Assembly (NCBI GenBank): GCA_016867315.1
Contig: VGJV01000005.1
Span: forward strand, 1 to 54,782
DNA: 54,782 bases
Reading direction: 5' to 3'
Origin: Candidatus Liptonbacteria bacterium
Lineage (GTDB): Bacteria; Patescibacteriota; Minisyncoccia; UBA6257; 2-01-FULL-56-20
How positions within the stretch are numbered: the stretch's first letter is position 1; each line of letters starts with the position of its first letter. The translations under genes were made by a program, and so were the position numbers. The notes beneath the pieces were generated by a model that made no database searches, was not told the origin of the DNA, and was given only the letters and a program-made list of their open reading frames with translations. This document shows positions 1-54,782 of this stretch, in pieces.

Positions 1-137
1 GCCCCGGACGCGCTCGCGGACTCGCGCGGGCAAAACCCAAAAATTTTCCTTCCTTTCTTTAGATTTTCGGCGGGGGGTGTGGGGGGAGCCGACAAAAAAT
101 GGAAAGGAAATTTTTGGTTTTGGTTCGCCGCTACCAT
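1..137 (-). CDS. Partial ORF running off the left edge (MVAANQNQKFPFHFLSAPPTPPAENLKKGRKIFGFCPRESASASG...), function unknown
   Basis: ATG at 137 with TATAAT (143-148, minus strand) 5 nt upstream; frame open to the window edge. It overlaps a long hairpin, so it may not be coding. Confidence 0.35.
   Translation of the reverse strand, partial: MVAANQNQKFPFHFLSAPPTPPAENLKKGRKIFGFCPRESASASG
31..122. repeat. Long imperfect inverted repeat (hairpin element, copy 1)
   Basis: CAAAACCCAAAAATTTTCCT...AGGAAATTTTTGGTTTTG arms with extrahelical bases; inner pairs TCCTTTC/GAAAGGA and CGGC/GCCG. Confidence 0.7.
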
Positions 138-157
138 ATTGGATTATACTCCAATAT
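136..157. promoter_or_regulatory. Putative operator ATATTGG-N8-CCAATAT enclosing a -10 box, between divergent genes
   Basis: Perfect 7-bp inverted repeat around TATAAT (minus strand); the adjacent plus-strand promoter TTGTTA(157-162)-N17-TAAACT(180-185) lies 6 nt before the XRE ATG. Confidence 0.5.
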
Positions 158-191
158 TGTTATCAAGTGCAATATTAGCTAAACTGTGGAT

Positions 192-401
192 ATGAAAAAG
201 GGCATTTCAAAACGACTTGGAGCAAATATCAAGAGAATACGCACTGAAAAAGGAATGACCCAAGGCGATATTGTTCGCGCTCTTGATTTAGATCGCGGGT
301 ATGTCAGTAGCTTGGAAAATGGAAAACGAAATCCGACTTTAGCAATGATTGAAAAAGTAGCAGGAGCGCTTGGAGTTTCAAGCGATGAACTTTTGAAATA
401 A
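192..401 (+). CDS. XRE/HTH_3 family transcriptional regulator
   Basis: IKRIRTEKGMTQGDIVRALDLDRGYVSSLENGKRNPTL is a classic Cro/C1 HTH; ATG 192 preferred over GTG 186. Confidence 0.9.
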   Translation: MKKGISKRLGANIKRIRTEKGMTQGDIVRALDLDRGYVSSLENGKRNPTLAMIEKVAGALGVSSDELLK

Positions 402-405
402 TCAT

Positions 406-1026
406 ATGAAAAATATTATTTTTGATTGGTCTGGCGTAGTTAGAGACACATTGACGAACCAAATGTGGATTGTTAACCATATATTTAAAAAATATGGGGT
501 AGCAGAGATATCCACGGAAGAATTTAGAGAAAATTGGAAACAGCCACCCGCGCTCTTTTATCAAAAATATTTGCCTGAAAATTACAACGAAACTGAACGA
601 TCAAAATTATTTCAGGAATTACAATTAGATAAAGATTGTCCAAAAGCAACCTCATTTCCTGAAGTTGTAAAGCTTATTCGTAAATGCAAGGAAAGGGGTT
701 ATTTTCTTGCTGTCGTAAGTTCCGATTTTCCCGAGACATTACTCCCTGAAGTAAAAGAGTATAAGCTGGAAAATATTTTTAATGAGATTATCACAGATGC
801 AAATGATAAATTGGAATCAGTTCAGAAAGTAATTAGAGAAAACAATTTAAATCTAGGGGATACATTTTTTGTTGGAGACAGTAATCACGAGACAGATGTT
901 GCTAAGAAAACAGGAATTAAAAGTATCGCTGTAACATGGGGCTTCACTAGCGCACAAAAATTAAAGACTAGAAACCCCGATTACATTGCCCATAGTGTGC
1001 AAGAATTAGAAAGTTTTATTCTGTAA
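406..1026 (+). CDS. HAD-superfamily hydrolase (phosphoglycolate phosphatase-like)
   Basis: Motif I IIFDWSG, motif IV FFVGDSNHE, C-terminal VTWGF...PDYIAHS. Confidence 0.88.
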   Translation: MKNIIFDWSGVVRDTLTNQMWIVNHIFKKYGVAEISTEEFRENWKQPPALFYQKYLPENYNETERSKLFQELQLDKDCPKATSFPEVVKLIRKCKERGYFLAVVSSDFPETLLPEVKEYKLENIFNEIITDANDKLESVQKVIRENNLNLGDTFFVGDSNHETDVAKKTGIKSIAVTWGFTSAQKLKTRNPDYIAHSVQELESFIL

Positions 1027-1089
1027 TTAAAAAAATCGCCGCGTCCTAGAATTTTCTTTTACAAAAAGGAAATGGTGTTTTCTTTCGGG

Positions 1090-1185
1090 GTTCTGCCTTC
1101 CAAGTATTCAGGCAGTGTGGCGGGGCAAAATGCAGTGTTCGCAGGCAAAAAATGGAGGGGTTCAAGGGGAGGAAATTTTTTGCCC
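1090..1185. repeat. Imperfect hairpin element related to 31-122 (copy 2)
   Basis: Shares GGGCAAAA, CAAAAAATGGA and GGAAATTTTT in the same order as copy 1; GGGCAAAA(1123-1130) pairs with TTTTGCCC(1178-1185). Confidence 0.55.
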
Positions 1186-1223
1186 GATCACTCAATCAAT
1201 TTGGATTTGACGGATTATTCATC

Positions 1224-2282
1224 TTATCCAATCTTCTTTTCTTCACCCAGCGTAGCAATAAAAACTTTCTCAAAGTTGTCGGGATTAAACATGGTCGGTT
1301 TTGTTATAACCACATCACCGCTTCGCATATTTAATTTGATAAGCGAAAGATAATAATGATCTGATTTTCGGTTTTTTCTTTTTTCTAACTCATAAGAGAC
1401 AATATCATCAAAAGCCAAAACAACACAAGAGCGAGGAAGTAATAATGTAAAAACTGGCGTATCTGAAATAGTTGCAAGTGGTAATTCTATTGAATTTTTA
1501 TATAAAACTATACCTCGACTCAGAGCTAATCCCAGCATGTAAAGTATTCCGAGACTCGCCATAAAAAAGAAAAAACCGAAAATAAATTTTATAAAAAATG
1601 CTGCTTCTGGTGGATTGATTGGAATATCGAGGAAAGCTACGCCCCCAGTAATAAATAACATTGGTTGAAAAAATAAACCAATTATAATTAATATCACTAT
1701 ATAACCGATGTTGGACGATTTTGTTTGCTTATAAACAATTTCTCCTTTTTCTCCTTGAAATTCATCAGCTCTATTCAAGCCAGTAATATGACTTAACCAA
1801 GTAATCCTATTCTTCTCTAAAATATCAGAACTTGATTGCTCAAAACTAGGAGCAGGATTTTTTACTGAAATTTTGACGAAAGAATTTATAAACAAAAACC
1901 AAAATAGATACACATTGAACAAGCGCGCACTCTCAACAATTTTAGGAATTACGCCAAATGCGCTTAATATACCGTAAGTGAAAAAAGTGAGCCATATTGT
2001 AATAAAGGCAATTATGCCTTGCACAAAAACTCTTTTCTGACTTATAAAACCACTCTCTTTTCTAAACCCAAGTGAATAAAGTACTTCTATTATGGCACTA
2101 CCAATAAAAACTGAAATAATTGCCATCATTCCCGAAAAAAACAACTTGAGAGGGTCTTCTGTTTGCCCCAAAAAAGAAATTACTGGTTTTATTGGAATTA
2201 TTACGATTGTGCTAAATGCCTGTAATAGAAAAATAAGTGCAATACCAATCAATAATACTTTAAGTAGTTTTGATTTTTTCAT
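1224..2282 (-). CDS. Multi-pass membrane protein, hypothetical
   Basis: About 6 hydrophobic segments; low GC; start moved to MKKSKLL (ATG 2282). Confidence 0.8.
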   Translation of the reverse strand: MKKSKLLKVLLIGIALIFLLQAFSTIVIIPIKPVISFLGQTEDPLKLFFSGMMAIISVFIGSAIIEVLYSLGFRKESGFISQKRVFVQGIIAFITIWLTFFTYGILSAFGVIPKIVESARLFNVYLFWFLFINSFVKISVKNPAPSFEQSSSDILEKNRITWLSHITGLNRADEFQGEKGEIVYKQTKSSNIGYIVILIIIGLFFQPMLFITGGVAFLDIPINPPEAAFFIKFIFGFFFFMASLGILYMLGLALSRGIVLYKNSIELPLATISDTPVFTLLLPRSCVVLAFDDIVSYELEKRKNRKSDHYYLSLIKLNMRSGDVVITKPTMFNPDNFEKVFIATLGEEKKIG

Positions 2283-2338
2283 AAACAATTTAACAAAAAT
2301 AAGCAATCGAAACCGTAGGATTTCTTGTGAAGCTGTAT

Positions 2339-2851
2339 CTAAAACTCGGCTTCAATTCCGTCCCACCATCCATCTCCATCAGTATCTCTTTTATTCGGAT
2401 CAGTTTTTACGCATTTAGAATTACCCATTTGCGAACCCTCACACAGTTCATACATATTTGTAATGCCATCTTTATCAGAATCGAGAATCATCTCCTGTAA
2501 AAGCTCTTCTACTTGAGCTGGTGTTCGATTTGTTCCTGCTTTCGAAACACCCCAATTTTTTTCTGGGCTACTCAAAAGTATTTTCCACGAACCATCTTTC
2601 TTTACAAACATTATGATTCCTTGTTTATATCCATAAGCAGTAGAATCATCGGTTTTAACAGGGTTTGTTGAGTAAATAGCCTGCTTATCATCTTGCAACT
2701 TGTTTACATAATCACTTTTATTTATTTTTACACTTTCATTATAAAGAAAAGGGGCAAATTGAGAAAATTGTGATTCTTCAGCAGATGTAACCTGTTTATA
2801 TGAAGTGGCATTGAAAGATAAGACATCTTTATGGTGCCCGGTTTTGTTCGC
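2339..2851 (-). pseudogene. 5'-truncated gene with C-terminal thrombospondin type-3-like Ca-binding repeats
   Basis: DSDKDGITN...TDPNKRDTDGDGWWDGIE; the frame stays open 51 codons upstream of the called TTG (2698) with no ATG/GTG/TTG, up to TAA at 2852-2854. Confidence 0.6.
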
Positions 2852-2872
2852 TTATGATGTATACTATAGCTA

Positions 2873-4426
2873 ATGAAACACCCTCGCTTGTGGTGGCGTA
2901 ATAAGTATTTGATTGCGGGAATTATAGTACTTGGAATCGTAGGATTCTGGCTCTTCCCCAAAGGCAATCCCACTCCCCCAGCAACAATCACCGTAACCCG
3001 AGGTACGCTTTCTGAAGAAGTGGTGGTTACAGGTCTCACGAAGCCCGCGGAAAAATTAGATCTTTCTTTTGAAAAAGGAGGAATTGTGCGGCAAGTATAT
3101 GCGAGCGTAGGCACAAAAGTCCGCGCTGGCGATCCGATTGCGGCCCTCGATCAAAGTGAACTCTCTGCGCAACTTCTCCAAGCCGAAGCAAGCAAAGAAG
3201 CTGCCGAAGCTAAACTCGTAGAACTAAAACGCGGCGCCCGCCCCGAAGATATCCAGGTAAGCCGGACTGGGCTTCGAAAAGCCGAGCAGGATCTCGACAA
3301 TCAATATATGGGAGTAGTGGATGTCTTGAGCACTGCGTATTCGGAAGCCGACGATGCGGTCCGCAAGCAAACCGATCCTCTTTTCACCAATGACGAAACA
3401 AATCCCCAACTTTCTTTTGGAGTAAGCAATTCTCAAACAAGCATTAATGCAGCGGCCTCCCGAATTTCCGCAAGCGCCGAACTGAATAATTGGAAAGAGG
3501 AATTGGATCTCCTCTCCTCGGCTTCTCCGCAAAGCGCATTGGACAAAGCTCTCCAGGGAGGAACCACTCGCCTTGGTAAAATCCGCACCTTCCTCGATTT
3601 CAGCATGCAAGCCCTCCAAGATGCGACCACCATCGATTCGAGCACGCTGGTAACATATAAGTCCTATGTAACCACCGGCCGCACAAACGTAAACACTTCG
3701 ATCACGAATGTCACCGACAAGAAAGAAGAAATTGCAGAAGCAAAAATTGATATTGAACAAGCTCAGAATGAACTAACCTTGAAACTCGCCGGGAGCGATC
3801 CGCAAGTTATTGCCGCACAAGTGGCTGCGGTAAAAGAAGAACAAGCGAACATTGCAAACCTCAAAGCCCAACTCGCAAAAGCCATACTTCGCTCCCCGAT
3901 TCAGGGAGTGGTCACCAAACAAGACGCGAAAATAGGCCAGGTTGCTCCCGCGAATACCACGCTGGTGTCCATAATTTCCGGGGATCGCCTCGAAGTAGAA
4001 GCGAATATTCCCGAAATAGACATTGCCAAAGTAAAAGTAGGCGATGCAGCGGAAGTGACGCTCGATGCGTATGGTGAAAATGTGCTCTTTGAGGCTTCAG
4101 TGATTTCGATTGAACCCGCCGAAACCGTAGTGGAAGGCATTGCAACGTACAAAACTAAATTTCAGCTTCGCAACGAAGATGAACGCGTACGCCCCGGAAT
4201 GACCGCGAATATCGAAATCCTCACTGCGAAAAGGGAAGGAATACTTGTCATTCCCCAGCGGACCATAGCCACACGCAACGGGAAAAAAGTGGTATGGATA
4301 TATGAAAATAATAAACTCACAGAAAAAGAAATCGTCACCGGACTCCGCGGTTCGGATGGAAACATAGAAGTGACGAGTGGCTTGAACGAAGGAGATCAAA
4401 TCGCCGCTTCCGTGCCCAAAGAATAG
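2873..4426 (+). CDS. RND/ABC efflux periplasmic adaptor (HlyD/MFP family)
   Basis: N-terminal TM anchor, lipoyl-like halves (GIVRQVYASVGTKVRAGDPIA...LRSPIQGVV), long coiled coil, beta-barrel RPGMTANIEI. Confidence 0.9.
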   Translation: MKHPRLWWRNKYLIAGIIVLGIVGFWLFPKGNPTPPATITVTRGTLSEEVVVTGLTKPAEKLDLSFEKGGIVRQVYASVGTKVRAGDPIAALDQSELSAQLLQAEASKEAAEAKLVELKRGARPEDIQVSRTGLRKAEQDLDNQYMGVVDVLSTAYSEADDAVRKQTDPLFTNDETNPQLSFGVSNSQTSINAAASRISASAELNNWKEELDLLSSASPQSALDKALQGGTTRLGKIRTFLDFSMQALQDATTIDSSTLVTYKSYVTTGRTNVNTSITNVTDKKEEIAEAKIDIEQAQNELTLKLAGSDPQVIAAQVAAVKEEQANIANLKAQLAKAILRSPIQGVVTKQDAKIGQVAPANTTLVSIISGDRLEVEANIPEIDIAKVKVGDAAEVTLDAYGENVLFEASVISIEPAETVVEGIATYKTKFQLRNEDERVRPGMTANIEILTAKREGILVIPQRTIATRNGKKVVWIYENNKLTEKEIVTGLRGSDGNIEVTSGLNEGDQIAASVPKE

Positions 4427-4439
4427 AAACAAAATATAA

Positions 4440-4489
4440 GACCGCTGCAGCGTTGATACACCACAGCGGTCCCTTTGATCGCGATCAAA
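4440..4489. terminator. Hairpin plus 16-bp palindrome between convergent genes
   Basis: GACCGCTG/CAGCGGTC stem and TTTGATCGCGATCAAA. Confidence 0.5.
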
Positions 4490-4521
4490 CTCCCGAATAA
4501 CTGAACTGCGCAAATGCTCGG

Positions 4522-4851
4522 CTACTGCTCGCCTGCCCCACCTCCGCCAGACTCCACTGGGACAGTTTGCCCCTGAAAGATTTCAGTCGGCAACGAGTTC
4601 ACATCCAGGTTGTAGAATCGCAGCACTGCCGCCCGCGTCGCCGGTCCAAATTTGCCGTCCACTTCGAGTTTCTCTTTTGGCTTCAAACGGCGATTCATCC
4701 GCTGCTGAAGCTTCTTCACGCCGGCTTCCGTTCGGCCCCCAAAATCGCCATCGATAAGAAGACCCTCCGGAGCACATTGAAGAAGCGTGAGTACAACGCC
4801 ATTGTTCGAAGAGCGTGGCAAAAGAGTAATAGAAATTAGCTTGAATGTCAA
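4522..4851 (-). CDS. Small peptidoglycan-binding-domain-like protein
   Basis: Two PGBD-like repeats: IDGDFGGRTEAGVKKLQ and VDGKFGPATRAAVLRF; start uncertain. Confidence 0.6.
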   Translation of the reverse strand: MTFKLISITLLPRSSNNGVVLTLLQCAPEGLLIDGDFGGRTEAGVKKLQQRMNRRLKPKEKLEVDGKFGPATRAAVLRFYNLDVNSLPTEIFQGQTVPVESGGGGAGEQ

Positions 4852-4883
4852 ACAAAAAAACCGCTTTCGCGGTCATTAGACAG

Positions 4884-4923
4884 AATCTAGAAAATAGAAA
4901 GTGGAATCTAGAATAAATTCTAG
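4884..4923. repeat. Degenerate 7-bp tandem repeat tract
   Basis: AATCTAG AAAATAG AAAGTGG AATCTAG AATAAAT just downstream of the rplS stop. Confidence 0.75.
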
Positions 4924-5219
4924 ATCGAAACACCGAGACGCTGCCGAATCTTCGCTCCTGAAGCTTTTCTCACCCAATACAATTTGGCACTGTGTACTTT
5001 CTTCGGCGAGGAAATAATTTCCACTTTAGTAACCGCCGGCGAGTGAATCGGGAACACCCGCTCCACTCCTACTCCCGCCATAATCGTGCGAACAGTGAAT
5101 GTAGCTCCGGTTTCCGATCCATGCTTCCGAGCCAAAACCAAGCCTTCAAATTGGCTCTTTCCATCAAAGACGCGCACGCGCGCCCCCGGCTTTATTTTTT
5201 TCATTACTTCGGCGTCCAT
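4920..5219 (-). CDS. rplS: 50S ribosomal protein L19 (short form)
   Basis: KPGARVRV...FEGLVLARKHG...TFTVR..MAGVGVERVFPIHSP...AKLYWVR; start moved to ATG 5219. Confidence 0.92.
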   Translation of the reverse strand: MDAEVMKKIKPGARVRVFDGKSQFEGLVLARKHGSETGATFTVRTIMAGVGVERVFPIHSPAVTKVEIISSPKKVHSAKLYWVRKASGAKIRQRLGVSI

Positions 5220-5293
5220 TGGAATGTCACAATAATGTATATCAAAACTCCTTTTCTGTCTAGATTCTTCCGCCAACCGGCGGATTCTAATTT

Positions 5294-5689
5294 CTACTTT
5301 CTGATTCCGCTCTTCTGAATAATACCCCTGATCTTCACGATCAGCTCGTCGATAGACATTCGCATTTTTATAAAATAATCGACTGCGCCAAACCCCTTGG
5401 CCTTCTCCACATCTCCGTCTTGTCCCAAATTCGAGACCACCACCACGGGAATCTTATTAAGCTGAGGGTCGATGGAAATTACCTGAAGCACCTCAAACCC
5501 GGACATCTTCGGCATAATGAGATCGAGAATCACAAGTCCTGGAGAATTTTCCCGAAGTTTTGTAAGCGCCTCCTCGCCATTAAAAGCTTGGATTACCGTA
5601 AATCCATCTTTTTCGAGTCGAGCCTTTAAAATCGAAGAAAGAAAAGGGTCATCCTCGATGACCATAATGATGCCTGGGGAATCAGCCAT
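5294..5689 (-). CDS. Single-domain response regulator receiver (CheY-like)
   Basis: IEDD, ILDLIMPKMSGFEVL, VVSN, DYFIK; TATACT 6 nt before ATG 5689. Confidence 0.92.
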   Translation of the reverse strand: MADSPGIIMVIEDDPFLSSILKARLEKDGFTVIQAFNGEEALTKLRENSPGLVILDLIMPKMSGFEVLQVISIDPQLNKIPVVVVSNLGQDGDVEKAKGFGAVDYFIKMRMSIDELIVKIRGIIQKSGIRK

Positions 5690-5841
5690 ATTCACAGTAT
5701 AGATTGAAATAGGAAACGTTTAAAGAAGAGACCTGAGGAGCTTTGTAGTTGTTCCAATTAGGGTGAAGCGAATACCGCTTCTAGTTTTGAATCTTTAGGT
5801 TTGCTAGCGCTAACCTAACCACTCAAAAACTACGACAATTC

Positions 5842-7429
<1,588 letters not shown>

Positions 7430-7494
7430 AATGTTCAACTCCTCCACCCGAAGGTGGGTTTGTTGAACGGAAGTGTAGTTTTTACGAAACTACG

Positions 7495-7763
7495 GACCTC
7501 ATCTCGAAAATATTTCCATCTTGCGATATTGGCTTGTATGCCGCAGATCAAGAAACGACGACGAAGGTGTATGCCCATACTCCAAGGAGGAGTGCCGCAG
7601 AAATGAGGCATACAAGCCATATCCCTTTGGGTTGCAGCGGGTTTCCCCGGCCGCAGCGTTACTCCTCGGAGCTGTACCACGAGGCACTAATCTCCTCGTC
7701 GTGCCTTGCGTTGCGGAGAAACCTGCTCGCAACGCAGATCGGAAACATTTTCGAGATGAGGTC
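7495..7763 (-). other. Highly structured 16S leader domain
   Basis: 23-bp closing stem (7495-7517 vs 7741-7763, one mismatch) with several internal stems, e.g. GGCTTGTATGCC/GGCATACAAGCC. Confidence 0.65.
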
Positions 7764-7849
7764 TTAAAACGTAATTGGAACAACTAAAAAGCTCTCCAGG
7801 TTTATATATTTACTTGTGAAAAGACGATCATATGCCATCGCAAGGGTAA

Positions 7850-7877
7850 AGTATAAACATATATAGAGGCCTGTCAA
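7850..7877 (-). promoter_or_regulatory. Sigma70-type promoter for the 16S rRNA
   Basis: TTGACA (7877-7872), 16-nt spacer, TATACT (7855-7850). Confidence 0.7.
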
Positions 7878-7937
7878 TCCCGTGAGAAGCCCGCGTGAAA
7901 GCCGCGGCGGATATCAATATTCTGCTTCTCACGGGAT
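7877..7937. repeat. Short element with 14-bp perfect terminal inverted repeats
   Basis: ATCCCGTGAGAAGC ... GCTTCTCACGGGAT. Confidence 0.7.
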
Positions 7938-7971
7938 CAATATCCTTTGAATTTCCTGGTATAATGCCGGC

Positions 7972-8568
7972 ATGGAAAAAGTGGCAATTTTCGACCTCGA
8001 TCACACTCTTCTCGACACCACCGGACTGAGGAAGGAAATGCTCCAAATTCTTCAAGGCTGCGGTCTCACAACCGCCGAGGCCAAATCCTCTCTTCAAGAT
8101 TTTATGGATAACCATGAAGGGAACTACGACATGCTGGGTCATTGCGAAGAACTCATAAAGGACAAAAAAATCTCTTCTCTGGATAAAATCCATACATTCC
8201 TTTCCTCTTCCTTCGAGAAACATATTATTCAAGACGCCAAAGAAGTGCTGCGAGAACTGAAGAAAAGAAATTATTATCTGATACTCCTCACCAAAGGCAT
8301 TGAGCGTTTTCAAAAAACAAAACTCGCTCAAACAGGCCTCGCCAATCTCTTCGACGAAATCCGAATCGTCGCGAAATTTAAAGAAGAAGCACTCGAAACG
8401 ATAAACGTGCCGGCAGGAAGTTATTTTATAAATGACAAACGGGAAGAAAGTGAACGCGTGATGCGCGTCCACCCCCATCTGAAATACATTCTCTTCGGAA
8501 AAACAGACGCATCGGAGACGATCATACAAATTACCCGACTCTCCGAACTTCTCGACTTGCTCCTTTGA
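7972..8568 (+). CDS. HAD-superfamily hydrolase
   Basis: AIFDLDHTLLDT motif I, LILLTKG motif II, FINDKREE motif IV; TG-G-TATAAT 6 nt before ATG. Confidence 0.88.
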   Translation: MEKVAIFDLDHTLLDTTGLRKEMLQILQGCGLTTAEAKSSLQDFMDNHEGNYDMLGHCEELIKDKKISSLDKIHTFLSSSFEKHIIQDAKEVLRELKKRNYYLILLTKGIERFQKTKLAQTGLANLFDEIRIVAKFKEEALETINVPAGSYFINDKREESERVMRVHPHLKYILFGKTDASETIIQITRLSELLDLLL

Positions 8569-8569
8569 G

Positions 8570-9547
8570 ATGGAACTCTTAGAACTCGGTAACATTCTCA
8601 GACATTTCCGGCTGCCTTCTCCTATTAGCACGGAAAGAATTTCCGCGGGGCTTATTAATCAAACCCATCTTGTTGAAACTGCCAATAGAAGCTATATCGT
8701 CCAGAAATTAAACCCGATTATAACCCCGGAGATATGTGGAGACGGACATACGATCTCCGATTATTTGAAAACCCAAGGCATTTCGGCTCCTCAATACTTT
8801 CTCTCCGAAATAGGTCTGCCATATTTTGAAACAGAAGAAGGACTTTGGAGAGTGCTTGAGAAGCTTCTCGGCAAATCCCTCGATGCGCCAAGTTCTTCCC
8901 ATGCATACAAAGCAGCGGCATTGTTAGGCAAAATCCATACTTCTCTTCGTAGCTTTTCCTATTCATGCAAAGGAAAACTCCCTGACTTCCATAACGTCCA
9001 AAAAATCCGTGAAGAACTTATAGAAGTTTCGACTAAGAAATACCAAGAAAATCTTGAGGAAGCGAAAAAACTTTCCGAGCTGACGTTGAAATGGATTGAA
9101 AAAGAAACCCTGCCAAAAGATGTCCCGAAACAATTGATACATGGCGACCCCAAGTTTTCCAACTTCCTTTTTGAAGGCGAAAGAGAAACAGGATTAATAG
9201 ATTTCGATACGTTCACTTCCCACAGCCCCCTCATTGATGTAGGCGACATGATGCGCTCCTGGTGTAATAGCACGCCTAAAGAAAACCCCCAGGCAAAATT
9301 CGAGAAAGAAATATATCAGGCCATCACGGAAGGATACAAAACAACCAATCCCCAATTTTCTGAAATGACCCTTATTCCCCGGGCATTTCGGCTGCTTGTT
9401 CTTGAACAGACGATGAGATACCTCAAAGATTGCTTTGAGGATAAGTACTACCCTTGGGACCCGCAAAAATTTCCTTCCCGTCTGGTTCGGAACAGTACCT
9501 ACGCCAAACGGCACATCGATCTTTATCGGCAAATAGAAGGTCTCTAA
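8570..9547 (+). CDS. APH/choline-kinase-fold sugar kinase, N-acetylhexosamine 1-kinase-like
   Basis: SAGLINQTHLV glycine-loop region, LIHGDPKFSNFLF catalytic loop, LIDFDT Mg-binding motif, DVGDMMRSWCN. Confidence 0.75.
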   Translation: MELLELGNILRHFRLPSPISTERISAGLINQTHLVETANRSYIVQKLNPIITPEICGDGHTISDYLKTQGISAPQYFLSEIGLPYFETEEGLWRVLEKLLGKSLDAPSSSHAYKAAALLGKIHTSLRSFSYSCKGKLPDFHNVQKIREELIEVSTKKYQENLEEAKKLSELTLKWIEKETLPKDVPKQLIHGDPKFSNFLFEGERETGLIDFDTFTSHSPLIDVGDMMRSWCNSTPKENPQAKFEKEIYQAITEGYKTTNPQFSEMTLIPRAFRLLVLEQTMRYLKDCFEDKYYPWDPQKFPSRLVRNSTYAKRHIDLYRQIEGL

Positions 9548-9615
9548 AGGAAAGAAGACGTCCGATTACTCGTACGTCTTCCCCTGTTTGTAAACTTCCC
9601 TGAATTGCGATCGAA

Positions 9616-10557
9616 TCAGACCTCTCGAAGATTCGGCCCTCGACTCGATCCCGGAATAGTGACTTTAATTCCCGCAGCTTTCGCTGCGTAGCGGAGACAT
9701 TCTCGAAGAATGCTTTCCTTGATCGTCGCAGGCTCTTCACCATGAACAACTAAGGCCTTAACGAGAGCACCGAGGAACCAATCTCCGGCCCCAATCGGAT
9801 ATACTCTCGCGCAAGCTTGTTTGAAAGCTTCGAAGCGACCAACGGACCCTCGCAAGGAATACACTCCCCCCTGGTCCGCTTGGGTTACCACCACGAGCTT
9901 CGGTCCGAATTGATGCACATCATCCAACTTGCTCCAGCCACAAGCAGTGAATTCATCTTGGTTAAGGACGAAAATATCCGCCATCCCCAACATCCGATGA
10001 AAAGGCTTCGGCTCGAGAGCACAGCGCTCGCAAAAAGTTCTATGCGGACCAAAGACTTTCACCGCGATATCTGGAGCTCCTAGCAGCGCCTCTGCAAAAG
10101 GGATTTCCATGATCCGAACCCCTGTGGCGACCGCCCAGGAACAGCGTTGCTCCCGCATAACCCGTTTCACCTTGTAAACTCTCGGCGCAATCTCTGCCTC
10201 GGAAAGTACTTCCCCGCGTTTCCCCGGATTTTTGAGGAACGGAAGTGATTCGTCGATGGGGAGAAAAGAGATGCTCGTCTCGTCGAGCGCCCGAATCGGA
10301 GTAAAGGGGATTTGCGGACTCCTTTTCCGTGCAATTTTGAGGAGTTGACTTCCCATACAATCGTCGGGCCCCACAAGTCCCAGAAGAAGCGGTTGCTCAC
10401 CCAATTTATGGAGTGCAATCGCCACATCTCCCGAAGACCCGCTGAAGCTCACATCGCATAGCGAAAGGGGAATCTTCTCGCTTCCATTTTTGGAGGAAAA
10501 AATGCCTAACATCTCCGGGTTTACGGAAAAACCCACTGCAATTTTTGTCCTATTCAA
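9616..10557 (-). CDS. PfkB/ribokinase-family carbohydrate kinase
   Basis: FSGSSGDVAIAL, FVLNQDE, VVVTQADQG, IGAGDWFLGAL signature; TTG start. Confidence 0.82.
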   Translation of the reverse strand: MNRTKIAVGFSVNPEMLGIFSSKNGSEKIPLSLCDVSFSGSSGDVAIALHKLGEQPLLLGLVGPDDCMGSQLLKIARKRSPQIPFTPIRALDETSISFLPIDESLPFLKNPGKRGEVLSEAEIAPRVYKVKRVMREQRCSWAVATGVRIMEIPFAEALLGAPDIAVKVFGPHRTFCERCALEPKPFHRMLGMADIFVLNQDEFTACGWSKLDDVHQFGPKLVVVTQADQGGVYSLRGSVGRFEAFKQACARVYPIGAGDWFLGALVKALVVHGEEPATIKESILRECLRYAAKAAGIKVTIPGSSRGPNLREV

Positions 10558-10579
10558 TCAAAACTCCTAATGGTTAAGG

Positions 10580-11314
10580 TTATTGTTTCGCCAGACGTTG
10601 GGCAATCTCCAACTCTGCCGGCGTGTTAATTCCCACTGCTTCGATAGGATCGGCTGGAACCGTAGCAATCAATGCTTTTTCCGCCACCGCGATTCCTACA
10701 GTATCCGTAAGGTAATATTCTCCCTGCGCATTTTTCGTGCCAACTTTGGGAAGCGTTCGCCAAAGCCAAGAGGCGTTGAAACAGAAAAAAGAGGGGTTCA
10801 CTTCCGTGATCTCCAATTCTTCATCACTCGCATCCTTTACTTCCACGATTTTCGCCACCTGCCCACCCTTGCGAATAATGCGGCCAAAGCTCGCGAGCGA
10901 AGCGCGGTCTCCTTCAAAGTCAGGGACTTTGATCGTCGCCATAGTGAGCGTTGGTTCGTCCTGTATCTGAGTAAGACGCAGAACGCGAAGCGTAGAAGAT
11001 TGTATGAACGGCATGTCGCCGTATACCACAATCACTGCTTCCGCATCGCCCGCCGCTTCTTTCGCACAATGCGCGGCATGCCCCGTCCCACGCGATTCTT
11101 TCTGAATCACATAGTCGTACCCACTCCCGAGCACACCGGGAATTTCACTATCCTGGCTCACAACAATGATGGGCTTTGGATCAATGTCCGTCTTCCGCAC
11201 CGAGCGAAGAAGTCTTTGAATCACCGTCTCACCACCCAGAGGAAGCAAAGCTTTCGTTTGCCCGTCCATTCGAGTAGCCTTTCCGGCTGCCAAAATTACA
11301 ATTCTCGTATTCAT
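10580..11314 (-). CDS. glmU: GlmU-like N-terminal uridyltransferase domain only (no hexapeptide acetyltransferase domain)
   Basis: VILAAGKATRM, QKESRGTGHA, VVYGDMP, FGRIIR..IVEVKDA, NAQGEYYLTD, GINTPAEL; the protein ends at 244 aa. Confidence 0.85.
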   Translation of the reverse strand: MNTRIVILAAGKATRMDGQTKALLPLGGETVIQRLLRSVRKTDIDPKPIIVVSQDSEIPGVLGSGYDYVIQKESRGTGHAAHCAKEAAGDAEAVIVVYGDMPFIQSSTLRVLRLTQIQDEPTLTMATIKVPDFEGDRASLASFGRIIRKGGQVAKIVEVKDASDEELEITEVNPSFFCFNASWLWRTLPKVGTKNAQGEYYLTDTVGIAVAEKALIATVPADPIEAVGINTPAELEIAQRLAKQ

Positions 11315-11511
11315 ATGATTAAGTCAAAGTTTAACTCAACTCAGAATACTCCAAAACCTCCCTGGGTCAAACCAAATCTCATCCACATCCCCAATTGCGA
11401 ACTGTGGATAAAAGAACATCCGATACGCCCCTTCCGACCATAAATCTGCAGAGAGGAAAGGGCGTATCGGATGGATTCACAATCTTCCCATAATGCTGCA
11501 CAATTCTTTCC

Positions 11512-12450
11512 ATGAAGCGGATCGTCACCATAGGCGGAGGCACCGGAACCTATACCGTTCTTACTGCCCTCAAGGAGCATTCGGTACATTTAAGCGCCAT
11601 CCTTTCCATGGCAGACGATGGGAAATCCACAGGGCTACTCCGAGACCAATACGGCGTACTTCCCGCCGGAGATGTGCGCCGTGGCCTCATTGCCCTCGCC
11701 CCGGAAGGCGAACTACTCCGGAAACTTTTCCTTTACAGATTCGATGAAGGCCTGCTTCAGGGTCATAATTTCGGAAACCTTTTTCTTTTGGCCCTAGAGA
11801 AAGTTACGGGGGATTTTTCAACCGCACTTCGGGAAGCGGCCCGCCTTTTGAATATTGAAGGAGAAATTGTCCCAGTGACGCTCGATAATGTCCGGCTCTA
11901 CGCCGAGCTCACCGATGGCACTCGACTCTATGGAGAACATCGAATAGACAAACCCAAGGAGAAAAATAGAGCGGGTATTAAAAAAGTATGGCTCGAGCCT
12001 GTTGCCCGATTGAACCCGGCCGTATCTCGAGTACTGCACAATGCAGACCTCATTATAATCGGTCCAGGAGATATCTACACGAGCCTCGTTCCTAATTTTC
12101 TTGTGAAAGGCATGAAAGAAGCGCTTCAAAAATCCCATGGCAAAGTAATCTACGTTGGCAATCTTATGACCAAATTTGGAGAAACCCAGGGATTCACTGC
12201 TTTGGACTTTTTGGCTGCCATCAAAAAATATTGCGGCGAGGATCGAGTCGATTATGCCCTCTGGAATAACAAGAGGCCAAACGCTAAAATCCTTGCTCGA
12301 TATACACGGGAACAATCCATATTGGTAAGTCCTCCGAAAGAAAAGAAGCAGGGGAAAACTAAATTTCTATATGCCGACCTTCTTGATTCAGGTCCGCTTA
12401 TCCGCCATCACCAACAAAAACTCGCCAAAGCCCTCCTTTCATTACTCTAA
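11512..12450 (+). CDS. yvcK: YvcK/GlmR (UPF0052/CofD-like) uridine-diphosphate-sugar-binding protein
   Basis: IVTIGGGTG, MADDGKSTG.LR...G.LP.GDVRR, GHNFGNL, IIGPGDIYTSL.PN. Confidence 0.9.
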   Translation: MKRIVTIGGGTGTYTVLTALKEHSVHLSAILSMADDGKSTGLLRDQYGVLPAGDVRRGLIALAPEGELLRKLFLYRFDEGLLQGHNFGNLFLLALEKVTGDFSTALREAARLLNIEGEIVPVTLDNVRLYAELTDGTRLYGEHRIDKPKEKNRAGIKKVWLEPVARLNPAVSRVLHNADLIIIGPGDIYTSLVPNFLVKGMKEALQKSHGKVIYVGNLMTKFGETQGFTALDFLAAIKKYCGEDRVDYALWNNKRPNAKILARYTREQSILVSPPKEKKQGKTKFLYADLLDSGPLIRHHQQKLAKALLSLL

Positions 12451-12589
12451 AAAGCTCTAAATAGGGATATTTGGGTTTATTCCCGAGAAAGCTCTCGGAA
12501 ATGCAAGGAGCTTGGAATCTTTAGATTCCTTGCGTTGAGCGGCAGCGGGCGTTCGCCGCCGGAGCGAACGAACCGCGTTTTCGAGGGAA

Positions 12590-12618
12590 TTGACCCAACA
12601 TATCACTTAAGGTACACT
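12590..12618 (+). promoter_or_regulatory. Leaderless-type promoter of rpmE
   Basis: TTGACC-N17-TACACT, 7 nt before ATG 12626. Confidence 0.7.
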
Positions 12619-12625
12619 AACCCCC

Positions 12626-12877
12626 ATGAAAACCGACATCCATCCCGCCTACCACGCGAAGGCCAAAGTGAAGTGCGCCTGTGGAAACTCCTTTACCGTG
12701 GGTGCCACCAAGGAAGAAATCCACGTGGAAATCTGTGCGAAGTGTCACCCGTTCTTCACGGGTGAAGAAAAGTTGATCGACACTGCCGGCCGCGTAGAAA
12801 AGTTCAAGACCCGGCGCTCCAAGGCTGCTTCTCCCGCTCCGAAAAAAGTCCGCGCGAAGAAAACAGAATCGAAGTAG
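12626..12877 (+). CDS. rpmE: 50S ribosomal protein L31 (Zn-binding type)
   Basis: [14 protein letters not shown]...[24 protein letters not shown]. Confidence 0.97.
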
Positions 12878-12884
12878 GTTATTT

Positions 12885-12908
12885 CCGCCCGTGCACACGG
12901 GCGGTTTT
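12885..12908 (+). terminator. Rho-independent terminator after rpmE
   Basis: CCGCCCGTG/CACGGGCGG stem followed by TTTT. Confidence 0.75.
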
Positions 12909-12925
12909 GTTACAATTTTCCTAAT

Positions 12926-13033
12926 ATGGTTCAGAGACTAATCTTAGAAATCCGAGCCGGCGCAGGCCGCCTGCGCAAGCTCCGGCGAGCCTCGCTCGCC
13001 TCGCTGCGAAGCGGGCCTTACTTAATATTCTAA
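12926..13033 (+). other. 35-codon upstream ORF: duplicated prfA 5' end fused to a palindromic element
   Basis: [35 protein letters not shown]; the first 14 codons match prfA ([14 protein letters not shown]) using different codons; the stop lies 4 nt before the prfA ATG. Confidence 0.7.
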
Positions 13034-13037
13034 AATT

Positions 13038-13766
13038 ATGACTCAAAGGTTAATTTTAGAAATAAGAGCGGGAGCGGGAGGTGATGAAGCCTCTATCTTT
13101 GCCGGAGACCTGGGCCGCATGTACCAGCGCTACGCCGCCCAAAAAGGCTGGGGATTTTCGATCCTCGATAAAAACGAAACCTCCCTTAATGGCTTCAAGT
13201 CGCTCGTCGCCGAGATCAAAGGGGAAGGAGCTTATGACGCCCTGAAACTGGAGTCCGGTGTGCACCGCGTGCAACGGGTGCCAAAAACGGAAAAGTCCGG
13301 CCGAATTCATACCTCAACTGCTTCCGTAGCCATTCTTCCTATAGTAGAAGCGAAAGAAGTAATAATAAATCAGGGAGATTTGGAAGTGACGTTTTCCCGT
13401 GCAGGAGGTCCCGGCGGTCAAAACGTGAACAAGGTGGAAACCGCGGTACGCATCCACCACAAACCGACGGGGATCGTCATCTCTTGCCGCGAAGAACGCT
13501 CTCAACATGCGAATCGCGAAAAAGCTATGGAAGTGCTCCGCGCAAAGCTCTACGAAATGGAGCAGCAAAAAAGCACGGGTTCAGTTACGGACATGCGCCG
13601 CGAACAAGTGGGTTCCGCCGACCGCTCCGAGAAAATCCGCACGTATAACTTCCCCGATGACCGCATCACTGATCACCGCTTCGGCGCCAAAGTACATAAT
13701 ATTGAAAAAGTTTTGGACGGAGATTTGGATGCACTCCTTAAAAAAATAGAGAAGTCTAAAGAATAG
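13038..13766 (+). CDS. prfA: Peptide chain release factor 1 lacking N-terminal domain 1
   Basis: [12 protein letters not shown], PxT motif (RVPKTE), [15 protein letters not shown]; 242 aa. Confidence 0.93.
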
Positions 13767-13768
13767 AA

Positions 13769-14191
13769 ATGAAAGCCGGCAAAGACTACATCGGCGTGGG
13801 CTGCGGAGCACTTATAGTGAACGATAAAGGAGAAACATTACTCCTTAAGCGCAAAAGTAGGAATGAAATTGGCTGGTGGTGCAAACCCGGCGGGGCGGTA
13901 GAATACGGCGAAACCGTGGAAAATGCCGTGCGCCGCGAGGTGCGCGAAGAATTCGGTGTAGAAGTGGAACTTCTGGAACCGTTAGGATATACCAACCAAA
14001 TTCTCCCCAACGAAAAAGAGTATTGGGTGGCATTTCATTACCTCGCACGCATCGCGAAAGGTGAACCTCAAAATATGGAACCCGACAAAACCGAAACGTT
14101 CGGCTGGTTTCCTTTGAATAAACTTCCGGAACCCCTCACTCAAACCACCCGAGAACCCGTAGAAATATATTTAAAACAACATCCCTTATAA
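13769..14191 (+). CDS. NUDIX hydrolase
   Basis: Nudix box PGGAVEYGETVENAVRREVREEFG. Confidence 0.93.
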   Translation: MKAGKDYIGVGCGALIVNDKGETLLLKRKSRNEIGWWCKPGGAVEYGETVENAVRREVREEFGVEVELLEPLGYTNQILPNEKEYWVAFHYLARIAKGEPQNMEPDKTETFGWFPLNKLPEPLTQTTREPVEIYLKQHPL

Positions 14192-14231
14192 GTTCTTAAA
14201 CCTGACGATCGTCAGGTTTAAGAACTTATAA
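14186..14231. repeat. Perfect 46-bp palindrome containing the stop codons of both convergent genes
   Basis: TTATAAGTTCTTAAACCTGACGA|TCGTCAGGTTTAAGAACTTATAA. Confidence 0.9.
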
Positions 14232-15299
14232 CTTCAAAACTCCCGCGATCTGCTTGATAAGTGCGACAACAATCGCCGCAGGCAGAATACTGTATGAAGG
14301 CACCTTATCGTCGTCTTTCACCGTCCACGGTTTCTCTATCGTGGTTACTTTCTCTGTTTTCGGATTCCACTTGTAATCGTATGCGGGTGTGATTTCGTAA
14401 TCATCCACATATCGCAACGCATCCTTCACTGGAATCGAGTTACGGAGAAAAATCTTCGGAATCCCCTGTAACCTCAAAAGTTCGCGGAAGATCTTGTCAT
14501 CGAGCTCCAAGCGTTTCCGAATCGGCCCGATTCCCAGTTCATCTCCTTCTTTCGCAACCATTCTCGCGCCATTACACGATGGGTTGTCACAAATGAGATA
14601 GAATTGCTTTTTCTCTTTGTCATACCCCACTTCTTTCGTAGTCAAAAGCTTCAACCCTCGCGGCGTTTTGCAAATGGGACACACCACCCGGGATTTCATC
14701 CGCTCGTCGATAACTTTCTCCGGTACGTCGATAAACACAAAAAAGTCCGGATCATTTCGGTATCCAAGGAGTTCTTTCAAAAAAAGCGAGTGAGTGATTT
14801 GATCGATCGCCCGCGGAAAGCCGTCGATAAAAAGCGCCCGCTTCGGCCGCTTCGAGATTTCATACTTAATGAGCGCGAGGATAAGTTCCGAAGGAATGAG
14901 TTTGGTCTGGCTTCTTCCTTCAATAAGTTCGATCGTCTCTTCGATGGAGTGGAATCCTCTATAGTTTTTACCGAGAAATTCGATGAGTTCGCCCTTGTGC
15001 TCATCCGAAGAAAGACTCGCGTGCACATCTCGCACCACATCGCCAATCGAAATGTGCTGCACGTGTCCTTCGCCCACTGCCTCCATAAAAAGCTTGGAAT
15101 AGGTGCCTTTTCCGGAATTCTTTTTACCCAAGAGATACCCGATGAATGTTTTCCGGCTCAAATACTTTTTGAGTTTTTTAATCTCCGCTCCCGCCTTCGC
15201 TTGGAAATACTTTTTCCTATCTTTCGGATCGCTCAAATTGAACTTCTTTCGAAGTCCTTCTACCTTAGTTTTGAAAATGGGAAAGTGAACTCCTTTCAT
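14226..15299 (-). CDS. Adenylate-kinase-like NMP kinase with N-terminal extension and Zn lid
   Basis: P-loop LLGKKNSGKGT, HISIGD, FIDGFPR, lid CPIC...CDNPSC, D...I..RL. Confidence 0.8.
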   Translation of the reverse strand: MKGVHFPIFKTKVEGLRKKFNLSDPKDRKKYFQAKAGAEIKKLKKYLSRKTFIGYLLGKKNSGKGTYSKLFMEAVGEGHVQHISIGDVVRDVHASLSSDEHKGELIEFLGKNYRGFHSIEETIELIEGRSQTKLIPSELILALIKYEISKRPKRALFIDGFPRAIDQITHSLFLKELLGYRNDPDFFVFIDVPEKVIDERMKSRVVCPICKTPRGLKLLTTKEVGYDKEKKQFYLICDNPSCNGARMVAKEGDELGIGPIRKRLELDDKIFRELLRLQGIPKIFLRNSIPVKDALRYVDDYEITPAYDYKWNPKTEKVTTIEKPWTVKDDDKVPSYSILPAAIVVALIKQIAGVLKL

Positions 15300-15399
15300 C
15301 CCGTTAGAAGTTTAAAACTGAAGACTTTTTCATGGTCGTCCAAATATATTCTTTTTTAAGAAAATTCATAGCTTTGAGAGTTTCTACTTCTAACGGGAT
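15298..15399. repeat. MITE-like element with 14-bp perfect terminal inverted repeats
   Basis: ATCCCGTTAGAAGT ... ACTTCTAACGGGAT around a 74-bp AT-rich core; same TIR family as 7877-7937. Confidence 0.7.
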
Positions 15400-15406
15400 T
15401 CATAAC

Positions 15407-16810
15407 CTATTTACTTTTCTTCTTTACCTCAATTCCCAATTCATCGAGCTGCTTCTTCTCCGCCTCGGAGGGCGCGTCCATTACCGACGTCTGCCCAGAA
15501 GCAGAAACCGGGAACGCAATCACCTCCCGGATGTTCGGTTCATTTGCGAGGAGCATTACCAGCCGATCGAATCCCGGCGCCATTCCGGCATGCGGCGGCG
15601 CCCCATATTTATAAGCTTTGATAATGTGTCCGAAACGAGCCTCCACCTGTTCCGGCGTAAGCCCCATAATTTCGAACACTTTCCGCTGCACCTTAGGGTC
15701 CGAAATCCGCACTCCTCCCGAAGCTAATTCATATCCGTTGCATACCAAGTCATATTGCTGCGCCCGGAGCATGCCCAAACTTGCATCACCCAAATCCTTT
15801 GCGGCCATAAGTTTCTCTACATGTTCCGCCTTCGGCGCAGAAAACGGGTTATGCGCAAAAGTCCACTTCTTAGTCTCCTCGTCCTTTTCGAAAAGAGGGA
15901 AGTCCACGACCCATGCGAACGCGAGTACGTTCGGATCACGCTCACCTTCCGGCCGAAGGTCAAATTTATCCGCTCCAAACTGTTTCATCGCTTCTTCGTG
16001 CGTGAATACCGGAAAAGGTTTCTTCCAAATTTTTTTCCCGCAGCTCTCCGCTATGTGAACCATGAGTCCTTCTACGAGGTCGAGCACATCCCGTTCTTTT
16101 ACGAAGGACATTTCGAGGTCAATCTGCGTGTGCTCAAGTTGGCGGTCTCCCCGAAGATCTTCGTCACGCATCGCCCGAGCCAGCTGGAAATACCGCTCAA
16201 TTCCGGCGATCATCAAAAGCTGCTTGTACTGCTGCGGCGCCTGGGGCAAGGCATAAAACTTTCCCGGCTGCAATCGGGAAGGCACCAAAAAGTCCCGCGC
16301 CCCTTCGGGAGAAGTTTTCGTAAGCATAGGCGTCTCCACTTCCACGAATCCGTTCTCGTTCATGTAGTCGCGCACAAGCTTTGCCACCTTACTGCGAAGG
16401 AGAAGGTTCTTAGTCATCCGCTCCCGCCGCAAATCGAGATAGCGATATTTCATCCGCACCTCTTCGTCTACGTCATACCCATCAGTGTCGACAGGCAAAG
16501 GCAATGCCTCCGCGACACTCAAAATCTCCAAGCTCTTCGCGCTTACTTCGTGCTTCCCGGTAGAAATTTTGTCATTCACCATCGCCGCCGGCCGCGCCTT
16601 CACTTCTCCCACAATCTTCACCACGTACTCGAGCCTCAAGTCTCCGGCATTCTTGACCGTCGGAGGAAACACCACCTGCACAATTCCAGTCCGGTCCCGG
16701 AGATCGATAAACACAAGCTTCCCGTGATCCCGCCGGGCATGCACCCAACCCAAAAGGGTAATTTCTTGTCCCTCTTTGCTTGTTATTTCTGACGTGTAAA
16801 CACGCTGCAT
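15407..16810 (-). CDS. aspS: Aspartate--tRNA ligase (short form lacking the GAD insertion)
   Basis: WVHARRDHG..FIDLRD, RYLDLRR, PEGARDFLVP, YALPQAPQ, GAPPHAG.A.GFDR. Confidence 0.96.
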   Translation of the reverse strand: MQRVYTSEITSKEGQEITLLGWVHARRDHGKLVFIDLRDRTGIVQVVFPPTVKNAGDLRLEYVVKIVGEVKARPAAMVNDKISTGKHEVSAKSLEILSVAEALPLPVDTDGYDVDEEVRMKYRYLDLRRERMTKNLLLRSKVAKLVRDYMNENGFVEVETPMLTKTSPEGARDFLVPSRLQPGKFYALPQAPQQYKQLLMIAGIERYFQLARAMRDEDLRGDRQLEHTQIDLEMSFVKERDVLDLVEGLMVHIAESCGKKIWKKPFPVFTHEEAMKQFGADKFDLRPEGERDPNVLAFAWVVDFPLFEKDEETKKWTFAHNPFSAPKAEHVEKLMAAKDLGDASLGMLRAQQYDLVCNGYELASGGVRISDPKVQRKVFEIMGLTPEQVEARFGHIIKAYKYGAPPHAGMAPGFDRLVMLLANEPNIREVIAFPVSASGQTSVMDAPSEAEKKQLDELGIEVKKKSK

Positions 16811-16827
16811 TAAAATGTATGGTCTCC

Positions 16828-16898
16828 AATTTCTAATTTCTAATATCTAATTTCTAATCAAGTTTAATTTAGAAATTAGGACTTAGGAATTAGAAATT
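16828..16898. repeat. Inverted pair of 7-bp tandem tracts (hairpin)
   Basis: TTTCTAA TTTCTAA TATCTAA TTTCTAA ... TTAGAAA TTAGGAC TTAGGAA TTAGAAA. Confidence 0.85.
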
Positions 16899-16920
16899 TC
16901 AGTTTGCTATACTATACAAT

Positions 16921-17406
16921 ATGCTCGACTTTTCTCAAATGCTTGCGCGTTTTGCCCTAGCGCTCATATTGGGAGCCCTCATGGGACTGGAGCGTGAGTC
17001 GGCAGGTAAAGAAGCCGGGATTCGCACCGGCATGCTGGTCTCGGGAGGCGCCGCTATTTTCTCGCTTATTGCGCTCGCACTTCCTTATCTTGTTGCTGCT
17101 AATCCGAACACGCTTACGGACGAAATCCTCGTCCGAAGCGGTGCATTTGCGGTCATCGCAAACATCATCGTGGGAATAGGATTCTTAGGCGGAGGCATCA
17201 TCATCAAAACGCAGGATCATGTACACGGCCTTACGACCGCCGCGGTAGTCTGGATGATGGCAGCAATCGGAATTTTAGCCGGCTTGGGAATGAGCGAATT
17301 TGCTGCAGCTGCCACCGTGATCTCAAGCGGCGTCCTCTACATCCTCCGCAAAGCAGGAATCTACGAGCTCATCAAACCCAAAGAACCCAATCAACCTGGG
17401 TTCTAA
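16921..17406 (+). CDS. MgtC/SapB family membrane protein
   Basis: GLERE..GKEAGIRT, IIVGIGFLGGGII, GLTTAA..W..AAIG; TG-C-TATACT 7 nt before ATG. Confidence 0.92.
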   Translation: MLDFSQMLARFALALILGALMGLERESAGKEAGIRTGMLVSGGAAIFSLIALALPYLVAANPNTLTDEILVRSGAFAVIANIIVGIGFLGGGIIIKTQDHVHGLTTAAVVWMMAAIGILAGLGMSEFAAAATVISSGVLYILRKAGIYELIKPKEPNQPGF

Positions 17407-17425
17407 AGGAGAAATACAATAGTTC

Positions 17426-17920
17426 CTAACGTACCGGCTCTTTGCCAAGTACTTTTCTTGTGAAGAAGTCTGACTCTACCAAAGGCACGGTGCCTCCGAG
17501 CGCCCACATCACAAATGAATCTGCCGCGATATCCTTGATGTTCCTTGCGGAATTTTTGACTGATTTTTCTGCATAAGTAGGTTTGAAGAATTGCTCTAAA
17601 TCCTCTTCCGCATAATCATAGGTAAAGAATCGGCCCAATTCTCGGAGAAAAACGTACGGCAAAAGCGCCGAAGGCGTATCCGTCCGGAAAATTATTTTGG
17701 AGCGCGGTACGATATCTCCCGCATAAATATCCTGCATATAACAGCTCCACACCGATGCATATCCCGCAGGCAGTCCGCACGCGGAGTTAATTCGCGACTC
17801 CGGCACGAAGCTGAAAGAAATTCGACTCAAATCTGCCATGGTTTTTGCCGAAGCCGAATTGGCAAAAAAGAATACGACTCCGACTGCAACCATAGTGACA
17901 CCCAGGAATAGTTTTTTCAT
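17426..17920 (-). CDS. Secreted hypothetical protein
   Basis: Signal peptide MKKLFLGVTMVAVGVVFFFANSASA; start moved to ATG 17920 (TG-G-TATGAT 6 nt upstream). Confidence 0.7.
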   Translation of the reverse strand: MKKLFLGVTMVAVGVVFFFANSASAKTMADLSRISFSFVPESRINSACGLPAGYASVWSCYMQDIYAGDIVPRSKIIFRTDTPSALLPYVFLRELGRFFTYDYAEEDLEQFFKPTYAEKSVKNSARNIKDIAADSFVMWALGGTVPLVESDFFTRKVLGKEPVR

Positions 17921-17951
17921 GCCTGCATCATACCATAGCAGGAGCATGGGC

Positions 17952-17981
17952 AAAACAAAATCGCCCCGTAAAGGGCGATTT
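17952..17981 (-). terminator. Terminator of rnpB
   Basis: AAATCGCCC stem followed by a T-rich tail on the minus strand. Confidence 0.7.
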
Positions 17982-17983
17982 CG

Positions 17984-18325
17984 GCAATCCGTAAGCCGGA
18001 TTCTGTCGTGGATGATCATTTATCTGGGCCTTCGATTGCTCGGAGGCTCGAGCGACTCAAACCAATGCTTGCACATTGGAGTACGGTCTTGCACCCAGTA
18101 AGGATTTAGCCGTTTCATTTCCGCCTTCTTATCCCTATAGCGGAACTGGACCGTCTAGCTTGGGATCGGGTCCTCCCTCGGGTTTCCCTTCGGGACGTTT
18201 CTGCTCGCACCTCTATGCTTACGCACGACGGCTGTTAGCCGCTACTTATTTATCCTCGCTTTCGCGAGGAGAGTGTCCGGACTTTCCTCTCTTTAGAAAA
18301 ACCAAAGAGCGACCATCTGGATTGC
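17984..18325 (-). ncRNA. rnpB: RNase P RNA
   Basis: GAGGAAAGTCCGG near the 5' end, ACAGAATCCGGCTTA near the 3' end, P1 GCAATCC/GGATTGC. Confidence 0.95.
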
Positions 18326-18331
18326 TAAACT

Positions 18332-18359
18332 TTTATATCAAAATGTTATAAAAAGTCAA
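18332..18359 (-). promoter_or_regulatory. rnpB promoter
   Basis: TTGACT-N16-TATAAA with an extended TG motif. Confidence 0.65.
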
Positions 18360-18410
18360 GGCGACCGTTGCGGGTCGCCTATCCTTTGATTAAATACGCG
18401 CGCTGTAGCA

Positions 18411-18770
18411 TTACGCCGCCTCGCGCTTTTCCTGAAGCACATCTCTCGCTGCTCTCAATTTGCCTGCAATAGCCTCCACCTTGGAATCTCCACGCCCCAA
18501 TCGAACTCCCCATTTTCTCTGATCCATTCGGAGCTTCTGAATGAGCTGGATCAATTCCAACTGGTTTTTCTTTCGAAGCCTCTCCTTGAGACGCAGCAAT
18601 CGCAGCACTTCGTGGATTTCTCCAACGAAGGTGGAAACGTCTTGAGCAAAGTCGTAGATTGCCTCCGCCGCCCTATCGATTTCTCGAAGCTTGCGAGCCT
18701 CCATTAATGGCCATCGCTTTTTATCTTGCCACACGAGGTGCAGCAATGCTTGTCGTGCGTTATTTTTCAT
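18411..18770 (-). CDS. Basic coiled-coil hypothetical protein
   Basis: 119-aa helical ORF; its ATG overlaps the upstream TGA. Confidence 0.7.
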   Translation of the reverse strand: MKNNARQALLHLVWQDKKRWPLMEARKLREIDRAAEAIYDFAQDVSTFVGEIHEVLRLLRLKERLRKKNQLELIQLIQKLRMDQRKWGVRLGRGDSKVEAIAGKLRAARDVLQEKREAA

Positions 18771-18907
18771 CGCTGAATTCCTTCTGATGCAGGCGCCTCT
18801 CTCACTTCATGGGTTCTCCAACCCATCCGCTCAAGCGCCTTGTTGATCACTTCGGTTTCTACTATTCGTTTCTGTTGTTGCCTTCTTCTTTTTTGCCGTG
18901 TTGTCAT
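18767..18907 (-). CDS. 46-aa small protein missed by the ORF track (MTTRQKRRRQQQKRIVETEVINKALERMGWRTHEVREAPASEGIQR)
   Basis: Hand translation; ATGA overlaps with both neighbours. Confidence 0.7.
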   Translation of the reverse strand: MTTRQKRRRQQQKRIVETEVINKALERMGWRTHEVREAPASEGIQR

Positions 18908-19092
18908 GTTTTGAGTTCAGTTCGTTTGGTTTTGAATTCCTCGAGTTCAAAAAATGATCGAGTTGCAGCCGCATTCCTGTCCAAAGCCTCTATTTCGGCC
19001 GTGGTATCGAGAATTTGGTCAATTTCATCATCGCTCAAGGCACTCCAATTTCCCAAGAACAACTTGAGAAGCTCATTCACAGTTCGTTTCAT
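18904..19092 (-). CDS. Small acidic helical hypothetical protein
   Basis: MKRTVNELLKLFLGNWSALSDDEIDQILD...; AGGAG lies 5 nt upstream of ATG 19092. Confidence 0.65.
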   Translation of the reverse strand: MKRTVNELLKLFLGNWSALSDDEIDQILDTTAEIEALDRNAAATRSFFELEEFKTKRTELKT

Positions 19093-19164
19093 AAAAACTC
19101 CTAGGTTTTTGTCAAAATTCCCCTTCCTCCCTGCCTGCATACTACCTCTACTTGGAGAAACTTT

Positions 19165-19689
19165 TCAAGAAATCAAAAGCCGAGGATCATCAGGAAGCTG
19201 ATCAATACCTCCAAACTCTTCCACCATAATGGATTTGATTTGAAGTTGAATTTCCGGCCGAAGATGAGGATACGTCTGCTCACTTACTCCGATACTTGCG
19301 CAATTATCTTCTATAAAGGTATCGGGGAGCGGCTGCATCTTTTCTACCACCCCCGCATAAGTCTCATTCTGCCCTCGATGATAGATAATCCCTTTTGGAA
19401 ACCCGTATTGATTCAAAACTTCTTCGTCTGCTTTCAAACCCTCTTTCCCCACCACCTCATCCCCCCTGCTTTTTTTATTTTCGGTAAGCGCACTTAAATA
19501 CGAAATCACCGCTCCGCGCCGCACCCACTCATTGAGCTTCTGTGCCGCGTTCCCAATCGGAATATAATTTCGGAAATCCCGCACCGACTCCTCCTGCTCG
19601 ATAACTTGTTGAATAATCTGCTCCCGCGCCAAGCCTGCCGCATTTTTGTGCATAATAATCGTGCCTTGTAGAAAAATCAGTATTTTCAT
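19165..19689 (-). CDS. Hypothetical protein, possibly HAD-fold
   Basis: MKILIFLQGT (degenerate motif I), ISYLS, FIEDN (motif IV-like). Confidence 0.65.
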   Translation of the reverse strand: MKILIFLQGTIIMHKNAAGLAREQIIQQVIEQEESVRDFRNYIPIGNAAQKLNEWVRRGAVISYLSALTENKKSRGDEVVGKEGLKADEEVLNQYGFPKGIIYHRGQNETYAGVVEKMQPLPDTFIEDNCASIGVSEQTYPHLRPEIQLQIKSIMVEEFGGIDQLPDDPRLLIS

Positions 19690-19734
19690 ATTGCTGCGTC
19701 AGTCCGCGCAAAGTCGGCGTTTATTCACGGCTTC

Positions 19735-20331
19735 CTAGTGAAACCCCAAGTCCGCCGGATTATCGTCTCCGGAAATACGGATTACCTCTCCTCCTTGTTC
19801 TTCAAATTCCTCCCGAAGTTTTGCTACTTCCCGCGCAAGCTTAAATGTTTCTTCGGGCACTTCCTTCTTAACCCGCCACTTCGTCCAAAACTCGATCACG
19901 AGCTTACTATCGCCGAACACCTTTTTAACATCCTCGGCCATCGCAATTTCAATTGCGTATTTGCATGCGAGGAGCTCGCCGTAGTTATTCGTTACCTCTT
20001 TTCCAAGCAAATGTTTCCCGCGCGTGAGTTCCTCTTTGGAAATTGCCTTGTGAAGCAAATTTTTTCCTTTTTCATCCGTCACGCTGATCTCCACTCCTTC
20101 GCCTCGCCCAGTTCCTGCATCAAAATAAATTCCCGGCTCCAGCTTTTTCACACTTCTCACTTCATACTTCGCCCCTTGCTTTAGCCATTCCTCCGCTTCC
20201 TCCCGCGTGGAAAAACCCTTAAATCGCGCTTCCTCTCCTTTCACAATTTTTTCTGCCTCCGGCCAATTCTCCGCGACTCCCTTTAACTTTTTCGCCGGCA
20301 CAATATACGCGTAAAACTTTTTCTTAGTCAT
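19735..20331 (-). CDS. rnhA: Ribonuclease H1 with N-terminal hybrid-binding (viroplasmin-like) domain
   Basis: FYAY...W.EAEK.VKG..ARFKGFSTREEAEEW; catalytic YFDAG, TNNYGEL, GDSKL, ADLG; start ATG 20331. Confidence 0.85.
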   Translation of the reverse strand: MTKKKFYAYIVPAKKLKGVAENWPEAEKIVKGEEARFKGFSTREEAEEWLKQGAKYEVRSVKKLEPGIYFDAGTGRGEGVEISVTDEKGKNLLHKAISKEELTRGKHLLGKEVTNNYGELLACKYAIEIAMAEDVKKVFGDSKLVIEFWTKWRVKKEVPEETFKLAREVAKLREEFEEQGGEVIRISGDDNPADLGFH

Positions 20332-20481
20332 AAAAATGAGAATAAGTTCGGACAATCCTTATATAACTCAACAACTTGCGAAGACATACATTGGGCGGGG
20401 ATTCTCGGAATGCGACGGCATGAGAGTATAGCTACTGCGAGAGCCCCTCGCAGATAGCGTCCCAGCAAAATGTATGTCGAG

Positions 20482-21303
20482 CTACCTCCATGGAAGCTTA
20501 CTTCCAAGCGGCAAATTGAACCCCGATGCCGCCTTATGCCCCCCTCCTCCATATTTCTCCGCAATTTTCGACACATCTACCTTCCCTTCCGAGCGCAAAG
20601 AAAATTTTATGGAATTTTTCTCCTCTCGCCACACGATTCCAAAAGGAGGCTTTTTCTTCGCAAGCGCATGCCCGATCTCCGACTCGAGTGCCGAAGAATT
20701 CACCGCAAGCACTTTGTATCCCTCAAACTTTACCAACTGCGCCTTTTCTATCATATCTTCCACAATGCGCTGCTTGTATCGCAAAACCATTGTTCCCCCC
20801 TTTACTGCATGAGCCCGGCTCTTCGCTCCGGCATATTCCTTATTCAACTTGTCCCATGTTTTGAAATCAAAATCATGAAGGATCATGTATGCGCTCAACT
20901 CCCGCGAATACGGCAATTTAAACTTCCACAAATCCACATCCTCGATATATTTCAAAAGCGTGGGAACCGGCTTCTTAGGAAAGAAATATTCCCAAGCTAA
21001 AACAGCTCCGGAATGCTCGAGCGAAAACCAAAACTCCGGCGCCAGCTCCATCTTGGGCTTCGCAGAGAGATGGTGATCGATGAGCACCACATGCGCCGCT
21101 TCCTTCACCATTTTCTCTACCGCCGCCGCAGGCTCGGGCGTGAAATCAATGCAATATACCTCCCTGCCGCGCACATCAGGCAACGGCTCATCCCGCCGCG
21201 CCCCAAAATATTCCGCTTTGTTACCGAATTTTTTCCACGCCGCCCACGCCCCGCTGAATCCGTCGGGACAATCTCCATGATAGATAATCAGTATCTTTTT
21301 CAT
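20482..21303 (-). CDS. DHH/DHHA1 family phosphoesterase
   Basis: YHGDCPDG, CIDF, IDHH, SGAVLAW, IEDVDLW, SLRS, GGGGH..ASG. Confidence 0.92.
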   Translation of the reverse strand: MKKILIIYHGDCPDGFSGAWAAWKKFGNKAEYFGARRDEPLPDVRGREVYCIDFTPEPAAAVEKMVKEAAHVVLIDHHLSAKPKMELAPEFWFSLEHSGAVLAWEYFFPKKPVPTLLKYIEDVDLWKFKLPYSRELSAYMILHDFDFKTWDKLNKEYAGAKSRAHAVKGGTMVLRYKQRIVEDMIEKAQLVKFEGYKVLAVNSSALESEIGHALAKKKPPFGIVWREEKNSIKFSLRSEGKVDVSKIAEKYGGGGHKAASGFNLPLGSKLPWR

Positions 21304-21309
21304 TCGCGT

Positions 21310-21354
21310 TCATTATGCCATTCTATTTTCTATATTTCTAATCTCTATTTTCTA
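21310..21354. repeat. 45-bp direct repeat copy A (stop codon + 7-bp tract + -10 box)
   Basis: 44/45 identical to 40042-40086. Confidence 0.9.
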
Positions 21355-23133
21355 ACTAACCTCTGCTTGATAGCAGGTCTCACAATACACCGTCTCAGGC
21401 CTATCTGGCGCATAGGAAGTTTCGAATGAAACTTCACAGTGATCATTTCCATGGCTGTGACTCGCGGAATTTTTATACACTCCATTTTCCGAAACCTGTC
21501 CCGAACATGCACATTTTCTCTTCCAAAGTTTAATGGGATTCCGCTGCCGGAGCCGCGCATAATGGCGACAACTGGGACATAGGCGAGGCAAAGGAATATT
21601 CATCTGCCGGTAAAATTGGAGTTCCGCCTGAATTATCTTAAAAGCCTTCGTACATTGTTCCGTACAGGCTCCATTGTGTTCACACTGTATGATTTCGTTC
21701 ACGATCGAATCAGGCACTTCCGCAATCGTGCGCGGAAGATGCGCAGATGTCTTTGTTGGCTCATAATGTCGATCTTCCGCTTCTTTGAATATATATCCTT
21801 CCGCAGATGCTTGCTCCTTTGTTATAGGAAACATTTCCTGCGCGATGGTTTCGTTATAAGCAAAAGGGCTGAGTTCCGCAGGGAAGAACTCTCCAAATTT
21901 GTAAATGCGGCCTTTCTTGTCGATGTAAGGCTTTTGCTCCATATGCTCGATAAGCTGGGGCACCATTGCTTCGTATTCCTCTTTCGAATACTGCTTGTTC
22001 AAAATGCAGTATTGCTTATTGCGCATCCCCACGCATCCGAAAAGATATGAGCAGTTATGATTGTTATAGGAATAATAGATATCGTGGGAATCAAACGTGA
22101 ATCGTGAGAAAAACACCTTGCTTCCCGGGTAAATTGTGGAACATTCATATCCCAATTCGGTATTTTTTCCTACCCGATCCACGTCCATACTGTCCTGCAC
22201 TTTAGAGTATGCAAGCCAGGTATTGACACAGTCCTCCGCGCCTCCGAAAACATCGAAGCAATATTTGCAGTTTTTCGTTTGCTCAAGATTGTCTCCGGTT
22301 GAATTCGTGGCGTGCACCATGCGTGCAAACCGTCGCGGGAAATCCAATTTATGCTTTTCGAATCGTTCCCGAATTTTTTGCACTGATGCGACATTACTGA
22401 TATCGAATTCCTTTATTTTCTCTAAATATTCTTCCTTGGTGTACTGCTCGTTAAAAATACAATAGGACTTATTCTTCAAATTCACACAACCGAGGCAATC
22501 GTGGCAATTGTAGCAGTTGAAAAGAAAGGCGGAGTTGTAACATCCATCACAGTAACGACTATAAAGAAGACGAGAACAGGAAATGCAATCCACCGTTTCA
22601 TAATTGAATTCGCATTTCGAGATCCAATACGTATCCGCACACTCTTTACTCGTGAAAGAATAGGTGGAGTAAAGCGTATTCTCATTGAAATCCCCGCCGA
22701 ATACCAGGTAGCAGTTTTTATTCCCTTCGGTAATGCTGCAATACTCGCTATTTACCGGATTGATATTTAAAAGCGCGATATCAGGCACTTCTGTCCAAAG
22801 TTCCTTGAGCTGCGTGAAAAACGGCTTTGAAAAATCTACGTCGCGCGCATAGGTCGAAGCGTCCCAGTTATTCCCCCACCATTCTTTATGGCAATACACC
22901 CGCTGAGGATTATCGGGCGAGAAAATGGAGATCATCTGCTCGTTATGCCCCGGCGCTTGGCACGTTCGCTTATAGAGCGTGCGCTCGTTTCGATATGCCA
23001 TCCGTCGCTGCACCCGACAATCAAAACAAAACGTCGGCGCAGGAATTTTGAGTTTTTTAAAGAAATCAAAGTCTTGAGCGTTCAATTGAAACGCTCGCTT
23101 ACAATTCTGACAAGTTTTTATCTCTGTTTCCAT
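21352..23133 (-). CDS. Cys-rich multi-zinc-ribbon protein, paralog 1 (CPR family of unknown function)
   Basis: METEIKTCQNC...VPxPTFCxxCR...GCVxLxNKxYCIxNxQY twice...LPRLCPSCR...SYAPDRPETVYCETCYQ; true start ATG 23133. Confidence 0.9.
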   Translation of the reverse strand: METEIKTCQNCKRAFQLNAQDFDFFKKLKIPAPTFCFDCRVQRRMAYRNERTLYKRTCQAPGHNEQMISIFSPDNPQRVYCHKEWWGNNWDASTYARDVDFSKPFFTQLKELWTEVPDIALLNINPVNSEYCSITEGNKNCYLVFGGDFNENTLYSTYSFTSKECADTYWISKCEFNYETVDCISCSRLLYSRYCDGCYNSAFLFNCYNCHDCLGCVNLKNKSYCIFNEQYTKEEYLEKIKEFDISNVASVQKIRERFEKHKLDFPRRFARMVHATNSTGDNLEQTKNCKYCFDVFGGAEDCVNTWLAYSKVQDSMDVDRVGKNTELGYECSTIYPGSKVFFSRFTFDSHDIYYSYNNHNCSYLFGCVGMRNKQYCILNKQYSKEEYEAMVPQLIEHMEQKPYIDKKGRIYKFGEFFPAELSPFAYNETIAQEMFPITKEQASAEGYIFKEAEDRHYEPTKTSAHLPRTIAEVPDSIVNEIIQCEHNGACTEQCTKAFKIIQAELQFYRQMNIPLPRLCPSCRHYARLRQRNPIKLWKRKCACSGQVSENGVYKNSASHSHGNDHCEVSFETSYAPDRPETVYCETCYQAEVS

Positions 23134-23137
23134 TGTT

Positions 23138-24907
23138 CTATACCACCTCCGCCTGATAGCATTGCTCGCAATACACAATCTCAGCTCGTTCAGGCGAGTA
23201 TGATGTCTCAAAACTATTAGGACACACTCCCTCCTCATGGAAATGCACGGCTGAATTTTTATACACTCCGTTTTTAGACATTCCCCCAGCACACACACAT
23301 TCCCGCTTCCAAAGCTTCAAAGGATTCCGATGTTTTGTTCTTTGATAATGGCGGCAATTGGAACAAAGGCGAGGTAAGGGAAGAGAAAGCGTCCTGTATA
23401 GTTGCATCTCGAGAGGGATGACCTTGAAAGCAGTAGAGCACTGTTCCTCGCACTTCCCCGCATGAGCACATTCGATAACCTCGCCGGTAACACTCTCCGG
23501 AACATCAGTGATCCGATCAGGGATATTTGAGGAAGCGAGTGTGATTGTATACTGACGCGCCTCGGGATCTCTCCAAGAAAACCCTTGATGCACCGCGCTT
23601 TCCTTAGTAAGAGGAAAAACTTCTTGAGCCACCGTTTGATTGTAGGAATAAGGAGAAAGTTCGGCGGGGAAAAAGTCTCCGTAGCGGTATTCCTTGCCCT
23701 GTTGATCCCGATAAGGCATTGCGTTCATATGCTCGATTATCTTTGCGCGCAACGTTTCGAAGGATTCCTTCGAATATTGCTTGTTCAAAATACAATATTC
23801 TTTTTGCCGCAACCCTACACAGCCAAAAAGATTCGATGATCCCTCACACGCATCGATATAAGAGGAGTGTGCATCCAACCAACCAAGATGAGTACTCACC
23901 AAATGATACCCCTGAAAACAACCGATGCTATCGTAACAAAGTTCGCTTTTTTCGACTGCTACCCACACATCCTCGCAATCCCTGGCCTTATTGCCATGAA
24001 TCAAAAACTTGCAATCCTCGAGCTCCCGGGAGGAAAAACAGTCAGAAGAATTTTTGGAAAAGCTTATGTCATCCCCTGTAGTCCGCACATTCGAAATCCC
24101 GTGGTAATACTTTACCGGAAAAGTAAGACAAAACCCTAAAAATTCCCATTGAAGCTTCTCGAATCCCGCGTGCGAATCGAGCTTTAGTTCTTTTATTCTC
24201 TGTTCATACTCTTCTTTGGAATATTGCTTATTAAAGATGCAGTAGGACTTATTGCGCAATCCCACTGAAGCTACGCAATCGTGACATCCAGAACAATCTC
24301 GGGAAAGAAAAAGGTTATAAGAATCTTTACAGTCCGAGCAAAATGCAGAGCGAGAAACCTTTTGATAATTCGTGAGCTCCACCGACCATTCACACTCCCG
24401 CGAATGCATAAGATCAACTGAGTTTCTGGAAAGGTGCGAGTTATAAAGATACGCACAATCTTCGTCATTATCACTCACAAACGTGAGATAACAATTCTTA
24501 TTGTATCCCGCGCCATTCACATACTCCGAGTTCACATTATTGAACACGAGCGCATATTGGCGCGGCACCATAATTTGAAGCTCGCGAAATTGAGTAAGAA
24601 ACGGCCGGGAAAAATCTACCTCTCTGCCGTATGAAAGCGGATCCCACGAATCTCCATGGTAACAATCACTGCAATAGACCGGAAAAGGTTTATCCGAAGA
24701 AAACACGGAGATAAGCGACTTATTGCATTTCGCGCACACCCGCCGGAATAAACTCCTTTCATTTCTCCAAGTAAGTCTCCGCTGCAGTCGACAAGAAGGA
24801 CAAAACGTAGGCGCCGGGACCTTAAGCCTTTCAAAAAAAGCAAAGTCCTCCGGCTCGATCGAAAACTCGGTTTTACACGCCTGACATTGTTTAGTTTCTG
24901 TATTCAT
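23138..24907 (-). CDS. Cys-rich multi-zinc-ribbon protein, paralog 2
   Basis: Same architecture; start MNTETKQC (24907) or MGIEM (24919). Confidence 0.9.
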   Translation of the reverse strand: MNTETKQCQACKTEFSIEPEDFAFFERLKVPAPTFCPSCRLQRRLTWRNERSLFRRVCAKCNKSLISVFSSDKPFPVYCSDCYHGDSWDPLSYGREVDFSRPFLTQFRELQIMVPRQYALVFNNVNSEYVNGAGYNKNCYLTFVSDNDEDCAYLYNSHLSRNSVDLMHSRECEWSVELTNYQKVSRSAFCSDCKDSYNLFLSRDCSGCHDCVASVGLRNKSYCIFNKQYSKEEYEQRIKELKLDSHAGFEKLQWEFLGFCLTFPVKYYHGISNVRTTGDDISFSKNSSDCFSSRELEDCKFLIHGNKARDCEDVWVAVEKSELCYDSIGCFQGYHLVSTHLGWLDAHSSYIDACEGSSNLFGCVGLRQKEYCILNKQYSKESFETLRAKIIEHMNAMPYRDQQGKEYRYGDFFPAELSPYSYNQTVAQEVFPLTKESAVHQGFSWRDPEARQYTITLASSNIPDRITDVPESVTGEVIECAHAGKCEEQCSTAFKVIPLEMQLYRTLSLPLPRLCSNCRHYQRTKHRNPLKLWKRECVCAGGMSKNGVYKNSAVHFHEEGVCPNSFETSYSPERAEIVYCEQCYQAEVV

Positions 24908-24950
24908 TTCTATTCCCATTACTATACTCCCATTTCTTGTTTTTCTTCCA

Positions 24951-24982
24951 CTATTTTCTTATTCGCGCGAATAAGAAAATAG
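24951..24982. repeat. Perfect 32-bp palindrome
   Basis: CTATTTTCTTATTCGC|GCGAATAAGAAAATAG. Confidence 0.9.
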
Positions 24983-25001
24983 CCTAATATAAGTCACCGA
25001 T

Positions 25002-25400
25002 TTAGTAATACGCCAACTCGAGCTTTATGCCATCCGGATCGGCAAAAAACACGGCGTAGTAACTCTCAGTATATTCAGGGTATTTTGCAGGCGGATCAAA
25101 AATGAAAACTCCCCTTTCTACGAGGAACGCATGCACGTCATCCACTTCTTGAGGCGACTTTGCCTTAAAACAGAAATGATGTAGCCCCGGTGCTCCAAAT
25201 GCATAGGGATGATTTTTCACTTCCGCTTGCTCGATCCAAATCCCGAACCCTTCGGGAGTTTTGAAACCCACGCAATCCACCTCATCCAGCACCTGCGCGT
25301 ACCCAAGCTTCCCAAAAAGCGCGGCATAAAACGGCGCGCTCTTTTTAAGATCGCTTACTGCTAACTTGATATGTCCCGCCGGATCCTTGGATTCAGTCAT
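25002..25400 (-). CDS. VOC/glyoxalase family protein
   Basis: GHIKLAVSDL, GLHHFCFKAKSPQEVD, YYAVFFADPDGIKLEL. Confidence 0.92.
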   Translation of the reverse strand: MTESKDPAGHIKLAVSDLKKSAPFYAALFGKLGYAQVLDEVDCVGFKTPEGFGIWIEQAEVKNHPYAFGAPGLHHFCFKAKSPQEVDDVHAFLVERGVFIFDPPAKYPEYTESYYAVFFADPDGIKLELAYY

Positions 25401-25409
25401 GGTATTTTC

Positions 25410-25685
25410 CTATTCGCGCGAATTAGCAATGTGAGAAGAAACAAGCGAGACTACCTGAGGCAAAGGGTTGCTCAAACGGTAATATACAGTGAGCCCGTCT
25501 TGACGCTTATCCACCACATCAATCCTATGCAAAAGACCGAGATGTTTAGAAGTAGAAGTGAAGGAAAGCGAAATATGCTCCGCGATATCCGCCACTGATG
25601 CCTCCTCTCGTTTCGAAAGCATCTGAATAATCGCGAGTCGACGACGGTTCGCAAGTCCCTTAAAAACCCTTTCGAGCCGCTTCAT
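25410..25685 (-). CDS. ArsR/SmtB family transcriptional regulator
   Basis: FKGLANRRRLAII..L......VADIAEHISLS..STSKHL..L....VV...QDG..VYYRL. Confidence 0.92.
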   Translation of the reverse strand: MKRLERVFKGLANRRRLAIIQMLSKREEASVADIAEHISLSFTSTSKHLGLLHRIDVVDKRQDGLTVYYRLSNPLPQVVSLVSSHIANSRE

Positions 25686-25719
25686 TAGTTTTTATTGTAG
25701 CATTTCTCGACCACTACAA

Positions 25720-25759
25720 TTCCTTATTTTCTTATTCGCGCGAATAAGAAAATAAGGAA
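25720..25759. repeat. Perfect 40-bp palindrome, same core as 24951-24982
   Basis: TTCCTTATTTTCTTATTCGC|GCGAATAAGAAAATAAGGAA; a degenerate third copy lies at 25403-25428. Confidence 0.9.
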
Positions 25760-25769
25760 AATCAGTTTT

Positions 25770-26885
25770 TCAATTGCCTCTACTTCTTCGAGTGTTTTTA
25801 AGTGCTTCTATGCCCGGCAGTTTCTTTCCAGCCAAAAACTCGAGCATCGCGCCGCCGCCCGTCGAGATAAATCCGAATTTTTTGTCGAGCTTATGCTTCT
25901 TCAAAAACATGACCGTTTCTCCCCCACCCGTCACTGAAAGTGCTTTTTTATTCGCGACCACTGCCTTCACAATCGCGAGATTCCCTTCGTCGAATGGCTT
26001 TTCTTCGATGCGCCCCATCGGTCCGCTCCAAAGAATAGTCTTGGCTTCGCTGATGTAGTCCGCAAATTCCTCTACCGCCTTCGGCCCAATATCCAAAATC
26101 GCGCCGTCTTTCACCTTCCAATCAAGCGGCGCGATCACTTTTCGCATTTTGGCAACTACCTGAAGCGCCTTTTTGTCTTTTGGATTTTCATCCCGTTTCG
26201 AATTTCCCACATCGATGCCACGGAGCGCCAAGATTGTATTCGCCGCCGCCCCACCCAAAAGAAAAGCGTCTGCTTTAGTTTTGAGTGCCTGTATTACTCC
26301 GAGCTTATCTTCCGCTTTGCCGCCGCCCAAAATTACCACCAAGGGCTTCTTCGGTTTCACGGATACTCGCTCGAGAGTTGCAATCTCCTCCTCCAATCCC
26401 AGGCCGGCATAACTCGGCAAAAACTCTTCGACCCCGGTCACCGAATCTTCTTCCCGATGCGAGACCGCAAACGCGTCGTTTACAAAATAATCCGCGAGCG
26501 AGGCAAGCTTCCGCGCAAGCTCCGGTTCGGGCGTCATCTCCTCCTTCAAAAACCGGATATTCTCGAGCAAAAATATCGCACCTTTCGAAGTTCGATGAAT
26601 TTCGCTTTTAATTTCCTCAAATCGAAAATGAGGAATAAACTGCACGGATTTATGAAGCAGTCGCGTGAGTCGCAACGCATCTTTCGCCAGGCTCCATTCC
26701 ATCTCTCGTCCCAAGGGCCTCCCCTTGTGACTCACGACCACGACCGAATTAGCCACGCTTTGGAGTAAGCGCACCGTGGGAAGTGCCGCCTGCAATCGCC
26801 AATCATCTTCAGTATTAAAATCGAGCCGCAACAGCGCGACTCCGCTCAACTTCCCCTTTGGAGTTTTACTCAAAAACCTGATCAT
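25770..26885 (-). CDS. pgk: Phosphoglycerate kinase
   Basis: LRLDFN, SHKGRP, LLENIRF, NDAFAVSHR, LGGGK..DK, GGGET, ISTGGGAMLEFLAGKKLPG; true start ATG 26885. Confidence 0.95.
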   Translation of the reverse strand: MIRFLSKTPKGKLSGVALLRLDFNTEDDWRLQAALPTVRLLQSVANSVVVVSHKGRPLGREMEWSLAKDALRLTRLLHKSVQFIPHFRFEEIKSEIHRTSKGAIFLLENIRFLKEEMTPEPELARKLASLADYFVNDAFAVSHREEDSVTGVEEFLPSYAGLGLEEEIATLERVSVKPKKPLVVILGGGKAEDKLGVIQALKTKADAFLLGGAAANTILALRGIDVGNSKRDENPKDKKALQVVAKMRKVIAPLDWKVKDGAILDIGPKAVEEFADYISEAKTILWSGPMGRIEEKPFDEGNLAIVKAVVANKKALSVTGGGETVMFLKKHKLDKKFGFISTGGGAMLEFLAGKKLPGIEALKNTRRSRGN

Positions 26886-26892
26886 CTCAATG

Positions 26893-26920
26893 CTTCTATT
26901 ATAGCAAGGTATAATAGAAG
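26893..26920. promoter_or_regulatory. Palindromic back-to-back -10 elements for pgk and the ndh-like gene
   Basis: CTTCTATTATA-GCAAGG-TATAATAGAAG gives TATAAT on each strand. Confidence 0.65.
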
Positions 26921-26922
26921 AC

Positions 26923-28206
26923 ATGTCGGGGAAGAAAAACGTCGTAGTGTTGGGCGCCGGCTTCGGCGGCCTTCGCGCTGCGGAACTGCTTGCGAAAAAA
27001 CTCCGCAAAGCCCGTCTTACTGACCGCTACGAAGTGATTCTCGTCGACCGGAGCGAATATCAAACCTATACTCCGCTTCTCTACGAAATCGCGACGACCT
27101 CCAAAGAAACCGCGAATGCGTGCGAACTTCTGAGCGTGGCGACCTATCCCATTCGTTCACTCGTGAAATCCCTTCCCGTTACTTTTCTTGCGAAAGAAAT
27201 CAAAGAAATCGATGCTGAAAAAGGCGTAATTCGCTTTGGAGATATCGACGAACTCCCCTTCGAACACCTCCTCCTCGCCTTGGGCGCGGAAACCAATTAC
27301 TTCGATATTCCCGGCCTCAAAGACCATGCCCTCCCGTTAAAAACCTTTATCGATGCCATGAAGATCCGAGATAAGGTATGGATGCTCGCCATGGAAGGCC
27401 AAAAAATAATAAGGATCATAGTAGGCGGCGCAGGGCCATCGGGAGTAGAAATCGCCGGCGAATTCAAAGCATGGTGCGGCGAATTGGAAAAAGAATTGCA
27501 GGCGTGCAGTTTGGAAGTGATTCTCGTCGAAGGCGCGCCCACAGTGCTCCCGGGATTTGATGCTCGAGTGGTGGACCAAACCACCATAAGGCTCAAAAAT
27601 CTAGGAGTAGAAATCCTCACAAATGAAAAAATCACTTCCGTAGATAAGGAAACTGTAGTACTCGGAAGCGGCAGAAATTTACCCTATGACGTCTGTCTCT
27701 GGACGGGTGGAGTGAAAGGCTCTTCTCTACTCAGGGAACTACCGCTCGAACTCGATCCGCGCGGTCGGCCGCTCGTAAATGACACCATGGAATGCAAAGC
27801 GCTCACCAATTCCATTCTTCACTCCAAAATCTACGGCATAGGCGATGCAGTGTGCTTTATCGATCCTCGCACCCAAAAACCCATTCCGGGCATCGCGCGC
27901 GCGGCGATTGATCAAGGCACCGTCGCCGCCAACAATATTTTTGAAGAAATACAGCAGAAAGAATCAGGAATTAGGAATCATGAATTATGCAAATACGTCC
28001 CGGGAGATTTTCCATACGTCGTGCCGATCGGGGGTAAATTCGCGCTCGCGAAAATTGGCCCGGTCATCATCCGGGGATTTTTCGGCTGGGTACTCAAAGG
28101 CCTTGTGGAATTGAATTATCTCCTTTCGATAATGTCCCTATTTCGGGCATTAAAAATCTGGTTCAAGGGCCTCAAAATCTTCATCCAAAACGACCGGTTG
28201 GGATGA
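26923..28206 (+). CDS. ndh: Type II NADH dehydrogenase-like FAD-dependent oxidoreductase
   Basis: VVVLGAGFGG, YTPLLYE, LALGAETNYF.IPG, GAGPSGVEIAGE, WTGG, IGD, amphipathic C-terminus. Confidence 0.82.
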   Translation: MSGKKNVVVLGAGFGGLRAAELLAKKLRKARLTDRYEVILVDRSEYQTYTPLLYEIATTSKETANACELLSVATYPIRSLVKSLPVTFLAKEIKEIDAEKGVIRFGDIDELPFEHLLLALGAETNYFDIPGLKDHALPLKTFIDAMKIRDKVWMLAMEGQKIIRIIVGGAGPSGVEIAGEFKAWCGELEKELQACSLEVILVEGAPTVLPGFDARVVDQTTIRLKNLGVEILTNEKITSVDKETVVLGSGRNLPYDVCLWTGGVKGSSLLRELPLELDPRGRPLVNDTMECKALTNSILHSKIYGIGDAVCFIDPRTQKPIPGIARAAIDQGTVAANNIFEEIQQKESGIRNHELCKYVPGDFPYVVPIGGKFALAKIGPVIIRGFFGWVLKGLVELNYLLSIMSLFRALKIWFKGLKIFIQNDRLG

Positions 28207-28207
28207 T

Positions 28208-29029
28208 ATGCTTCAATACATGAACAAATTCCAGAAAGATGTTGTCCTGGGAGTAATAGGGGTGGCGGTTCTCCTAGTAGGAATTGTGTATTTCTTCCCA
28301 AAGCCCCAGCCCACCACCTCACCTTCGGCCGCTGATCTTCCGCTTCCCCCCGCACAAAGCGCCGTGAGCACTTCCAGCTCCCTCACCATTGAAGGCCTCT
28401 CTGCCAACATCACTCGGCAAATGTTTCCAAATGCCTCTGCCAAAGAACTCGCTGAACTCACCACGCTAGGAGTTAAAATGGAACTCAAGAAAACCTTTCA
28501 AGGAAATTTTTTAGATAATGAGGAAAAGGAAACGCTCTATGTAATAGAAGCCGAAGGAATTCCCCATGCAGGAGGTTTCTATCATGTATTTCTCAAAGTT
28601 TTCGACGCACAGGGAAATCTCCGCACGCCAAGTACTCCGGACATCCGAAATGCCATCAGTTTTCCCCGCCAACTAGCCGGAGAATTCGGAGAGGATGGAG
28701 GAGATATTGCCATATATTCCTGCAAAAGCACCGATTACGTCTTCTCTGGAATATATGGATTGATCAATGGTTTCGGACATGCAAACGGGAAAGCTCTACT
28801 TTTAAAGATAGAACAGGGCACTTTTAATACGGTCCAAACTTTCGAGAGTACGACTCCTAATCAAAATCTGATTTTCAAACCCCTGGAAAACAAAATCGCA
28901 ATATACGAAAAACAAACGATGGGGAAAAACTACGTTTGTCCAAACAGCTGTTTGGATGACATGCAGCCATATGTACTCGTAAAAATAGGGGAGAAAAAAT
29001 GGAATACGGCGTCCTGCAGGTTTGAATAA
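28208..29029 (+). CDS. Membrane-anchored exported hypothetical protein
   Basis: N-terminal TM helix, Pro/Ser-rich linker, soluble domain with paired Cys. Confidence 0.75.
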   Translation: MLQYMNKFQKDVVLGVIGVAVLLVGIVYFFPKPQPTTSPSAADLPLPPAQSAVSTSSSLTIEGLSANITRQMFPNASAKELAELTTLGVKMELKKTFQGNFLDNEEKETLYVIEAEGIPHAGGFYHVFLKVFDAQGNLRTPSTPDIRNAISFPRQLAGEFGEDGGDIAIYSCKSTDYVFSGIYGLINGFGHANGKALLLKIEQGTFNTVQTFESTTPNQNLIFKPLENKIAIYEKQTMGKNYVCPNSCLDDMQPYVLVKIGEKKWNTASCRFE

Positions 29030-29128
29030 TTCTTCTAATAGAAAAAAGTGGAACGGCTTATGAGACCGTTCCCCTCCTTATTTAGAAGAAAAATCCTCGC
29101 ACTTGGAACGTATGGATTCCCTTGTACC

Positions 29129-30067
29129 CTATCTCGCTTGGGAGCGAACAGTTCCTCGTGCCGGGAATATGAAGTTTTCCCCTTGTGCCCCTGCTATTTC
29201 CAATATAGCATCGTGCCGCGGAAAAGTAGAACAGTGATACAGATTCGCGAGCTCTTCAGAAGTAAACACCAACACATGCCGCGCCTTAAATTCTCGATTG
29301 AGATATTCCCCGAGAAGTCCCTTGGGATTCCGCAACGTCACCCGTTTTAACGCATTCCTTCCCTGCCCTTTAAATTTCTCGAAGCTCGAAAGAACTTCGT
29401 CCAAAATACCGCGAGCTCGAAATTCGGAACCCGCGGAGACCACGACGCGAGCATTCGCCTCAAGGAGCGGTTCTCCCAGTTTCACATGCGTGACGTTCGA
29501 ATTTTCCGAACTGCGTACGGAAACCCGAGATTCGCTCAATCGTTTAGGCTGGACTACAAACTGCACCGCTATTCCTTCCCCGATCGCCGCCACCTCTCGC
29601 AAAGCGAGAAGCACATCTTTAAACATATCCGCCCCCAGTTCTCCATACGTGGGAATCGGCAACGCCGGATGTTCTTTTTGAGTGAGATACGCTCCCATCG
29701 CCACTCCATGCGGATAAAATATGATGTGATTCTCGTGGATCTCCTCCACGCAAAACTTCCCAAAAAGCGCACGCAGTACTTTTAGGGCTTTCCCGCCTAC
29801 TTCGGTCCGTACCCCCACATAAAAATGAATCCGATCGCCCACATGCGGCACGGCGACTTCCAGCAGGAAAGGTTTTTGGAAACCCGCAAGCGTCCGAATG
29901 AGCTTCTCGGCTATAGCGATCTCCGCCGCGGCATCTTCTTCTTTAGTAGAAATTAAAAAGAGTTTCCAAGGACTCCGAAGTCTCCATGCTCGAAGGGCAT
30001 CGATGATGAGATAAAACCCTAACGCCGTCGCAATTACAGAAAAAGTTCCGAGGATAAGCGTTTCCAC
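29129..30067 (-). CDS. Membrane-anchored protein resembling the N-terminal region of CPR TraG/VirD4-like ATPases, with no ATPase domain
   Basis: TM helix, then FLLEVAVPHVGDRIHFY, ALPIPTY, EGIAVQFVVQP, EANARVVVSA, EELANLYH; no Walker A. Family resemblance is from memory, not from a search. Confidence 0.55.
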   Translation of the reverse strand: METLILGTFSVIATALGFYLIIDALRAWRLRSPWKLFLISTKEEDAAAEIAIAEKLIRTLAGFQKPFLLEVAVPHVGDRIHFYVGVRTEVGGKALKVLRALFGKFCVEEIHENHIIFYPHGVAMGAYLTQKEHPALPIPTYGELGADMFKDVLLALREVAAIGEGIAVQFVVQPKRLSESRVSVRSSENSNVTHVKLGEPLLEANARVVVSAGSEFRARGILDEVLSSFEKFKGQGRNALKRVTLRNPKGLLGEYLNREFKARHVLVFTSEELANLYHCSTFPRHDAILEIAGAQGENFIFPARGTVRSQAR

Positions 30068-30086
30068 TACTTCATTCTAACACTAT

Positions 30087-30155
30087 TGAATTTGGAATTG
30101 TGAATAGTGAATTGTGAATCACTCCTCAATTCTAAATTCTCAATTCTCAATTCAA
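30087..30155. repeat. Inverted pair of 7-bp tandem tracts (hairpin) after paralog 3
   Basis: GAATTTG GAATTGT GAATAGT GAATTGT GAATCAC ... AATTCTA AATTCTC AATTCTC AATTCAA. Confidence 0.85.
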
Positions 30156-30160
30156 GGATT

Positions 30161-31942
30161 TCATACCACTTCTGCTTGGTAACAAGCCTCGCAATAGACA
30201 ATTTCTGGGCGTTCCGGCGCGTAGGAGGTCTCAAATTGCACAGGACAATGACTATCACCATGACTATGACGAACGGAATTGGCATATACCTTCGTTTCCG
30301 ATTGCGCGCCCGCGCATTGGCATTGTCGCCTAAAGAATTGGGGCAAATTCCTTTTTTCCAAACGGCCATAATGGCGGCAATTGGGACACATACGGGGCAA
30401 AGGAAGATTAAATCGCTTCAAAAAAGCTAGTTCCTGGGGAACAATTCGAAACGCCAAAGTACATTCCTCCTCGCATTCCCCGCCATGCGCACACCCGATA
30501 ACTTCCTTAAGAATTTCTTCGCTCGCCTCCTCCACTCGGTCAGGTAACTGCTCCGCCTTAATAGTCGCGGTGTAATTTCTTTTTTCTTCTTCTCTCCACA
30601 TAAGCCCCTCGGCTTTGACCTGCTCGCGAGTTTTAGGAGATATTTCATGCGCCTCGGTAATGTTGTAGGAAAAAGGAGAAAGTTCCGAGGGGAAAAATTC
30701 GCCGTATTTATAAATTCTCCCCATACGGTCGCAATACGGAACATCGGTCATATGTTTCATAATCTTGGGAACCAGCGATTCGTACTCTTCCTTTGAATAT
30801 TGCTTGTTCAAAATACAGTACTGCTTCTTGCGAAGGCTCACACATCCGAAGACATCCATCGATGCGGGACAAAAAATCGAATATTGCACATTTTTACATC
30901 CGCCGAAACAATTCCACGAAAACCGGACATTATACGTTTGATCTCCGCACACCAACCCCTCGTAGATAAGCTCCGAGCCGGCTCCCCAGTTGGAATAATC
31001 GTAACAGTCCTTCACGGGCCCCGAAAGCAGATTGAGGCAAAATTTAGAATCCTCAATACCCTTCACGCGCCAGCAGTGCTTCGCATTTTTGGAATTATAA
31101 ATATAGTCTCCGCTCACATTTACATTCTGAAGGCCATGCATGAATTTCACCGGGAATGTGAGCCACTGCTCTTCCGCCTGTTCGCGTAAATTTTGAAAAG
31201 CTTTCCACGATCCCAAATTCAGCTCTTTTACCTTTACGGCATATTCCTCTTTCGTATAAGGCACATTGAAAATGCAATATGACTTGCTCCGCAACCCCAC
31301 GCATCCCACGCAATTTGAGCAACCCACGCAATCTTTCGAAAAAAGAACGTCCTGACAGTCCTCGCAATTTACCGAAAAGAAAGTTTTGTAACAACGCGAA
31401 GCATTCACATTTCCATACCCGAATTCACAGGCATCGGTCATATGACTGTCCATACAATTCTTTGAGCCTCCATCCCAAATCAAATATGCCGAATCTTCGG
31501 TTTTTGCGACTGCCCGCGCGAAATAGCAATTCTTGATATATGAAGCGTTGGTGCAGTATTCCGAGTTCACTACGCTTTGAACAGAATGTGCGGGAAAAGG
31601 AATAGCCTGCATAAGTTCATAAATTTGCTCCATAAACGGCCGCTTCCAATCAATATCTCTCCCGTATTCCAAAGGGTCCCACCCGTCTGAATACCAAAAG
31701 TCTTTTTCATAAACAGAAACGGGGGATTCCGGCGGGAAAGCGGAAAAAATCTGCTCTCCGGTTTTCAAATCCTGTTTCTTAAAAAGATGCCAGGTATTTC
31801 TCCAAGACATTCGACGAATCATCCGGCATTGCGGACACCACGTCGGCGGCGGCACTTTTATCTTTTCGTAAAAATCAAAATCCTCCGATTCAATCGTGAA
31901 CTGTTTTTTACATGACTGACAATTCCTGCTTTCTGAATTCAT
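30161..31942 (-). CDS. Cys-rich multi-zinc-ribbon protein, paralog 3
   Basis: MNSESRNCQSC...IVYCEACYQAEVV. Confidence 0.92.
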   Translation of the reverse strand: MNSESRNCQSCKKQFTIESEDFDFYEKIKVPPPTWCPQCRMIRRMSWRNTWHLFKKQDLKTGEQIFSAFPPESPVSVYEKDFWYSDGWDPLEYGRDIDWKRPFMEQIYELMQAIPFPAHSVQSVVNSEYCTNASYIKNCYFARAVAKTEDSAYLIWDGGSKNCMDSHMTDACEFGYGNVNASRCYKTFFSVNCEDCQDVLFSKDCVGCSNCVGCVGLRSKSYCIFNVPYTKEEYAVKVKELNLGSWKAFQNLREQAEEQWLTFPVKFMHGLQNVNVSGDYIYNSKNAKHCWRVKGIEDSKFCLNLLSGPVKDCYDYSNWGAGSELIYEGLVCGDQTYNVRFSWNCFGGCKNVQYSIFCPASMDVFGCVSLRKKQYCILNKQYSKEEYESLVPKIMKHMTDVPYCDRMGRIYKYGEFFPSELSPFSYNITEAHEISPKTREQVKAEGLMWREEEKRNYTATIKAEQLPDRVEEASEEILKEVIGCAHGGECEEECTLAFRIVPQELAFLKRFNLPLPRMCPNCRHYGRLEKRNLPQFFRRQCQCAGAQSETKVYANSVRHSHGDSHCPVQFETSYAPERPEIVYCEACYQAEVV

Positions 31943-31974
31943 TCTATTTTCTACTTTCTATTTTCTAATTTCTA
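31943..31974. repeat. 7-bp tandem tract forming the whole paralog 4-3 spacer
   Basis: mRNA sense: TAG AAATTAG AAAATAG AAAGTAG AAAATAG A ATG. Confidence 0.88.
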
Positions 31975-33702
31975 GGCCACTTCTCGTTGATAACACTCTT
32001 CGCAAAACACCGTTTCTTTCCGATCGGGCGCATACGACGTATCGAATTCATTCGGACAATGTTCCGTTCCGTGGAAATGCTTTCCGGTGTTTTTCCAATT
32101 ATTATTTTCCGAAACAGCTCCACTACACATACATTTCCGGCGCCAAAGCTTCCTCGGCAACCGCAACGCCAACCGACGTCGGTAACGGCATTCGGGACAT
32201 AGTCGAGGAATCGGGACCTTGAACCGACGGTACAATTCCAACTCTGGCTGAATAATGTTGTAATTTCTTTTGCATTGCACGCACGCGAGCGCTTCTTTTA
32301 CTATTGAATCGCCTACATCCTCAATACGATCGGGAATTTTTTCCGAAGAAAGAGTTTCTTTTCCGAATGTACCTGAAACTACTTCTTCCCACTTATACCC
32401 GCGCCCTTGAGCCTCCTTCCGAGAAATCGGCATATAGATATGCCCCTGGGTTTCGTTATATCCGAAAGGACTAAGCCCGGGAGGGAAAAATTCTCCATAT
32501 TCCCCCGTCTTTTTCATATGGTCGATGATCTTCTCTTTGAGCGTGGCGAATTCCTTCTCGTCATACCGCTTATTCAAAATGCTGTATTTCCCCGATTTGA
32601 GTCCCACACACCCAAAAAGATTTTCGGAATTGTGGCATGAATCGCAGTATTGGAGATGAGAATTGTCATAGCTTAAATGAGTAAACATCACGTCATAACA
32701 GCGAACCAATGCATGACACTCATAAAGCAACTCACACGAAAATCCGAAGTGATAACAGTCCATGGTATCTTTCGCATCCACTGCCACAATGATGTTCTTT
32801 GAATCCTGCATCCGCTCAGCATCGAACATAGTATGCCCGTTCTTGGAATTGAAAATGACGTTTCCCGAAACATCGTTTGATTTCTCGATAACGCCAAATC
32901 GGTGCAAAGCCTTCGACGAAATCATTTCAAGAAACGCATCATAAAGTTTCTCCCTCTCTTTATAGGAACTCAGCTGAAACTCTTTCATTTTCTCCATATA
33001 CTCTTCCTTCGTATATGGCTGATTCAAAATATGATACTGCTTATTTCTCAAGTTCGAAGAAAGGAAACAATTTGAACACCCCTTACAGTCATAGCAATAC
33101 AAACAATTCGCACAATCCCAGATGAATATCGAGTACTGACATTCGTATGAGCGATATGCATTGATACACTCATACATAAGCTCATTGCCATACTCGATGC
33201 GGTAGCAATCCATAGAATCGCGCCCCGGGAAAGTGTTCGTGGAATACAAAACATTCTCCGAATCAAAAACTCCAAAGCTTAAATAACAATTCTTGTTATC
33301 CGCCGCATGGTTGGTGTAATCGGAATTCACGCTGTTCTTCGTGAGAAGCGCAATGCGGGGCACCTTGAGTTGCAGCTCTTTAAATTGTTCAAAGAAAGAC
33401 CTCGAAAAATCAAAGTCCTGCCCATGATCTAACGCGCTCCACTTATCCGACCACCAGCACGGCGGACAATAAACTTTATAAGGCTTGTTGGGCGAATAGA
33501 TTGTCACCGTGCTCTTCCCGCAAAGGTCGCAGTTCCGGCGATAAAGCACCCGCTCATTCCGCCACGCTGCCCGCCGCCGTAAGCGGCACTCCGGACAACG
33601 CACGGGCGCAGGAACGTTGAACTTTTCGTAAAATCCGATATCGTCCGCCTCAATCGGGAATTCCACGCTGCATTCTTTGCAAATTCTTTTTTCCGGTTTC
33701 AT
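31972..33702 (-). CDS. Cys-rich multi-zinc-ribbon protein, paralog 4
   Basis: MKPEKRICKEC...TVFCEECYQREVA. Confidence 0.92.
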   Translation of the reverse strand: MKPEKRICKECSVEFPIEADDIGFYEKFNVPAPVRCPECRLRRRAAWRNERVLYRRNCDLCGKSTVTIYSPNKPYKVYCPPCWWSDKWSALDHGQDFDFSRSFFEQFKELQLKVPRIALLTKNSVNSDYTNHAADNKNCYLSFGVFDSENVLYSTNTFPGRDSMDCYRIEYGNELMYECINAYRSYECQYSIFIWDCANCLYCYDCKGCSNCFLSSNLRNKQYHILNQPYTKEEYMEKMKEFQLSSYKEREKLYDAFLEMISSKALHRFGVIEKSNDVSGNVIFNSKNGHTMFDAERMQDSKNIIVAVDAKDTMDCYHFGFSCELLYECHALVRCYDVMFTHLSYDNSHLQYCDSCHNSENLFGCVGLKSGKYSILNKRYDEKEFATLKEKIIDHMKKTGEYGEFFPPGLSPFGYNETQGHIYMPISRKEAQGRGYKWEEVVSGTFGKETLSSEKIPDRIEDVGDSIVKEALACVQCKRNYNIIQPELELYRRFKVPIPRLCPECRYRRRLALRLPRKLWRRKCMCSGAVSENNNWKNTGKHFHGTEHCPNEFDTSYAPDRKETVFCEECYQREVA

Positions 33703-33738
33703 ATTCTAGATTCTAAATTCTAGCTTCTAGATTCTGCC
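33703..33738. repeat. 7-bp tandem tract forming the paralog 5-4 spacer
   Basis: TTCTAGA TTCTAAA TTCTAGC TTCTAGA TTCTGCC on the plus strand. Confidence 0.88.
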
Positions 33739-35514
33739 CTAAACTATTTCCGCGTTATAACACTGCTCGCAATATACGATTTCTTTTCGTTCAGATGCAT
33801 AAGACGTTTCGAACTCGTTAACGCATGGAGCATCCCCGTGCGAGTGTACGGCAGTATTTTTATAAACCCCATTTGCAGACTGGCCTCCTGCGCACGAACA
33901 CTTTCGCCTCCAAAGTCGCAGAGGGTTTCTTGAACGAATTCGCTCTCCCCGACGGCATATCGGACACAAACGCGGCAATGGCAAATTGAATTTCTTTAAG
34001 AATTGAAGCTCCTGCGGAATAATCCGAAATGCAGTCGAACAATAATCACTGCATTTGCCCTGATGAGCACATTCGATTACCTCCTGGAGAATCGAATCGG
34101 AAACGTCAGAAATATCATCGGGAACTTCCCCAATTTTCTTTGTAATCTGATAAACTTTCCGCCCGCTCTCGTACCACGTGAATCCTTCCGCTAACGCCTC
34201 CTCCTTAGTCTTTGGGAAAAAGTCTTGCGCAGCCGATTCGTTGTATGCAAAAGGAGAAAATTCTGCGGGAAAGAACTCCCCGTATCCATATTTTAATCCT
34301 CGAGCATCAACGTAGGGCATTGTTTTCATATGCTCAATTATTTTCGGCACAAGCGCTTTATAATCCACCTCTGAATATTGTTTATTCAATATGCAATACG
34401 ATTTGTTACGAAGTCCCACACATCCAAAGATATTATTACAGTCGAAACAATTGTAGGAATATTGAATATCAAATCCTCCCCAAATAAGCGCGGAATAAAA
34501 TACCCTCTGCCCAGAAACGCTAAATACGTCGAGAAAAAGCTCTGAATTGTTCCAAACCACGAAGCCATCAGAACCATCTTTGACCCTATCAAACGAACGG
34601 TAGGTATGACGCACATTTTCAATATCGTTCCAAATACTAAAGCAATCGGAACAATTGCGAGCATTCAATATGTCATCACCCTTCACATTTTCTGACTTGA
34701 GAATTGTTGCAAATTTCCGAGGAGTGGAAAGTTTCAATGCTTCAAATTTCTCCCGTACCGCGCGAAGTCCATTTGCGCTTCCTAATTTCAAACGTTCCAG
34801 CTCTTTTAAATATTCTTCTTTGGAATATTGCTTATTGAAAATACAAAAGGACTTATTCCGCAATCCTACGCACCCGACACAAGAGCTGCAATTCCGACAG
34901 TCATATAAAAAAGTCGAATCGCTGCACGCTACACAATTCTGCACAAACCGGACTCCATTGCATTTTTCCGCATCAACGACTTCGTACGAATATTCCATGT
35001 CGCGTGACTGGAATGTATCGAAACACTGACGGCTACGGGGAGCTCCTCCAAACATATATGCGCAATCTTCAGACTGCGTAGCGCCGCCTATGAAATAGCA
35101 GTTTTTTAAATCCACTGCGTAATTCGCGTAATCGCTATTTACTAAATTCTTTTGTATGAGATTAGGATGCGGAACAGCCGATAATAATTCCTTGATCTGC
35201 GAAAAAAAGGGCTTAGAAAAATCCGGATCCACTCCATATTGCATAGGATCCCACGCATCACTTTTCCAATATTCATTTACATAAACTTTATAGGGCCGCT
35301 CCGGCGCATACATAGAAAGAACCTCTTTTCCAGTCGCATCGCACTTTCGGCGATACCAAATACACTCGTTCCTGAAAAGCATTCGCCGAATAGTGCGGCA
35401 TTTCGAACAAAATGTCGGCAAGGGCACCTTAACTTTTTCATAAAAATTCAAATCCTCGGCCTCAATGGTAAATTGAGCCTTACAGTTTTGGCACGATCGC
35501 GTTTCCGCGTTCAT
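33739..35514 (-). CDS. Cys-rich multi-zinc-ribbon protein, paralog 5
   Basis: MNAETRSCQNC...IVYCEQCYNAEIV. Confidence 0.92.
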   Translation of the reverse strand: MNAETRSCQNCKAQFTIEAEDLNFYEKVKVPLPTFCSKCRTIRRMLFRNECIWYRRKCDATGKEVLSMYAPERPYKVYVNEYWKSDAWDPMQYGVDPDFSKPFFSQIKELLSAVPHPNLIQKNLVNSDYANYAVDLKNCYFIGGATQSEDCAYMFGGAPRSRQCFDTFQSRDMEYSYEVVDAEKCNGVRFVQNCVACSDSTFLYDCRNCSSCVGCVGLRNKSFCIFNKQYSKEEYLKELERLKLGSANGLRAVREKFEALKLSTPRKFATILKSENVKGDDILNARNCSDCFSIWNDIENVRHTYRSFDRVKDGSDGFVVWNNSELFLDVFSVSGQRVFYSALIWGGFDIQYSYNCFDCNNIFGCVGLRNKSYCILNKQYSEVDYKALVPKIIEHMKTMPYVDARGLKYGYGEFFPAEFSPFAYNESAAQDFFPKTKEEALAEGFTWYESGRKVYQITKKIGEVPDDISDVSDSILQEVIECAHQGKCSDYCSTAFRIIPQELQFLKKFNLPLPRLCPICRRGERIRSRNPLRLWRRKCSCAGGQSANGVYKNTAVHSHGDAPCVNEFETSYASERKEIVYCEQCYNAEIV

Positions 35515-35569
35515 TGAAACTTATTATTTTCTATTCCGGATCTTTCAGCAACCAGAGTACAATAAATTC

Positions 35570-37021
35570 ATGTCCCGCCGAACCCTTCTCATTCTTCTCC
35601 TTATTTTAGGACTCGCCGCTTTTTTTAGGGCTTACGACCTCCCTAACACGCCCCCAGGCTTGTATCCCGACGAGGCGATGAACGGCAACAACGCGCTTGA
35701 AGCGCTCCAAACCGGCCAGCTCAAAGTCTATTACCCAGAAAACAACGGCCGCGAAGGCCTTTTCATAAATATACAAGCCGCCTTCCTAGACTTCTTTAAT
35801 ACGAATGAACCCTGGGTGCTGCGCCTACCCAGTGCTATTTTCGGGACACTCACCGTATTAGGTATTTTCTTTCTCGCCAAAGAACTCTTCTTTATCCACA
35901 TCGGCTTATTTTCTTCCTTCCTGCTCGCCACCAGCGTTTGGCACATCATCTTTTCCCGCATCGGCTTCCGCGCGATCCTCGCTCCCTTCTTCCTAGTTTG
36001 GGCGGTGTTTTTCCTTCTCCGCGCATTTCATGGAAATAAGGCTACTCGCTACTCGCTACTCGCCATATGCTCCGGCGCGCTCTTTGGCGCCGGTATGTAC
36101 ACCTACATCGCGTATCGTATTACCCCCATCCTTATACTCGCACTCATCCTCTGGTTCTGGTGGCTCGACAAAGAAAACCGAAAGCAAGTGCTACTCGCTA
36201 CATACTACATGCTACTCACTACCCTCCTCGTCGCCCTACCCCTAGGCCTCCATTACCTTCAAAACCCCGCCGATTTCCTTGGCCGCACCACCCAAGTCTC
36301 AATTTTTTCTTCCGCAACTCCTCTTCAGGATTTCGGAGTAAATATCCTGAAGACCGCAGGTATGTTCAACTTCAAGGGCGATGGAAACTCACGGCATAAT
36401 TACGCGGGCGAACCACAACTTTTCTGGCCGGTAGGAATTTTCTTTATGGTGGGCATCATCACAGGACTCATACATCTCCTCAAAAACCCGCGAGAGAACT
36501 TTTCATTTGCATTCTTATTCTTCTGGCTAATTCTCACGGCACTGCCAGTAGTGATCTCCAACGAAGGAATTCCGCATGCGCTTCGTGCGATCCTCATGAT
36601 CCCGCCCGTCATCATACTTGCCGCAGTAGGAGGCATTGCAGCATACAACGCGGTTGCACGCTATGCCCCGCGACTGTTTCTTCAAAGCCTCGCTACCATG
36701 GTTTTGATTGTCCTCATCGCTCAATCATATTTTGTATATTTCGAGCTCTGGGGAAAAAGCTCTGATGTATTAGGAGCATTCATGGCAGATTACGTCTCAA
36801 TCGGACGCGCAATCAATAAACTTCCCCAGGAAACTCCGAAATATGTGGTCGTCGAAGCGGGAGGCGTGGACGTGCGCGGAATCCCTATGCCCGCCCAAAC
36901 CGTCATGTTTATTACCGATTCTTTCACCCCAGAAAAACAGAAAGAGAAAAATATCCATTATCTCCTTCCTGCTGATCGTGCTACAATCCCCGCAAACGCC
37001 AAGACTTTTACCATCCAATGA
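35570..37021 (+). CDS. ArnT/PMT-like GT-C glycosyltransferase (family 39-like)
   Basis: PPGLYPDEA, LRLPSAIFG, WHIIFSRIGFRA, multiple TM helices; TACAAT 6 nt before ATG. Confidence 0.88.
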   Translation: MSRRTLLILLLILGLAAFFRAYDLPNTPPGLYPDEAMNGNNALEALQTGQLKVYYPENNGREGLFINIQAAFLDFFNTNEPWVLRLPSAIFGTLTVLGIFFLAKELFFIHIGLFSSFLLATSVWHIIFSRIGFRAILAPFFLVWAVFFLLRAFHGNKATRYSLLAICSGALFGAGMYTYIAYRITPILILALILWFWWLDKENRKQVLLATYYMLLTTLLVALPLGLHYLQNPADFLGRTTQVSIFSSATPLQDFGVNILKTAGMFNFKGDGNSRHNYAGEPQLFWPVGIFFMVGIITGLIHLLKNPRENFSFAFLFFWLILTALPVVISNEGIPHALRAILMIPPVIILAAVGGIAAYNAVARYAPRLFLQSLATMVLIVLIAQSYFVYFELWGKSSDVLGAFMADYVSIGRAINKLPQETPKYVVVEAGGVDVRGIPMPAQTVMFITDSFTPEKQKEKNIHYLLPADRATIPANAKTFTIQ

Positions 37022-38019
37022 AAAAAATAAAAGTAGCGCTTATCTGCGGAGGTTTTTCGAGCGAAAGAGAAGTCTCTTTAAAATCCGGCGCCCAAATCGC
37101 CCGATCGCTCACCTCCGAAAAATACGAAGTCTCTTTGATTGAGATCGCGAAAGACGGGCGCTGGCTGCTTTCCTCCGACTCGAAAGAAATAAACAGCGGA
37201 GAAAAGACCCTATCGATTCTTCCAGGAAACACGGCGATTGCTCAAAGCGACTTGCGCGGGGTAGATGTAGCGTTTTTGGCCTTACATGGTTATTTCGGGG
37301 AGGATGGAAAAATCCAATCAATTCTTGAACTTCTCGGGATCCCCTACACCGGCTCGGGAGTTATGGCGAGCGCCACCGCCATGAACAAAGCGAAAACAAA
37401 TGAACTGGCTGCACTTGCAGATCTAAAAGTCCCCCCATTCATCGTGGCACACAACTCAAAAATAAAACCGGATTTTGGTTATCCTGTCGTGGTAAAACCA
37501 AACGAATCCGGGTCTTCTGTAGGAGTGACTATAGTCGAGAAAGAGTCCGATTTGGAGAAAGCTCTCGAAAAGGCCTTAAGCGAAGGCGGCGAAGCAATCG
37601 TTCAAAAATACATAGCTGGCCGAGAACTTACTTGCGGAGTGATGGGCAATAGCGGCCGCACGGAAATCCTTGCCCTTCCTCCAATTGAAATTGTCTCTCC
37701 CAATAAGTTTTTTGATTACGAAGCAAAATACACCTCCCAGGAAACACAAGAAATCTGTCCCGCTCCCGTGGATGAATCAATCACGCGCGCCGTCCAAGAA
37801 GTTGCAAAAAAAGTGCATGTACTTTTAGGTTGCGATGGCTTGACTCGGTCGGACTTTATTCTCGACAAAGAAAGCAACTTACACTTTCTCGAAATCAACA
37901 CGATTCCCGGCATGACCGAAGCAAGCCTCGCCCCCAAAGAAGCCAAAGCTCTCGGGTGGAGCTTCCCTGACTTTCTCGACAAAATCATTACTCTCGCCCT
38001 TGAACGACATAAAAAGTAG
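37018..38019 (+). CDS. ddl: D-alanine--D-alanine ligase
   Basis: GGFSSEREVSLKSG, ALHGYFGEDG, PYTGSG, VVKPNESGSSVG, FFDYEAKY, RSDF, LEINTIPGMT. Confidence 0.96.
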   Translation: MKKIKVALICGGFSSEREVSLKSGAQIARSLTSEKYEVSLIEIAKDGRWLLSSDSKEINSGEKTLSILPGNTAIAQSDLRGVDVAFLALHGYFGEDGKIQSILELLGIPYTGSGVMASATAMNKAKTNELAALADLKVPPFIVAHNSKIKPDFGYPVVVKPNESGSSVGVTIVEKESDLEKALEKALSEGGEAIVQKYIAGRELTCGVMGNSGRTEILALPPIEIVSPNKFFDYEAKYTSQETQEICPAPVDESITRAVQEVAKKVHVLLGCDGLTRSDFILDKESNLHFLEINTIPGMTEASLAPKEAKALGWSFPDFLDKIITLALERHKK

Positions 38020-38205
38020 TCAATTCACCCGGAGTTCATTCGGCAACGAGGATACTGTAAAAGCTTTTTGATAAGTACCTCGCTCATTTTTCGCAGGGAG
38101 GAGGGGTCTTCCTTCTACAGTATTGTGGAGTACCCTGGTCATGCACGGTTCTCACAAAAGGTGCAGCAAGGAATTGCCTCCCCCTGCGATAGGTTGTTTT
38201 CAACG

Positions 38206-38230
38206 AAAAAGCCCATGCTTACACATGGGC
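38206..38230 (-). terminator. Terminator after rplU
   Basis: GCCCATG/CATGGGC stem followed by TTTTT on the minus strand. Confidence 0.7.
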
Positions 38231-38240
38231 AAATTCTTTT

Positions 38241-38552
38241 TTAAATTTTCGTAATTTCCACCTCCGTAAACGACTGTCGGTGTCCCTTTTTCTTCTTCTG
38301 TCTCGTCTTCGAGTGATATTTGAATACGATTTTCTTCTTGTCCCGTGCCTGCCGTACTACTTTTCCTTCTACCGAAGCTCCTGATACATAGGGCGCTCCG
38401 ATCTGCACCGCCTCTCCATCCGCAGTAAGTAATACTTTGTCGAAGGTAACCGAAGCTCCCGCTTCCGCGTTAAGCTTTTCTACCTTCAGCTTTTCTCCCG
38501 CAGAAACTTTGTATTGTTTTCCACCAGTCTCAATTACAGCAAATTTAGTCAT
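38241..38552 (-). CDS. rplU: 50S ribosomal protein L21
   Basis: FAVIETGGKQYKV...GAPYV...KKKGHRQ.FTE..I. Confidence 0.97.
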   Translation of the reverse strand: MTKFAVIETGGKQYKVSAGEKLKVEKLNAEAGASVTFDKVLLTADGEAVQIGAPYVSGASVEGKVVRQARDKKKIVFKYHSKTRQKKKKGHRQSFTEVEITKI

Positions 38553-38638
38553 GGTATTTAGTAAAAATTAAGCCGGCTTGCCCCGTAGAATCCCGCAGGG
38601 ATTTGTACGGGGTTTCTATGACTGCGAATTTATCCATT

Positions 38639-38992
38639 TCAGTTGACATGTATGATAGCCGCAAACCAAATGAAAATCAAGATAGCGAAGAAAAACGTGC
38701 TTCCTACGAGAAACATCCCCAGATAATGCTTCCGATCAAGGAGCGCCGCTGCAATCGCGCTATTTACAAGAAGAAATAGCACCCAAAACCCTCCATTCAT
38801 AAGAATATATCCAAGCGTTCCCACCTCCGTTATCCCTGTCTTTTCGGTAAAGTGAATGATAAGCGGCTGGGAAATATCTCGAAGGACCATATACGCCCAC
38901 CCCATTCCCACGAACACCAAAAGAAACGAAAGGACGAGTAATACGGTCGCAAGCCTATGCCTCATAACCCAATTTCCGGTATTTCTAAACAT
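38639..38992 (-). CDS. Small membrane protein (3 TM), hypothetical
   Basis: Hydrophobic segments around PLIIHF; start ATG 38992 overlaps the galT stop region. Confidence 0.72.
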   Translation of the reverse strand: MFRNTGNWVMRHRLATVLLVLSFLLVFVGMGWAYMVLRDISQPLIIHFTEKTGITEVGTLGYILMNGGFWVLFLLVNSAIAAALLDRKHYLGMFLVGSTFFFAILIFIWFAAIIHVN

Positions 38993-39998
38993 CTTTTGCG
39001 CGCGAAGATTTACGCTCCCCACGAAGGAACGCTGCTCCCTCTTCCGGAAGCACCACATTCACATCCACCCCGGTGCTCAATTCGAATCCAGCCGGAATCG
39101 AAATCTTTGGGAAAATTTCAATATGCCAGTGATAATGACCATGTTGTTCTTTAGCCTCAAGCGGAGCCGTGTGAATGAAAAAATTGAAATCTGGATCATT
39201 CAAATTTTGCTTCATGCGGCGAAGCACTCCCTGGAGCACTTCTACGGCTCCTTTGATGTCCTTAATACTCGCCTCCTCAAACCGTGACACATGCTGGGTG
39301 GGATACACTCGTACCTCGAAGGGCTGCCGGGACACGAAAGGCGCCACTCCGATTGCCTGCTCATTACCCTCTATCACGCGAGTCCCCGCTTCCCATTCAA
39401 AAAGAAGCATGTCGCAATGCACACACCGATGCCGTTTCGCAAAATATTCCTTGGAACCCTCCAAAGAATGAGTCACATCTGGAGGAACAATCGGTAGCGC
39501 CAAAATCTGATAATGCGGGTGATAAAGCGATGCTCCGGCCGAAGGTCCCCAGTTCGCGAAAGTGGATACATAGCGCGAGCATCCATCCTTCGCAAATCGG
39601 CGGTACATTTTCTGCATCATGAGAAAAAGATTTACCGCTTCGGAAATCGAAAGCTCTGCTAAATTCTTCGTATGATCCTTGGTAATCACAAGATCATGAT
39701 GCCCGATTCCTTCAAGATACGAATAAGGCCCGTTGCGCATCTCCATAGCACACCAATCTTCTCTTTTAAGCGCCGGATATTTGTTCCGTATTACCGCGAT
39801 CTGCCACGGTCCTTTCGCGGGATATTGGGCGCGCAATGGCCAATTTCCAGAAGCCTCGAGATCTTCAAAGGGACACGTAGCCTTCGGAGATACGACACGC
39901 TTCTTCTTTTTAGGCAAAAAGTCATGCGGGCGCTTTCCTCGTTCGGGCGCCATAATGATCCAATCTCCGGAAACTAAATCTTGGCGAAGTTCACTCAT
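38985..39998 (-). CDS. galT: Galactose-1-phosphate uridylyltransferase (GalT/HIT family)
   Basis: SELRQD.VSG.W.I.A.ERGKRP, CPF, NKYPAL, GASLYHPHYQ, YHWHIEIFP, GFELSTG. Confidence 0.88.
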   Translation of the reverse strand: MSELRQDLVSGDWIIMAPERGKRPHDFLPKKKKRVVSPKATCPFEDLEASGNWPLRAQYPAKGPWQIAVIRNKYPALKREDWCAMEMRNGPYSYLEGIGHHDLVITKDHTKNLAELSISEAVNLFLMMQKMYRRFAKDGCSRYVSTFANWGPSAGASLYHPHYQILALPIVPPDVTHSLEGSKEYFAKRHRCVHCDMLLFEWEAGTRVIEGNEQAIGVAPFVSRQPFEVRVYPTQHVSRFEEASIKDIKGAVEVLQGVLRRMKQNLNDPDFNFFIHTAPLEAKEQHGHYHWHIEIFPKISIPAGFELSTGVDVNVVLPEEGAAFLRGERKSSRAKDV

Positions 39999-40041
39999 AG
40001 AAAGTAGGAAATAGTGAGTAGAAAGTGGAATCGACCCGCCC

Positions 40042-40086
40042 TCATTATGCCATTCTATTTTCTATATTTCTAATTTCTATTTTCTA
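40042..40086. repeat. 45-bp direct repeat copy B
   Basis: 44/45 identical to 21310-21354. Confidence 0.9.
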
Positions 40087-40110
40087 GTTAACTTCTTGCT
40101 GGTAACAATT
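40084..40110 (-). pseudogene. Relic 3' end of a Cys-rich paralog (NCYQQEVN*)
   Basis: Matches the family terminus CYQxEVx*; separated from paralog 6 by a palindromic GC-rich element (40115-40146). Confidence 0.7.
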
Positions 40111-40156
40111 TTATCCTCCTTCGCTAAAGCTACGACGAGACTCCGCATGCTCACTA

Positions 40157-41851
40157 TCACAGAACTTCTTTTTGGTAGCATGCTTCGCAGTATACAATCT
40201 CTGGCCGCTCCGGCGCATACGAAGTCTGCATAGCCGCCCCACACTTCGCACATGTGCGATCATAAATATGAATTGGATTTAACTGTTTGATCCGGGCACG
40301 ATCCCGACATAAAGGACATTCTCGTGGAACCGGCAATCCGAACCGCTTTAAGAACTGCAATTCCATAGGGATAATCTGATAGTTTTTCCCGCAGGAAACG
40401 CATTTCAAAATCTCTTTAGTAATCGTATCCGGAATATCTTTGATGTGTTCGGGAAGCTCTACCGTCGCCTCACGATACTCTCGCGCATCCGGATCGCGCC
40501 ATAGAAAACCGTCTTTCGTAGCCTCTTCTTTGGATTTAGGAAACCATTCGCACACCGTAGCTTCGTTATAAGTCCACGGACTCATCTCGGCCGGCAGCAT
40601 TTCGCCGTATCGGTATTCGCGCCCCATGCTGTCCCGGTACGGCACTTCCATCATCTGTTTTTTAATGTGATCCACCAGCTTCAGATATTCCTCTTGTGAA
40701 TATTGCTTGTTCAAAATGCAATATTCCGTCCCGCCCCGGAGTCCCACGCACCCGAAAAGATTCCCGGAATTCATGCACCCAAAACAATATTCGATATCCC
40801 TGGACCCATAATTCCAAGCCGAAAACCGCACCTGCGAAGTGGTAAGCCCCACCCACGCGGACTCATATACCCATTCCCCGTTATCACCAAAAAAAGACCA
40901 ATCATAAGAATTCCTCGCCGGCCCGTTTTTTAAGAATTGGCAGTAGCATAAATTTTCCCCGTTCCCCAACATAAAAGACTCCCGAACATTTTTCGAATTG
41001 AAAATATAATCTCCGGAAACATTCACATTTTTGAGCCCATGGAAATTCCTACGCGGGTGCTTTAAGAAAAAGACTTCCGCCTTTTCGGCAAATTCTTTTA
41101 CCTTTTGCGAAGAGCCAAGATCTAATTGAGTTTTAAATTGTTCATATTCTTCCTTGGTCTTTTGTTCATTAAATATGCAGTATTGCTTGCTTCGAAGATT
41201 GATACAGCCAATACAATCCGAACAACCTGAGAGATCCTTAGAAAACCAAATATTGTGACAGCTATCGCAGTTATCCGAAAAAAATGCCTGGTAACACTTG
41301 TTAATTCTCACCGAGCCGTAACACGACTCTATCGAGTTCGCAAAAGAACAATCGAGTGAATCTTTGGCCTCGAGAATCGTACTCAAATAGGCGTTATTTT
41401 CTCCTCCGGTAATACGGAAACATAAGTAACAATTTTTGAGTCCTGACGCCGCATTACAATAATCGCTATTCTGCAGCGTAGAATAGGCCGTATAAAGATT
41501 CGGTAACGGCACTTCCTGAAGCAATTCTTGGAACTGCTCCAAAAATGGTCTTGAAAAATCTACGTCTCTCCCATAGCTCTTCGGATCCCATGTATCCGAC
41601 CACCATATATCCTGCCGGTACATTTTGTGGGGCGCTTCGGGATGATGAGTGGTAAAAAGCATCTCTCCGGTAAAATCACATTTGCGCTTATAGAAAATTC
41701 GATATCCCTGCCAGGAAAGCCGGCGCGTAAGCCGGCATTGCGGGCACCACGTAGGCGGTGGCACATGAATAGTTTCATAAAATGCAAAATCATCCGGCTC
41801 GATAATGAATTCCGACCCGCAACTTTTGCATTGTTTGGTTTCGGAATTCAT
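40157..41851 (-). CDS. Cys-rich multi-zinc-ribbon protein, paralog 6 (short C-terminal variant)
   Basis: MNSETKQCKSC...RTCAKCGAAMQTSYAPERPEIVYCEACYQKEVL. Confidence 0.92.
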   Translation of the reverse strand: MNSETKQCKSCGSEFIIEPDDFAFYETIHVPPPTWCPQCRLTRRLSWQGYRIFYKRKCDFTGEMLFTTHHPEAPHKMYRQDIWWSDTWDPKSYGRDVDFSRPFLEQFQELLQEVPLPNLYTAYSTLQNSDYCNAASGLKNCYLCFRITGGENNAYLSTILEAKDSLDCSFANSIESCYGSVRINKCYQAFFSDNCDSCHNIWFSKDLSGCSDCIGCINLRSKQYCIFNEQKTKEEYEQFKTQLDLGSSQKVKEFAEKAEVFFLKHPRRNFHGLKNVNVSGDYIFNSKNVRESFMLGNGENLCYCQFLKNGPARNSYDWSFFGDNGEWVYESAWVGLTTSQVRFSAWNYGSRDIEYCFGCMNSGNLFGCVGLRGGTEYCILNKQYSQEEYLKLVDHIKKQMMEVPYRDSMGREYRYGEMLPAEMSPWTYNEATVCEWFPKSKEEATKDGFLWRDPDAREYREATVELPEHIKDIPDTITKEILKCVSCGKNYQIIPMELQFLKRFGLPVPRECPLCRDRARIKQLNPIHIYDRTCAKCGAAMQTSYAPERPEIVYCEACYQKEVL

Positions 41852-41853
41852 TG

Positions 41854-41895
41854 GAATAAGGAATTAGGAATTATGAATCAGGCCTAATTCATACT
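41854..41895. repeat. 7-bp tandem tract between mrdA and paralog 6
   Basis: GAATAAG GAATTAG GAATTAT GAATCAG GCCTAAT TCATACT. Confidence 0.8.
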
Positions 41896-43791
41896 TCCTG
41901 CTTCTTGCTTCTGTATACGATTCTCATAGTACCACTTCAAAACATCCCCTCCCACAGGGATCGTGTTTAAACTCCCGTCTTTCGCATCTTCGATCAAAAC
42001 CATCACGATAAGCTGCGGGTCCTCGACGGGCGCATACCCGAGGAAAAACGCATTCACTTTTTTGTTGTTATATATCTGCGCACTTCCCGTCTTCGCCGCA
42101 ATACTAAAAGGCATATCCTTCAACGCATAAATCGTAGCCTTAGGGTCGGTAATCGCAAGCTGCATTCCTTTTTCCACCTCGTTTATTTCCCATTGAAGAT
42201 CCGAAAAATCGCCAAGTACTCTCGGGTGAGGCGCATCCATTGCAACAACCGGCTGCAGCACTTTTCCATCCGTAGCGATAATATTCAAGGATACGAGAAG
42301 TTGGATGGGGGTCGTGAGTAAATCCCCCTGGCCTATCGACACGTTATAGGTATCTCCCAAAAGCCAGGGTTTTTTATCTCTTTTTTGCTTCCATTCTATC
42401 GAAGGCAAAAATCCTTCTACTTCTCCCGGCAAGTCAATCCCCGTCCGAGCTCCTAGACTGAATTTCTTCCACCATTCTCGCAAACGCTCGATCCCGATTC
42501 CTTTCTGGCCCCCCGGCCCCGGAGCTCCGCCTCCCACCTCATAGAAATACACGTCACTCGAATAGGCGATGGCTTTGGCGAGATTCACATACCCGTGATA
42601 GCGCCAATCGTTATACCGAGTAGGCTTCGAAGGATCGAAGGGGTTCGGGATATCGAGGTACCCAGGCGCAAAAATCTCTTTCGCGGGATTGATCACCCCC
42701 TCATGGAGGGCAGCGATGCCCACAAGAGGCTTTACAGTAGATCCGGGGCTATATGCGCCTGAAACCGCCCGGTTAAAGAGCGGTTTTGAGGAAGAATTGA
42801 GTATTTCCTTTTTTTCTTCGGCGTGCCCAGGTCCCGAAAGAATATTGTTGTCATACGAGGGTTCTTGTACGAGCGCCAAAACTTCTCCGGTCTTAGGGTC
42901 CATCGCAATTCCCACGCCTACTTTTCGGCCCAAAGAGTGGAGTGCCTTCGTAAGCCGCTCATAAAAATAAGACTGAAGCTCTGCGTCAATCGTAAGCTTC
43001 AAAGTTTCACCGCGCGAAGGCGCTCGAGATTCGGTGGTATCTAATATGTTTCCCCATGCATCACGCTTTACGAGCGTAAGACCCGCGCCACCACGCAGCT
43101 TTTTATTATAAAAGCGCTCGACGCCATCTTTTCCGATCAATTCTCCGGAACTCAAAGTGGGGTCCTCGCGTAAATCTGCAGCTCCGGGAAATCCCACATA
43201 TCCCAAGACATGCGCGAACGCTTTGCCTTTTTTGTACACTCGCCGCACGCCGTCCTCTACAAGAATTGTGGGAAGCTCAAGTCCTTTGAGCATCACAAGA
43301 ATTCGATCATTCACTTCAATAGGAATAGGAATGCGCTCCCCTACGCGATCCGCATCCACTTCTTTGATCCACTTCCAAACTTCCTCTTGAGGAATACCGA
43401 TAAGCTCCAAAGCGTCGAGCGTAGGCTGCTGAAGCTCTTCCTTTTTAAAAAATTTTCCCACCTCGAGAAATACATATGGCACAATGGAATTCTCTGCAAG
43501 CACGGTCCCAAATCGATCAGTAATGACCCCCCGAAGTGGCGGGGTTTTTTTAATCTGCTCCAAATTCGCGCGCGCCCGGGCCGCATAAACCTCTCCTTTC
43601 CCCCAGCCAAGCGCAAGAATCTGCCAAACGAAAAGAAGGGCGAGCCCCAAAACCACGAACCATATATAAAAAAGAGGCCTATTCCCCAAAGGCAACTCAA
43701 CAGTTTCTACCTCATGACTTTCCACTTCTGCCACAGCCTCTTCAAATGCAGGCGCCGCTCCTTCTCTTTTTCTAAAACGTCTCCATACCAT
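41884..43791 (-). CDS. mrdA: Penicillin-binding protein 2 (class B, elongasome)
   Basis: TM anchor, PPLRG.I.DR, active-site SxxK (PGSTVKP), SSDVYFY (SxN variant), KTGSA. Confidence 0.92.
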   Translation of the reverse strand: MVWRRFRKREGAAPAFEEAVAEVESHEVETVELPLGNRPLFYIWFVVLGLALLFVWQILALGWGKGEVYAARARANLEQIKKTPPLRGVITDRFGTVLAENSIVPYVFLEVGKFFKKEELQQPTLDALELIGIPQEEVWKWIKEVDADRVGERIPIPIEVNDRILVMLKGLELPTILVEDGVRRVYKKGKAFAHVLGYVGFPGAADLREDPTLSSGELIGKDGVERFYNKKLRGGAGLTLVKRDAWGNILDTTESRAPSRGETLKLTIDAELQSYFYERLTKALHSLGRKVGVGIAMDPKTGEVLALVQEPSYDNNILSGPGHAEEKKEILNSSSKPLFNRAVSGAYSPGSTVKPLVGIAALHEGVINPAKEIFAPGYLDIPNPFDPSKPTRYNDWRYHGYVNLAKAIAYSSDVYFYEVGGGAPGPGGQKGIGIERLREWWKKFSLGARTGIDLPGEVEGFLPSIEWKQKRDKKPWLLGDTYNVSIGQGDLLTTPIQLLVSLNIIATDGKVLQPVVAMDAPHPRVLGDFSDLQWEINEVEKGMQLAITDPKATIYALKDMPFSIAAKTGSAQIYNNKKVNAFFLGYAPVEDPQLIVMVLIEDAKDGSLNTIPVGGDVLKWYYENRIQKQEAGSMN

Positions 43792-43800
43792 AGCTCAATT

Positions 43801-44238
43801 TTACTCTGCGGGCCGTAAAAATTGCACCGCAACGAAAAAAGGGAAGCTCCACAAAATCCCCAAAATAATTTCCCCCACAAAGACAAACGGAAACTCCAAT
43901 ATTACCCGGGCGTAAGCAAGGACATACCACAGTCCCACCCCAAGGCCCGCTGCCAACACGCATCCGAAAAAAGCAGAACCGGGGAAAATATCTTTGAGTA
44001 CATGCACCCCGAAAGGAATTGCGACTAGCGCAACCAGCTCTCCGCTTATGCTAGGCTGCCAATTCAAGAACCAAATGGAAAGCAGAATGAAGAAGAGCAG
44101 CTCCCGAGTACGAAGCACCGTAGCAAGAGCGACAAGAGAAAGAAGGAGAAAATTCTCTAAACCGAACCCCACTCTCCCAAACTTAAGCTGTATGAGTAAA
44201 GCAAAAAGAAAAATAATTCCCCCGCCTACAAGTCTCAT
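43801..44238 (-). CDS. mreD: MreD-like rod-shape membrane protein
   Basis: Very hydrophobic 145 aa, located between mreC and mrdA. Confidence 0.65.
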   Translation of the reverse strand: MRLVGGGIIFLFALLIQLKFGRVGFGLENFLLLSLVALATVLRTRELLFFILLSIWFLNWQPSISGELVALVAIPFGVHVLKDIFPGSAFFGCVLAAGLGVGLWYVLAYARVILEFPFVFVGEIILGILWSFPFFVAVQFLRPAE

Positions 44239-44921
44239 GATTCTGTCTTATGTAGCGCAGGATCCCAATCCGTACGAATCCGAAGCACTCGCACCTCCGT
44301 GGGATTAAAAGGAAAAATCATCTGAGCCTCTTTAAAAAGTCCGTCTCGCGCTACGCTCATTGTCCCTACCGCGCCTATAGGCATCCCGTAAGGCAGAGAA
44401 GGTATAGCGGCATACACTGCCTCCCCCGGTTCAAACACCGCATCATTTGAGACAAGCGTAAGACGCGGTTCTCCGCCTCCCACGAGGAGTGCATCTACTC
44501 CTTTTTTTCCCACACGCACGGGGTATTTCGTGCGAACATCAAAAAGAGTTTCTACAAGAGAAAAATGGGGAAAAACTTTCGTAACACGCCCAATAAATAT
44601 GCCACGAAACAATACCGGCTGCCCCACGAGCACTCCCTTTTCCTTGCCCACATTTACTAAAAGCTCGCTTTTTAAGCCGAATGGATATTCCGAATATACC
44701 TCTGCCACTGTGCCCAAAAGGGTCGAGCTCGCCAGCTGTTCGAGGATAAGGGCGTCCCGAGCGAGCTGAGTCTCCAACACGAGAACCTGAGCCGCGCCCT
44801 CCCCCGTTTCACTCGCACTTCCCTGCAACCCTCGCCGCAAGGTAAACGCTGTCTGGGGCTCTACAGTAGCCAATCCGAGTATAAACAAAGTAAGTATTCC
44901 TAAAGTATATTTTTGCACCAT
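44235..44921 (-). CDS. mreC: Rod shape-determining protein MreC
   Basis: LLVNVGKEKGVLVGQPV, GRVTKV, LFKEAQ; synteny with mreB. Confidence 0.85.
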   Translation of the reverse strand: MVQKYTLGILTLFILGLATVEPQTAFTLRRGLQGSASETGEGAAQVLVLETQLARDALILEQLASSTLLGTVAEVYSEYPFGLKSELLVNVGKEKGVLVGQPVLFRGIFIGRVTKVFPHFSLVETLFDVRTKYPVRVGKKGVDALLVGGGEPRLTLVSNDAVFEPGEAVYAAIPSLPYGMPIGAVGTMSVARDGLFKEAQMIFPFNPTEVRVLRIRTDWDPALHKTES

Positions 44922-44992
44922 GTTCGTTAGCCACTAGGACTTAGGCACTAAAACCCGAATTTCTCTACGTTCTAATGGCGAAGTGCTAATGG

Positions 44993-46036
44993 TTAAAGCT
45001 TGATCTCCAGCGGCTTCAAAGGATTATCGAGAAGTGTACGGTATCCAGCAAAGTCATCCACAATTTGCCCCAAACCTCTCGCCACACACGTCAAAGGCTC
45101 TTCCGCGACCGATACCTTTACCGCAGTTTCGCGTTCAATAAGCTCCTCGATTCCCCGAAGCATAGCTCCTCCTCCGCAAAGGACAATTCCCTGGGCGAGC
45201 ATATCTCCCACAAGTTCCGGAGGGGTGAGCTCCACTACTTCATGAATGGAATCTACGATCGTACGAAGTGATTTTTGTATTGCCTGCCGCACTTGAGCGT
45301 TTTTCACGGTAACTTCTCGAGGCAAACCGGTAGTGTAATCGCGTCCTCGAATCGAAACCTCGATGCGTCCGTCTACAGGCACCGCCGAACCGGCAGCGAT
45401 CTTCAGATGCTCTGCCGTGGGCTCTCCGATTGCCAATCGGAATTCCTCGCGCACAAACCGAACAATATCTTCATTCAATTTGTCCCCTGCGGTCCGTAAA
45501 GTCTTCGCAACTACAATTCCACCCATAGAAATCACCGCGATATCGGTCGTCCCTCCCCCGATATCCACAATGAGACTCGCCGTAGGCGAGAGAATGGGCA
45601 ACCGCGCTCCCAGCGCTGCCGCTACGGGCGCTTCTACTAAATACACCTTGCTGCATCCCGCATTCTTAGCAGCGTCCTCAACGGACTTCCGCTCCACTTC
45701 GGTTACCCCATTCGGAATCGCAAGTACTCCGCGCCGGAACCCCAAGAGCGGGGTTCGCGCCGCGCGTTTCAAAAACTGCCGAAGCATTTCTTCGGTCATT
45801 TCGAAATCAGATACCACCCCGTTTACGAGAGGTCGCACCACATTGATATGCGCCGGGGTTCTCCCCGTCATTTTTTTCGCTTCTTCTCCTACTGCTAAAA
45901 TTTGTCCGGTCTTACTATTCACCGCTGCCACCGATGGTTCGTTCACCGTGAGTCCCTTCCGCCCCAAGTACACTAAGGAATTCGCGGTCCCCAAATCTAT
46001 TCCCACATCGCTAAAAATATAATCGAAAGCAGACAT
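44993..46036 (-). CDS. mreB: Rod shape-determining actin MreB
   Basis: GIDLGTANSLVY, NEPSVA, RPLVNGVVSDF, VDIGGGTTD, GGGA.LRG. Confidence 0.96.
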   Translation of the reverse strand: MSAFDYIFSDVGIDLGTANSLVYLGRKGLTVNEPSVAAVNSKTGQILAVGEEAKKMTGRTPAHINVVRPLVNGVVSDFEMTEEMLRQFLKRAARTPLLGFRRGVLAIPNGVTEVERKSVEDAAKNAGCSKVYLVEAPVAAALGARLPILSPTASLIVDIGGGTTDIAVISMGGIVVAKTLRTAGDKLNEDIVRFVREEFRLAIGEPTAEHLKIAAGSAVPVDGRIEVSIRGRDYTTGLPREVTVKNAQVRQAIQKSLRTIVDSIHEVVELTPPELVGDMLAQGIVLCGGGAMLRGIEELIERETAVKVSVAEEPLTCVARGLGQIVDDFAGYRTLLDNPLKPLEIKL

Positions 46037-46041
46037 AAAAT

Positions 46042-46118
46042 TACTAATTGCTAATTGCTCTAATTTCTAATTGGGATTTGTACATCGGAATTTAGCTAGT
46101 AATTAGGAATTAGAAATT
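46042..46118. repeat. Inverted pair of 7-bp tandem tracts between proS and mreB
   Basis: CTAATTG CTAATTG CTCTAAT TTCTAAT ... AATTAGG AATTAGA AATTG. Confidence 0.78.
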
Positions 46119-47335
46119 GAAAGTTTTGTGATAAGCTCCTTCTCGCTAATCAGTTCTGCTTTTTCCGAATTGCGAGCCTTGAGCTCTATCTTACCTTTCG
46201 TTTTGGGACTTACGACTGCACGCCAAGGCATTCCCAAAAGATCCGCATCAGTGAACTTTTCTCCGGCTCCCCGATCGGTCTCGTCATAGAGTACACTAAT
46301 TCCCCTCTTCTCCAAAGTATGGGCGAGCTCCGTCCCCGAAGCGCCGTTCAGCTCGAGAAGATGCACCGTGAAAGGCGCGACTGACGCAGGCCAGAGTACG
46401 CCTTTTTCATCATGAAAACGCTCCACAATAACCCCCATAAGTCGTGAAATACCTATCCCATAGCATCCCATCACCACCTCGTGTGAAGCTCCCTTTTCAT
46501 CTTTGAACTTGAATTCGAAAGGGGCCGAATATTTAGTCTTCAATTTGAAAATATTTCCCACTTCGGCGCCTCGTGCTTCGGCAAGTTTCTCCGCTCCGCA
46601 CTTAGGACACGTATTCTGCTCCTCTATTATTTCCTTATTCACCGCCACGCGGCATTGTTCGCAAAGATAAATAATATCCTCCCCCGCCGGAATAAGTGTT
46701 TGAAATTCATGGGAGTATTTGGAAAAAGTGCCTCCCGAAGCAAAGGTAAGTACGGTGTCCTCCCCGAGTCCCACCCGTTCGAACACGCGCCCATACGCCT
46801 CTTGTACTTTTTCATAGTACGCATCCAAATCCGCATCATCCCGGTGGAATGAATATAAATCTTTCATCAAGAACTCCCGGCCTCGGAGCAACCCCGACTT
46901 CGCTCGCTTCTCATCTCGAAACTTCGACTGAATTTGGAACACGTACCGGGGCAAATCCTGGTAGGAAAGAATAAATTGTTTGGCGAGCGGGGAAATCACT
47001 TCTTCATGCGTGGGCCCGAGCACATAGTCATTTTTGGAATAATGACTCGTGAATCGGAAAAGAGTGTCATAGGTTTCGAATCGCCCAGTCTCCATCCAGT
47101 TCGCTTTGGGATGCAAGACGGGTAAAGAAACCTCTTCCCCTCCGATCGCCTGCATCTCTTCTCGCACAATATGCTCGATTTTTTGAAGCACTCTGAGTCC
47201 CAAAGGAAGAAAAGAATACACCCCTGCCATAAGCTTATTCACAAACCCTCCCCGGATCAGAAGCTGCGCATTCAATGCTGTCTCGTCTTTAGGGAAATTT
47301 CTGCTCGTCTTCGTAAATAATTGGGATTGCCGCAT
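46103..47335 (-). CDS. proS: Proline--tRNA ligase (short form, no INS editing domain)
   Basis: MRQSQLF, LGPTHEE, FRDEKRAKSGLLRGREF.MKD.YSF, EVGNIFKL, MGCYGIGISR. Confidence 0.96.
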   Translation of the reverse strand: MRQSQLFTKTSRNFPKDETALNAQLLIRGGFVNKLMAGVYSFLPLGLRVLQKIEHIVREEMQAIGGEEVSLPVLHPKANWMETGRFETYDTLFRFTSHYSKNDYVLGPTHEEVISPLAKQFILSYQDLPRYVFQIQSKFRDEKRAKSGLLRGREFLMKDLYSFHRDDADLDAYYEKVQEAYGRVFERVGLGEDTVLTFASGGTFSKYSHEFQTLIPAGEDIIYLCEQCRVAVNKEIIEEQNTCPKCGAEKLAEARGAEVGNIFKLKTKYSAPFEFKFKDEKGASHEVVMGCYGIGISRLMGVIVERFHDEKGVLWPASVAPFTVHLLELNGASGTELAHTLEKRGISVLYDETDRGAGEKFTDADLLGMPWRAVVSPKTKGKIELKARNSEKAELISEKELITKLSISNS

Positions 47336-47429
47336 GTGAATAGCTTATCTCAAAGTTCAAATGGCACAAGCCCCCAATACCGCTTTTCGCAGCATTGGGG
47401 GTTAGGACGCTCCGGTCAAGCCCAAGCCT

Positions 47430-48938
47430 TTACTGAGAGGGATAAAGGACTCCCGGGAAAATACTCCCTCCGGAAGTTACTCCTTGGGTTGTAGACGTTG
47501 CACTGGCAGCCGTGACAATAAAAGTTTTACTGTTTGAAGATTCGGCCGCCCAGGAATCTACAAAAATCTCATATGCTCCTGACGTAAGTCCGGCAGGGAC
47601 TGCGACTACCACCGAACTCCCATCCCTTCCCGAAGCCAGTTCCATCTTCGACAGCCCATTCCCCACAAATAAAACCCGAGTCGGTATTGCAATATCCCTC
47701 GAAAAGTTATTTCCTCGAAGCGTAAGTCGCGCTCCTACTGAACCGGAAGCAGGTTCTATTGCGAGAAGCTCGGGAATAGGAAGCGAAGCCATCACCCACA
47801 CATCTTGGCCTGCCGTCGGAGAACACCCTATGGTTTGGAGCGATACTTTATTCGAGGCAACACAACCCGCAAGGGTAGTGGGAGCAAACTTCCCCCCTAA
47901 TACTGCGCCTGATCGAACGGTGGCGGTCACTACCACATTTGCGGCCCCCCCATGATTAATAACAACGGGAACTACTCCCGAAAAGGAATATGATTCCCCT
48001 CCCTGGAGAGAAGCATACTTAGCTCCGAAACTCTGCCCATCGACTAAAACTTGCAAATCTTGAAATTCTGATGCGTTCTCCCCTATGCGAATGGCGATAG
48101 AATTCACGACGACTGGCTGCCCCACAAAATTCTCCAATCTGAATTTGCCGAGAGGAAGATTGGGAGTCCCTATTGGAGCAGGAAATGTTTCGTTCACCGC
48201 CTTTTTAGCCAAAAGGTCTCGCGCAAGGGCAGGAGCTACGCCTCCCGAACCCAGAGAATTTCCGGAGGATGTGGAAGTATCTTGGGAAGTCCCTAGATAA
48301 AGCACTCCGGGAGATTCTGGTGGCGCAGGTGGCGCGGCAGGATAAAGCACTCCCGGGAACGGACTCTGCGACGAAACTCGAGAGGAGCTTGAAGTTCCCG
48401 GGGAAGAAGACAGGGAGCTGGTCGCCTGACTCCCCGGCTGATTCGCGCAACCATATAACTGATGCAACTTTGCACGCGTCTTTGCTCCCACATATCCCGT
48501 TCCCCTTCCCAACCCTGCGGGAGCAAGAATCTCCGAGGCATACTTTTCCTGAAAGGAGGTCACCCCCGCCGCAACGGTTTCAGTGTATATATACTCTTCC
48601 GTCCCAGGAGTAAGAATAGTGCTTGAAGCAAAAATCTTTTCCGCGATAAGTGCTCTTACTAAGGCCTTTGTATCTGCTCCAACATTCGAACTTTCGATCC
48701 CAAAGTTTTTTCCCCAAACATGACAAAATGCAGCTCCTCCTTGAGGCTGAGTTTTAAGAAGCCGCTGATTAAGTTCCTGCACTTGCCTTTGAAGACTCTG
48801 AAGGAGGATTTGCAAAGCCCCTATATCCGAAGGCAATCCTGCAGTTTGTGCAAATATACTCGAAGGCAAGATAAGAAAAAATGCCCCTGCGACGACGAAC
48901 GCGGTTACCGCAATCCTCCCTAAATAAAAATGGTTCAT
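47430..48938 (-). CDS. Secreted modular surface protein (coiled coil, PG-binding-like segment, Ig-like and IPT/TIG domains)
   Basis: Signal peptide, FQEKYASEIL...GTGYVGAKTRAKL, Ser/Pro linker, EPASGSVGARLTLRGNNF. Confidence 0.75.
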   Translation of the reverse strand: MNHFYLGRIAVTAFVVAGAFFLILPSSIFAQTAGLPSDIGALQILLQSLQRQVQELNQRLLKTQPQGGAAFCHVWGKNFGIESSNVGADTKALVRALIAEKIFASSTILTPGTEEYIYTETVAAGVTSFQEKYASEILAPAGLGRGTGYVGAKTRAKLHQLYGCANQPGSQATSSLSSSPGTSSSSRVSSQSPFPGVLYPAAPPAPPESPGVLYLGTSQDTSTSSGNSLGSGGVAPALARDLLAKKAVNETFPAPIGTPNLPLGKFRLENFVGQPVVVNSIAIRIGENASEFQDLQVLVDGQSFGAKYASLQGGESYSFSGVVPVVINHGGAANVVVTATVRSGAVLGGKFAPTTLAGCVASNKVSLQTIGCSPTAGQDVWVMASLPIPELLAIEPASGSVGARLTLRGNNFSRDIAIPTRVLFVGNGLSKMELASGRDGSSVVVAVPAGLTSGAYEIFVDSWAAESSNSKTFIVTAASATSTTQGVTSGGSIFPGVLYPSQ

Positions 48939-48999
48939 AGTGTAAAAACTATACCATGTTCCTGCCAGTAAATATCCCCAAACCTGCTATACTGCAACA

Positions 49000-49746
49000 A
49001 TGCCCAAGGGGGGAAAAAGCGTCCTCGCCATCCCAACATACAACGAAAGGGAAAGTGTAGGCATCCTACTTCCATTGATTAAGAAGCTCTACCCTTCCTT
49101 AACCATTTTGATCGTTGACGATAATTCTCCGGATGGGACGGGGGAAGAAATAAAAAATCTACAGGCGCAATATCAAGGGATCATTCTGCTCTCCCGCCCC
49201 TCCAAAATAGGCCTGGCCTCTGCCTATCTTGCCGCATTTCAAACCCTTTTACAGGACCCCACCGTACAATGCGTGATTACAATGGACGCAGATTTCTCAC
49301 ACGATCCCGAAGCAATTACCTCATTCCTGGAAGAAATAAACAGGGGCAATGACGTGGTAATTGGATCACGATATGCCGCACACGGCCGCACAGAAAACTG
49401 GAATTGGAAAAGACGGATGTTGAGCAAATATGCGAATATATACGCGAGAACCATCACTGGCCTTCCTATACACGACCTCACCACGGGGTTTGTCGCCTAT
49501 CGTCGCAATATACTCGAGCAAATTGTAACGAATGGATTTTCGCATGAAGGATATGCGTTTCAAATAGAAGCGAAGTGGCTTGCGCATGCGCGGGGCGCGA
49601 GAATTGTCGAGATTCCGATAATATTTAGAGAACGGCAAAACGGAGTCTCTAAAATGAGCGGCGAGATCATGATGGAAGGCATTGTCGCTCCTTGGCGGTT
49701 GCGCTTCCGAAAAAAATTGGAAAGTAAGCTGCAGCTAAATGCATGA
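49000..49746 (+). CDS. Polyprenol-phosphate mannose synthase-like GT2 glycosyltransferase
   Basis: IPTYNERE, VDDNSPDGTG, GLASAY, MDADFSHDP, GSRY, HDLTTGF..YRR, GYAFQIE, SKMS. Confidence 0.9.
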   Translation: MPKGGKSVLAIPTYNERESVGILLPLIKKLYPSLTILIVDDNSPDGTGEEIKNLQAQYQGIILLSRPSKIGLASAYLAAFQTLLQDPTVQCVITMDADFSHDPEAITSFLEEINRGNDVVIGSRYAAHGRTENWNWKRRMLSKYANIYARTITGLPIHDLTTGFVAYRRNILEQIVTNGFSHEGYAFQIEAKWLAHARGARIVEIPIIFRERQNGVSKMSGEIMMEGIVAPWRLRFRKKLESKLQLNA

Positions 49747-51137
49747 AGATAATAAAAGCACAACTAAAAGCCGATCTCTTTCCCGCTTCTCGCAAAGGCT
49801 TGGGATGGCTCCTCGGCACAGGAATATGTTTTGCAGTAGGATTTGCAGCCAAAGGACTTCTATTAAATCCGCTGCGCTTCGAAGCCAGCGGCGGCGAATG
49901 GAACGGCTACCTTACTAATTACTTTTTCCCTTCGCTCTTCTCCGCCTTAACGCTCTGGCTCTGGATAGTGATACAGAAAACAAAAGAGTTGCCTCCTAAA
50001 ACTTTTTTGCTCTGGATAATGCTATTCGGCCTTCTTTTTGCGGGCATTGCGGCACTCTCCAATCCCACCATCCAAGATATCTATTGGAGCATGCTGCTTA
50101 CCAAAGGATGGGTTATGAGCAACCTGAATCCTTATCTCACCACTCCCAATATGCTCAGTGGTGATCCTTGGCTTGCTCCGTTTTTGGATTTCAAAGATTC
50201 CCCCATGATATACGGCCCGCTATGGGTATACCTCGTGGCCGGAGCAATATATGTCGGCAAGTCTTTTGCCGGTTCCCTATTTTTCATAAAACTCGTCATG
50301 CTGGCGATATTCTTGTGCATCGGAATTGTATTGCGCCGCATCATGCACATCCATCGTCTCTCCCCCCAAATGCAAAATATTCTGCTCCTCCTTCTCGCCT
50401 GGAATCCCTTCATACTCCAAACCCTGATCACCGACGCGCATAGCGACGCCCTGATCCTGCTCTCGATTCTTGTAAGCTATCTTTTCTTCAAGGAAAAGAA
50501 ATATGGCGCAAGTGCCGGAGTATTGCTTGTCGGAGGATTCGCGAAATACACCTCTCTTTTTCTCCTACCAATTCCTCTCTTTTACTTATTATGGAAATCA
50601 ACATTTTCTTTGCGGGAAAAAGCAGTGAGGCTTGGAGGAATAGTATTGCTCGCGTTAGGAATGGGCATCCTCCTCTACGCTCCTTTTGGGGGATTTGAAA
50701 CGGTGCTCGGAGGCGGAATGAGAAATGCTTTACTGGAACTAGGCTCGATCCCTTTTTCGCTGTTCCCCACCATGGCAATTGCTACCACGTTGAACTTCGA
50801 CACTTCTGCGATCCGCTTGCTGGGTCTGCTCGTGGGAATATTCCTGATGTGCTGGTACTTAAAAAAAGATAATTCTCTCCTTGCTTATTCCTTTCCTTTT
50901 CTCGGGATTTTTATTTTTGGAACTCCTTGGTTTCTGCCTTGGTACACAATGTGGATATTCCCGCTCCTGCTTTTAATTTTTTCCCCGCTCTCCATAATCC
51001 TTGTCTCCAGCCTGCTTATACTCACCCCAACCGTAATTTCGCCTCTTACGGGCTCTTACATAGTGGCTTCTATTTATATCGGATGGAAACTTCTCTCACC
51101 CCACGCTAACGCGCCAGCTCCCCGATTGACTGAATAA
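49743..51137 (+). CDS. GT-C polyprenol-phosphosugar-dependent glycosyltransferase, MptA/MptB-like
   Basis: SNLNPYLTTP, PMIYGPLW, AWNPF, AHSDA, KY, PWY; more than 10 TM helices. Confidence 0.7.
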   Translation: MKIIKAQLKADLFPASRKGLGWLLGTGICFAVGFAAKGLLLNPLRFEASGGEWNGYLTNYFFPSLFSALTLWLWIVIQKTKELPPKTFLLWIMLFGLLFAGIAALSNPTIQDIYWSMLLTKGWVMSNLNPYLTTPNMLSGDPWLAPFLDFKDSPMIYGPLWVYLVAGAIYVGKSFAGSLFFIKLVMLAIFLCIGIVLRRIMHIHRLSPQMQNILLLLLAWNPFILQTLITDAHSDALILLSILVSYLFFKEKKYGASAGVLLVGGFAKYTSLFLLPIPLFYLLWKSTFSLREKAVRLGGIVLLALGMGILLYAPFGGFETVLGGGMRNALLELGSIPFSLFPTMAIATTLNFDTSAIRLLGLLVGIFLMCWYLKKDNSLLAYSFPFLGIFIFGTPWFLPWYTMWIFPLLLLIFSPLSIILVSSLLILTPTVISPLTGSYIVASIYIGWKLLSPHANAPAPRLTE

Positions 51138-54100
51138 GCGTCTGCAAAGCGTGGAGCATATTTCCTAATTGAGAACTGCGGTAGTCATAGGTAGAAGGAT
51201 ACCCGTTCGTGGAAGGATACGTGGTGCCACCCGATGGATACGTTACTCCCGAAGAAGGATATGTCACTCCCGTGGAAGGATATGTGGTTCCCGTAGACGG
51301 GTATGTTGCTCCGCTTGATGGATAGGCAACTCCCGAAGAAGGATAGGTGGTTCCCGTCGAGGGATACGTGACTCCTCCCGAAGATGGATATGTGATGCCA
51401 CTCGTGGACGGGTAGGTGGTTCCGCTCGTAGAAGGATACGCACTCCCCTCCACAATCACACTTATCGAATCCGAACCAGTCATCGTCCCATAAGAATCAA
51501 AACACTTCAGGGTAAACACCATATTGGCATAAAGCGGAGCACTCGTATAAATCCCCGAAGTGGGGAGAGAAGAACTCGTCCAATTCGAAGAACAATAATT
51601 TGCCCCGGTGGACTCCCACGTAAGCGTAATTGGATTTCCAGAAATTACTGTCGCACTGAAACGCAAGCCGTTGGATTTAAGAGCCACCGGCACTCCTGAT
51701 GCGGAATATCCAGTGGTAGACGGATATGTTACTCCGCCTGCGGGATACGTGACTCCCCCAGAAGAGGGATACGTAACTCCGCCAGCCGAAGGATACGTCG
51801 TTCCGGGAGACGGGTATTTAGTACTAATTGACGGATATGTGGTTCCTGTCGACGGATAAGTCACGCTTCCAGTAGAAGGATATGACACTCCTCCGCTAGA
51901 TGGATAGGAAACTCCTATAGAAGAGTAAGGAGTACCGCTTGAAGGATAAGTCGCTCCCGTTGAGGGGTAAGTAGTCCCGGTTGAGGGGTAAGTAGTTTCC
52001 GTCGAAGGATACGTGGTTCCACCGGTTGGATAGGTAACACCGGAAGAGGGATACGTGACTCCGTTCTTACATTCATATCGCACCGTGGAAGAATTCAAGG
52101 CACAAGCCTGTCCCGCAGGGCAAGTTCCATAAATAAGGCCCCCGCAAACATACGCAGCCGTCGGGCCAGTCGAAGGATAGGTTGTCCCTGTAGAAGGGTA
52201 AGTGGTTCCTCCGGAGGGGTAAGTAGGGCCGCCAGTGGAAGGATACGTCGTGCCAGTCGAGGGATATGTAGTACCCGTAGAAGGATATGTTGTCCCGGCT
52301 GGGGGATAAGTTATTCCAGTCGACGGCCGAGTAGTCCCCGTGGACGGATAGGTAGTTCCTGCCGAAGGGTAGGTCACCCCGCCAGTAGAGGGATAAGTCG
52401 CCCCTCCGGAGGGGTAAGTAACTCCGCTCGTTGAAGGGTAAATAGTTCCAGTCGAAGGATATGTTGTTCCTGTAGATGGATAGGTCATACCTGTCGAGGG
52501 ATATGTACTACCTATGGAAGGATACGTTGTCCCGCTTGTGGGGTACATCACTCCAGCACCAGGGGTACCACTCGTAGTGGGGTAAGTAGCTCCTGTTGGA
52601 GGTTTAATTGCTCCAGTCCCAGTAGCCGGATAATTTGTACTTGTGGAAGGGTAAGTAACACTACCCGTGGGATAAGTGATTCCCGTCGAGGGACGAGTTA
52701 TTCCAGTAGACGGCTGCGCGGTTCCTTGGGGATACACCGCGCCGGTAGAATGCGTGGTGCCACTCGAGGAAGTTCCAGTCGACGCAGTTACCGTAATTGT
52801 TACCGGCACCTCCACGCTAAGCGCAGTATTCAAGGCATCACTTGCCCGAATCGAAGCCCGATACACGCCAGCTTGGGTAGGAGTCCCGCCAAGTTGGCCC
52901 GTAAACGCTCCAATTTTAGTAAGATTGATTCCGGGCGGGAGAGACCCAGAAGAAAGTGCCCAGTTAAAAGATCCCGAGAATCCAAATGCCGGATTACCCA
53001 CCAAGCCAAGCCGATAAGGAACTCCCACAGGAATGGTGACACTCACTGAAGTGGGCTCTACCACAGAAGAATGTTTCGTAGCGGTACCGCCGCCACCGCC
53101 CTCACCACCGCCAGTCGAAGGAGTCGCCCCAAGCGGCCGGTACGGCGGCGAAAGCCGCTGGTCGTCGCGGCCCGTTGCCGCCGACCCAGAGGTAATCGTC
53201 GGCGACGTCGGCTGGCCCGCGGTGCTGGTGATGGTGAACGGCGCGTCGCTATAATCAGTAACTGTCGTGCCATCTGAACGGGTTGCGATAACGTTCACCA
53301 CGTACCTTCCCGGAGGGGTAGCGGAGCCGGCAGACCACACGGTGGCGCGGTACTCGCCCGTATTCGGCAATCCCCCCGCGACATTCGTCGCCCCAGAAGC
53401 AGGGCATTGCGTGGTCTGGTCGCCCACCGTGCAGAAGTTAATGGTCACGCGCGAATTCTCAGCCGTGAGCCCTGTGGAGTTGCTCCATCGGACGAGAAGC
53501 GTCGGCGACGAAGCGCTCGGTGCGATGGTTTCCCCTCCGTTCGGCAAGAGGACGGTGATCGAGGGCTGGCTATTACTTCCGGGGCCAGTTACGGTAACGG
53601 GTCTGGTCTCAGCTCGAGTACCCCCATTCGGATCTTCTAAACCAAACTTAAGGGTATATGTGCCCGGAGCCGAATAGGAATGAGTGAACTGAGCGGAAGT
53701 CGTTCCTCCAAGAGAAGTCGCATTGCCGGTCCCTACGCTCGGAGTGGTGCCATCCCCCCAATAGGCGCCATACGTGAGCGAGGTCCCATCGAAATCCAAA
53801 CCAGATACTTGCCATGTTCCGACCTGTCCGACCGCTAAAGAAGTGGGTCCGCTGATAGAAACAAATTGTGGTAATCGATTCCCCGCGGTAGCCCCAGTGA
53901 TCGTGAATGGACGATCGCTAAAATCACGAGCAATCACTGATCCGTTCTGATCCGTCCACTCTGCGAGCAAGTAATACTCCCCCGTAGCAGTATCAGTACT
54001 AAATTCAGTAGTACCCGAAAATTCGTAAGGGTTCATAAAGGAAAAATCTCCTTCTGCCCCACTCACTTTCTCGAAATAGCCGGAACGCCACGTTGCATCG

Positions 54101-54782
54101 TTGCGAATAGTAAGATACACCCAATATTTTCCTACACCGGGGTTCTTGATAGACACCCGATAAGAAAGTGTATCCGAAGAATTACTCGGCCCTGCTTTCC
54201 GATACTGCCCACCCTCATTCGGCGAAAGGACGGTGATCGAAGGAGTTGAGGTTGATGTCCCAGTGCCCGCAGAACCTACTGTTATGGCAAGCGAGGCTTC
54301 ATTGTTATCCTCCCGAGATTCTGCAATCTTATTTAAGGGGTCCACTTTCACCTTCAAAGTCTTTACACCAGGTGTCGAGAATATGAAATCAGACACTGAT
54401 AAACAGGAAGTGCCGGGAGCAAGCGACGGCTCGCCCGCACAAGTATTTCCCTCGGAAAATGGGACTAAGTAGGAAAATCCACCGCTTTGATCAAGGTAAC
54501 TGTAAGCCGAGGACACTGTGCGAGAGCCGGTCCCGCGATTTGCAATCGTGAAGACAATGCGGGTTTTCTGGCCCACACTCACCGCCTTTTCATTCTGGTA
54601 CATGCCCTCTATTACCAAATCGGGCGCATCTCCGGAAGCTCCGCCCGGTGCGGCAATGGTGAATGTCCTATCACTTTCGTCTCCTTGTGCTTTTCCGGCG
54701 ATTATATCGCTCGCAACTTGATCAGAATCCACTCCCGCAGTGGCGATAACCGTCGCAATTCTGTATCCCATGCCGGGAGTAA
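51106..54782 (-). CDS. Giant modular surface protein (CARDB-, PKD- and Ig-like domains plus ~49 Y-P-[ST] repeats); 5' end lies outside the window
   Basis: Frame open to the right edge; PDLVIEGM...VDPLNKIAESREDNN (CARDB-like), WGDG..FTHSYSAPGTY (PKD-like), PSITVxxPNGGE modules. Confidence 0.88.
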   Translation of the reverse strand, partial: TPGMGYRIATVIATAGVDSDQVASDIIAGKAQGDESDRTFTIAAPGGASGDAPDLVIEGMYQNEKAVSVGQKTRIVFTIANRGTGSRTVSSAYSYLDQSGGFSYLVPFSEGNTCAGEPSLAPGTSCLSVSDFIFSTPGVKTLKVKVDPLNKIAESREDNNEASLAITVGSAGTGTSTSTPSITVLSPNEGGQYRKAGPSNSSDTLSYRVSIKNPGVGKYWVYLTIRNDATWRSGYFEKVSGAEGDFSFMNPYEFSGTTEFSTDTATGEYYLLAEWTDQNGSVIARDFSDRPFTITGATAGNRLPQFVSISGPTSLAVGQVGTWQVSGLDFDGTSLTYGAYWGDGTTPSVGTGNATSLGGTTSAQFTHSYSAPGTYTLKFGLEDPNGGTRAETRPVTVTGPGSNSQPSITVLLPNGGETIAPSASSPTLLVRWSNSTGLTAENSRVTINFCTVGDQTTQCPASGATNVAGGLPNTGEYRATVWSAGSATPPGRYVVNVIATRSDGTTVTDYSDAPFTITSTAGQPTSPTITSGSAATGRDDQRLSPPYRPLGATPSTGGGEGGGGGTATKHSSVVEPTSVSVTIPVGVPYRLGLVGNPAFGFSGSFNWALSSGSLPPGINLTKIGAFTGQLGGTPTQAGVYRASIRASDALNTALSVEVPVTITVTASTGTSSSGTTHSTGAVYPQGTAQPSTGITRPSTGITYPTGSVTYPSTSTNYPATGTGAIKPPTGATYPTTSGTPGAGVMYPTSGTTYPSIGSTYPSTGMTYPSTGTTYPSTGTIYPSTSGVTYPSGGATYPSTGGVTYPSAGTTYPSTGTTRPSTGITYPPAGTTYPSTGTTYPSTGTTYPSTGGPTYPSGGTTYPSTGTTYPSTGPTAAYVCGGLIYGTCPAGQACALNSSTVRYECKNGVTYPSSGVTYPTGGTTYPSTETTYPSTGTTYPSTGATYPSSGTPYSSIGVSYPSSGGVSYPSTGSVTYPSTGTTYPSISTKYPSPGTTYPSAGGVTYPSSGGVTYPAGGVTYPSTTGYSASGVPVALKSNGLRFSATVISGNPITLTWESTGANYCSSNWTSSSLPTSGIYTSAPLYANMVFTLKCFDSYGTMTGSDSISVIVEGSAYPSTSGTTYPSTSGITYPSSGGVTYPSTGTTYPSSGVAYPSSGATYPSTGTTYPSTGVTYPSSGVTYPSGGTTYPSTNGYPSTYDYRSSQLGNMLHALQTLIQSIGELAR
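51187..52750 (-). repeat. Three blocks of 21/24-bp coding repeats (TYPSTGT-type 7-8 aa units)
   Basis: About 49 YP units counted by hand in blocks at roughly 52160-52750, 51715-52050 and 51187-51440. Confidence 0.9.

Follow-up and report, generated by a model that had tools for sequence, protein, structure and literature searches.

In glycoengineering, the standard shortcut for making UDP-GlcNAc from GlcNAc pairs NahK with GlmU (PMC10462111; bioRxiv 10.1101/2021.10.13.464265). Bifidobacterium longum NahK itself (PDB 4WH1-3, 4OCJ) sits in a catabolic GNB/LNB cluster (lnpABCD; LNBP, GalT, GalE). In the AmgK-MurU system of Pseudomonas and Tannerella, an APH-fold anomeric kinase together with a sugar-1-P uridylyltransferase avoids the need for de novo synthesis, the HAD phosphatase MupP acting just before AmgK. 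Being auxotrophic, Tannerella relies on wall sugar that it scavenges, as does, in our reading, the organism described here (PMC5790795, PMC5371407). Natural N-terminal-only GlmU proteins have been mentioned for some bacteria (bioRxiv 10.64898/2026.06.23.733835), and E. coli GlmU-Tr331 likewise comprises the N-terminal domain alone. In Bacillus/Listeria systems, GlmR binds UDP-GlcNAc and stimulates GlmS (PMC7525490, PMC6171935), and Listeria GlmR is an accessory uridyltransferase (PMC10128056).

Organization of the locus

The locus lies in a window of 54,782 nucleotides (the whole stretch of DNA that was analysed) from a tiny groundwater bacterium with an 879-kb, 99.5%-complete, Liptonbacteria-like genome, a draft of 14 contigs in which all gene absences reported below were established by profile searches. 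Between a 16S rRNA gene (5842-7429, minus strand) and a release-factor gene (13038-13766), the five genes named in a preliminary description of this DNA proved to be real and correctly placed. The first encodes a HAD-superfamily phosphohydrolase or phosphomutase of the C1-cap HAD_2 type (7972-8568, plus strand; 198 aa; PF13419 38 bits, TIGR02253 45 bits), and its stop codon lies 1 nt ahead of the start codon of an APH-fold kinase gene (8570-9547, plus strand; 325 aa; PF01636 83 bits), an arrangement reminiscent of the action of MupP just before AmgK. On the opposite strand, ∼1 kb from the kinase gene, a stand-alone GlmU uridyltransferase domain (GlmU-N, GlcNAc-1-P uridylyltransferase; 10580-11314, minus strand; 244 aa; TIGR01173 167.5 bits) is followed in the same operon, after a 22-nt gap, by a divergent PfkB-family kinase (9616-10557, minus strand; 313 aa; PF00294 49.7 bits) that starts with TTG, with AGGAG ahead. 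A divergent intergenic region (11315-11511) with one weak promoter-like site per strand (minus strand 11370-11343, plus strand 11476-11504; consensus matches only) separates GlmU-N from a gene for a YvcK/GlmR-family, CofD-related protein (11512-12450, plus strand; 312 aa), 3′ of which a GC-rich hairpin and its T tract resemble a terminator (12885-12904, plus strand; 8-bp stem with 7 GC pairs, then TTTTGTT).

The APH-fold kinase is a member of the NahK family

Sequence, motifs and fold all assign the APH-fold kinase to the NahK family, bearing out the earlier description of an N-acetylhexosamine-1-kinase-like enzyme. A single-sequence phmmer search against the PDB matched NahK over the full length (E 8e-16), and a profile of 41 homologues matched it at E 2.4e-61 (211 bits, positions 4-332 of 334), the next structure being 2ppq at E 4e-21. 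The best Foldseek match of the AF2 model (pLDDT 95.5) was likewise NahK (4wh2; TM 0.88, rmsd 2.7 Å), with other kinases at or below 0.77. Residues D193/K195/N198 correspond to D208/K210/N213, the catalytic triad whose mutation served to abolish NahK activity (bioRxiv 10.1101/2021.10.13.464265), and these residues, as well as a Mg-binding IDxD motif (D211/D213) that aligns with NahK, are invariant in the 41 homologues. The two enzymes thus have in common the fold, the family, the catalytic Asp/Lys/Asn and family-specific C-terminal motifs, at an identity of just 23-24%. From this resemblance we infer that the substrate is GlcNAc and that it would be phosphorylated at C1.

The kinase might instead act on MurNAc (as AmgK does), on another sugar, or on a non-sugar such as homoserine, in which case its place in a variable island would be incidental and GlmU-N would not be fed by it. 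We consider this very unlikely. The top NCBIfam matches of the kinase are indeed homoserine kinase models, at 69 bits and far under their cut-offs, but the profile favours NahK over a homoserine-kinase-like structure by 40 orders of magnitude, and a MurNAc-specific role is at odds with the presence of MurA, through which UDP-MurNAc can be made from UDP-GlcNAc.

GlmU is reduced to its uridyltransferase domain

That the adjacent GlmU comprises only the uridyltransferase domain was also correctly recognized, and its catalytic residues are kept. The TIGR01173 match spans model positions 2-235 of 452, the protein aligns with E. coli GlmU (1hv9/1fwy) at E 1e-30, and the ORF stops after 244 residues, level with residue ∼241 of E. 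coli GlmU. The equivalents of E. coli R18, K25, Q76, Y103-G-D105, E154, N169 and N227 are conserved, and the active site is intact, down to the Asn that contacts GlcNAc O3. The C-terminal left-handed beta-helix acetyltransferase domain is missing, and no PF00132 match was found anywhere in the genome. GlmU models ranked first among the NCBIfam matches (167 bits), with no MurU model among the best 25; the locus therefore differs from AmgK-MurU in having a nucleotidyltransferase of the GlmU type, and also in its expected product, UDP-GlcNAc rather than UDP-MurNAc, because MurA is present. Akin to E. coli GlmU-Tr331, GlmU-N consists solely of the N-terminal pyrophosphorylase domain, and its active site is conserved; unlike in that case, the host genome has no acetyltransferase partner of any detectable family, and the acetylated sugar must therefore come from outside.

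The host genome lacks detectable enzymes for the amination or acetylation of hexoses

Profile searches of the host genome recovered MurA (444 bits), and the genome therefore consumes UDP-GlcNAc for its wall. The same searches detected no GlmS (the sole match being PurF), NagA, NagB or ROK kinase, and neither a hexapeptide acetyltransferase (Hexapep, PF00132) nor a GNAT. These results show that the genome is unable to aminate a hexose, GlmS and NagB both being absent, and that N-acetyltransferases of the relevant folds, left-handed beta-helix proteins and GNATs alike, are undetectable in it. With MurA present nonetheless, N-acetylhexosamine must therefore be scavenged. Three absences had been put forward as a check; those of GlmS and of the acetyltransferase were found, and that of GlmM was not, a GlmM/PGM-type phosphohexomutase being present (313 bits on the archaeal GlmM model). 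Nothing in the genome is an evident supplier of hexosamine 6-phosphate. A NagZ-like GH3 hydrolase with an N-terminal hydrophobic anchor, predicted to be exported, is encoded elsewhere in the genome and, together with MurA and the absences listed, supports salvage in this organism; the failure to identify a GlcNAc transporter in the genome counts against it. The context of the kinase is thus anabolic, with a uridyltransferase-only GlmU and a genome without de novo hexosamine synthesis, unlike that of B. longum NahK.

The YvcK/GlmR protein scores 292.5 bits against the TIGR01826 cut-off of 196 (positions 1-308 of 310) and is transcribed divergently from GlmU-N. It lies no more than 7 kb from GlmU-N at 8 of the 40 CPR loci sampled, as well as in genomes G003 and G019 and at locus L030. 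Unlike its Bacillus/Listeria counterparts, it stands outside any yvcJ-glmR-yvcL operon and in a genome without a GlmS to regulate, so that, by analogy, only a sensing or a uridyltransferase role could apply.

The kinase is rare and the truncated GlmU widespread

Stand-alone GlmU-N was found in 65 of 300 sampled Patescibacteria, 34 of which also have GlmS and 31 of which do not. The NahK-family kinase occurs in a single one of the 65, in 2 of the 300 overall, in none of 40 examined CPR GlmU-N neighbourhoods and, at full-length score, in none of the 31 CPR genomes with GlmU-N and without GlmS (one weak 59-bit match). The truncation of GlmU is older and far more widespread than the kinase, and the earlier proposal that the kinase explains the truncation does not hold, because GlmU-N mostly occurs without the kinase and often with GlmS. 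Co-occurrence across CPR fails because the kinase family is so rare, and the arrangement of kinase and GlmU-N is a feature of this lineage rather than of such bacteria at large.

The pairing itself recurs where the kinase is found. At L030, which carries the closest kinase homologue outside the genus, the kinase gene is followed after 5 bp by one for an archaeal-GlmU-type N-domain nucleotidyltransferase without acetyltransferase, in support of a kinase-GlmU pairing, and at L064, L083 and L088 GlmU-N lies within ∼4 kb of the kinase. Within the genus (five related genomes), the kinase is 0-9 kb from GlmU-N in all four genomes that bear it, and these four contain two different kinase lineages. 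Incidental adjacency would be in line with the content of the island flanked by the 16S rRNA and release-factor genes, which differs in every genome of the genus, and with the kinase family having no conserved neighbourhood across ∼80 genomes of many phyla; it is hard to reconcile with two kinase lineages, spread over three or more clades of the family tree, standing beside GlmU-type nucleotidyltransferases.

No genome of the genus is without a candidate supplier beside GlmU-N. In G000 and G003 the NahK-family kinase accompanies PfkB with HAD; G004 has the kinase and GlmU-N, without a PfkB of the window subfamily and without GlmS; G002 combines the kinase with GlmS and a GNAT, and the kinase is therefore more than a substitute for the de novo pathway. 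The sister genome G001 (96% complete) has HAD, PfkB, GlmU-N and MurA-type needs but neither the kinase nor GlmS, so that at least one relative can do without the kinase.

A separate recurrent module contains PfkB and HAD

PfkB, HAD and YvcK had been thought to complete the cluster; the family assignments stand, but PfkB and HAD do not simply complete it, being part of a separate recurrent module of TrmB regulator, sugar kinase, phosphatase and GlmU-N. HAD motifs I-IV (D8, D10, T107, K137, D155) are conserved in alignment with CPR homologues, and the gene adjoins PfkB and/or GlmU-N at L027, L029, L064, L088, L150-152 and L155. The GAGDWF and NxxE motifs of PfkB are conserved in 27 homologues; all homologues come from Patescibacteria, the only group in which the subfamily was found. 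PfkB adjoins GlmU-N in G001, G003 and G081 and is near GlmS in G319, and L064 and L088 carry a ROK-TrmB-HAD-GlmU-N operon in which a ROK sugar kinase stands where PfkB otherwise does. As G001 has only this module, it may represent a second route.

PfkB could even be the main supplier of GlmU-N, phosphorylating GlcNAc at C6, with the 1-phosphate then formed by the PGM/GlmM-type phosphohexomutase or by HAD as a mutase, as in the eukaryote-like route from GlcNAc-6-P to GlcNAc-1-P, and with the NahK-like kinase accessory or acting on another sugar. The operon shared with GlmU-N, the overlap of PfkB with the GlmU-N start in the distant genome G081, the gene content of G001 and the phosphohexomutase encoded in the genome all fit this possibility, and the ROK enzyme in the place of PfkB suggests an ordinary sugar 6-kinase role. 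The substrate of PfkB is, on the other hand, unreadable from its sequence or fold, its subfamily occurs in only 4 of the 300 sampled CPR genomes, and G004 manages without it and without GlmS. We therefore rate PfkB as an unlikely main supplier, while noting that such a route may run in parallel with salvage through the NahK-family kinase.

PfkB-family enzymes often act on sugar phosphates (HldE, PfkB, LacC, ribose-1-P kinase). HldE/GmhB heptose activation employs the same three classes whose genes are neighbours here, a PfkB kinase, a HAD phosphatase and a nucleotidyltransferase, an analogy only, as the window PfkB and HAD have no specific sequence similarity to either protein. By such a mutase-independent bypass, PfkB would phosphorylate a hexosamine 6-phosphate at its anomeric position, making a 1,6-bisphosphate from which HAD (in other genomes an IMPase-family enzyme) would remove the 6-phosphate, leaving the 1-phosphate for GlmU-N. 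In most of the contexts seen, a phosphatase accompanies PfkB of this subfamily: HAD in the window, G001, G003, L150-152 and L155, the unrelated IMPase family at L154 and L156, and possibly, at L121, a 202-aa ORF without a Pfam match, in which the conserved Lys of motif III is missing and the alignment with these HADs is weak (21% identity). HldA was among the better Foldseek matches of the PfkB model (TM 0.72; pLDDT 95.4), but this is a generic ribokinase fold with similar TM values (0.65-0.73) to many family members, and rfaE_dom_I was not among the NCBIfam matches of PfkB, in which no specific HldE/HldA similarity was apparent. As, moreover, the IMPase, PfkB and TrmB beside GAPDH at L154 could equally constitute a glycolysis/gluconeogenesis switch, and hexosamine 6-phosphate has no evident origin in the host genome, the bypass seems highly improbable here. 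For CPR more broadly, it is quite doubtful, if slightly less so, that TrmB, PfkB/ROK, HAD/IMPase and GlmU-N form an undescribed GlmM-free route to GlcNAc-1-P, by either a hexosamine 1,6-bisphosphate kinase/phosphatase pair or HAD as a phospho-N-acetylglucosamine mutase.

Discussion

On balance, we favour as somewhat probable, on sequence grounds, that the cluster enables an amino-sugar auxotroph to obtain UDP-GlcNAc by salvage. GlcNAc, perhaps liberated extracellularly by the exported NagZ-like hydrolase, would be taken up in free form; the NahK-family kinase would phosphorylate it at the anomeric carbon, giving GlcNAc-alpha-1-P, and GlmU-N would convert this with UTP into UDP-GlcNAc. YvcK/GlmR probably senses or supplements the uridyltransferase step, since Firmicutes GlmR binds UDP-GlcNAc and has accessory uridyltransferase activity. 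The PfkB/HAD module would most likely provide a parallel entry by 6-phosphorylation, followed by conversion to the 1-phosphate through the phosphohexomutase or HAD.

Most Patescibacteria have peptidoglycan genes, and many are without the textbook GlmS-GlmM-GlmU route. The source of UDP-GlcNAc in the 31 of 300 genomes with GlmU-N and without GlmS is a gap in models of host dependence. The present genome is an unusually clean case, with MurA present and no aminating or acetylating enzyme detected, and its NagZ-like hydrolase, NahK-family kinase and half-GlmU make up a complete route on paper from scavenged GlcNAc to UDP-GlcNAc. The solution is patchy, three different suppliers being combined at one locus across five genomes of one genus. 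The GlmM-free module, if true, would explain wall building in about half of the GlmU-N-bearing CPR genomes, those without GlmS. Were the salvage route confirmed, the NahK and GlmU shortcut of glycoengineering would have a natural counterpart, and GlcNAc would be a specific nutrient to supply in attempts at culturing.

A predicted N-acetylhexosamine 1-kinase beside a stand-alone uridyltransferase domain

ORF positions together with Pfam and NCBIfam matches bear out the preliminary description of five genes at 7972-12450: a HAD_2-type hydrolase (7972-8568, + strand), an APH-fold phosphotransferase (8570-9547, +; hereafter the kinase), a PfkB kinase (9616-10557, −), a 244-residue GlmU uridyltransferase domain without its acetyltransferase (GlmU-N; 10580-11314, −) and a member of the YvcK/GlmR family (11512-12450, +; 292.5 bits against a curated cut-off of 196). 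The HAD and kinase genes are 1 nt apart; GlmU-N and PfkB share a strand with a gap of 22 nt, AGGAG preceding the TTG start of PfkB; and YvcK diverges from GlmU-N across 197 bp with one weak promoter-like site per strand, a strong hairpin and T tract lying 3′ of YvcK. The cluster adjoins a complete 16S rRNA gene on the left (5842-7429, −; Rfam, 1357 bits) and is flanked on the right by a release-factor gene (13038-13766, +). Three ORFs, at 6543-6884, 6898-7173 and 7286-7606, are contained in that rRNA gene, lack any Pfam match and are therefore probably not genes. Some 420 nt upstream of the 16S rRNA gene, at 7850-7877 (−), is a promoter-like site that agrees with the consensus at 11 of 12 positions (TTGACA, 16 nt, TATACT). 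The release-factor ORF (242 aa) matches the RF-1 domain and, of PCRF, the second half only (positions 101-194 of 194), and is without the usual N-terminal third unless its start lies upstream in another frame.

The best PDB match of the kinase in a phmmer search was Bifidobacterium NahK (E 8e-16, nearly end to end), and the alignment takes in motifs outside the generic APH core (GxINxT, HxDxKxxN, IDxDT, DxGDxxR and, near the C terminus, ExxxRxLxD). A profile of 41 family members also retrieved NahK over its full length (E 2.4e-61, 211 bits), the second-best structure being a homoserine-kinase-like protein at 4e-21, and the AlphaFold model (pLDDT 95.5) superposed best on NahK (TM 0.88, 2.7 Å). 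Residues D193, K195 and N198, which are invariant across the family, align with D208, K210 and N213, the residues mutated to obtain catalytically dead NahK (bioRxiv 10.1101/2021.10.13.464265). Taken together, sequence, profile, fold and catalytic residues support the view that the product of 8570-9547 is a NahK-family kinase, as had been proposed, with an N-acetylhexosamine as its predicted substrate. The family is large (161 cluster representatives at E<1e-30 in an exhaustive HMMER search) and extends outside CPR to Cyanobacteria, Myxococcota, Gammaproteobacteria and others. In 80 genomes from many phyla, neither clustering of the neighbours nor counting Pfam matches in 129 flanking proteins revealed a recurrent partner, so that context outside CPR is uninformative on function. 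Among the papers searched, none linked CPR bacteria with NahK or AmgK.

GlmU-N aligns with residues 7-237 of E. coli GlmU and keeps the equivalents of R18, K25, Q76, Y103-G-D105, E154, N169 and N227; loss of the Asn equivalent to N169 weakens staphylococcal GlmU (bioRxiv 10.64898/2026.06.23.733835). The reduction of GlmU to its uridyltransferase domain was confirmed: only positions 2-235 of the 452 in the GlmU model are matched (167.5 bits), and the ORF stops at the start of the helical arm, the beta-helix acetyltransferase being wholly missing. The nucleotide-binding signature at residues 9-17 reads LAAGKATRM, with Ala at the second Gly of the LAAGKGTRM usual in GlmU, and Thr replaces the usual Pro preceding the conserved Lys.

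Hexosamine pathway of the host genome

The host genome (879 kb in 14 contigs, the window being contig 5) is 99.5% complete and encodes MurA (444 bits), so UDP-GlcNAc is needed. Profile searches of this genome, each with positive controls, detected no GlmS (the sole match was PurF), no hexapeptide-repeat protein, no GNAT, no ROK kinase, no NagA and no NagB. Of the absences that the preliminary description set as a check, those of glmS and of an acetyltransferase (hexapeptide or GNAT) held; that of glmM did not strictly hold, as a 477-aa phosphohexomutase is present, with top scores on the PgmG and archaeal GlmM models that fall under their cut-offs. Since there is no detectable route to aminate or acetylate a hexose, an N-acetylhexosamine must be imported, and these pathway holes are the strongest support for the salvage of amino sugars into wall precursors, a proposal that is supported for this genome. 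A possible source is a single-domain GH3 protein (G000:C6:17995-18936, on contig 6 of the host genome; L162:1486-2580, −, in the locus fetched), for which NagZ is the top-scoring model (179 bits against a cut-off of 207). Closest to NagZ beta-N-acetylhexosaminidase, it has a hydrophobic N terminus and is therefore probably exported or membrane-anchored, and could free GlcNAc from wall fragments or chito-oligosaccharides. On balance, we lean towards a kinase that supplies GlmU-N with GlcNAc-1-P in this organism, all substrates being predicted.

No other functional neighbour of GlmU-N is as frequent as YvcK, which lies within 7 kb of it in 8/40 sampled loci and also in G003 (of the same genus), in genome G019 and in L030, the locus of the closest kinase homologue outside the genus. 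The Bacillus GlmR is a UDP-GlcNAc-binding activator of GlmS (PMC7525490, PMC6171935), and that of Listeria is an accessory uridyltransferase (PMC10128056). As the host genome is without GlmS, YvcK would be limited to a sensing or uridyltransferase role here.

Recurrence of the pairing and its distribution

G003 carries all five genes of the cluster, and two other genomes of the genus have the kinase 9 kb (G002) and 3 kb (G004) from GlmU-N. The L030 kinase (40% identity) belongs to the gene order GlmS, YvcK, two unrelated genes, kinase and, 5 bp after it, a nucleotidyltransferase matching the N-terminal half of archaeal GlmU (208 bits). In the kinase tree, the window, G003 and L030 formed one supported clade, and G002 and G004 fell in another with L088 and L064, two loci where GlmU-N is near the kinase; L083, placed elsewhere, has GlmU-N nearby too. 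The same pairing thus recurs in two different lineages of the nucleotidyltransferase and in two or more of the kinase. We give this recurrence weight, subject to two caveats: the genomes are few, and the tree is a quick maximum-likelihood one with a midpoint root.

The same locus of G002, between the 16S rRNA and release-factor genes, holds a different island (G002:C12; L025 974-11683), comprising a NahK-like kinase, an IMPase-family phosphatase, a GNAT, a phosphoketolase, acetyl-CoA synthetase, GlmS, TrmB and GlmU-N, of which GlmS, GNAT, acetyl-CoA synthetase, phosphoketolase and TrmB lie between kinase and GlmU-N. Its gene content resembles a de novo pathway to hexosamine combined with a supply of acetyl donor. 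A PDB search gave the GNAT no clear relative of GNA1 type, and a GNA1-type label for it would be tentative. The phosphoketolase (934 aa) is fused to a CoA_binding_2 domain, an unusual fusion. In comparison of the window with the same-genus loci L025-L028, the island genes (GlmU-N 44-57% identical, kinase 28-43%) are far more divergent than the release-factor and ADK-like genes of the right flank (87-90%; the tRNA synthetase is at 56%), which points to genes being replaced or evolving rapidly here.

Across 300 sampled Patescibacteria genomes, GlmU-N occurs in 65, in frames almost all of 245-330 aa; 34 of these 65 have GlmS and 31 do not. The kinase family reached full-length score in just two of the 300 (G094, G179). 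The 31 genomes with GlmU-N but no GlmS yielded no such match, and the 40 GlmU-N neighbourhoods fetched did not contain the kinase either. The truncation of GlmU, common in the phylum where the kinase is rare, is thus older and broader than the kinase, which does not explain it, contrary to the preliminary description; nor was co-occurrence across CPR found. The arrangement is lineage-specific, the truncated GlmU in itself being already familiar.

A candidate second entry through PfkB and HAD

The cluster PfkB belongs to a subfamily with homologues exclusively from Patescibacteria and keeps its catalytic motifs, as the HAD keeps all four of its own. In a fold search PfkB matched nothing more specific than the generic ribokinase fold, and neither an informative nearest neighbour nor a pointer to its substrate emerged. 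The subfamily occurs in 4/300 sampled genomes, in consistent contexts: TrmB, PfkB and HAD (L150-152); HAD and PfkB (G338); TrmB, PfkB and GlmU-N as overlapping genes, followed by an unannotated 202-aa ORF that aligns weakly with HADs (G081); IMPase, TrmB and PfkB (G276); and GlmS, TrmB, IMPase and PfkB (G319). L064 and L088 have ROK, TrmB, HAD and GlmU-N, a ROK kinase taking PfkB's place. Two Paceibacterota contigs encode a stand-alone 173-aa hexapeptide-repeat protein 3-4 kb from TrmB-PfkB-HAD (L151 9115-9636, L152 9561-10082), possibly a separate acetyltransferase half in those genomes.

Within the genus, the subfamily is confined to G000 (the host genome), G001 and G003, and always adjoins GlmU-N. 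Candidate suppliers beside GlmU-N are the kinase only in G004, PfkB/HAD only in G001 (HAD, PfkB and GlmU-N, with no NahK-like kinase and no GlmS), both in G000 and G003, and kinase, GlmS and GNAT in G002, that is, at least one in all five genomes, a pattern that points to PfkB/HAD as another, separate way of reaching the same product. Its mechanism could be phosphorylation at position 6 with a mutase step to follow or, as in HldE/GmhB, passage through a 1,6-bisphosphate. PfkB and HAD are therefore more than mere completions of the kinase cluster, as the preliminary description had them: they recur on their own, and in G001 do so without the kinase. A less likely reading makes this PfkB the organism's missing phosphofructokinase: no PfkA was found in the host genome, but another PfkB paralogue (G000:C4:43683-44447) immediately precedes the gene of a class II fructose-bisphosphate aldolase (L159:1339-2334, 2415-3296). 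This second PfkB may be a PfkB-type phosphofructokinase closing the glycolysis gap, a gap often reported for CPR.

Relation to known systems

The proposed route would have the mechanism of the engineered NahK and GlmU shortcut. A parallel is AmgK-MurU, with the HAD phosphatase MupP, of Pseudomonas and the MurNAc auxotroph Tannerella (PMC5371407, PMC5790795). Unlike in that system, the nucleotidyltransferase here is of GlmU type and acetyltransferase-less, the predicted target sugar is different, the de novo alternative is completely missing, and a PfkB/HAD module stands alongside. At genome level the argument is clear-cut and open to testing, and it bears on the host dependence of wall-bearing CPR cells.

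Follow-up and report, generated by a model that had tools for sequence, protein, structure and literature searches.

Cysteine-rich Paceibacteria proteins with treble-clef finger ends and predicted beta-solenoid cores are encoded beside VirD4/TraD-like ATPases

In the VirB/VirD4-Bep locus of Bartonella, paralogous effectors are arrayed behind a coupling-protein gene. Patescibacteria, a large part of bacterial diversity, carry thousands of VirD4-like coupling-protein genes that lie mostly away from virB4 and are without an assigned role; in the one tractable species, genes for type IV secretion are indispensable, and no substrate has been reported for them (PMC12102498, PMC12857230). There are ~2 genes for type IV coupling proteins (T4CPs) per genome, almost none of which are near virB4, itself located elsewhere near dnaA, and in the one genetically tractable patescibacterium, a member of a different class, the T4CP homolog was reported to be non-essential (PMC12102498). 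The ATPases described below resemble these orphan T4CPs (~2 homologs per genome away from virB4; Quinonero-Coronel et al. 2025, PMC12102498); unlike here, the accessible text of that study describes virB4 neighborhoods and names no T4CP partner or substrate. The literature searched contained no link of T4CPs to a Cys-rich family, to the membrane proteins B and X considered below, or to a Zn-finger extension. The result added by this analysis is that a Cys-rich protein family is found beside VirD4/TraD-like ATPases across many genomes.

The window, i.e., the whole stretch of 54,782 nucleotides that was analyzed, contains six members of this family. An initial sequence-only reading had described them as co-oriented paralogs of 564-593 aa in groups of two, three and one, which the open reading frames (ORFs), all intact, confirmed:

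21352..23133, minus strand: paralog 1, 593 aa, 36 Cys
23138..24919, minus strand: paralog 2, 593 aa, 36 Cys
30161..31942, minus strand: paralog 3, 593 aa, 36 Cys
31972..33702, minus strand: paralog 4, 576 aa, 34 Cys
33739..35514, minus strand: paralog 5, 591 aa, 33 Cys
40157..41851, minus strand: paralog 6, 564 aa, 32 Cys

For paralog 1, the ORF list reaches a GTG at 23298, and the public gene calls place the start at an ATG at 23133 (593 aa). The other window paralogs are 40-46% identical to paralog 1 in pairwise comparison. Cysteine accounts for 5.6-6.1% of each protein (32-36 residues), in agreement with the ~6%, and ~36 in paralog 1, given previously, and because every 19-residue window of the paralogs stays below a Kyte-Doolittle value of 1.6, no transmembrane (TM) or signal-like segment is seen in them, as had also been proposed. 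The genes are tightly packed, with 4 nt between the stop of paralog 2 and the start of paralog 1 and 29-36 bp among the members of the three-gene array, which opens with paralog 5; paralog 6 begins 32 bp after the end of pbp2 (encoding PBP2) in an mreB-mreC-mreD-pbp2 row.

A nested A-B-B'-A' duplication had been suggested for these proteins, and profile-profile alignment (hhalign) placed it far above chance, with significant matches of A to A' (probability 99.3%, E 9e-21) and B to B' (probability 99.7%, E 5e-26) and all remaining module pairs at E > 0.1. In paralog 1 the parts are arranged as follows:

22834-23133, minus strand: module A, residues 1-100
22414-22833, minus strand: module B, residues 101-240
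22330-22413, minus strand: helix, residues 241-268
21967-22329, minus strand: module B', residues 269-389
21700-21966, minus strand: linker, residues 390-478
21355-21699, minus strand: module A', residues 479-593

The motifs that had been read from the sequence, CxxC...PxPxxCPxCR and GCVGLxNKxYCIxNxQYSKEEY, were both seen in the paralog alignment. Modules A and A' are pairs of treble-clef zinc fingers (zf_Tbcl plus zf_Tbcl_2) followed by a basic helix, and zinc would be the bound metal. This corresponds to the two-finger combination of zf_Tbcl (PF13451) and zf_Tbcl_2 (PF23477; TIGR04272, CxxC-x17-CxxC), which also occur as stand-alone proteins of 40-84 aa in bacteria and archaea. With the true members of these families the modules share two CxxC pairs, a helix at the second pair (in the predicted model) and detectable homology. 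Unlike Pfam zf_Tbcl members, most family copies fall just under the thresholds, the best paralog score being 19.6 bits for zf_Tbcl (gathering cut-off 24) and 26.5 bits for zf_Tbcl_2 (paralog 6; cut-off 27), with the other copies at 15-19 bits against the Pfam finger models, and several have lost the Cys residues of the second N-terminal finger. That finger is an intact CxxC-x17-CxxC in paralog 2 and degenerate, without Cys, in paralog 3; in A', the first finger of paralog 4 is shortened by a small deletion and an insert of ~22 residues is missing from paralog 6. Three Cys4 sites are present in all six copies (C8/C11/C36/C39, C484/C494/C519/C522 and C541/C566/C584/C587). The helices that come after the CxxC pairs are Arg-rich: all six copies have R40, R43 and R44, while R523 and R527 are unchanged in 123 of 123 sequences. 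In a Foldseek search of BFVD, module A matched phage "zinc-ribbon domain" models (probability 1.0, rmsd 0.8 Å over 44-45 columns).

Modules B and B' are predicted to be beta-solenoids, each with approximately nine coils of 12 residues rich in Asn and Cys and a conserved cap (GCVGLRNKxYCIxNxQYSKEEY) that closes it; an alpha/beta linker comes after the second solenoid. The full-length AlphaFold 2 model had a pLDDT of 85 and a pTM of 0.86; the central domain modeled alone (pLDDT 85.7) showed long beta runs, and a 12-residue periodicity is present in the sequence of this region. Top Foldseek matches of the central domain were beta-helix or solenoid proteins without exception. In coil length and stacked beta runs the modeled domain may thus be likened to known solenoids, and it was compared with the left-handed hexapeptide beta-helix, the pentapeptide-repeat proteins Qnr and MfpA (among the weak matches), right-handed pectate-lyase and tailspike helices, and the 12-residue Cys-rich beetle antifreeze proteins. 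Unlike these, the family gave no significant match (best values E 4e-3 to 0.1, TM-score ≤ 0.17) and has no hexapeptide or pentapeptide consensus, the Hexapep and Pentapeptide Pfam models failing to match the paralogs even at E ≤ 1; no catalytic or sugar-binding residues could be identified in the family solenoids. Foldseek searches of PDB and BFVD with the full model and the central domain returned nothing at E ≤ 0.001, the family profile returned nothing from the PDB sequences even at E ≤ 10, and Pfam and NCBIfam at E ≤ 1 yielded the sub-threshold fingers and nothing else. Structure prediction and Foldseek had been proposed as a check for a characterized enzyme fold, and none explains the family; no Pfam or NCBIfam family, PDB relative or defense model matches the paralogs either. 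On the strength of the models, one of the larger "hypothetical protein" families from the candidate phyla radiation (CPR) may be described structurally as two treble-clef finger pairs around two 12-residue-repeat solenoids.

The family is large and old. At least 7,392 matches at E ≤ 0.001 were obtained among 8,000 candidates scored, corresponding to more than 7,000 clusters at 90% identity; all 120 listed matches were labeled "hypothetical", with no Pfam domain on the protein body, and all named sources were Parcubacteria/Paceibacteria lineages. This supports the earlier statement that CPR bacteria have many unannotated members of the family. A literature search on the family, PF13451 or Cys-rich proteins in CPR/Paceibacteria found nothing relevant. 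A single 20-kb locus carries between 1 and 9 copies, and invariance would have spoken against the original proposal. Each window copy is 52-72% identical to proteins of other genomes and 40-46% identical to its window paralogs. Because the closest relative of every paralog sits in another genome, the proposed "expansion" cannot be taken as a recent lineage-specific burst; the six copies are, judging from these sequence comparisons, ancient and separately maintained paralogs. The paralog 1 subfamily is the best conserved (53 of 422 compared relatives at least 60% identical, its own database entry included), and paralog 3 shares 65-72% identity with its orthologs elsewhere.

Conservation within the protein had been described as high at the termini and low at the center. 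Among the six paralogs, identity is 46% for A, 53% for A', 41% for B and 36% for B', so that the conserved termini were upheld, while the "strongly diverged" center proved to be a moderate gradient in which the caps at the C-terminal ends of B and B' (61-73%) are the most conserved parts of the whole protein. Between orthologs the order is different: par1-type orthologs are 77/69% identical in B/B' vs 60/63% in the termini, and par3-type orthologs 73/80% vs 70/65%. The par1 and par3 solenoids differ between paralogs yet stay conserved inside each ortholog line, and for these two best-sampled copies the comparison of ortholog and paralog conservation fits the suggested scaffold with paralog-specific surfaces.

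Five of the six window copies lie among housekeeping genes (for example PGK, Ddl, GalT and PBP2). In other loci, family members were not found next to the genes that neighbor them in the window (PGK, Ddl, PBP2, MreB and others). One par1-type ortholog stands alone between gyrB and ybaB, overlapping the gyrB stop codon; this adjacency was considered as meaningful context and rejected, as it did not recur elsewhere. The three-gene array is followed by a gene of a different kind:

29129..30067, minus strand: N-domain protein, 312 aa, with one N-terminal TM segment and an ATPase N-domain homolog

The gap between paralog 3 and this downstream gene, which shares its strand, is 93 bp, and the gene is followed by a terminator-like hairpin (29072-29050). 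Its product is homologous to the N-domain of the long VirD4/TraD-like ATPases (30% identity, E 5e-40, to L002 residues 60-339), stops where the ATPase domain would begin, and also matches membrane protein B of the S-B-X-T cluster (hhalign, 96.5%, E 9e-10). No ATPase domain is encoded in the whole window or within 10 kb past its right end.

Across genomes, genes for T4CP-like ATPases were present in 31 of 79 loci found via the family, co-oriented with it and often only tens of bp away. Conversely, when the ATPase served as the independent seed, the family was present in 54 of 65 loci (those having at least 2.5 kb of flank), and all 142 family ORFs in ATPase-seeded loci were on the ATPase strand. 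Of 95 short ATPases, 77 have a family member no more than 1.5 kb away, as do 21 of 27 Zn-finger ATPases. In Pfam, the neighboring ATPases score above threshold for TrwB_AAD_bind, T4SS-DNA_transf and TraG-D_C. In the Zn-finger ATPases, the C-terminal finger scores above the zf_Tbcl_2 threshold (43.4 bits) and is homologous to the terminal fingers of the family (hhalign, 96.1%, E 3e-9 and 91.7%, E 8e-7); this common finger is seen by Pfam and profile-profile comparison only, the family HMM giving no match to the ATPases at E ≤ 0.01. Gene order changes between genomes (S-B-X-T-Fn, S-B-X-F-F-T and Tzn-F-F-T), which speaks against merely frozen synteny, and the linkage withstands this rearrangement with three distinct ATPase paralog classes taking part. 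Part of the synteny may be inherited, as SecD-SecF-S-B-X-T-CutA1-F is conserved as a block. Across lineages the ATPases are 65-86% identical vs ~39% for family members at the same positions, which is the pattern of a conserved motor and fast-evolving clients. The first member of the array behind the ATPase shows no positional orthology, first-versus-first identity (38.9%) being the same as first-versus-second (39.3%).

By analogy, the arrangement may be compared with that of the Bartonella VirB/VirD4-Bep locus, in that a conserved T4CP gene is flanked by a co-oriented array of duplicated, diverging paralogs that have a common architecture and a conserved terminal module. Unlike Bep proteins, the family has no sequence or fold similarity to FIC or BID and is also scattered among housekeeping genes, and unlike in Bartonella, no virB channel genes were among the annotated flank genes (judged by annotation rather than by systematic search). 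Given their family-wide linkage, the proteins are candidates for cargo or adaptors of coupling ATPases. This linkage also renders the previously suggested role as host-interaction factor plausible, without proving it.

The reading we tentatively favor, at somewhat less than even confidence, is that these are soluble, probably non-enzymatic binding scaffolds that serve as clients of orphan T4CPs and are translocated as cargo or effectors. The family proteins would work together with the membrane-associated VirD4/TraD-like ATPases, which would recognize them by the conserved terminal finger modules also found on one ATPase class and pass them on for translocation from the epibiotic cell. Several observations sit uneasily with a client role: the window holds only an N-domain homolog, most copies are in a housekeeping context, and all members share one architecture and length, which is unusual for effector repertoires. 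Metal-stabilized folded proteins are also awkward substrates for type IV secretion, and the reported non-essentiality of the T4CP homolog in the tractable species (PMC12102498) weighs against this role as well. With more than 7,000 clusters, consistent linkage to T4CP ATPases and a finger shared with one ATPase class, the family offers concrete partner or cargo candidates, and the question of the T4CP role becomes testable by binding and translocation experiments.

Linkage and the common finger would equally suit cytoplasmic adaptor or receptor subunits that dock on the ATPases by their fingers, each solenoid recruiting other DNA or protein cargo, an alternative we consider possible but doubtful. 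The Legionella T4CP DotL carries the Zn-binding subunit DotN, and the role of DotN, IcmSW and LvgA for DotL may offer a parallel; constant architecture and length with paralog-specific yet ortholog-conserved solenoids would be appropriate for specificity adaptors. Adaptors, however, are normally few and conserved, whereas here up to 9 copies occur per locus with ~39% identity between lineages, and many copies are far from any ATPase gene.

A more far-reaching form of the client reading, which we judge unlikely, is that the family is the exported cargo of an unrecognized coupling-ATPase pathway widespread in Paceibacteria, made up of the short and Zn-finger T4CP paralogs together with the membrane proteins B and X (the latter HEPN-like), with docking by the common zinc finger. 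The proteins might then be the long-sought effectors or surface factors by which epibionts act on their hosts.

It is quite unlikely that the proteins are ATPase-independent housekeeping factors that bind nucleic acid or mimic DNA, with T4CP adjacency as inherited gene order. Here, the basic finger ends would bind DNA or RNA and the solenoids would act like pentapeptide-repeat proteins, which the Arg-rich helices with their invariant arginines, the weak Qnr/MfpA matches, the housekeeping neighbors (including the gyrB overlap) and the syntenic SecDF...CutA1 block would accommodate. The gyrB adjacency, however, is not recurrent, the ATPase linkage persists after rearrangement in three ATPase paralog classes, and neither Pfam matches nor TM-scores support a pentapeptide or hexapeptide fold.

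The sequence-only reading had also raised an anti-phage or sensor function, and conflict sensors with diversifying surfaces that perhaps signal to a HerA/T4CP-like ATPase and protein X now appear very improbable. Family members occur in multiple copies of variable number and diverge fast, the ATPase is weakly similar to the mad8 and HerA models of PADLOC, and protein X has an Rx4H motif and matches a HEPN model marginally (E 0.0026). Against this, the ATPase gene belongs to the core, at 65-86% conservation, in contrast to defense genes, the supposedly variable parts of par1 and par3 orthologs are under clear purifying selection, and the genes lie among housekeeping neighbors in neither a defense island nor a mobile element. 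The family proteins have no NTPase or effector domain; three paralogs gave zero matches to PADLOC-DB v2 at E ≤ 0.01, tblastn against 50,697 phage records found no match to the family, and IMG/VR contained one marginal fragment at a contig end, so that the family is essentially absent from phage and viral collections.

Storage or buffering of zinc, copper or iron, or Fe-S redox activity, is hardly credible despite the ~6% Cys, the CxxCxxCxxC run of module B (not Cys at matching positions of B' and other paralogs) and the CutA1 gene immediately upstream of a family gene in 21 loci, since the six copies have only ~16 invariant Cys columns, of which 12 belong to the three Cys4 finger sites, with the other solenoid Cys varying from paralog to paralog, the paralogs contain no ferredoxin or radical-SAM motif (neither CxxCxxCxxxC(P) nor CxxxCxxC) and no Pfam Fe-S match, and a constant two-fold architecture of 590 aa would be excessive for storage.

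Public lake metagenome contigs, at low depth, derive from essentially the same strain, 20 kb showing six variant sites, and the "joints" between paralogs seen in this metagenome look like assembler chimeras at common motifs.

Six Cys-rich genes, numbered here by ascending coordinate, encode the family members of the window.

21352-23133, minus strand, paralog 1 (593 aa)
23138-24919, minus strand, paralog 2 (593 aa)
30161-31942, minus strand, paralog 3 (593 aa)
31972-33702, minus strand, paralog 4 (576 aa)
33739-35514, minus strand, paralog 5 (591 aa)
40157-41851, minus strand, paralog 6 (564 aa)

The copies align end to end with 40-46% identity to paralog 1 (mean column identity 59%), each contains 32-36 Cys (5.6-6.1% of residues), and no hydrophobic segment fit for a TM helix or signal peptide was found in any of the six. 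Coordinates, lengths and Cys counts agree with the sequence-only reading, which described six co-oriented paralogs of 564-593 aa with about 6% Cys and neither TM segment nor signal peptide. In public gene calls, paralog 1 begins with the ATG at 23133 and is 593 aa long; a longer version from the GTG at 23298 in a mechanical ORF list, which adds 23134-23298 and would overlap the paralog 2 3' end by 161 nt, was rejected as a listing artefact. Within the groups, neighbouring copies are separated by only 4, 36 and 29 bp, a spacing suggestive of operons. Paralog 6 starts 32 bp past the PBP2 stop, at the end of a mreB-mreC-(mreD-like)-pbp2 row (row and paralog 6 together, 40157-46036), and is therefore probably co-transcribed with these cell-shape genes; the adjacency was found in just one further locus (L053). 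Neighbouring genes in the window have housekeeping roles (DHHA1, glyoxalase, ArsR, PGK, pyridine-nucleotide oxidoreductase, PMT_2 glycosyltransferase, Ddl, GalT/HIT and PBP2-MreDCB), none of which is conserved beside the family elsewhere.

Profile-profile comparison confirmed the nested A-B-B'-A' duplication first noted from the sequence alone, as the terminal modules A and A' aligned with 99.3% probability (E 9e-21) and the central modules B and B' with 99.7% (E 5e-26), while every other segment pair stayed at noise level. A pair of treble-clef zinc fingers makes up each terminal module. Matches to zf_Tbcl and to zf_Tbcl_2 (the CxxC-x17-CxxC domain of NCBIfam) fall slightly under the Pfam threshold, a helix begins at each second CxxC in the AlphaFold model, and a terminal module superposes with phage "zinc-ribbon domain" models (probability 1.0, rmsd 0.8 Å). 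Three Cys4 sites are invariant throughout the six copies, paralogs 3, 5 and 6 have no Cys left in the second N-terminal finger, and Arg-rich helices follow the fingers. B and B' each consist of ~9 repeats with a period of ~12 residues, roughly [N/D/E]-[C/S/T]-x-hydrophobic-x-hydrophobic-x6, closed by the cap GCVGLRNKxYCIxNxQYSKEEY. The full-length model (pLDDT 85, pTM 0.86) reached just 60-70 pLDDT in B/B'; residues 96-400 modelled alone gave 85.7 overall and >90 in B, and the beta runs in this model are long and stacked. Foldseek returned no significant match against the PDB, its top matches (E 4e-3 to 0.1, TM <= 0.17) all being beta-helix or solenoid proteins, led by left-handed acyltransferases and followed by P22 tailspike, AlgE4 and Qnr/MfpA. 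The structure and PDB sequence searches turned up neither an enzyme fold nor a catalytic motif, nor any sequence relative in the PDB. The majority of solenoid Cys are not invariant among the six copies, making a role as obligatory cluster ligands unlikely. Among variant proteins (P0254, P0147 and P0235), one of 731 aa appears by eye to join a GNAT-like N-terminal extension to a divergent family member, and those of 444 and 483 aa lack a solenoid module or carry it in shortened form.

The family is very large, old and unannotated. Of 8,000 candidates scored in a profile search, 7,392 reached E <= 0.001; nearly all of the 120 top entries listed measured 580-610 aa, and all named entries among them were "hypothetical". 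An exhaustive search of 50%-representatives gave 5,190 clusters. Named sources in the profile search were Parcubacteria-type lineages (Paceibacterota, Staskawicz-, Lipton- and Wolfebacteria), which bears out the sequence-only reading of an abundant, unannotated CPR family, and genome loci added Nomura-, Kaiser- and Giovannonibacteria, Sungiibacteriota and Minisyncoccia; the "Saccharibacteria" tag on many automated MAG records was not used for taxonomic range. The family was essentially missing from phage and viral collections. Co-oriented arrays are its usual layout, with at least two copies in 54 of 79 genome loci and a maximum of nine in 21 kb. At 21861/30671, 31969/40067 and elsewhere, public short-read contigs contain "joints" that switch between paralogs at shared motifs; assembler chimeras are the most likely cause, a caution for copy-number estimates of the family in MAGs.

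All six window paralogs are nearer to proteins of other genomes than to their five siblings, with best outside matches of 71, 52, 72, 58, 61 and 59% for paralogs 1 to 6, respectively. The copies are thus old subfamilies, which contradicts a recent burst as the meaning of the "expansion" proposed earlier. The accompanying claim of conserved termini around a diverged centre held between paralogs, where identity was lowest in B (41%) and B' (36%) compared to A (46%) and A' (53%), but the order was reversed within orthologs of paralog 1 (B 77%, B' 69%; termini 60% and 63%) and paralog 3 (B 73%, B' 80%; termini 70% and 65%). Diverged between paralogs yet conserved in orthologs, the solenoids behave as paralog-specific functional surfaces under purifying selection in these two best-sampled copies; the pattern is less clear in the thinly sampled ortholog sets of paralogs 2, 4, 5 and 6.

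De novo clustering of flanking ORFs at the 79 genome loci identified one dominant neighbour, a P-loop ATPase (43 copies in 31 loci) that is co-oriented with the arrays and often mere tens of bp away. It scores above Pfam thresholds for TrwB_AAD_bind, T4SS-DNA_transf and TraG-D_C, and its best NCBIfam similarities, all under cut-off, are to VirD4/TraD coupling proteins. The ATPase was thus near the family in 39% of loci, compared to ~5% by our own estimate of the chance of finding a VirD4-like gene no more than 10 kb from any one gene in genomes <1 Mb. Published counts (PMC12102498) give ~2 VirD4-like genes per Patescibacteria genome, with just 148 of 5,713 near virB4. An independent reverse test used 80 metagenome loci seeded with the 490-aa short ATPase; 65 of them had 2.5 kb or more of flank, the family was present in 54 of these, and all 142 family ORFs lay on the ATPase strand. 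The family was within 1.5 kb of 77/95 short ATPases and 21/27 Zn-finger ATPases. Gene order varied, S-B-X-F-F-T, Tzn-F-F-T and F-F-T all being present (F, family; T, short ATPase; Tzn, Zn-finger ATPase; S, B and X, cluster proteins).

The Zn-finger class (575-800 aa) carries a C-terminal CxxC-x17-CxxC finger past the ATPase domain (43.4 bits on zf_Tbcl_2, cut-off 27), which is homologous to the family terminal fingers (hhalign 96.1%, E 3e-9 and 91.7%, E 8e-7) and is also found alone in bacterial and archaeal proteins of 40-84 aa. The long class has a TM segment and N-domain ahead of the ATPase. Linkage to the three coupling-protein-like ATPase classes is robust, resistant to rearrangement and accompanied by a shared domain. 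In Zn-finger ATPases (L075 3597-5678 and 24 similar ORFs), a LADLGIEF motif is conserved after the finger, beyond which lies a long low-complexity Lys/Glu/Pro tail, in many cases with a conserved C-terminal (K/R)EVPEDVLRKILE.

The recurrent cluster comprises SecD, SecF, S, B, X, short ATPase, CutA1 and the family array, at whose end a second ATPase paralog often stands; the row from SecD to CutA1 is conserved in Paceibacteria, as at L023 5481-9989, L132 4805-11831, L159 4556-11816 and many other loci. Protein S (~340 aa) combines sigma-70 region 4 with HARE-HTH. Protein B (~450 aa, N-terminal TM segment(s)) is homologous to the long-ATPase N-domain (96.5%, E 9e-10), so that B and the short ATPase together resemble a long ATPase divided between two proteins. 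Protein X (~180 aa, one TM segment) has an Rx4H motif in its C-terminal domain (RVRNDLVH; L023 7995-8510) and a marginal PADLOC match to CARF_HEPN (E 0.0026), and may be a membrane-anchored HEPN-like domain. A CutA1 gene (divalent-ion tolerance, PF03091) immediately precedes a family member in 21 loci, and its place is often between ATPase and array (e.g., L004 9526-9993, L132 11526-11831, L159 11511-11816). The short ATPase is 65-86% identical across lineages, unusually high for Paceibacteria genomes, compared to ~39% for family members at equivalent positions.

We infer that family proteins work with these ATPases. We tentatively favour a role as their clients or cargo because a conserved motor is paired with fast-evolving partners of variable copy number and genome-wide dispersal, by analogy with Bartonella VirD4-Bep, a coupling protein with an effector array. 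Adaptors of the ATPases would fit the constant architecture better than clients do, and are a possible but weaker candidate. A housekeeping role in nucleic-acid binding, independent of the ATPases, is unlikely, though conceivable given that the window copies lie among core genes and that some of the synteny may reflect inheritance. Defence and metal storage or an Fe-S function found little support; defence is improbable, and metal storage or an Fe-S function more improbable still. No description of the family or its ATPase linkage was found in the searchable literature; treble-clef fingers, beta-solenoid and coupling-protein-like ATPase are known kinds of component, and their combination is new, bearing directly on what patescibacterial type IV machinery handles.

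Besides the client or cargo candidates themselves, the window holds a possible trace of the long ATPase.

29129-30067, minus strand, ORF with TM segment and N-domain, 93 bp downstream of paralog 3 and co-oriented with it

This ORF contains the TM segment and N-domain only (30% identity, E 5e-40 to a long ATPase) and stops at the expected start of the ATPase domain, where a terminator-like hairpin comes next; it is called here the window's putative relic of the long ATPase. Neither the window nor the 10 kb that follow its right end on the parent contig (75.6 kb) contains an ATPase domain. A large CARDB/PKD-domain surface-type protein (51106-54771) is cut by the window end and measures 1,973 aa on the parent contig.

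Follow-up and report, generated by a model that had tools for sequence, protein, structure and literature searches.

The 45-bp direct repeat in the window (the whole stretch of DNA analysed here: 54,782 nucleotides, positions 1–54,782 of the forward strand of contig VGJV01000005.1, Candidatus Liptonbacteria bacterium, GCA_016867315.1) appears to be a spacer-plus-promoter unit sited at the stop codon of a Cys-rich gene family and repeated as a by-product of short-tract exchange at family 3′ ends, a reading in which we place about even confidence. Taken alone, the repeat is an ordinary duplicated promoter spacer; its surroundings matter more. These hold a recurrent tail–hairpin–tail arrangement at gene 3′ ends in a protein family that is both huge and unstudied, with second tails that are coding-like though they lie outside the gene. 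The two copies and the genes that follow them are:

20482–21303, minus strand: DHH/DHHA1-family gene, downstream of copy 1
21310–21354, minus strand: copy 1 of the 45-bp unit (paralog 1 TAG stop, heptamer tract, TGGCATAATGA), with ACGCGAATG on its DHH side
21312–21320, minus strand: TG-extended -10 box TGGCATAAT of copy 1, ending 8 nt before the DHH ATG (21303), a leaderless geometry
21352–21354, minus strand: paralog 1 TAG stop, inside copy 1
38985–39998, minus strand: GalT/HIT-type gene, downstream of copy 2
39999–40031, minus strand: pyrimidine-rich tract in the galT leader, reverse in orientation, a weak partner of the forward tract
40042–40086, minus strand: copy 2 of the 45-bp unit (orphan-tail TAG stop, heptamer tract, TGGCATAATGA), with GGGCGGGTCG on its galT side
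40044–40052, minus strand: TG-extended -10 box TGGCATAAT of copy 2, 45 nt upstream of the galT ATG (39998)

The source assembly is of metagenome type, with 14 contigs and a genome of 878,862 bp. Pairwise comparison finds 44 of 45 bases identical between 21310–21354 and 40042–40086, with a single G/A mismatch at position 12 of the unit and at most 33 consecutive identical bases; similarity runs on into the coding tails (85% over 71 nt). The near-identity given in the preliminary description is confirmed, and the repeat is confined to these two copies, with no third at ≤3 mismatches across the 878,862-bp genome and a chance expectation of ~5e-19. Differences are unevenly spread: the 24 tail bases have 7 and the 45 unit bases a single one (P = 0.002). 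Beyond the generic tract both copies have the non-tract bases GGCATAATGA in common. This match, together with the abrupt change of identity at the stop codon, points to a recent short copy event as the probable origin of the pair.

Misjoining of the contig at the repeat is a natural worry with 14 contigs of metagenome type, and we regard it as scarcely credible here. The 127-nt overlap of contig ends implies an assembler word longer than both the repeat and its 71-nt similarity, and the two repeat junctions are syntenic in congeners, in which the paralog 1 ortholog adjoins DHH and paralogs likewise lie between PBP2 and galT.

At both copies the unit follows a family stop codon and consists, as first described, of that stop, a heptamer tract and a TG-extended -10 box. 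The tract spans 34 nt (minus strand: AAAATAG AGATTAG AAATATAG AAAATAG AA) and belongs to a larger population: at least 31 heptamer tracts are present genome-wide, most of them located after a stop and before the following ATG, in subfamilies of 4–17 close copies each. One tract of 26 nt has exact copies at 4 loci and recurs at 16 loci with ≤3 mismatches. The nearest other tracts match 34 and 32 of the 45 unit bases, both at unrelated loci. Many identical copies outside the family had been named in advance as grounds for abandoning the link to it, and these grounds apply in part: the generic portion, 34 of the 45 bases, does have near-identical copies (about 31–33 of 34–35) at family-unrelated loci, but the full unit has only its two.

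That many unrelated stop–start junctions carry identical or near-identical tracts (the 26-nt tract at its four exact loci among them), and that both copies start exactly at TAG, would suit a small mobile element that inserts at TAG stops, making the copies independent insertions. We consider this unlikely. The GGCATAATGA end is present in the two copies only; no terminal inverted repeats or target duplication were found in the 45-bp unit, which with two copies falls outside MITE and IS elements; and a 31-mer of the unit has no match in 12 relatives or in two public collections (metagenome contigs and genome contigs). Less probable still is an ancient duplicated spacer whose identity was held by selection on the promoter. 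A paralog junction in the congener G003 has 19 bases (AAATATAGAAAATAGAATG) identical to the unit, which shows interspecies conservation of part of the tract, but promoter function does not need 45 identical bases, other tracts in the genome and orthologous congener spacers differ freely, and the adjacent tails stand at family-level divergence (17/24).

The promoter reading draws on a genome-wide class. Both copies carry TAGAAA-17-CATAAT with TG, an extended -10 motif in which TGn immediately precedes a hexamer that has A at position 2 and T at position 6. Of 213 TGN[CT]ANAAT sites, 79 fall in intergenic DNA, an enrichment given that this makes up 13% of the genome. Genome-wide, 23 such boxes end 6–8 nt before an ATG, against none for the reversed-motif control; this leaderless class supports the -10 box proposed in the preliminary description. 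The spacing at DHH (8 nt) lies within the 6–8-nt range and that at galT (45 nt) outside it; in the congener G002, TGGTACAAT lies ~48 nt upstream of galT. We infer that the box would drive a leaderless DHH mRNA from copy 1 and a leadered galT mRNA from copy 2. AAGGAGG was rejected as a ribosome-binding site because the 16S 3′ end is without CCUCC. Folding was not significant for either the galT leader (z = -1.4) or the whole spacer (z = +1.0). An extended -10 box 6–8 nt before ATG offers a testable promoter rule for an uncultured lineage without a Shine–Dalgarno system.

The two copies precede different downstream genes, with five full paralogs between them and a sixth beyond copy 2, much as had been proposed:

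21352–23133, minus strand: paralog 1, 593 aa, tail CETCYQAEVS*; its ortholog adjoins DHH in G002
23138–24919, 30161–31942, 31972–33702 and 33739–35514, minus strand: paralogs 2–5
23138–35514, minus strand: interval with paralogs 2–5 and the intervening genes
25770–27008: pgk, the genome's only copy, inside the interval between the unit copies
40157–41851, minus strand: paralog 6, 564 aa, tail CEACYQKEVL*; orthologs in G001, G004 and G002

All six window paralogs are full ORFs, and two of 13 family members carry the 45-bp unit. Stable deletion of the 18.7 kb between the copies is unlikely, because the only pgk gene lies inside. A 44-aa fragment at C3 71444 was considered as a stand-alone relic and discarded, since it proved to be the end of a full-length paralog that carries a frameshift.

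Paralog 6 and copy 2 are separated by a short second terminus and an insert:

40084–40110, minus strand: orphan second tail NCYQQEVN* (8 codons and TAG stop), out of frame with paralog 6, its stop at the unit start
40113–40141, minus strand: degenerate copy of a conserved ~30-nt hairpin insert, core TAGCTTTAGCGAAGGAGGAT
40142–40156, minus strand: conserved left flank of the hairpin module (GCATGCGGAGT), with the extra stops TAG TGA before it

The palindromic element noted earlier at this position is present, but the local copy is barely palindromic (fold z = +1.0, not significant) and can be identified as a hairpin only by comparison with homologues whose stems are well paired. Among these the stem covaries (84% of cells paired, 16 double-change cells, a level reached by 0 of 500 shuffles); the stems vary around a conserved 14-nt loop, which has ~8–12 matches in the genome. 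The hairpin forms an exact in-frame 10-codon insertion in a paralog 3 ortholog (G004:C8 paralog) and in the L005 ORF, and the module is 74–79% identical between loci versus 49–54% for the upstream coding DNA of the host genes. An Rfam search of 39900–40300 returned just weak chance matches to miRNA models, and no description of a 30-nt in-frame hairpin was found in the literature or Rfam; it is apparently a small insertion element without prior description. The parallel drawn with the prfA locus extends to the layout but not to the palindrome, which is a different one.

The orphan tail is one case of a recurrent composite. True tail, hairpin and second tail occur together in three places in this genome and in the congener G001, where as many as three tails follow one another; of 11 public pattern matches, 9 show the composite too. 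Over the codons that specify conserved residues, true and second tails show 31 differences, 26 of them at third codon positions, and the codon changes comprise 21 synonymous and 6 non-synonymous; this bias upholds the relic status given to the orphan tail and suggests that second tails are displaced or converted functional tails. The orphan tail is, so read, probably a former or converted coding tail that did not decay in place. In similarity to the tail of its own gene, a second tail ranks anywhere from 1 to 19 of 33. Two other origins were set aside. Translation of the second tail by readthrough, frameshift or ribosome hopping was rejected, as the second tail keeps the frame of the first in L047 but is one base out of it in L049, L050 and this window, and no conserved small ORF spans the second tail. 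A long target-site duplication made by hairpin insertion and followed by neutral decay is disfavoured by the third-position bias (P = 1.6e-5, even with free decay allowed in the second tail only).

The family is in flux among congeners, where paralogs have been gained, lost and relocated at both repeat loci; in G001 two non-orthologous paralogs have the last 58 nt of coding sequence and the hairpin identical. Such turnover invites a simpler account of the orphan tail, which we hold to be possible if doubtful: a complete family member once present between paralog 6 and galT was lost by deletion, and its final eight codons and the spacer were left over, with the hairpin as a scar. G004, ordered pX, paralog 6 ortholog, pY, galT, keeps the full paralog pY, ending CYQQEIS*, exactly at the orphan-tail position, which favours a lost neighbour at this one locus; across five congeners the number of paralogs between PBP2 and galT runs from 1 to 3; and the coding-type divergence of the orphan tail suits a formerly functional gene. 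Set against this, the same junction codon (hairpin, then E-x-C-Y) recurs at at least nine other loci in several lineages, and independent deletions would not be expected to share an end base. The orphan-tail start (TAAAATTGTTACCA) is homologous to other second tails, such as GAAAATTGCTACCA in G001, and a pY ortholog exists elsewhere in G000 (C3 88532–90310). Replacement or movement of family members through their 3′ ends, as the preliminary description had it, stands as regards gain, loss and movement at both loci among congeners, but its relic is not simply the remnant of one lost neighbour: the junction recurs in the genome, in a congener and in nine public contigs.

Short-tract exchange could accommodate these observations as follows. 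One unit copy may recently have been pasted over the other, by short-tract gene conversion or illegitimate recombination; the mechanism and direction of copying we infer. The homologous family tail beside the unit would have served as an anchor on one side, and the event would have stopped 2 nt past the -10 box. On the unit's downstream side the copies have no homology, so ordinary two-sided gene conversion fits poorly. The orphan tail would belong to the recurrent composite of true tail, stop, ~30-nt hairpin insert and second tail, in which second tails may be functional tails that were displaced, or that were overwritten repeatedly by other family tails. Family 3′ ends would then be hot spots of short-tract exchange, alongside the turnover of paralogs among congeners. 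If second tails are displaced originals, they record past 3′-end replacements and provide a way to study the remodelling of CPR multigene families.

A stronger proposal, which we think improbable, is that CPR bacteria possess dedicated tail-swapping for this Cys-rich zinc-finger family. The hairpin would mark where site-specific exchange takes place, at the codon preceding the final Cys-Tyr; with every exchange a new functional tail would come in and the old one would shift downstream, and 3′ units such as the 45-mer would act as the downstream anchor. If true, tail-swapping would amount to a cassette system in miniature, with no resident recombinase gene.

Several known systems bear comparison. 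Heptanucleotide tandem repeats are known from cyanobacteria as STRR, and the tracts here likewise comprise at least three tandem 7-nt units with many copies scattered through intergenic DNA, frequently bridging a stop codon and the following ATG; the 45-bp unit differs in reaching 10 nt past the tract into the promoter box and in having two copies of this long form. Integrative elements such as e14 and phage 21 in E. coli icd, and tRNA-gene islands, replace the 3′ end of a gene and leave the old end behind. The composite resembles them in a terminus duplicated around an insert, with mainly synonymous divergence, but its insert is about 50–75 nt and has no recombinase gene. Pilin-type cassette variation, as in Neisseria, pairs one expression locus with incomplete silent copies that have a 3′ repeat in common. 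The Sma/Cla repeats, conserved 3′ of pilE/pilS loci, are listed in PMC4023411. Here too, members of a recombining family are closely followed by a short conserved repeat, whereas the unit is found at two of 13 members and the window paralogs are full-length, not silent cassettes.

Leaderless promoters with a TG-extended -10 box have been mapped in mycobacteria (PMC4633059). Alike here is a predicted -10 box fixed 6–8 nt before the start codon of 23 genes without Shine–Dalgarno; the galT copy differs in its putative 45-nt leader. Closest to the insert are the Rickettsia palindromic elements, hairpin repeats found in frame within protein-coding genes and between genes (PMC10969869, PMC1779305). 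Our hairpin is also both in frame inside genes and intergenic, with compensatory stem changes and exact in-frame insertions. It differs in size (30 nt versus about 100–150 bp) and in number (few copies versus dozens), and further in having a conserved 14-nt loop and in being tied to the last 10 codons of one gene family.

The window spans the whole of C5, one of the 14 contigs that make up an 878,862-bp genome, and all genes under discussion are on the minus strand. It encodes six Cys-rich paralogs (564–593 aa), in which Pfam finds weak treble-clef zinc-finger matches at both termini. Seven more paralogs lie on contig C3, and all share the C-terminal motif C-E-x-C-Y-Q-x-E-V-x-stop. One C3 paralog (69750–71467) has its last 44 codons in a different frame, a possible frameshift or sequencing error. 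Two of the loci considered here carry a 45-bp direct repeat.

Features of the repeat and its surroundings
21310–21354 (minus): first copy of the repeat unit, between paralog 1 and DHH
40042–40086 (minus): second copy, upstream of galT
40084–40110 (minus): orphan tail, NCYQQEVN-stop
40157–41851 (minus): paralog 6
20482–30160: a ~9.7-kb stretch holding orf29129, two plus-strand genes, pgk, an ArsR-VOC pair, paralog 2, paralog 1 and DHH

The repeat itself stands as first described: its copies match at 44 of 45 positions (perfect run of at most 33 nt), and lower-identity similarity extends into the coding tails (71 nt, 85%). There is no third copy in the genome at ≤3 mismatches, and a second would be expected by chance with a frequency of about 5e-19. 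Read on the minus strand, the unit runs from TAG through AAAATAGAGATTAGAAATATAGAAAATAGAA to TGGCATAATGA. At the first site, TAG is the stop of paralog 1 and the −10 box lies 8 nt before the DHH start. At the second, TAG closes an eight-codon frame without a gene body, the orphan end claimed in the preliminary description, and the box lies 45 nt before galT. About 45 nt, including TAGCTTTAGCGAAGGAGGAT, separate the TGA-TAG-TGA end of paralog 6 from this orphan tail. A misjoin at the repeat is not borne out: exact 127-nt overlaps between several contig ends imply an assembly word exceeding the length of the repeat, and the junctions are syntenic in congeners. The repeat is a duplicated spacer-plus-promoter module, modest in itself.

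Other exact repeats are present. The first 132 nt of the window recur on C4 and C11, and seven pairs of segments (104–191 nt), most ~1.5–1.7 kb apart (one 6.3 kb) and apparently inverted, have the look of small elements bounded by long terminal inverted repeats.

Exact-repeat pairs
C13 118–308 and 6452–6642
C2 121210 and 122944
C11 7207 and 8752
C4 74792 and 76404
C4 100309 and 101999
C12 7179 and 8929
C10 123 and 1672

Tracts of four or five TAGAAAN units occupy at least 31 loci in this genome, mostly beginning at or a few bases from a stop codon and reaching up to, or almost up to, the following ATG (those between ribosomal protein genes are an example), and form subfamilies of many near-identical copies each. 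The closest relatives of the unit's own tract, at C6 26707 (34/45) and C4 2630 (32/45), lie at loci unrelated to the paralog family. Given tract copies at so many loci, 34 of the 45 unit bases are therefore dispersed repeat, with GGCATAATGA additionally common only to the two unit copies; many copies unrelated to the family exist for the tract, but not for the whole unit, which has two. Exact copies of a 26-nt tract, AGAAATTAGTAATTAGGAATTAGAAA, sit at four unrelated stop–start junctions, including between ribosomal protein genes (C3 106647, C6 8130, C6 9015 and C7 21859), and the tract is found at 16 loci at ≤3 mismatches.

Between the two sites there are 7 differences over the 24 bases of adjoining tail and 1 over the 45 bases of the unit, an identity step at the stop codon with P = 0.002 under uniform divergence. 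Neither 12 relatives nor two public collections contain the unit's 31-mer, and orthologous spacers in congeners are made of other units, the exception being one paralog junction in the congener G003 with 19 tract bases in common. From these observations we conclude that one copy was probably pasted recently over the other, with limits at the stop codon and 2 nt past the −10 box. DHH genes in congeners are leadered, which weakly suggests, as to the direction of copying, that the leaderless state of DHH is derived.

The leaderless-promoter rule and the tail composite described below are more valuable results than the repeat. A pattern scan finds TAGAAA-17-CATAAT with TG in both unit copies. The motif TGN[CT]ANAAT is over-represented between genes: 79 of its 213 sites fall in intergenic DNA, which makes up 13% of the genome. 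Of 43 intergenic sites that have a start on the same strand ≤150 nt away, 23 show a distance from box end to ATG of precisely 6, 7 or 8 nt (window 21312–21320 and 25694–25702 are examples), against none within 15 nt of ATG for the reversed motif genome-wide. The 16S rRNA 3′ end (...GTGCGTGGAACAATTAAACTG; window ~5830–5860, minus strand; checked directly) lacks CCUCC. Leaderless mRNAs therefore appear to be in wide use, pointing to widespread leaderless translation. The DHH copy of the box has exactly the leaderless geometry, and the galT copy a 45-nt leader with a reverse-orientation tract at its end. In the congener G002, TGGTACAAT lies ~48 nt before galT, flanked by forward and reverse tracts of another unit; thus both copies sit at expected promoter positions. 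The 6–8-nt class supports the −10 reading, and the unit box looks like a promoter, whose activity we infer. At 21303–21320, the unit's ATG GCA corresponds to the Met-Ala start of DHH in the congener G004 (ATG GCT AAA AAG), where this genome reads ATG GCA TAA TGA ACG CGA ATG AAA AAG; the DHH box may therefore derive from a 15-nt change within an older DHH start.

The orphan tail belongs to a recurrent composite of true tail, ~30-nt hairpin and second tail. The hairpin 20-mer has three copies in this genome, each flanked by a true family stop on one side and a second tail on the other.

Second tails following the hairpin
C5 (window): NCYQQEVN-stop
C3 75064: SCYQQEVVW...
C3 80759: DACYKAEFL-stop

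A further second tail, KECYNSEVA-stop (C3 90313–90339), directly follows the stop of paralog C3 88532–90310 without a hairpin. The congener G001 has up to three consecutive units of hairpin variant plus tail, and its orthologous paralog 6-to-galT spacer holds a hairpin variant and TGTTACCAAGTGTAA. Of 11 loci matched when public sequences were scanned for the hairpin followed by TGYTAYMA, nine have the family's true tail, then the hairpin, then E-x-C-Y...stop. The junction falls at the same codon at every locus. Among the three loci of this genome the module is 74–79% identical, versus 49–54% for the upstream 570 nt of the host genes, which are not monophyletic; in G001, the final 58 coding nt and the hairpin are identical in two paralogs of different clades. 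Together these argue that the module spreads among family 3′ ends independently of its host genes.

Second tails bear a coding-like signature. Across ten modules, the conserved E, C, Y, E and V codons of first and second tails differ 4:1:26 at positions 1, 2 and 3 (P = 1e-8 against equal rates; P = 1.6e-5 with free decay allowed in the second tail only), changes being synonymous in 21 cases versus 6 non-synonymous, and in nine of ten the tenth codon is still a stop. Compared with each other, the second tails at two loci, L047 and L049, show 1, 1 and 7 differences. The first-to-second-tail frame varies between loci, which makes readthrough or frameshifting an unlikely route to translation. This leaves two readings: second tails may be functional tails that were recently displaced, or they may have been overwritten repeatedly by conversion from functional tails; either would imply active short-tract exchange at family 3′ ends.

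The hairpin 20-mer is found in 17 of 41 related genomes (reversed control, 0). The fold of its homologues consists of a 7-bp stem, a GUA/GAA internal loop, a stack of GC pairs and a UUUA loop. Over 28 distinct copies, 84% of cells are paired and 16 show both-side changes, a number reached by 0 of 500 shuffles; G-U pairs are confined to the strand shown, a hint of some function as RNA or as a single strand. The loop, GWAGCTTTAGCGAA, is conserved and the covarying stems are variable, with ~8–12 loop matches of differing stems in this genome (hairpin matches include C1 215368 and 215435, C2 120181 and C4 68296). The element is an insertion: on contig C8 of G004 (L044) it forms exactly 10 extra codons (ECAH-TAPTGALAKE-GG...), judged against the paralog 3 ortholog here and all other paralogs, and at locus L005 it adds 10 codons on the opposite strand relative to the ortholog here. 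Its core also has a match in a Bacteroidota genome, Niastella soli (L048). An Rfam search gave nothing corresponding, and our literature search turned up no description. The 'palindromic element' first noticed before the orphan tail is present, but the window's copy has a decayed 5′ arm and no fold.

Congener synteny agrees with the proposed movement of paralogs. In all four congeners the gene immediately upstream of DHH is a family paralog (the paralog 1 ortholog in G002), the order PBP2, one to three paralogs, galT is kept, and paralog 6 orthologs precede galT in G001 and G004. Paralog number varies at both loci, the G002 ortholog of paralog 6 is in the DHH array, and the ~9.7 kb between paralog 3 and the gene at 19735 is missing there in G002 and G004. 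In G001 and G002, DHH is inside a separate paralog array on another contig. With a full paralog (tail CYQQEIS-stop) between the paralog 6 ortholog and galT in G004, these differences show that family movement is real. That paralog and the variation at both loci also fit the orphan tail as the mark of a lost neighbour, a full paralog once having stood between paralog 6 and galT; we consider this rather unlikely for this locus, since it leaves the constant junction and the recurrence of the composite unexplained, and the ortholog of the G004 neighbour is on C3. Spread of the composite module remains our preferred reading.

Excision or amplification of the intervening 18.7 kb had also been envisaged. 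The genome has recA; a 33-nt perfect run is about the lower limit for efficient homologous recombination, and the interval contains the only pgk gene of the genome, so stable deletion is unlikely. The parallel drawn with prfA is partial. At 12927–13040 (checked directly), a duplicate of the first 14 prfA codons, with divergence at synonymous sites, leads into a GC-rich palindrome and ends 4 nt before the true prfA. The prfA duplicate and the tail composite are alike in layout, each a terminus copy beside a palindrome, but their palindromes differ.
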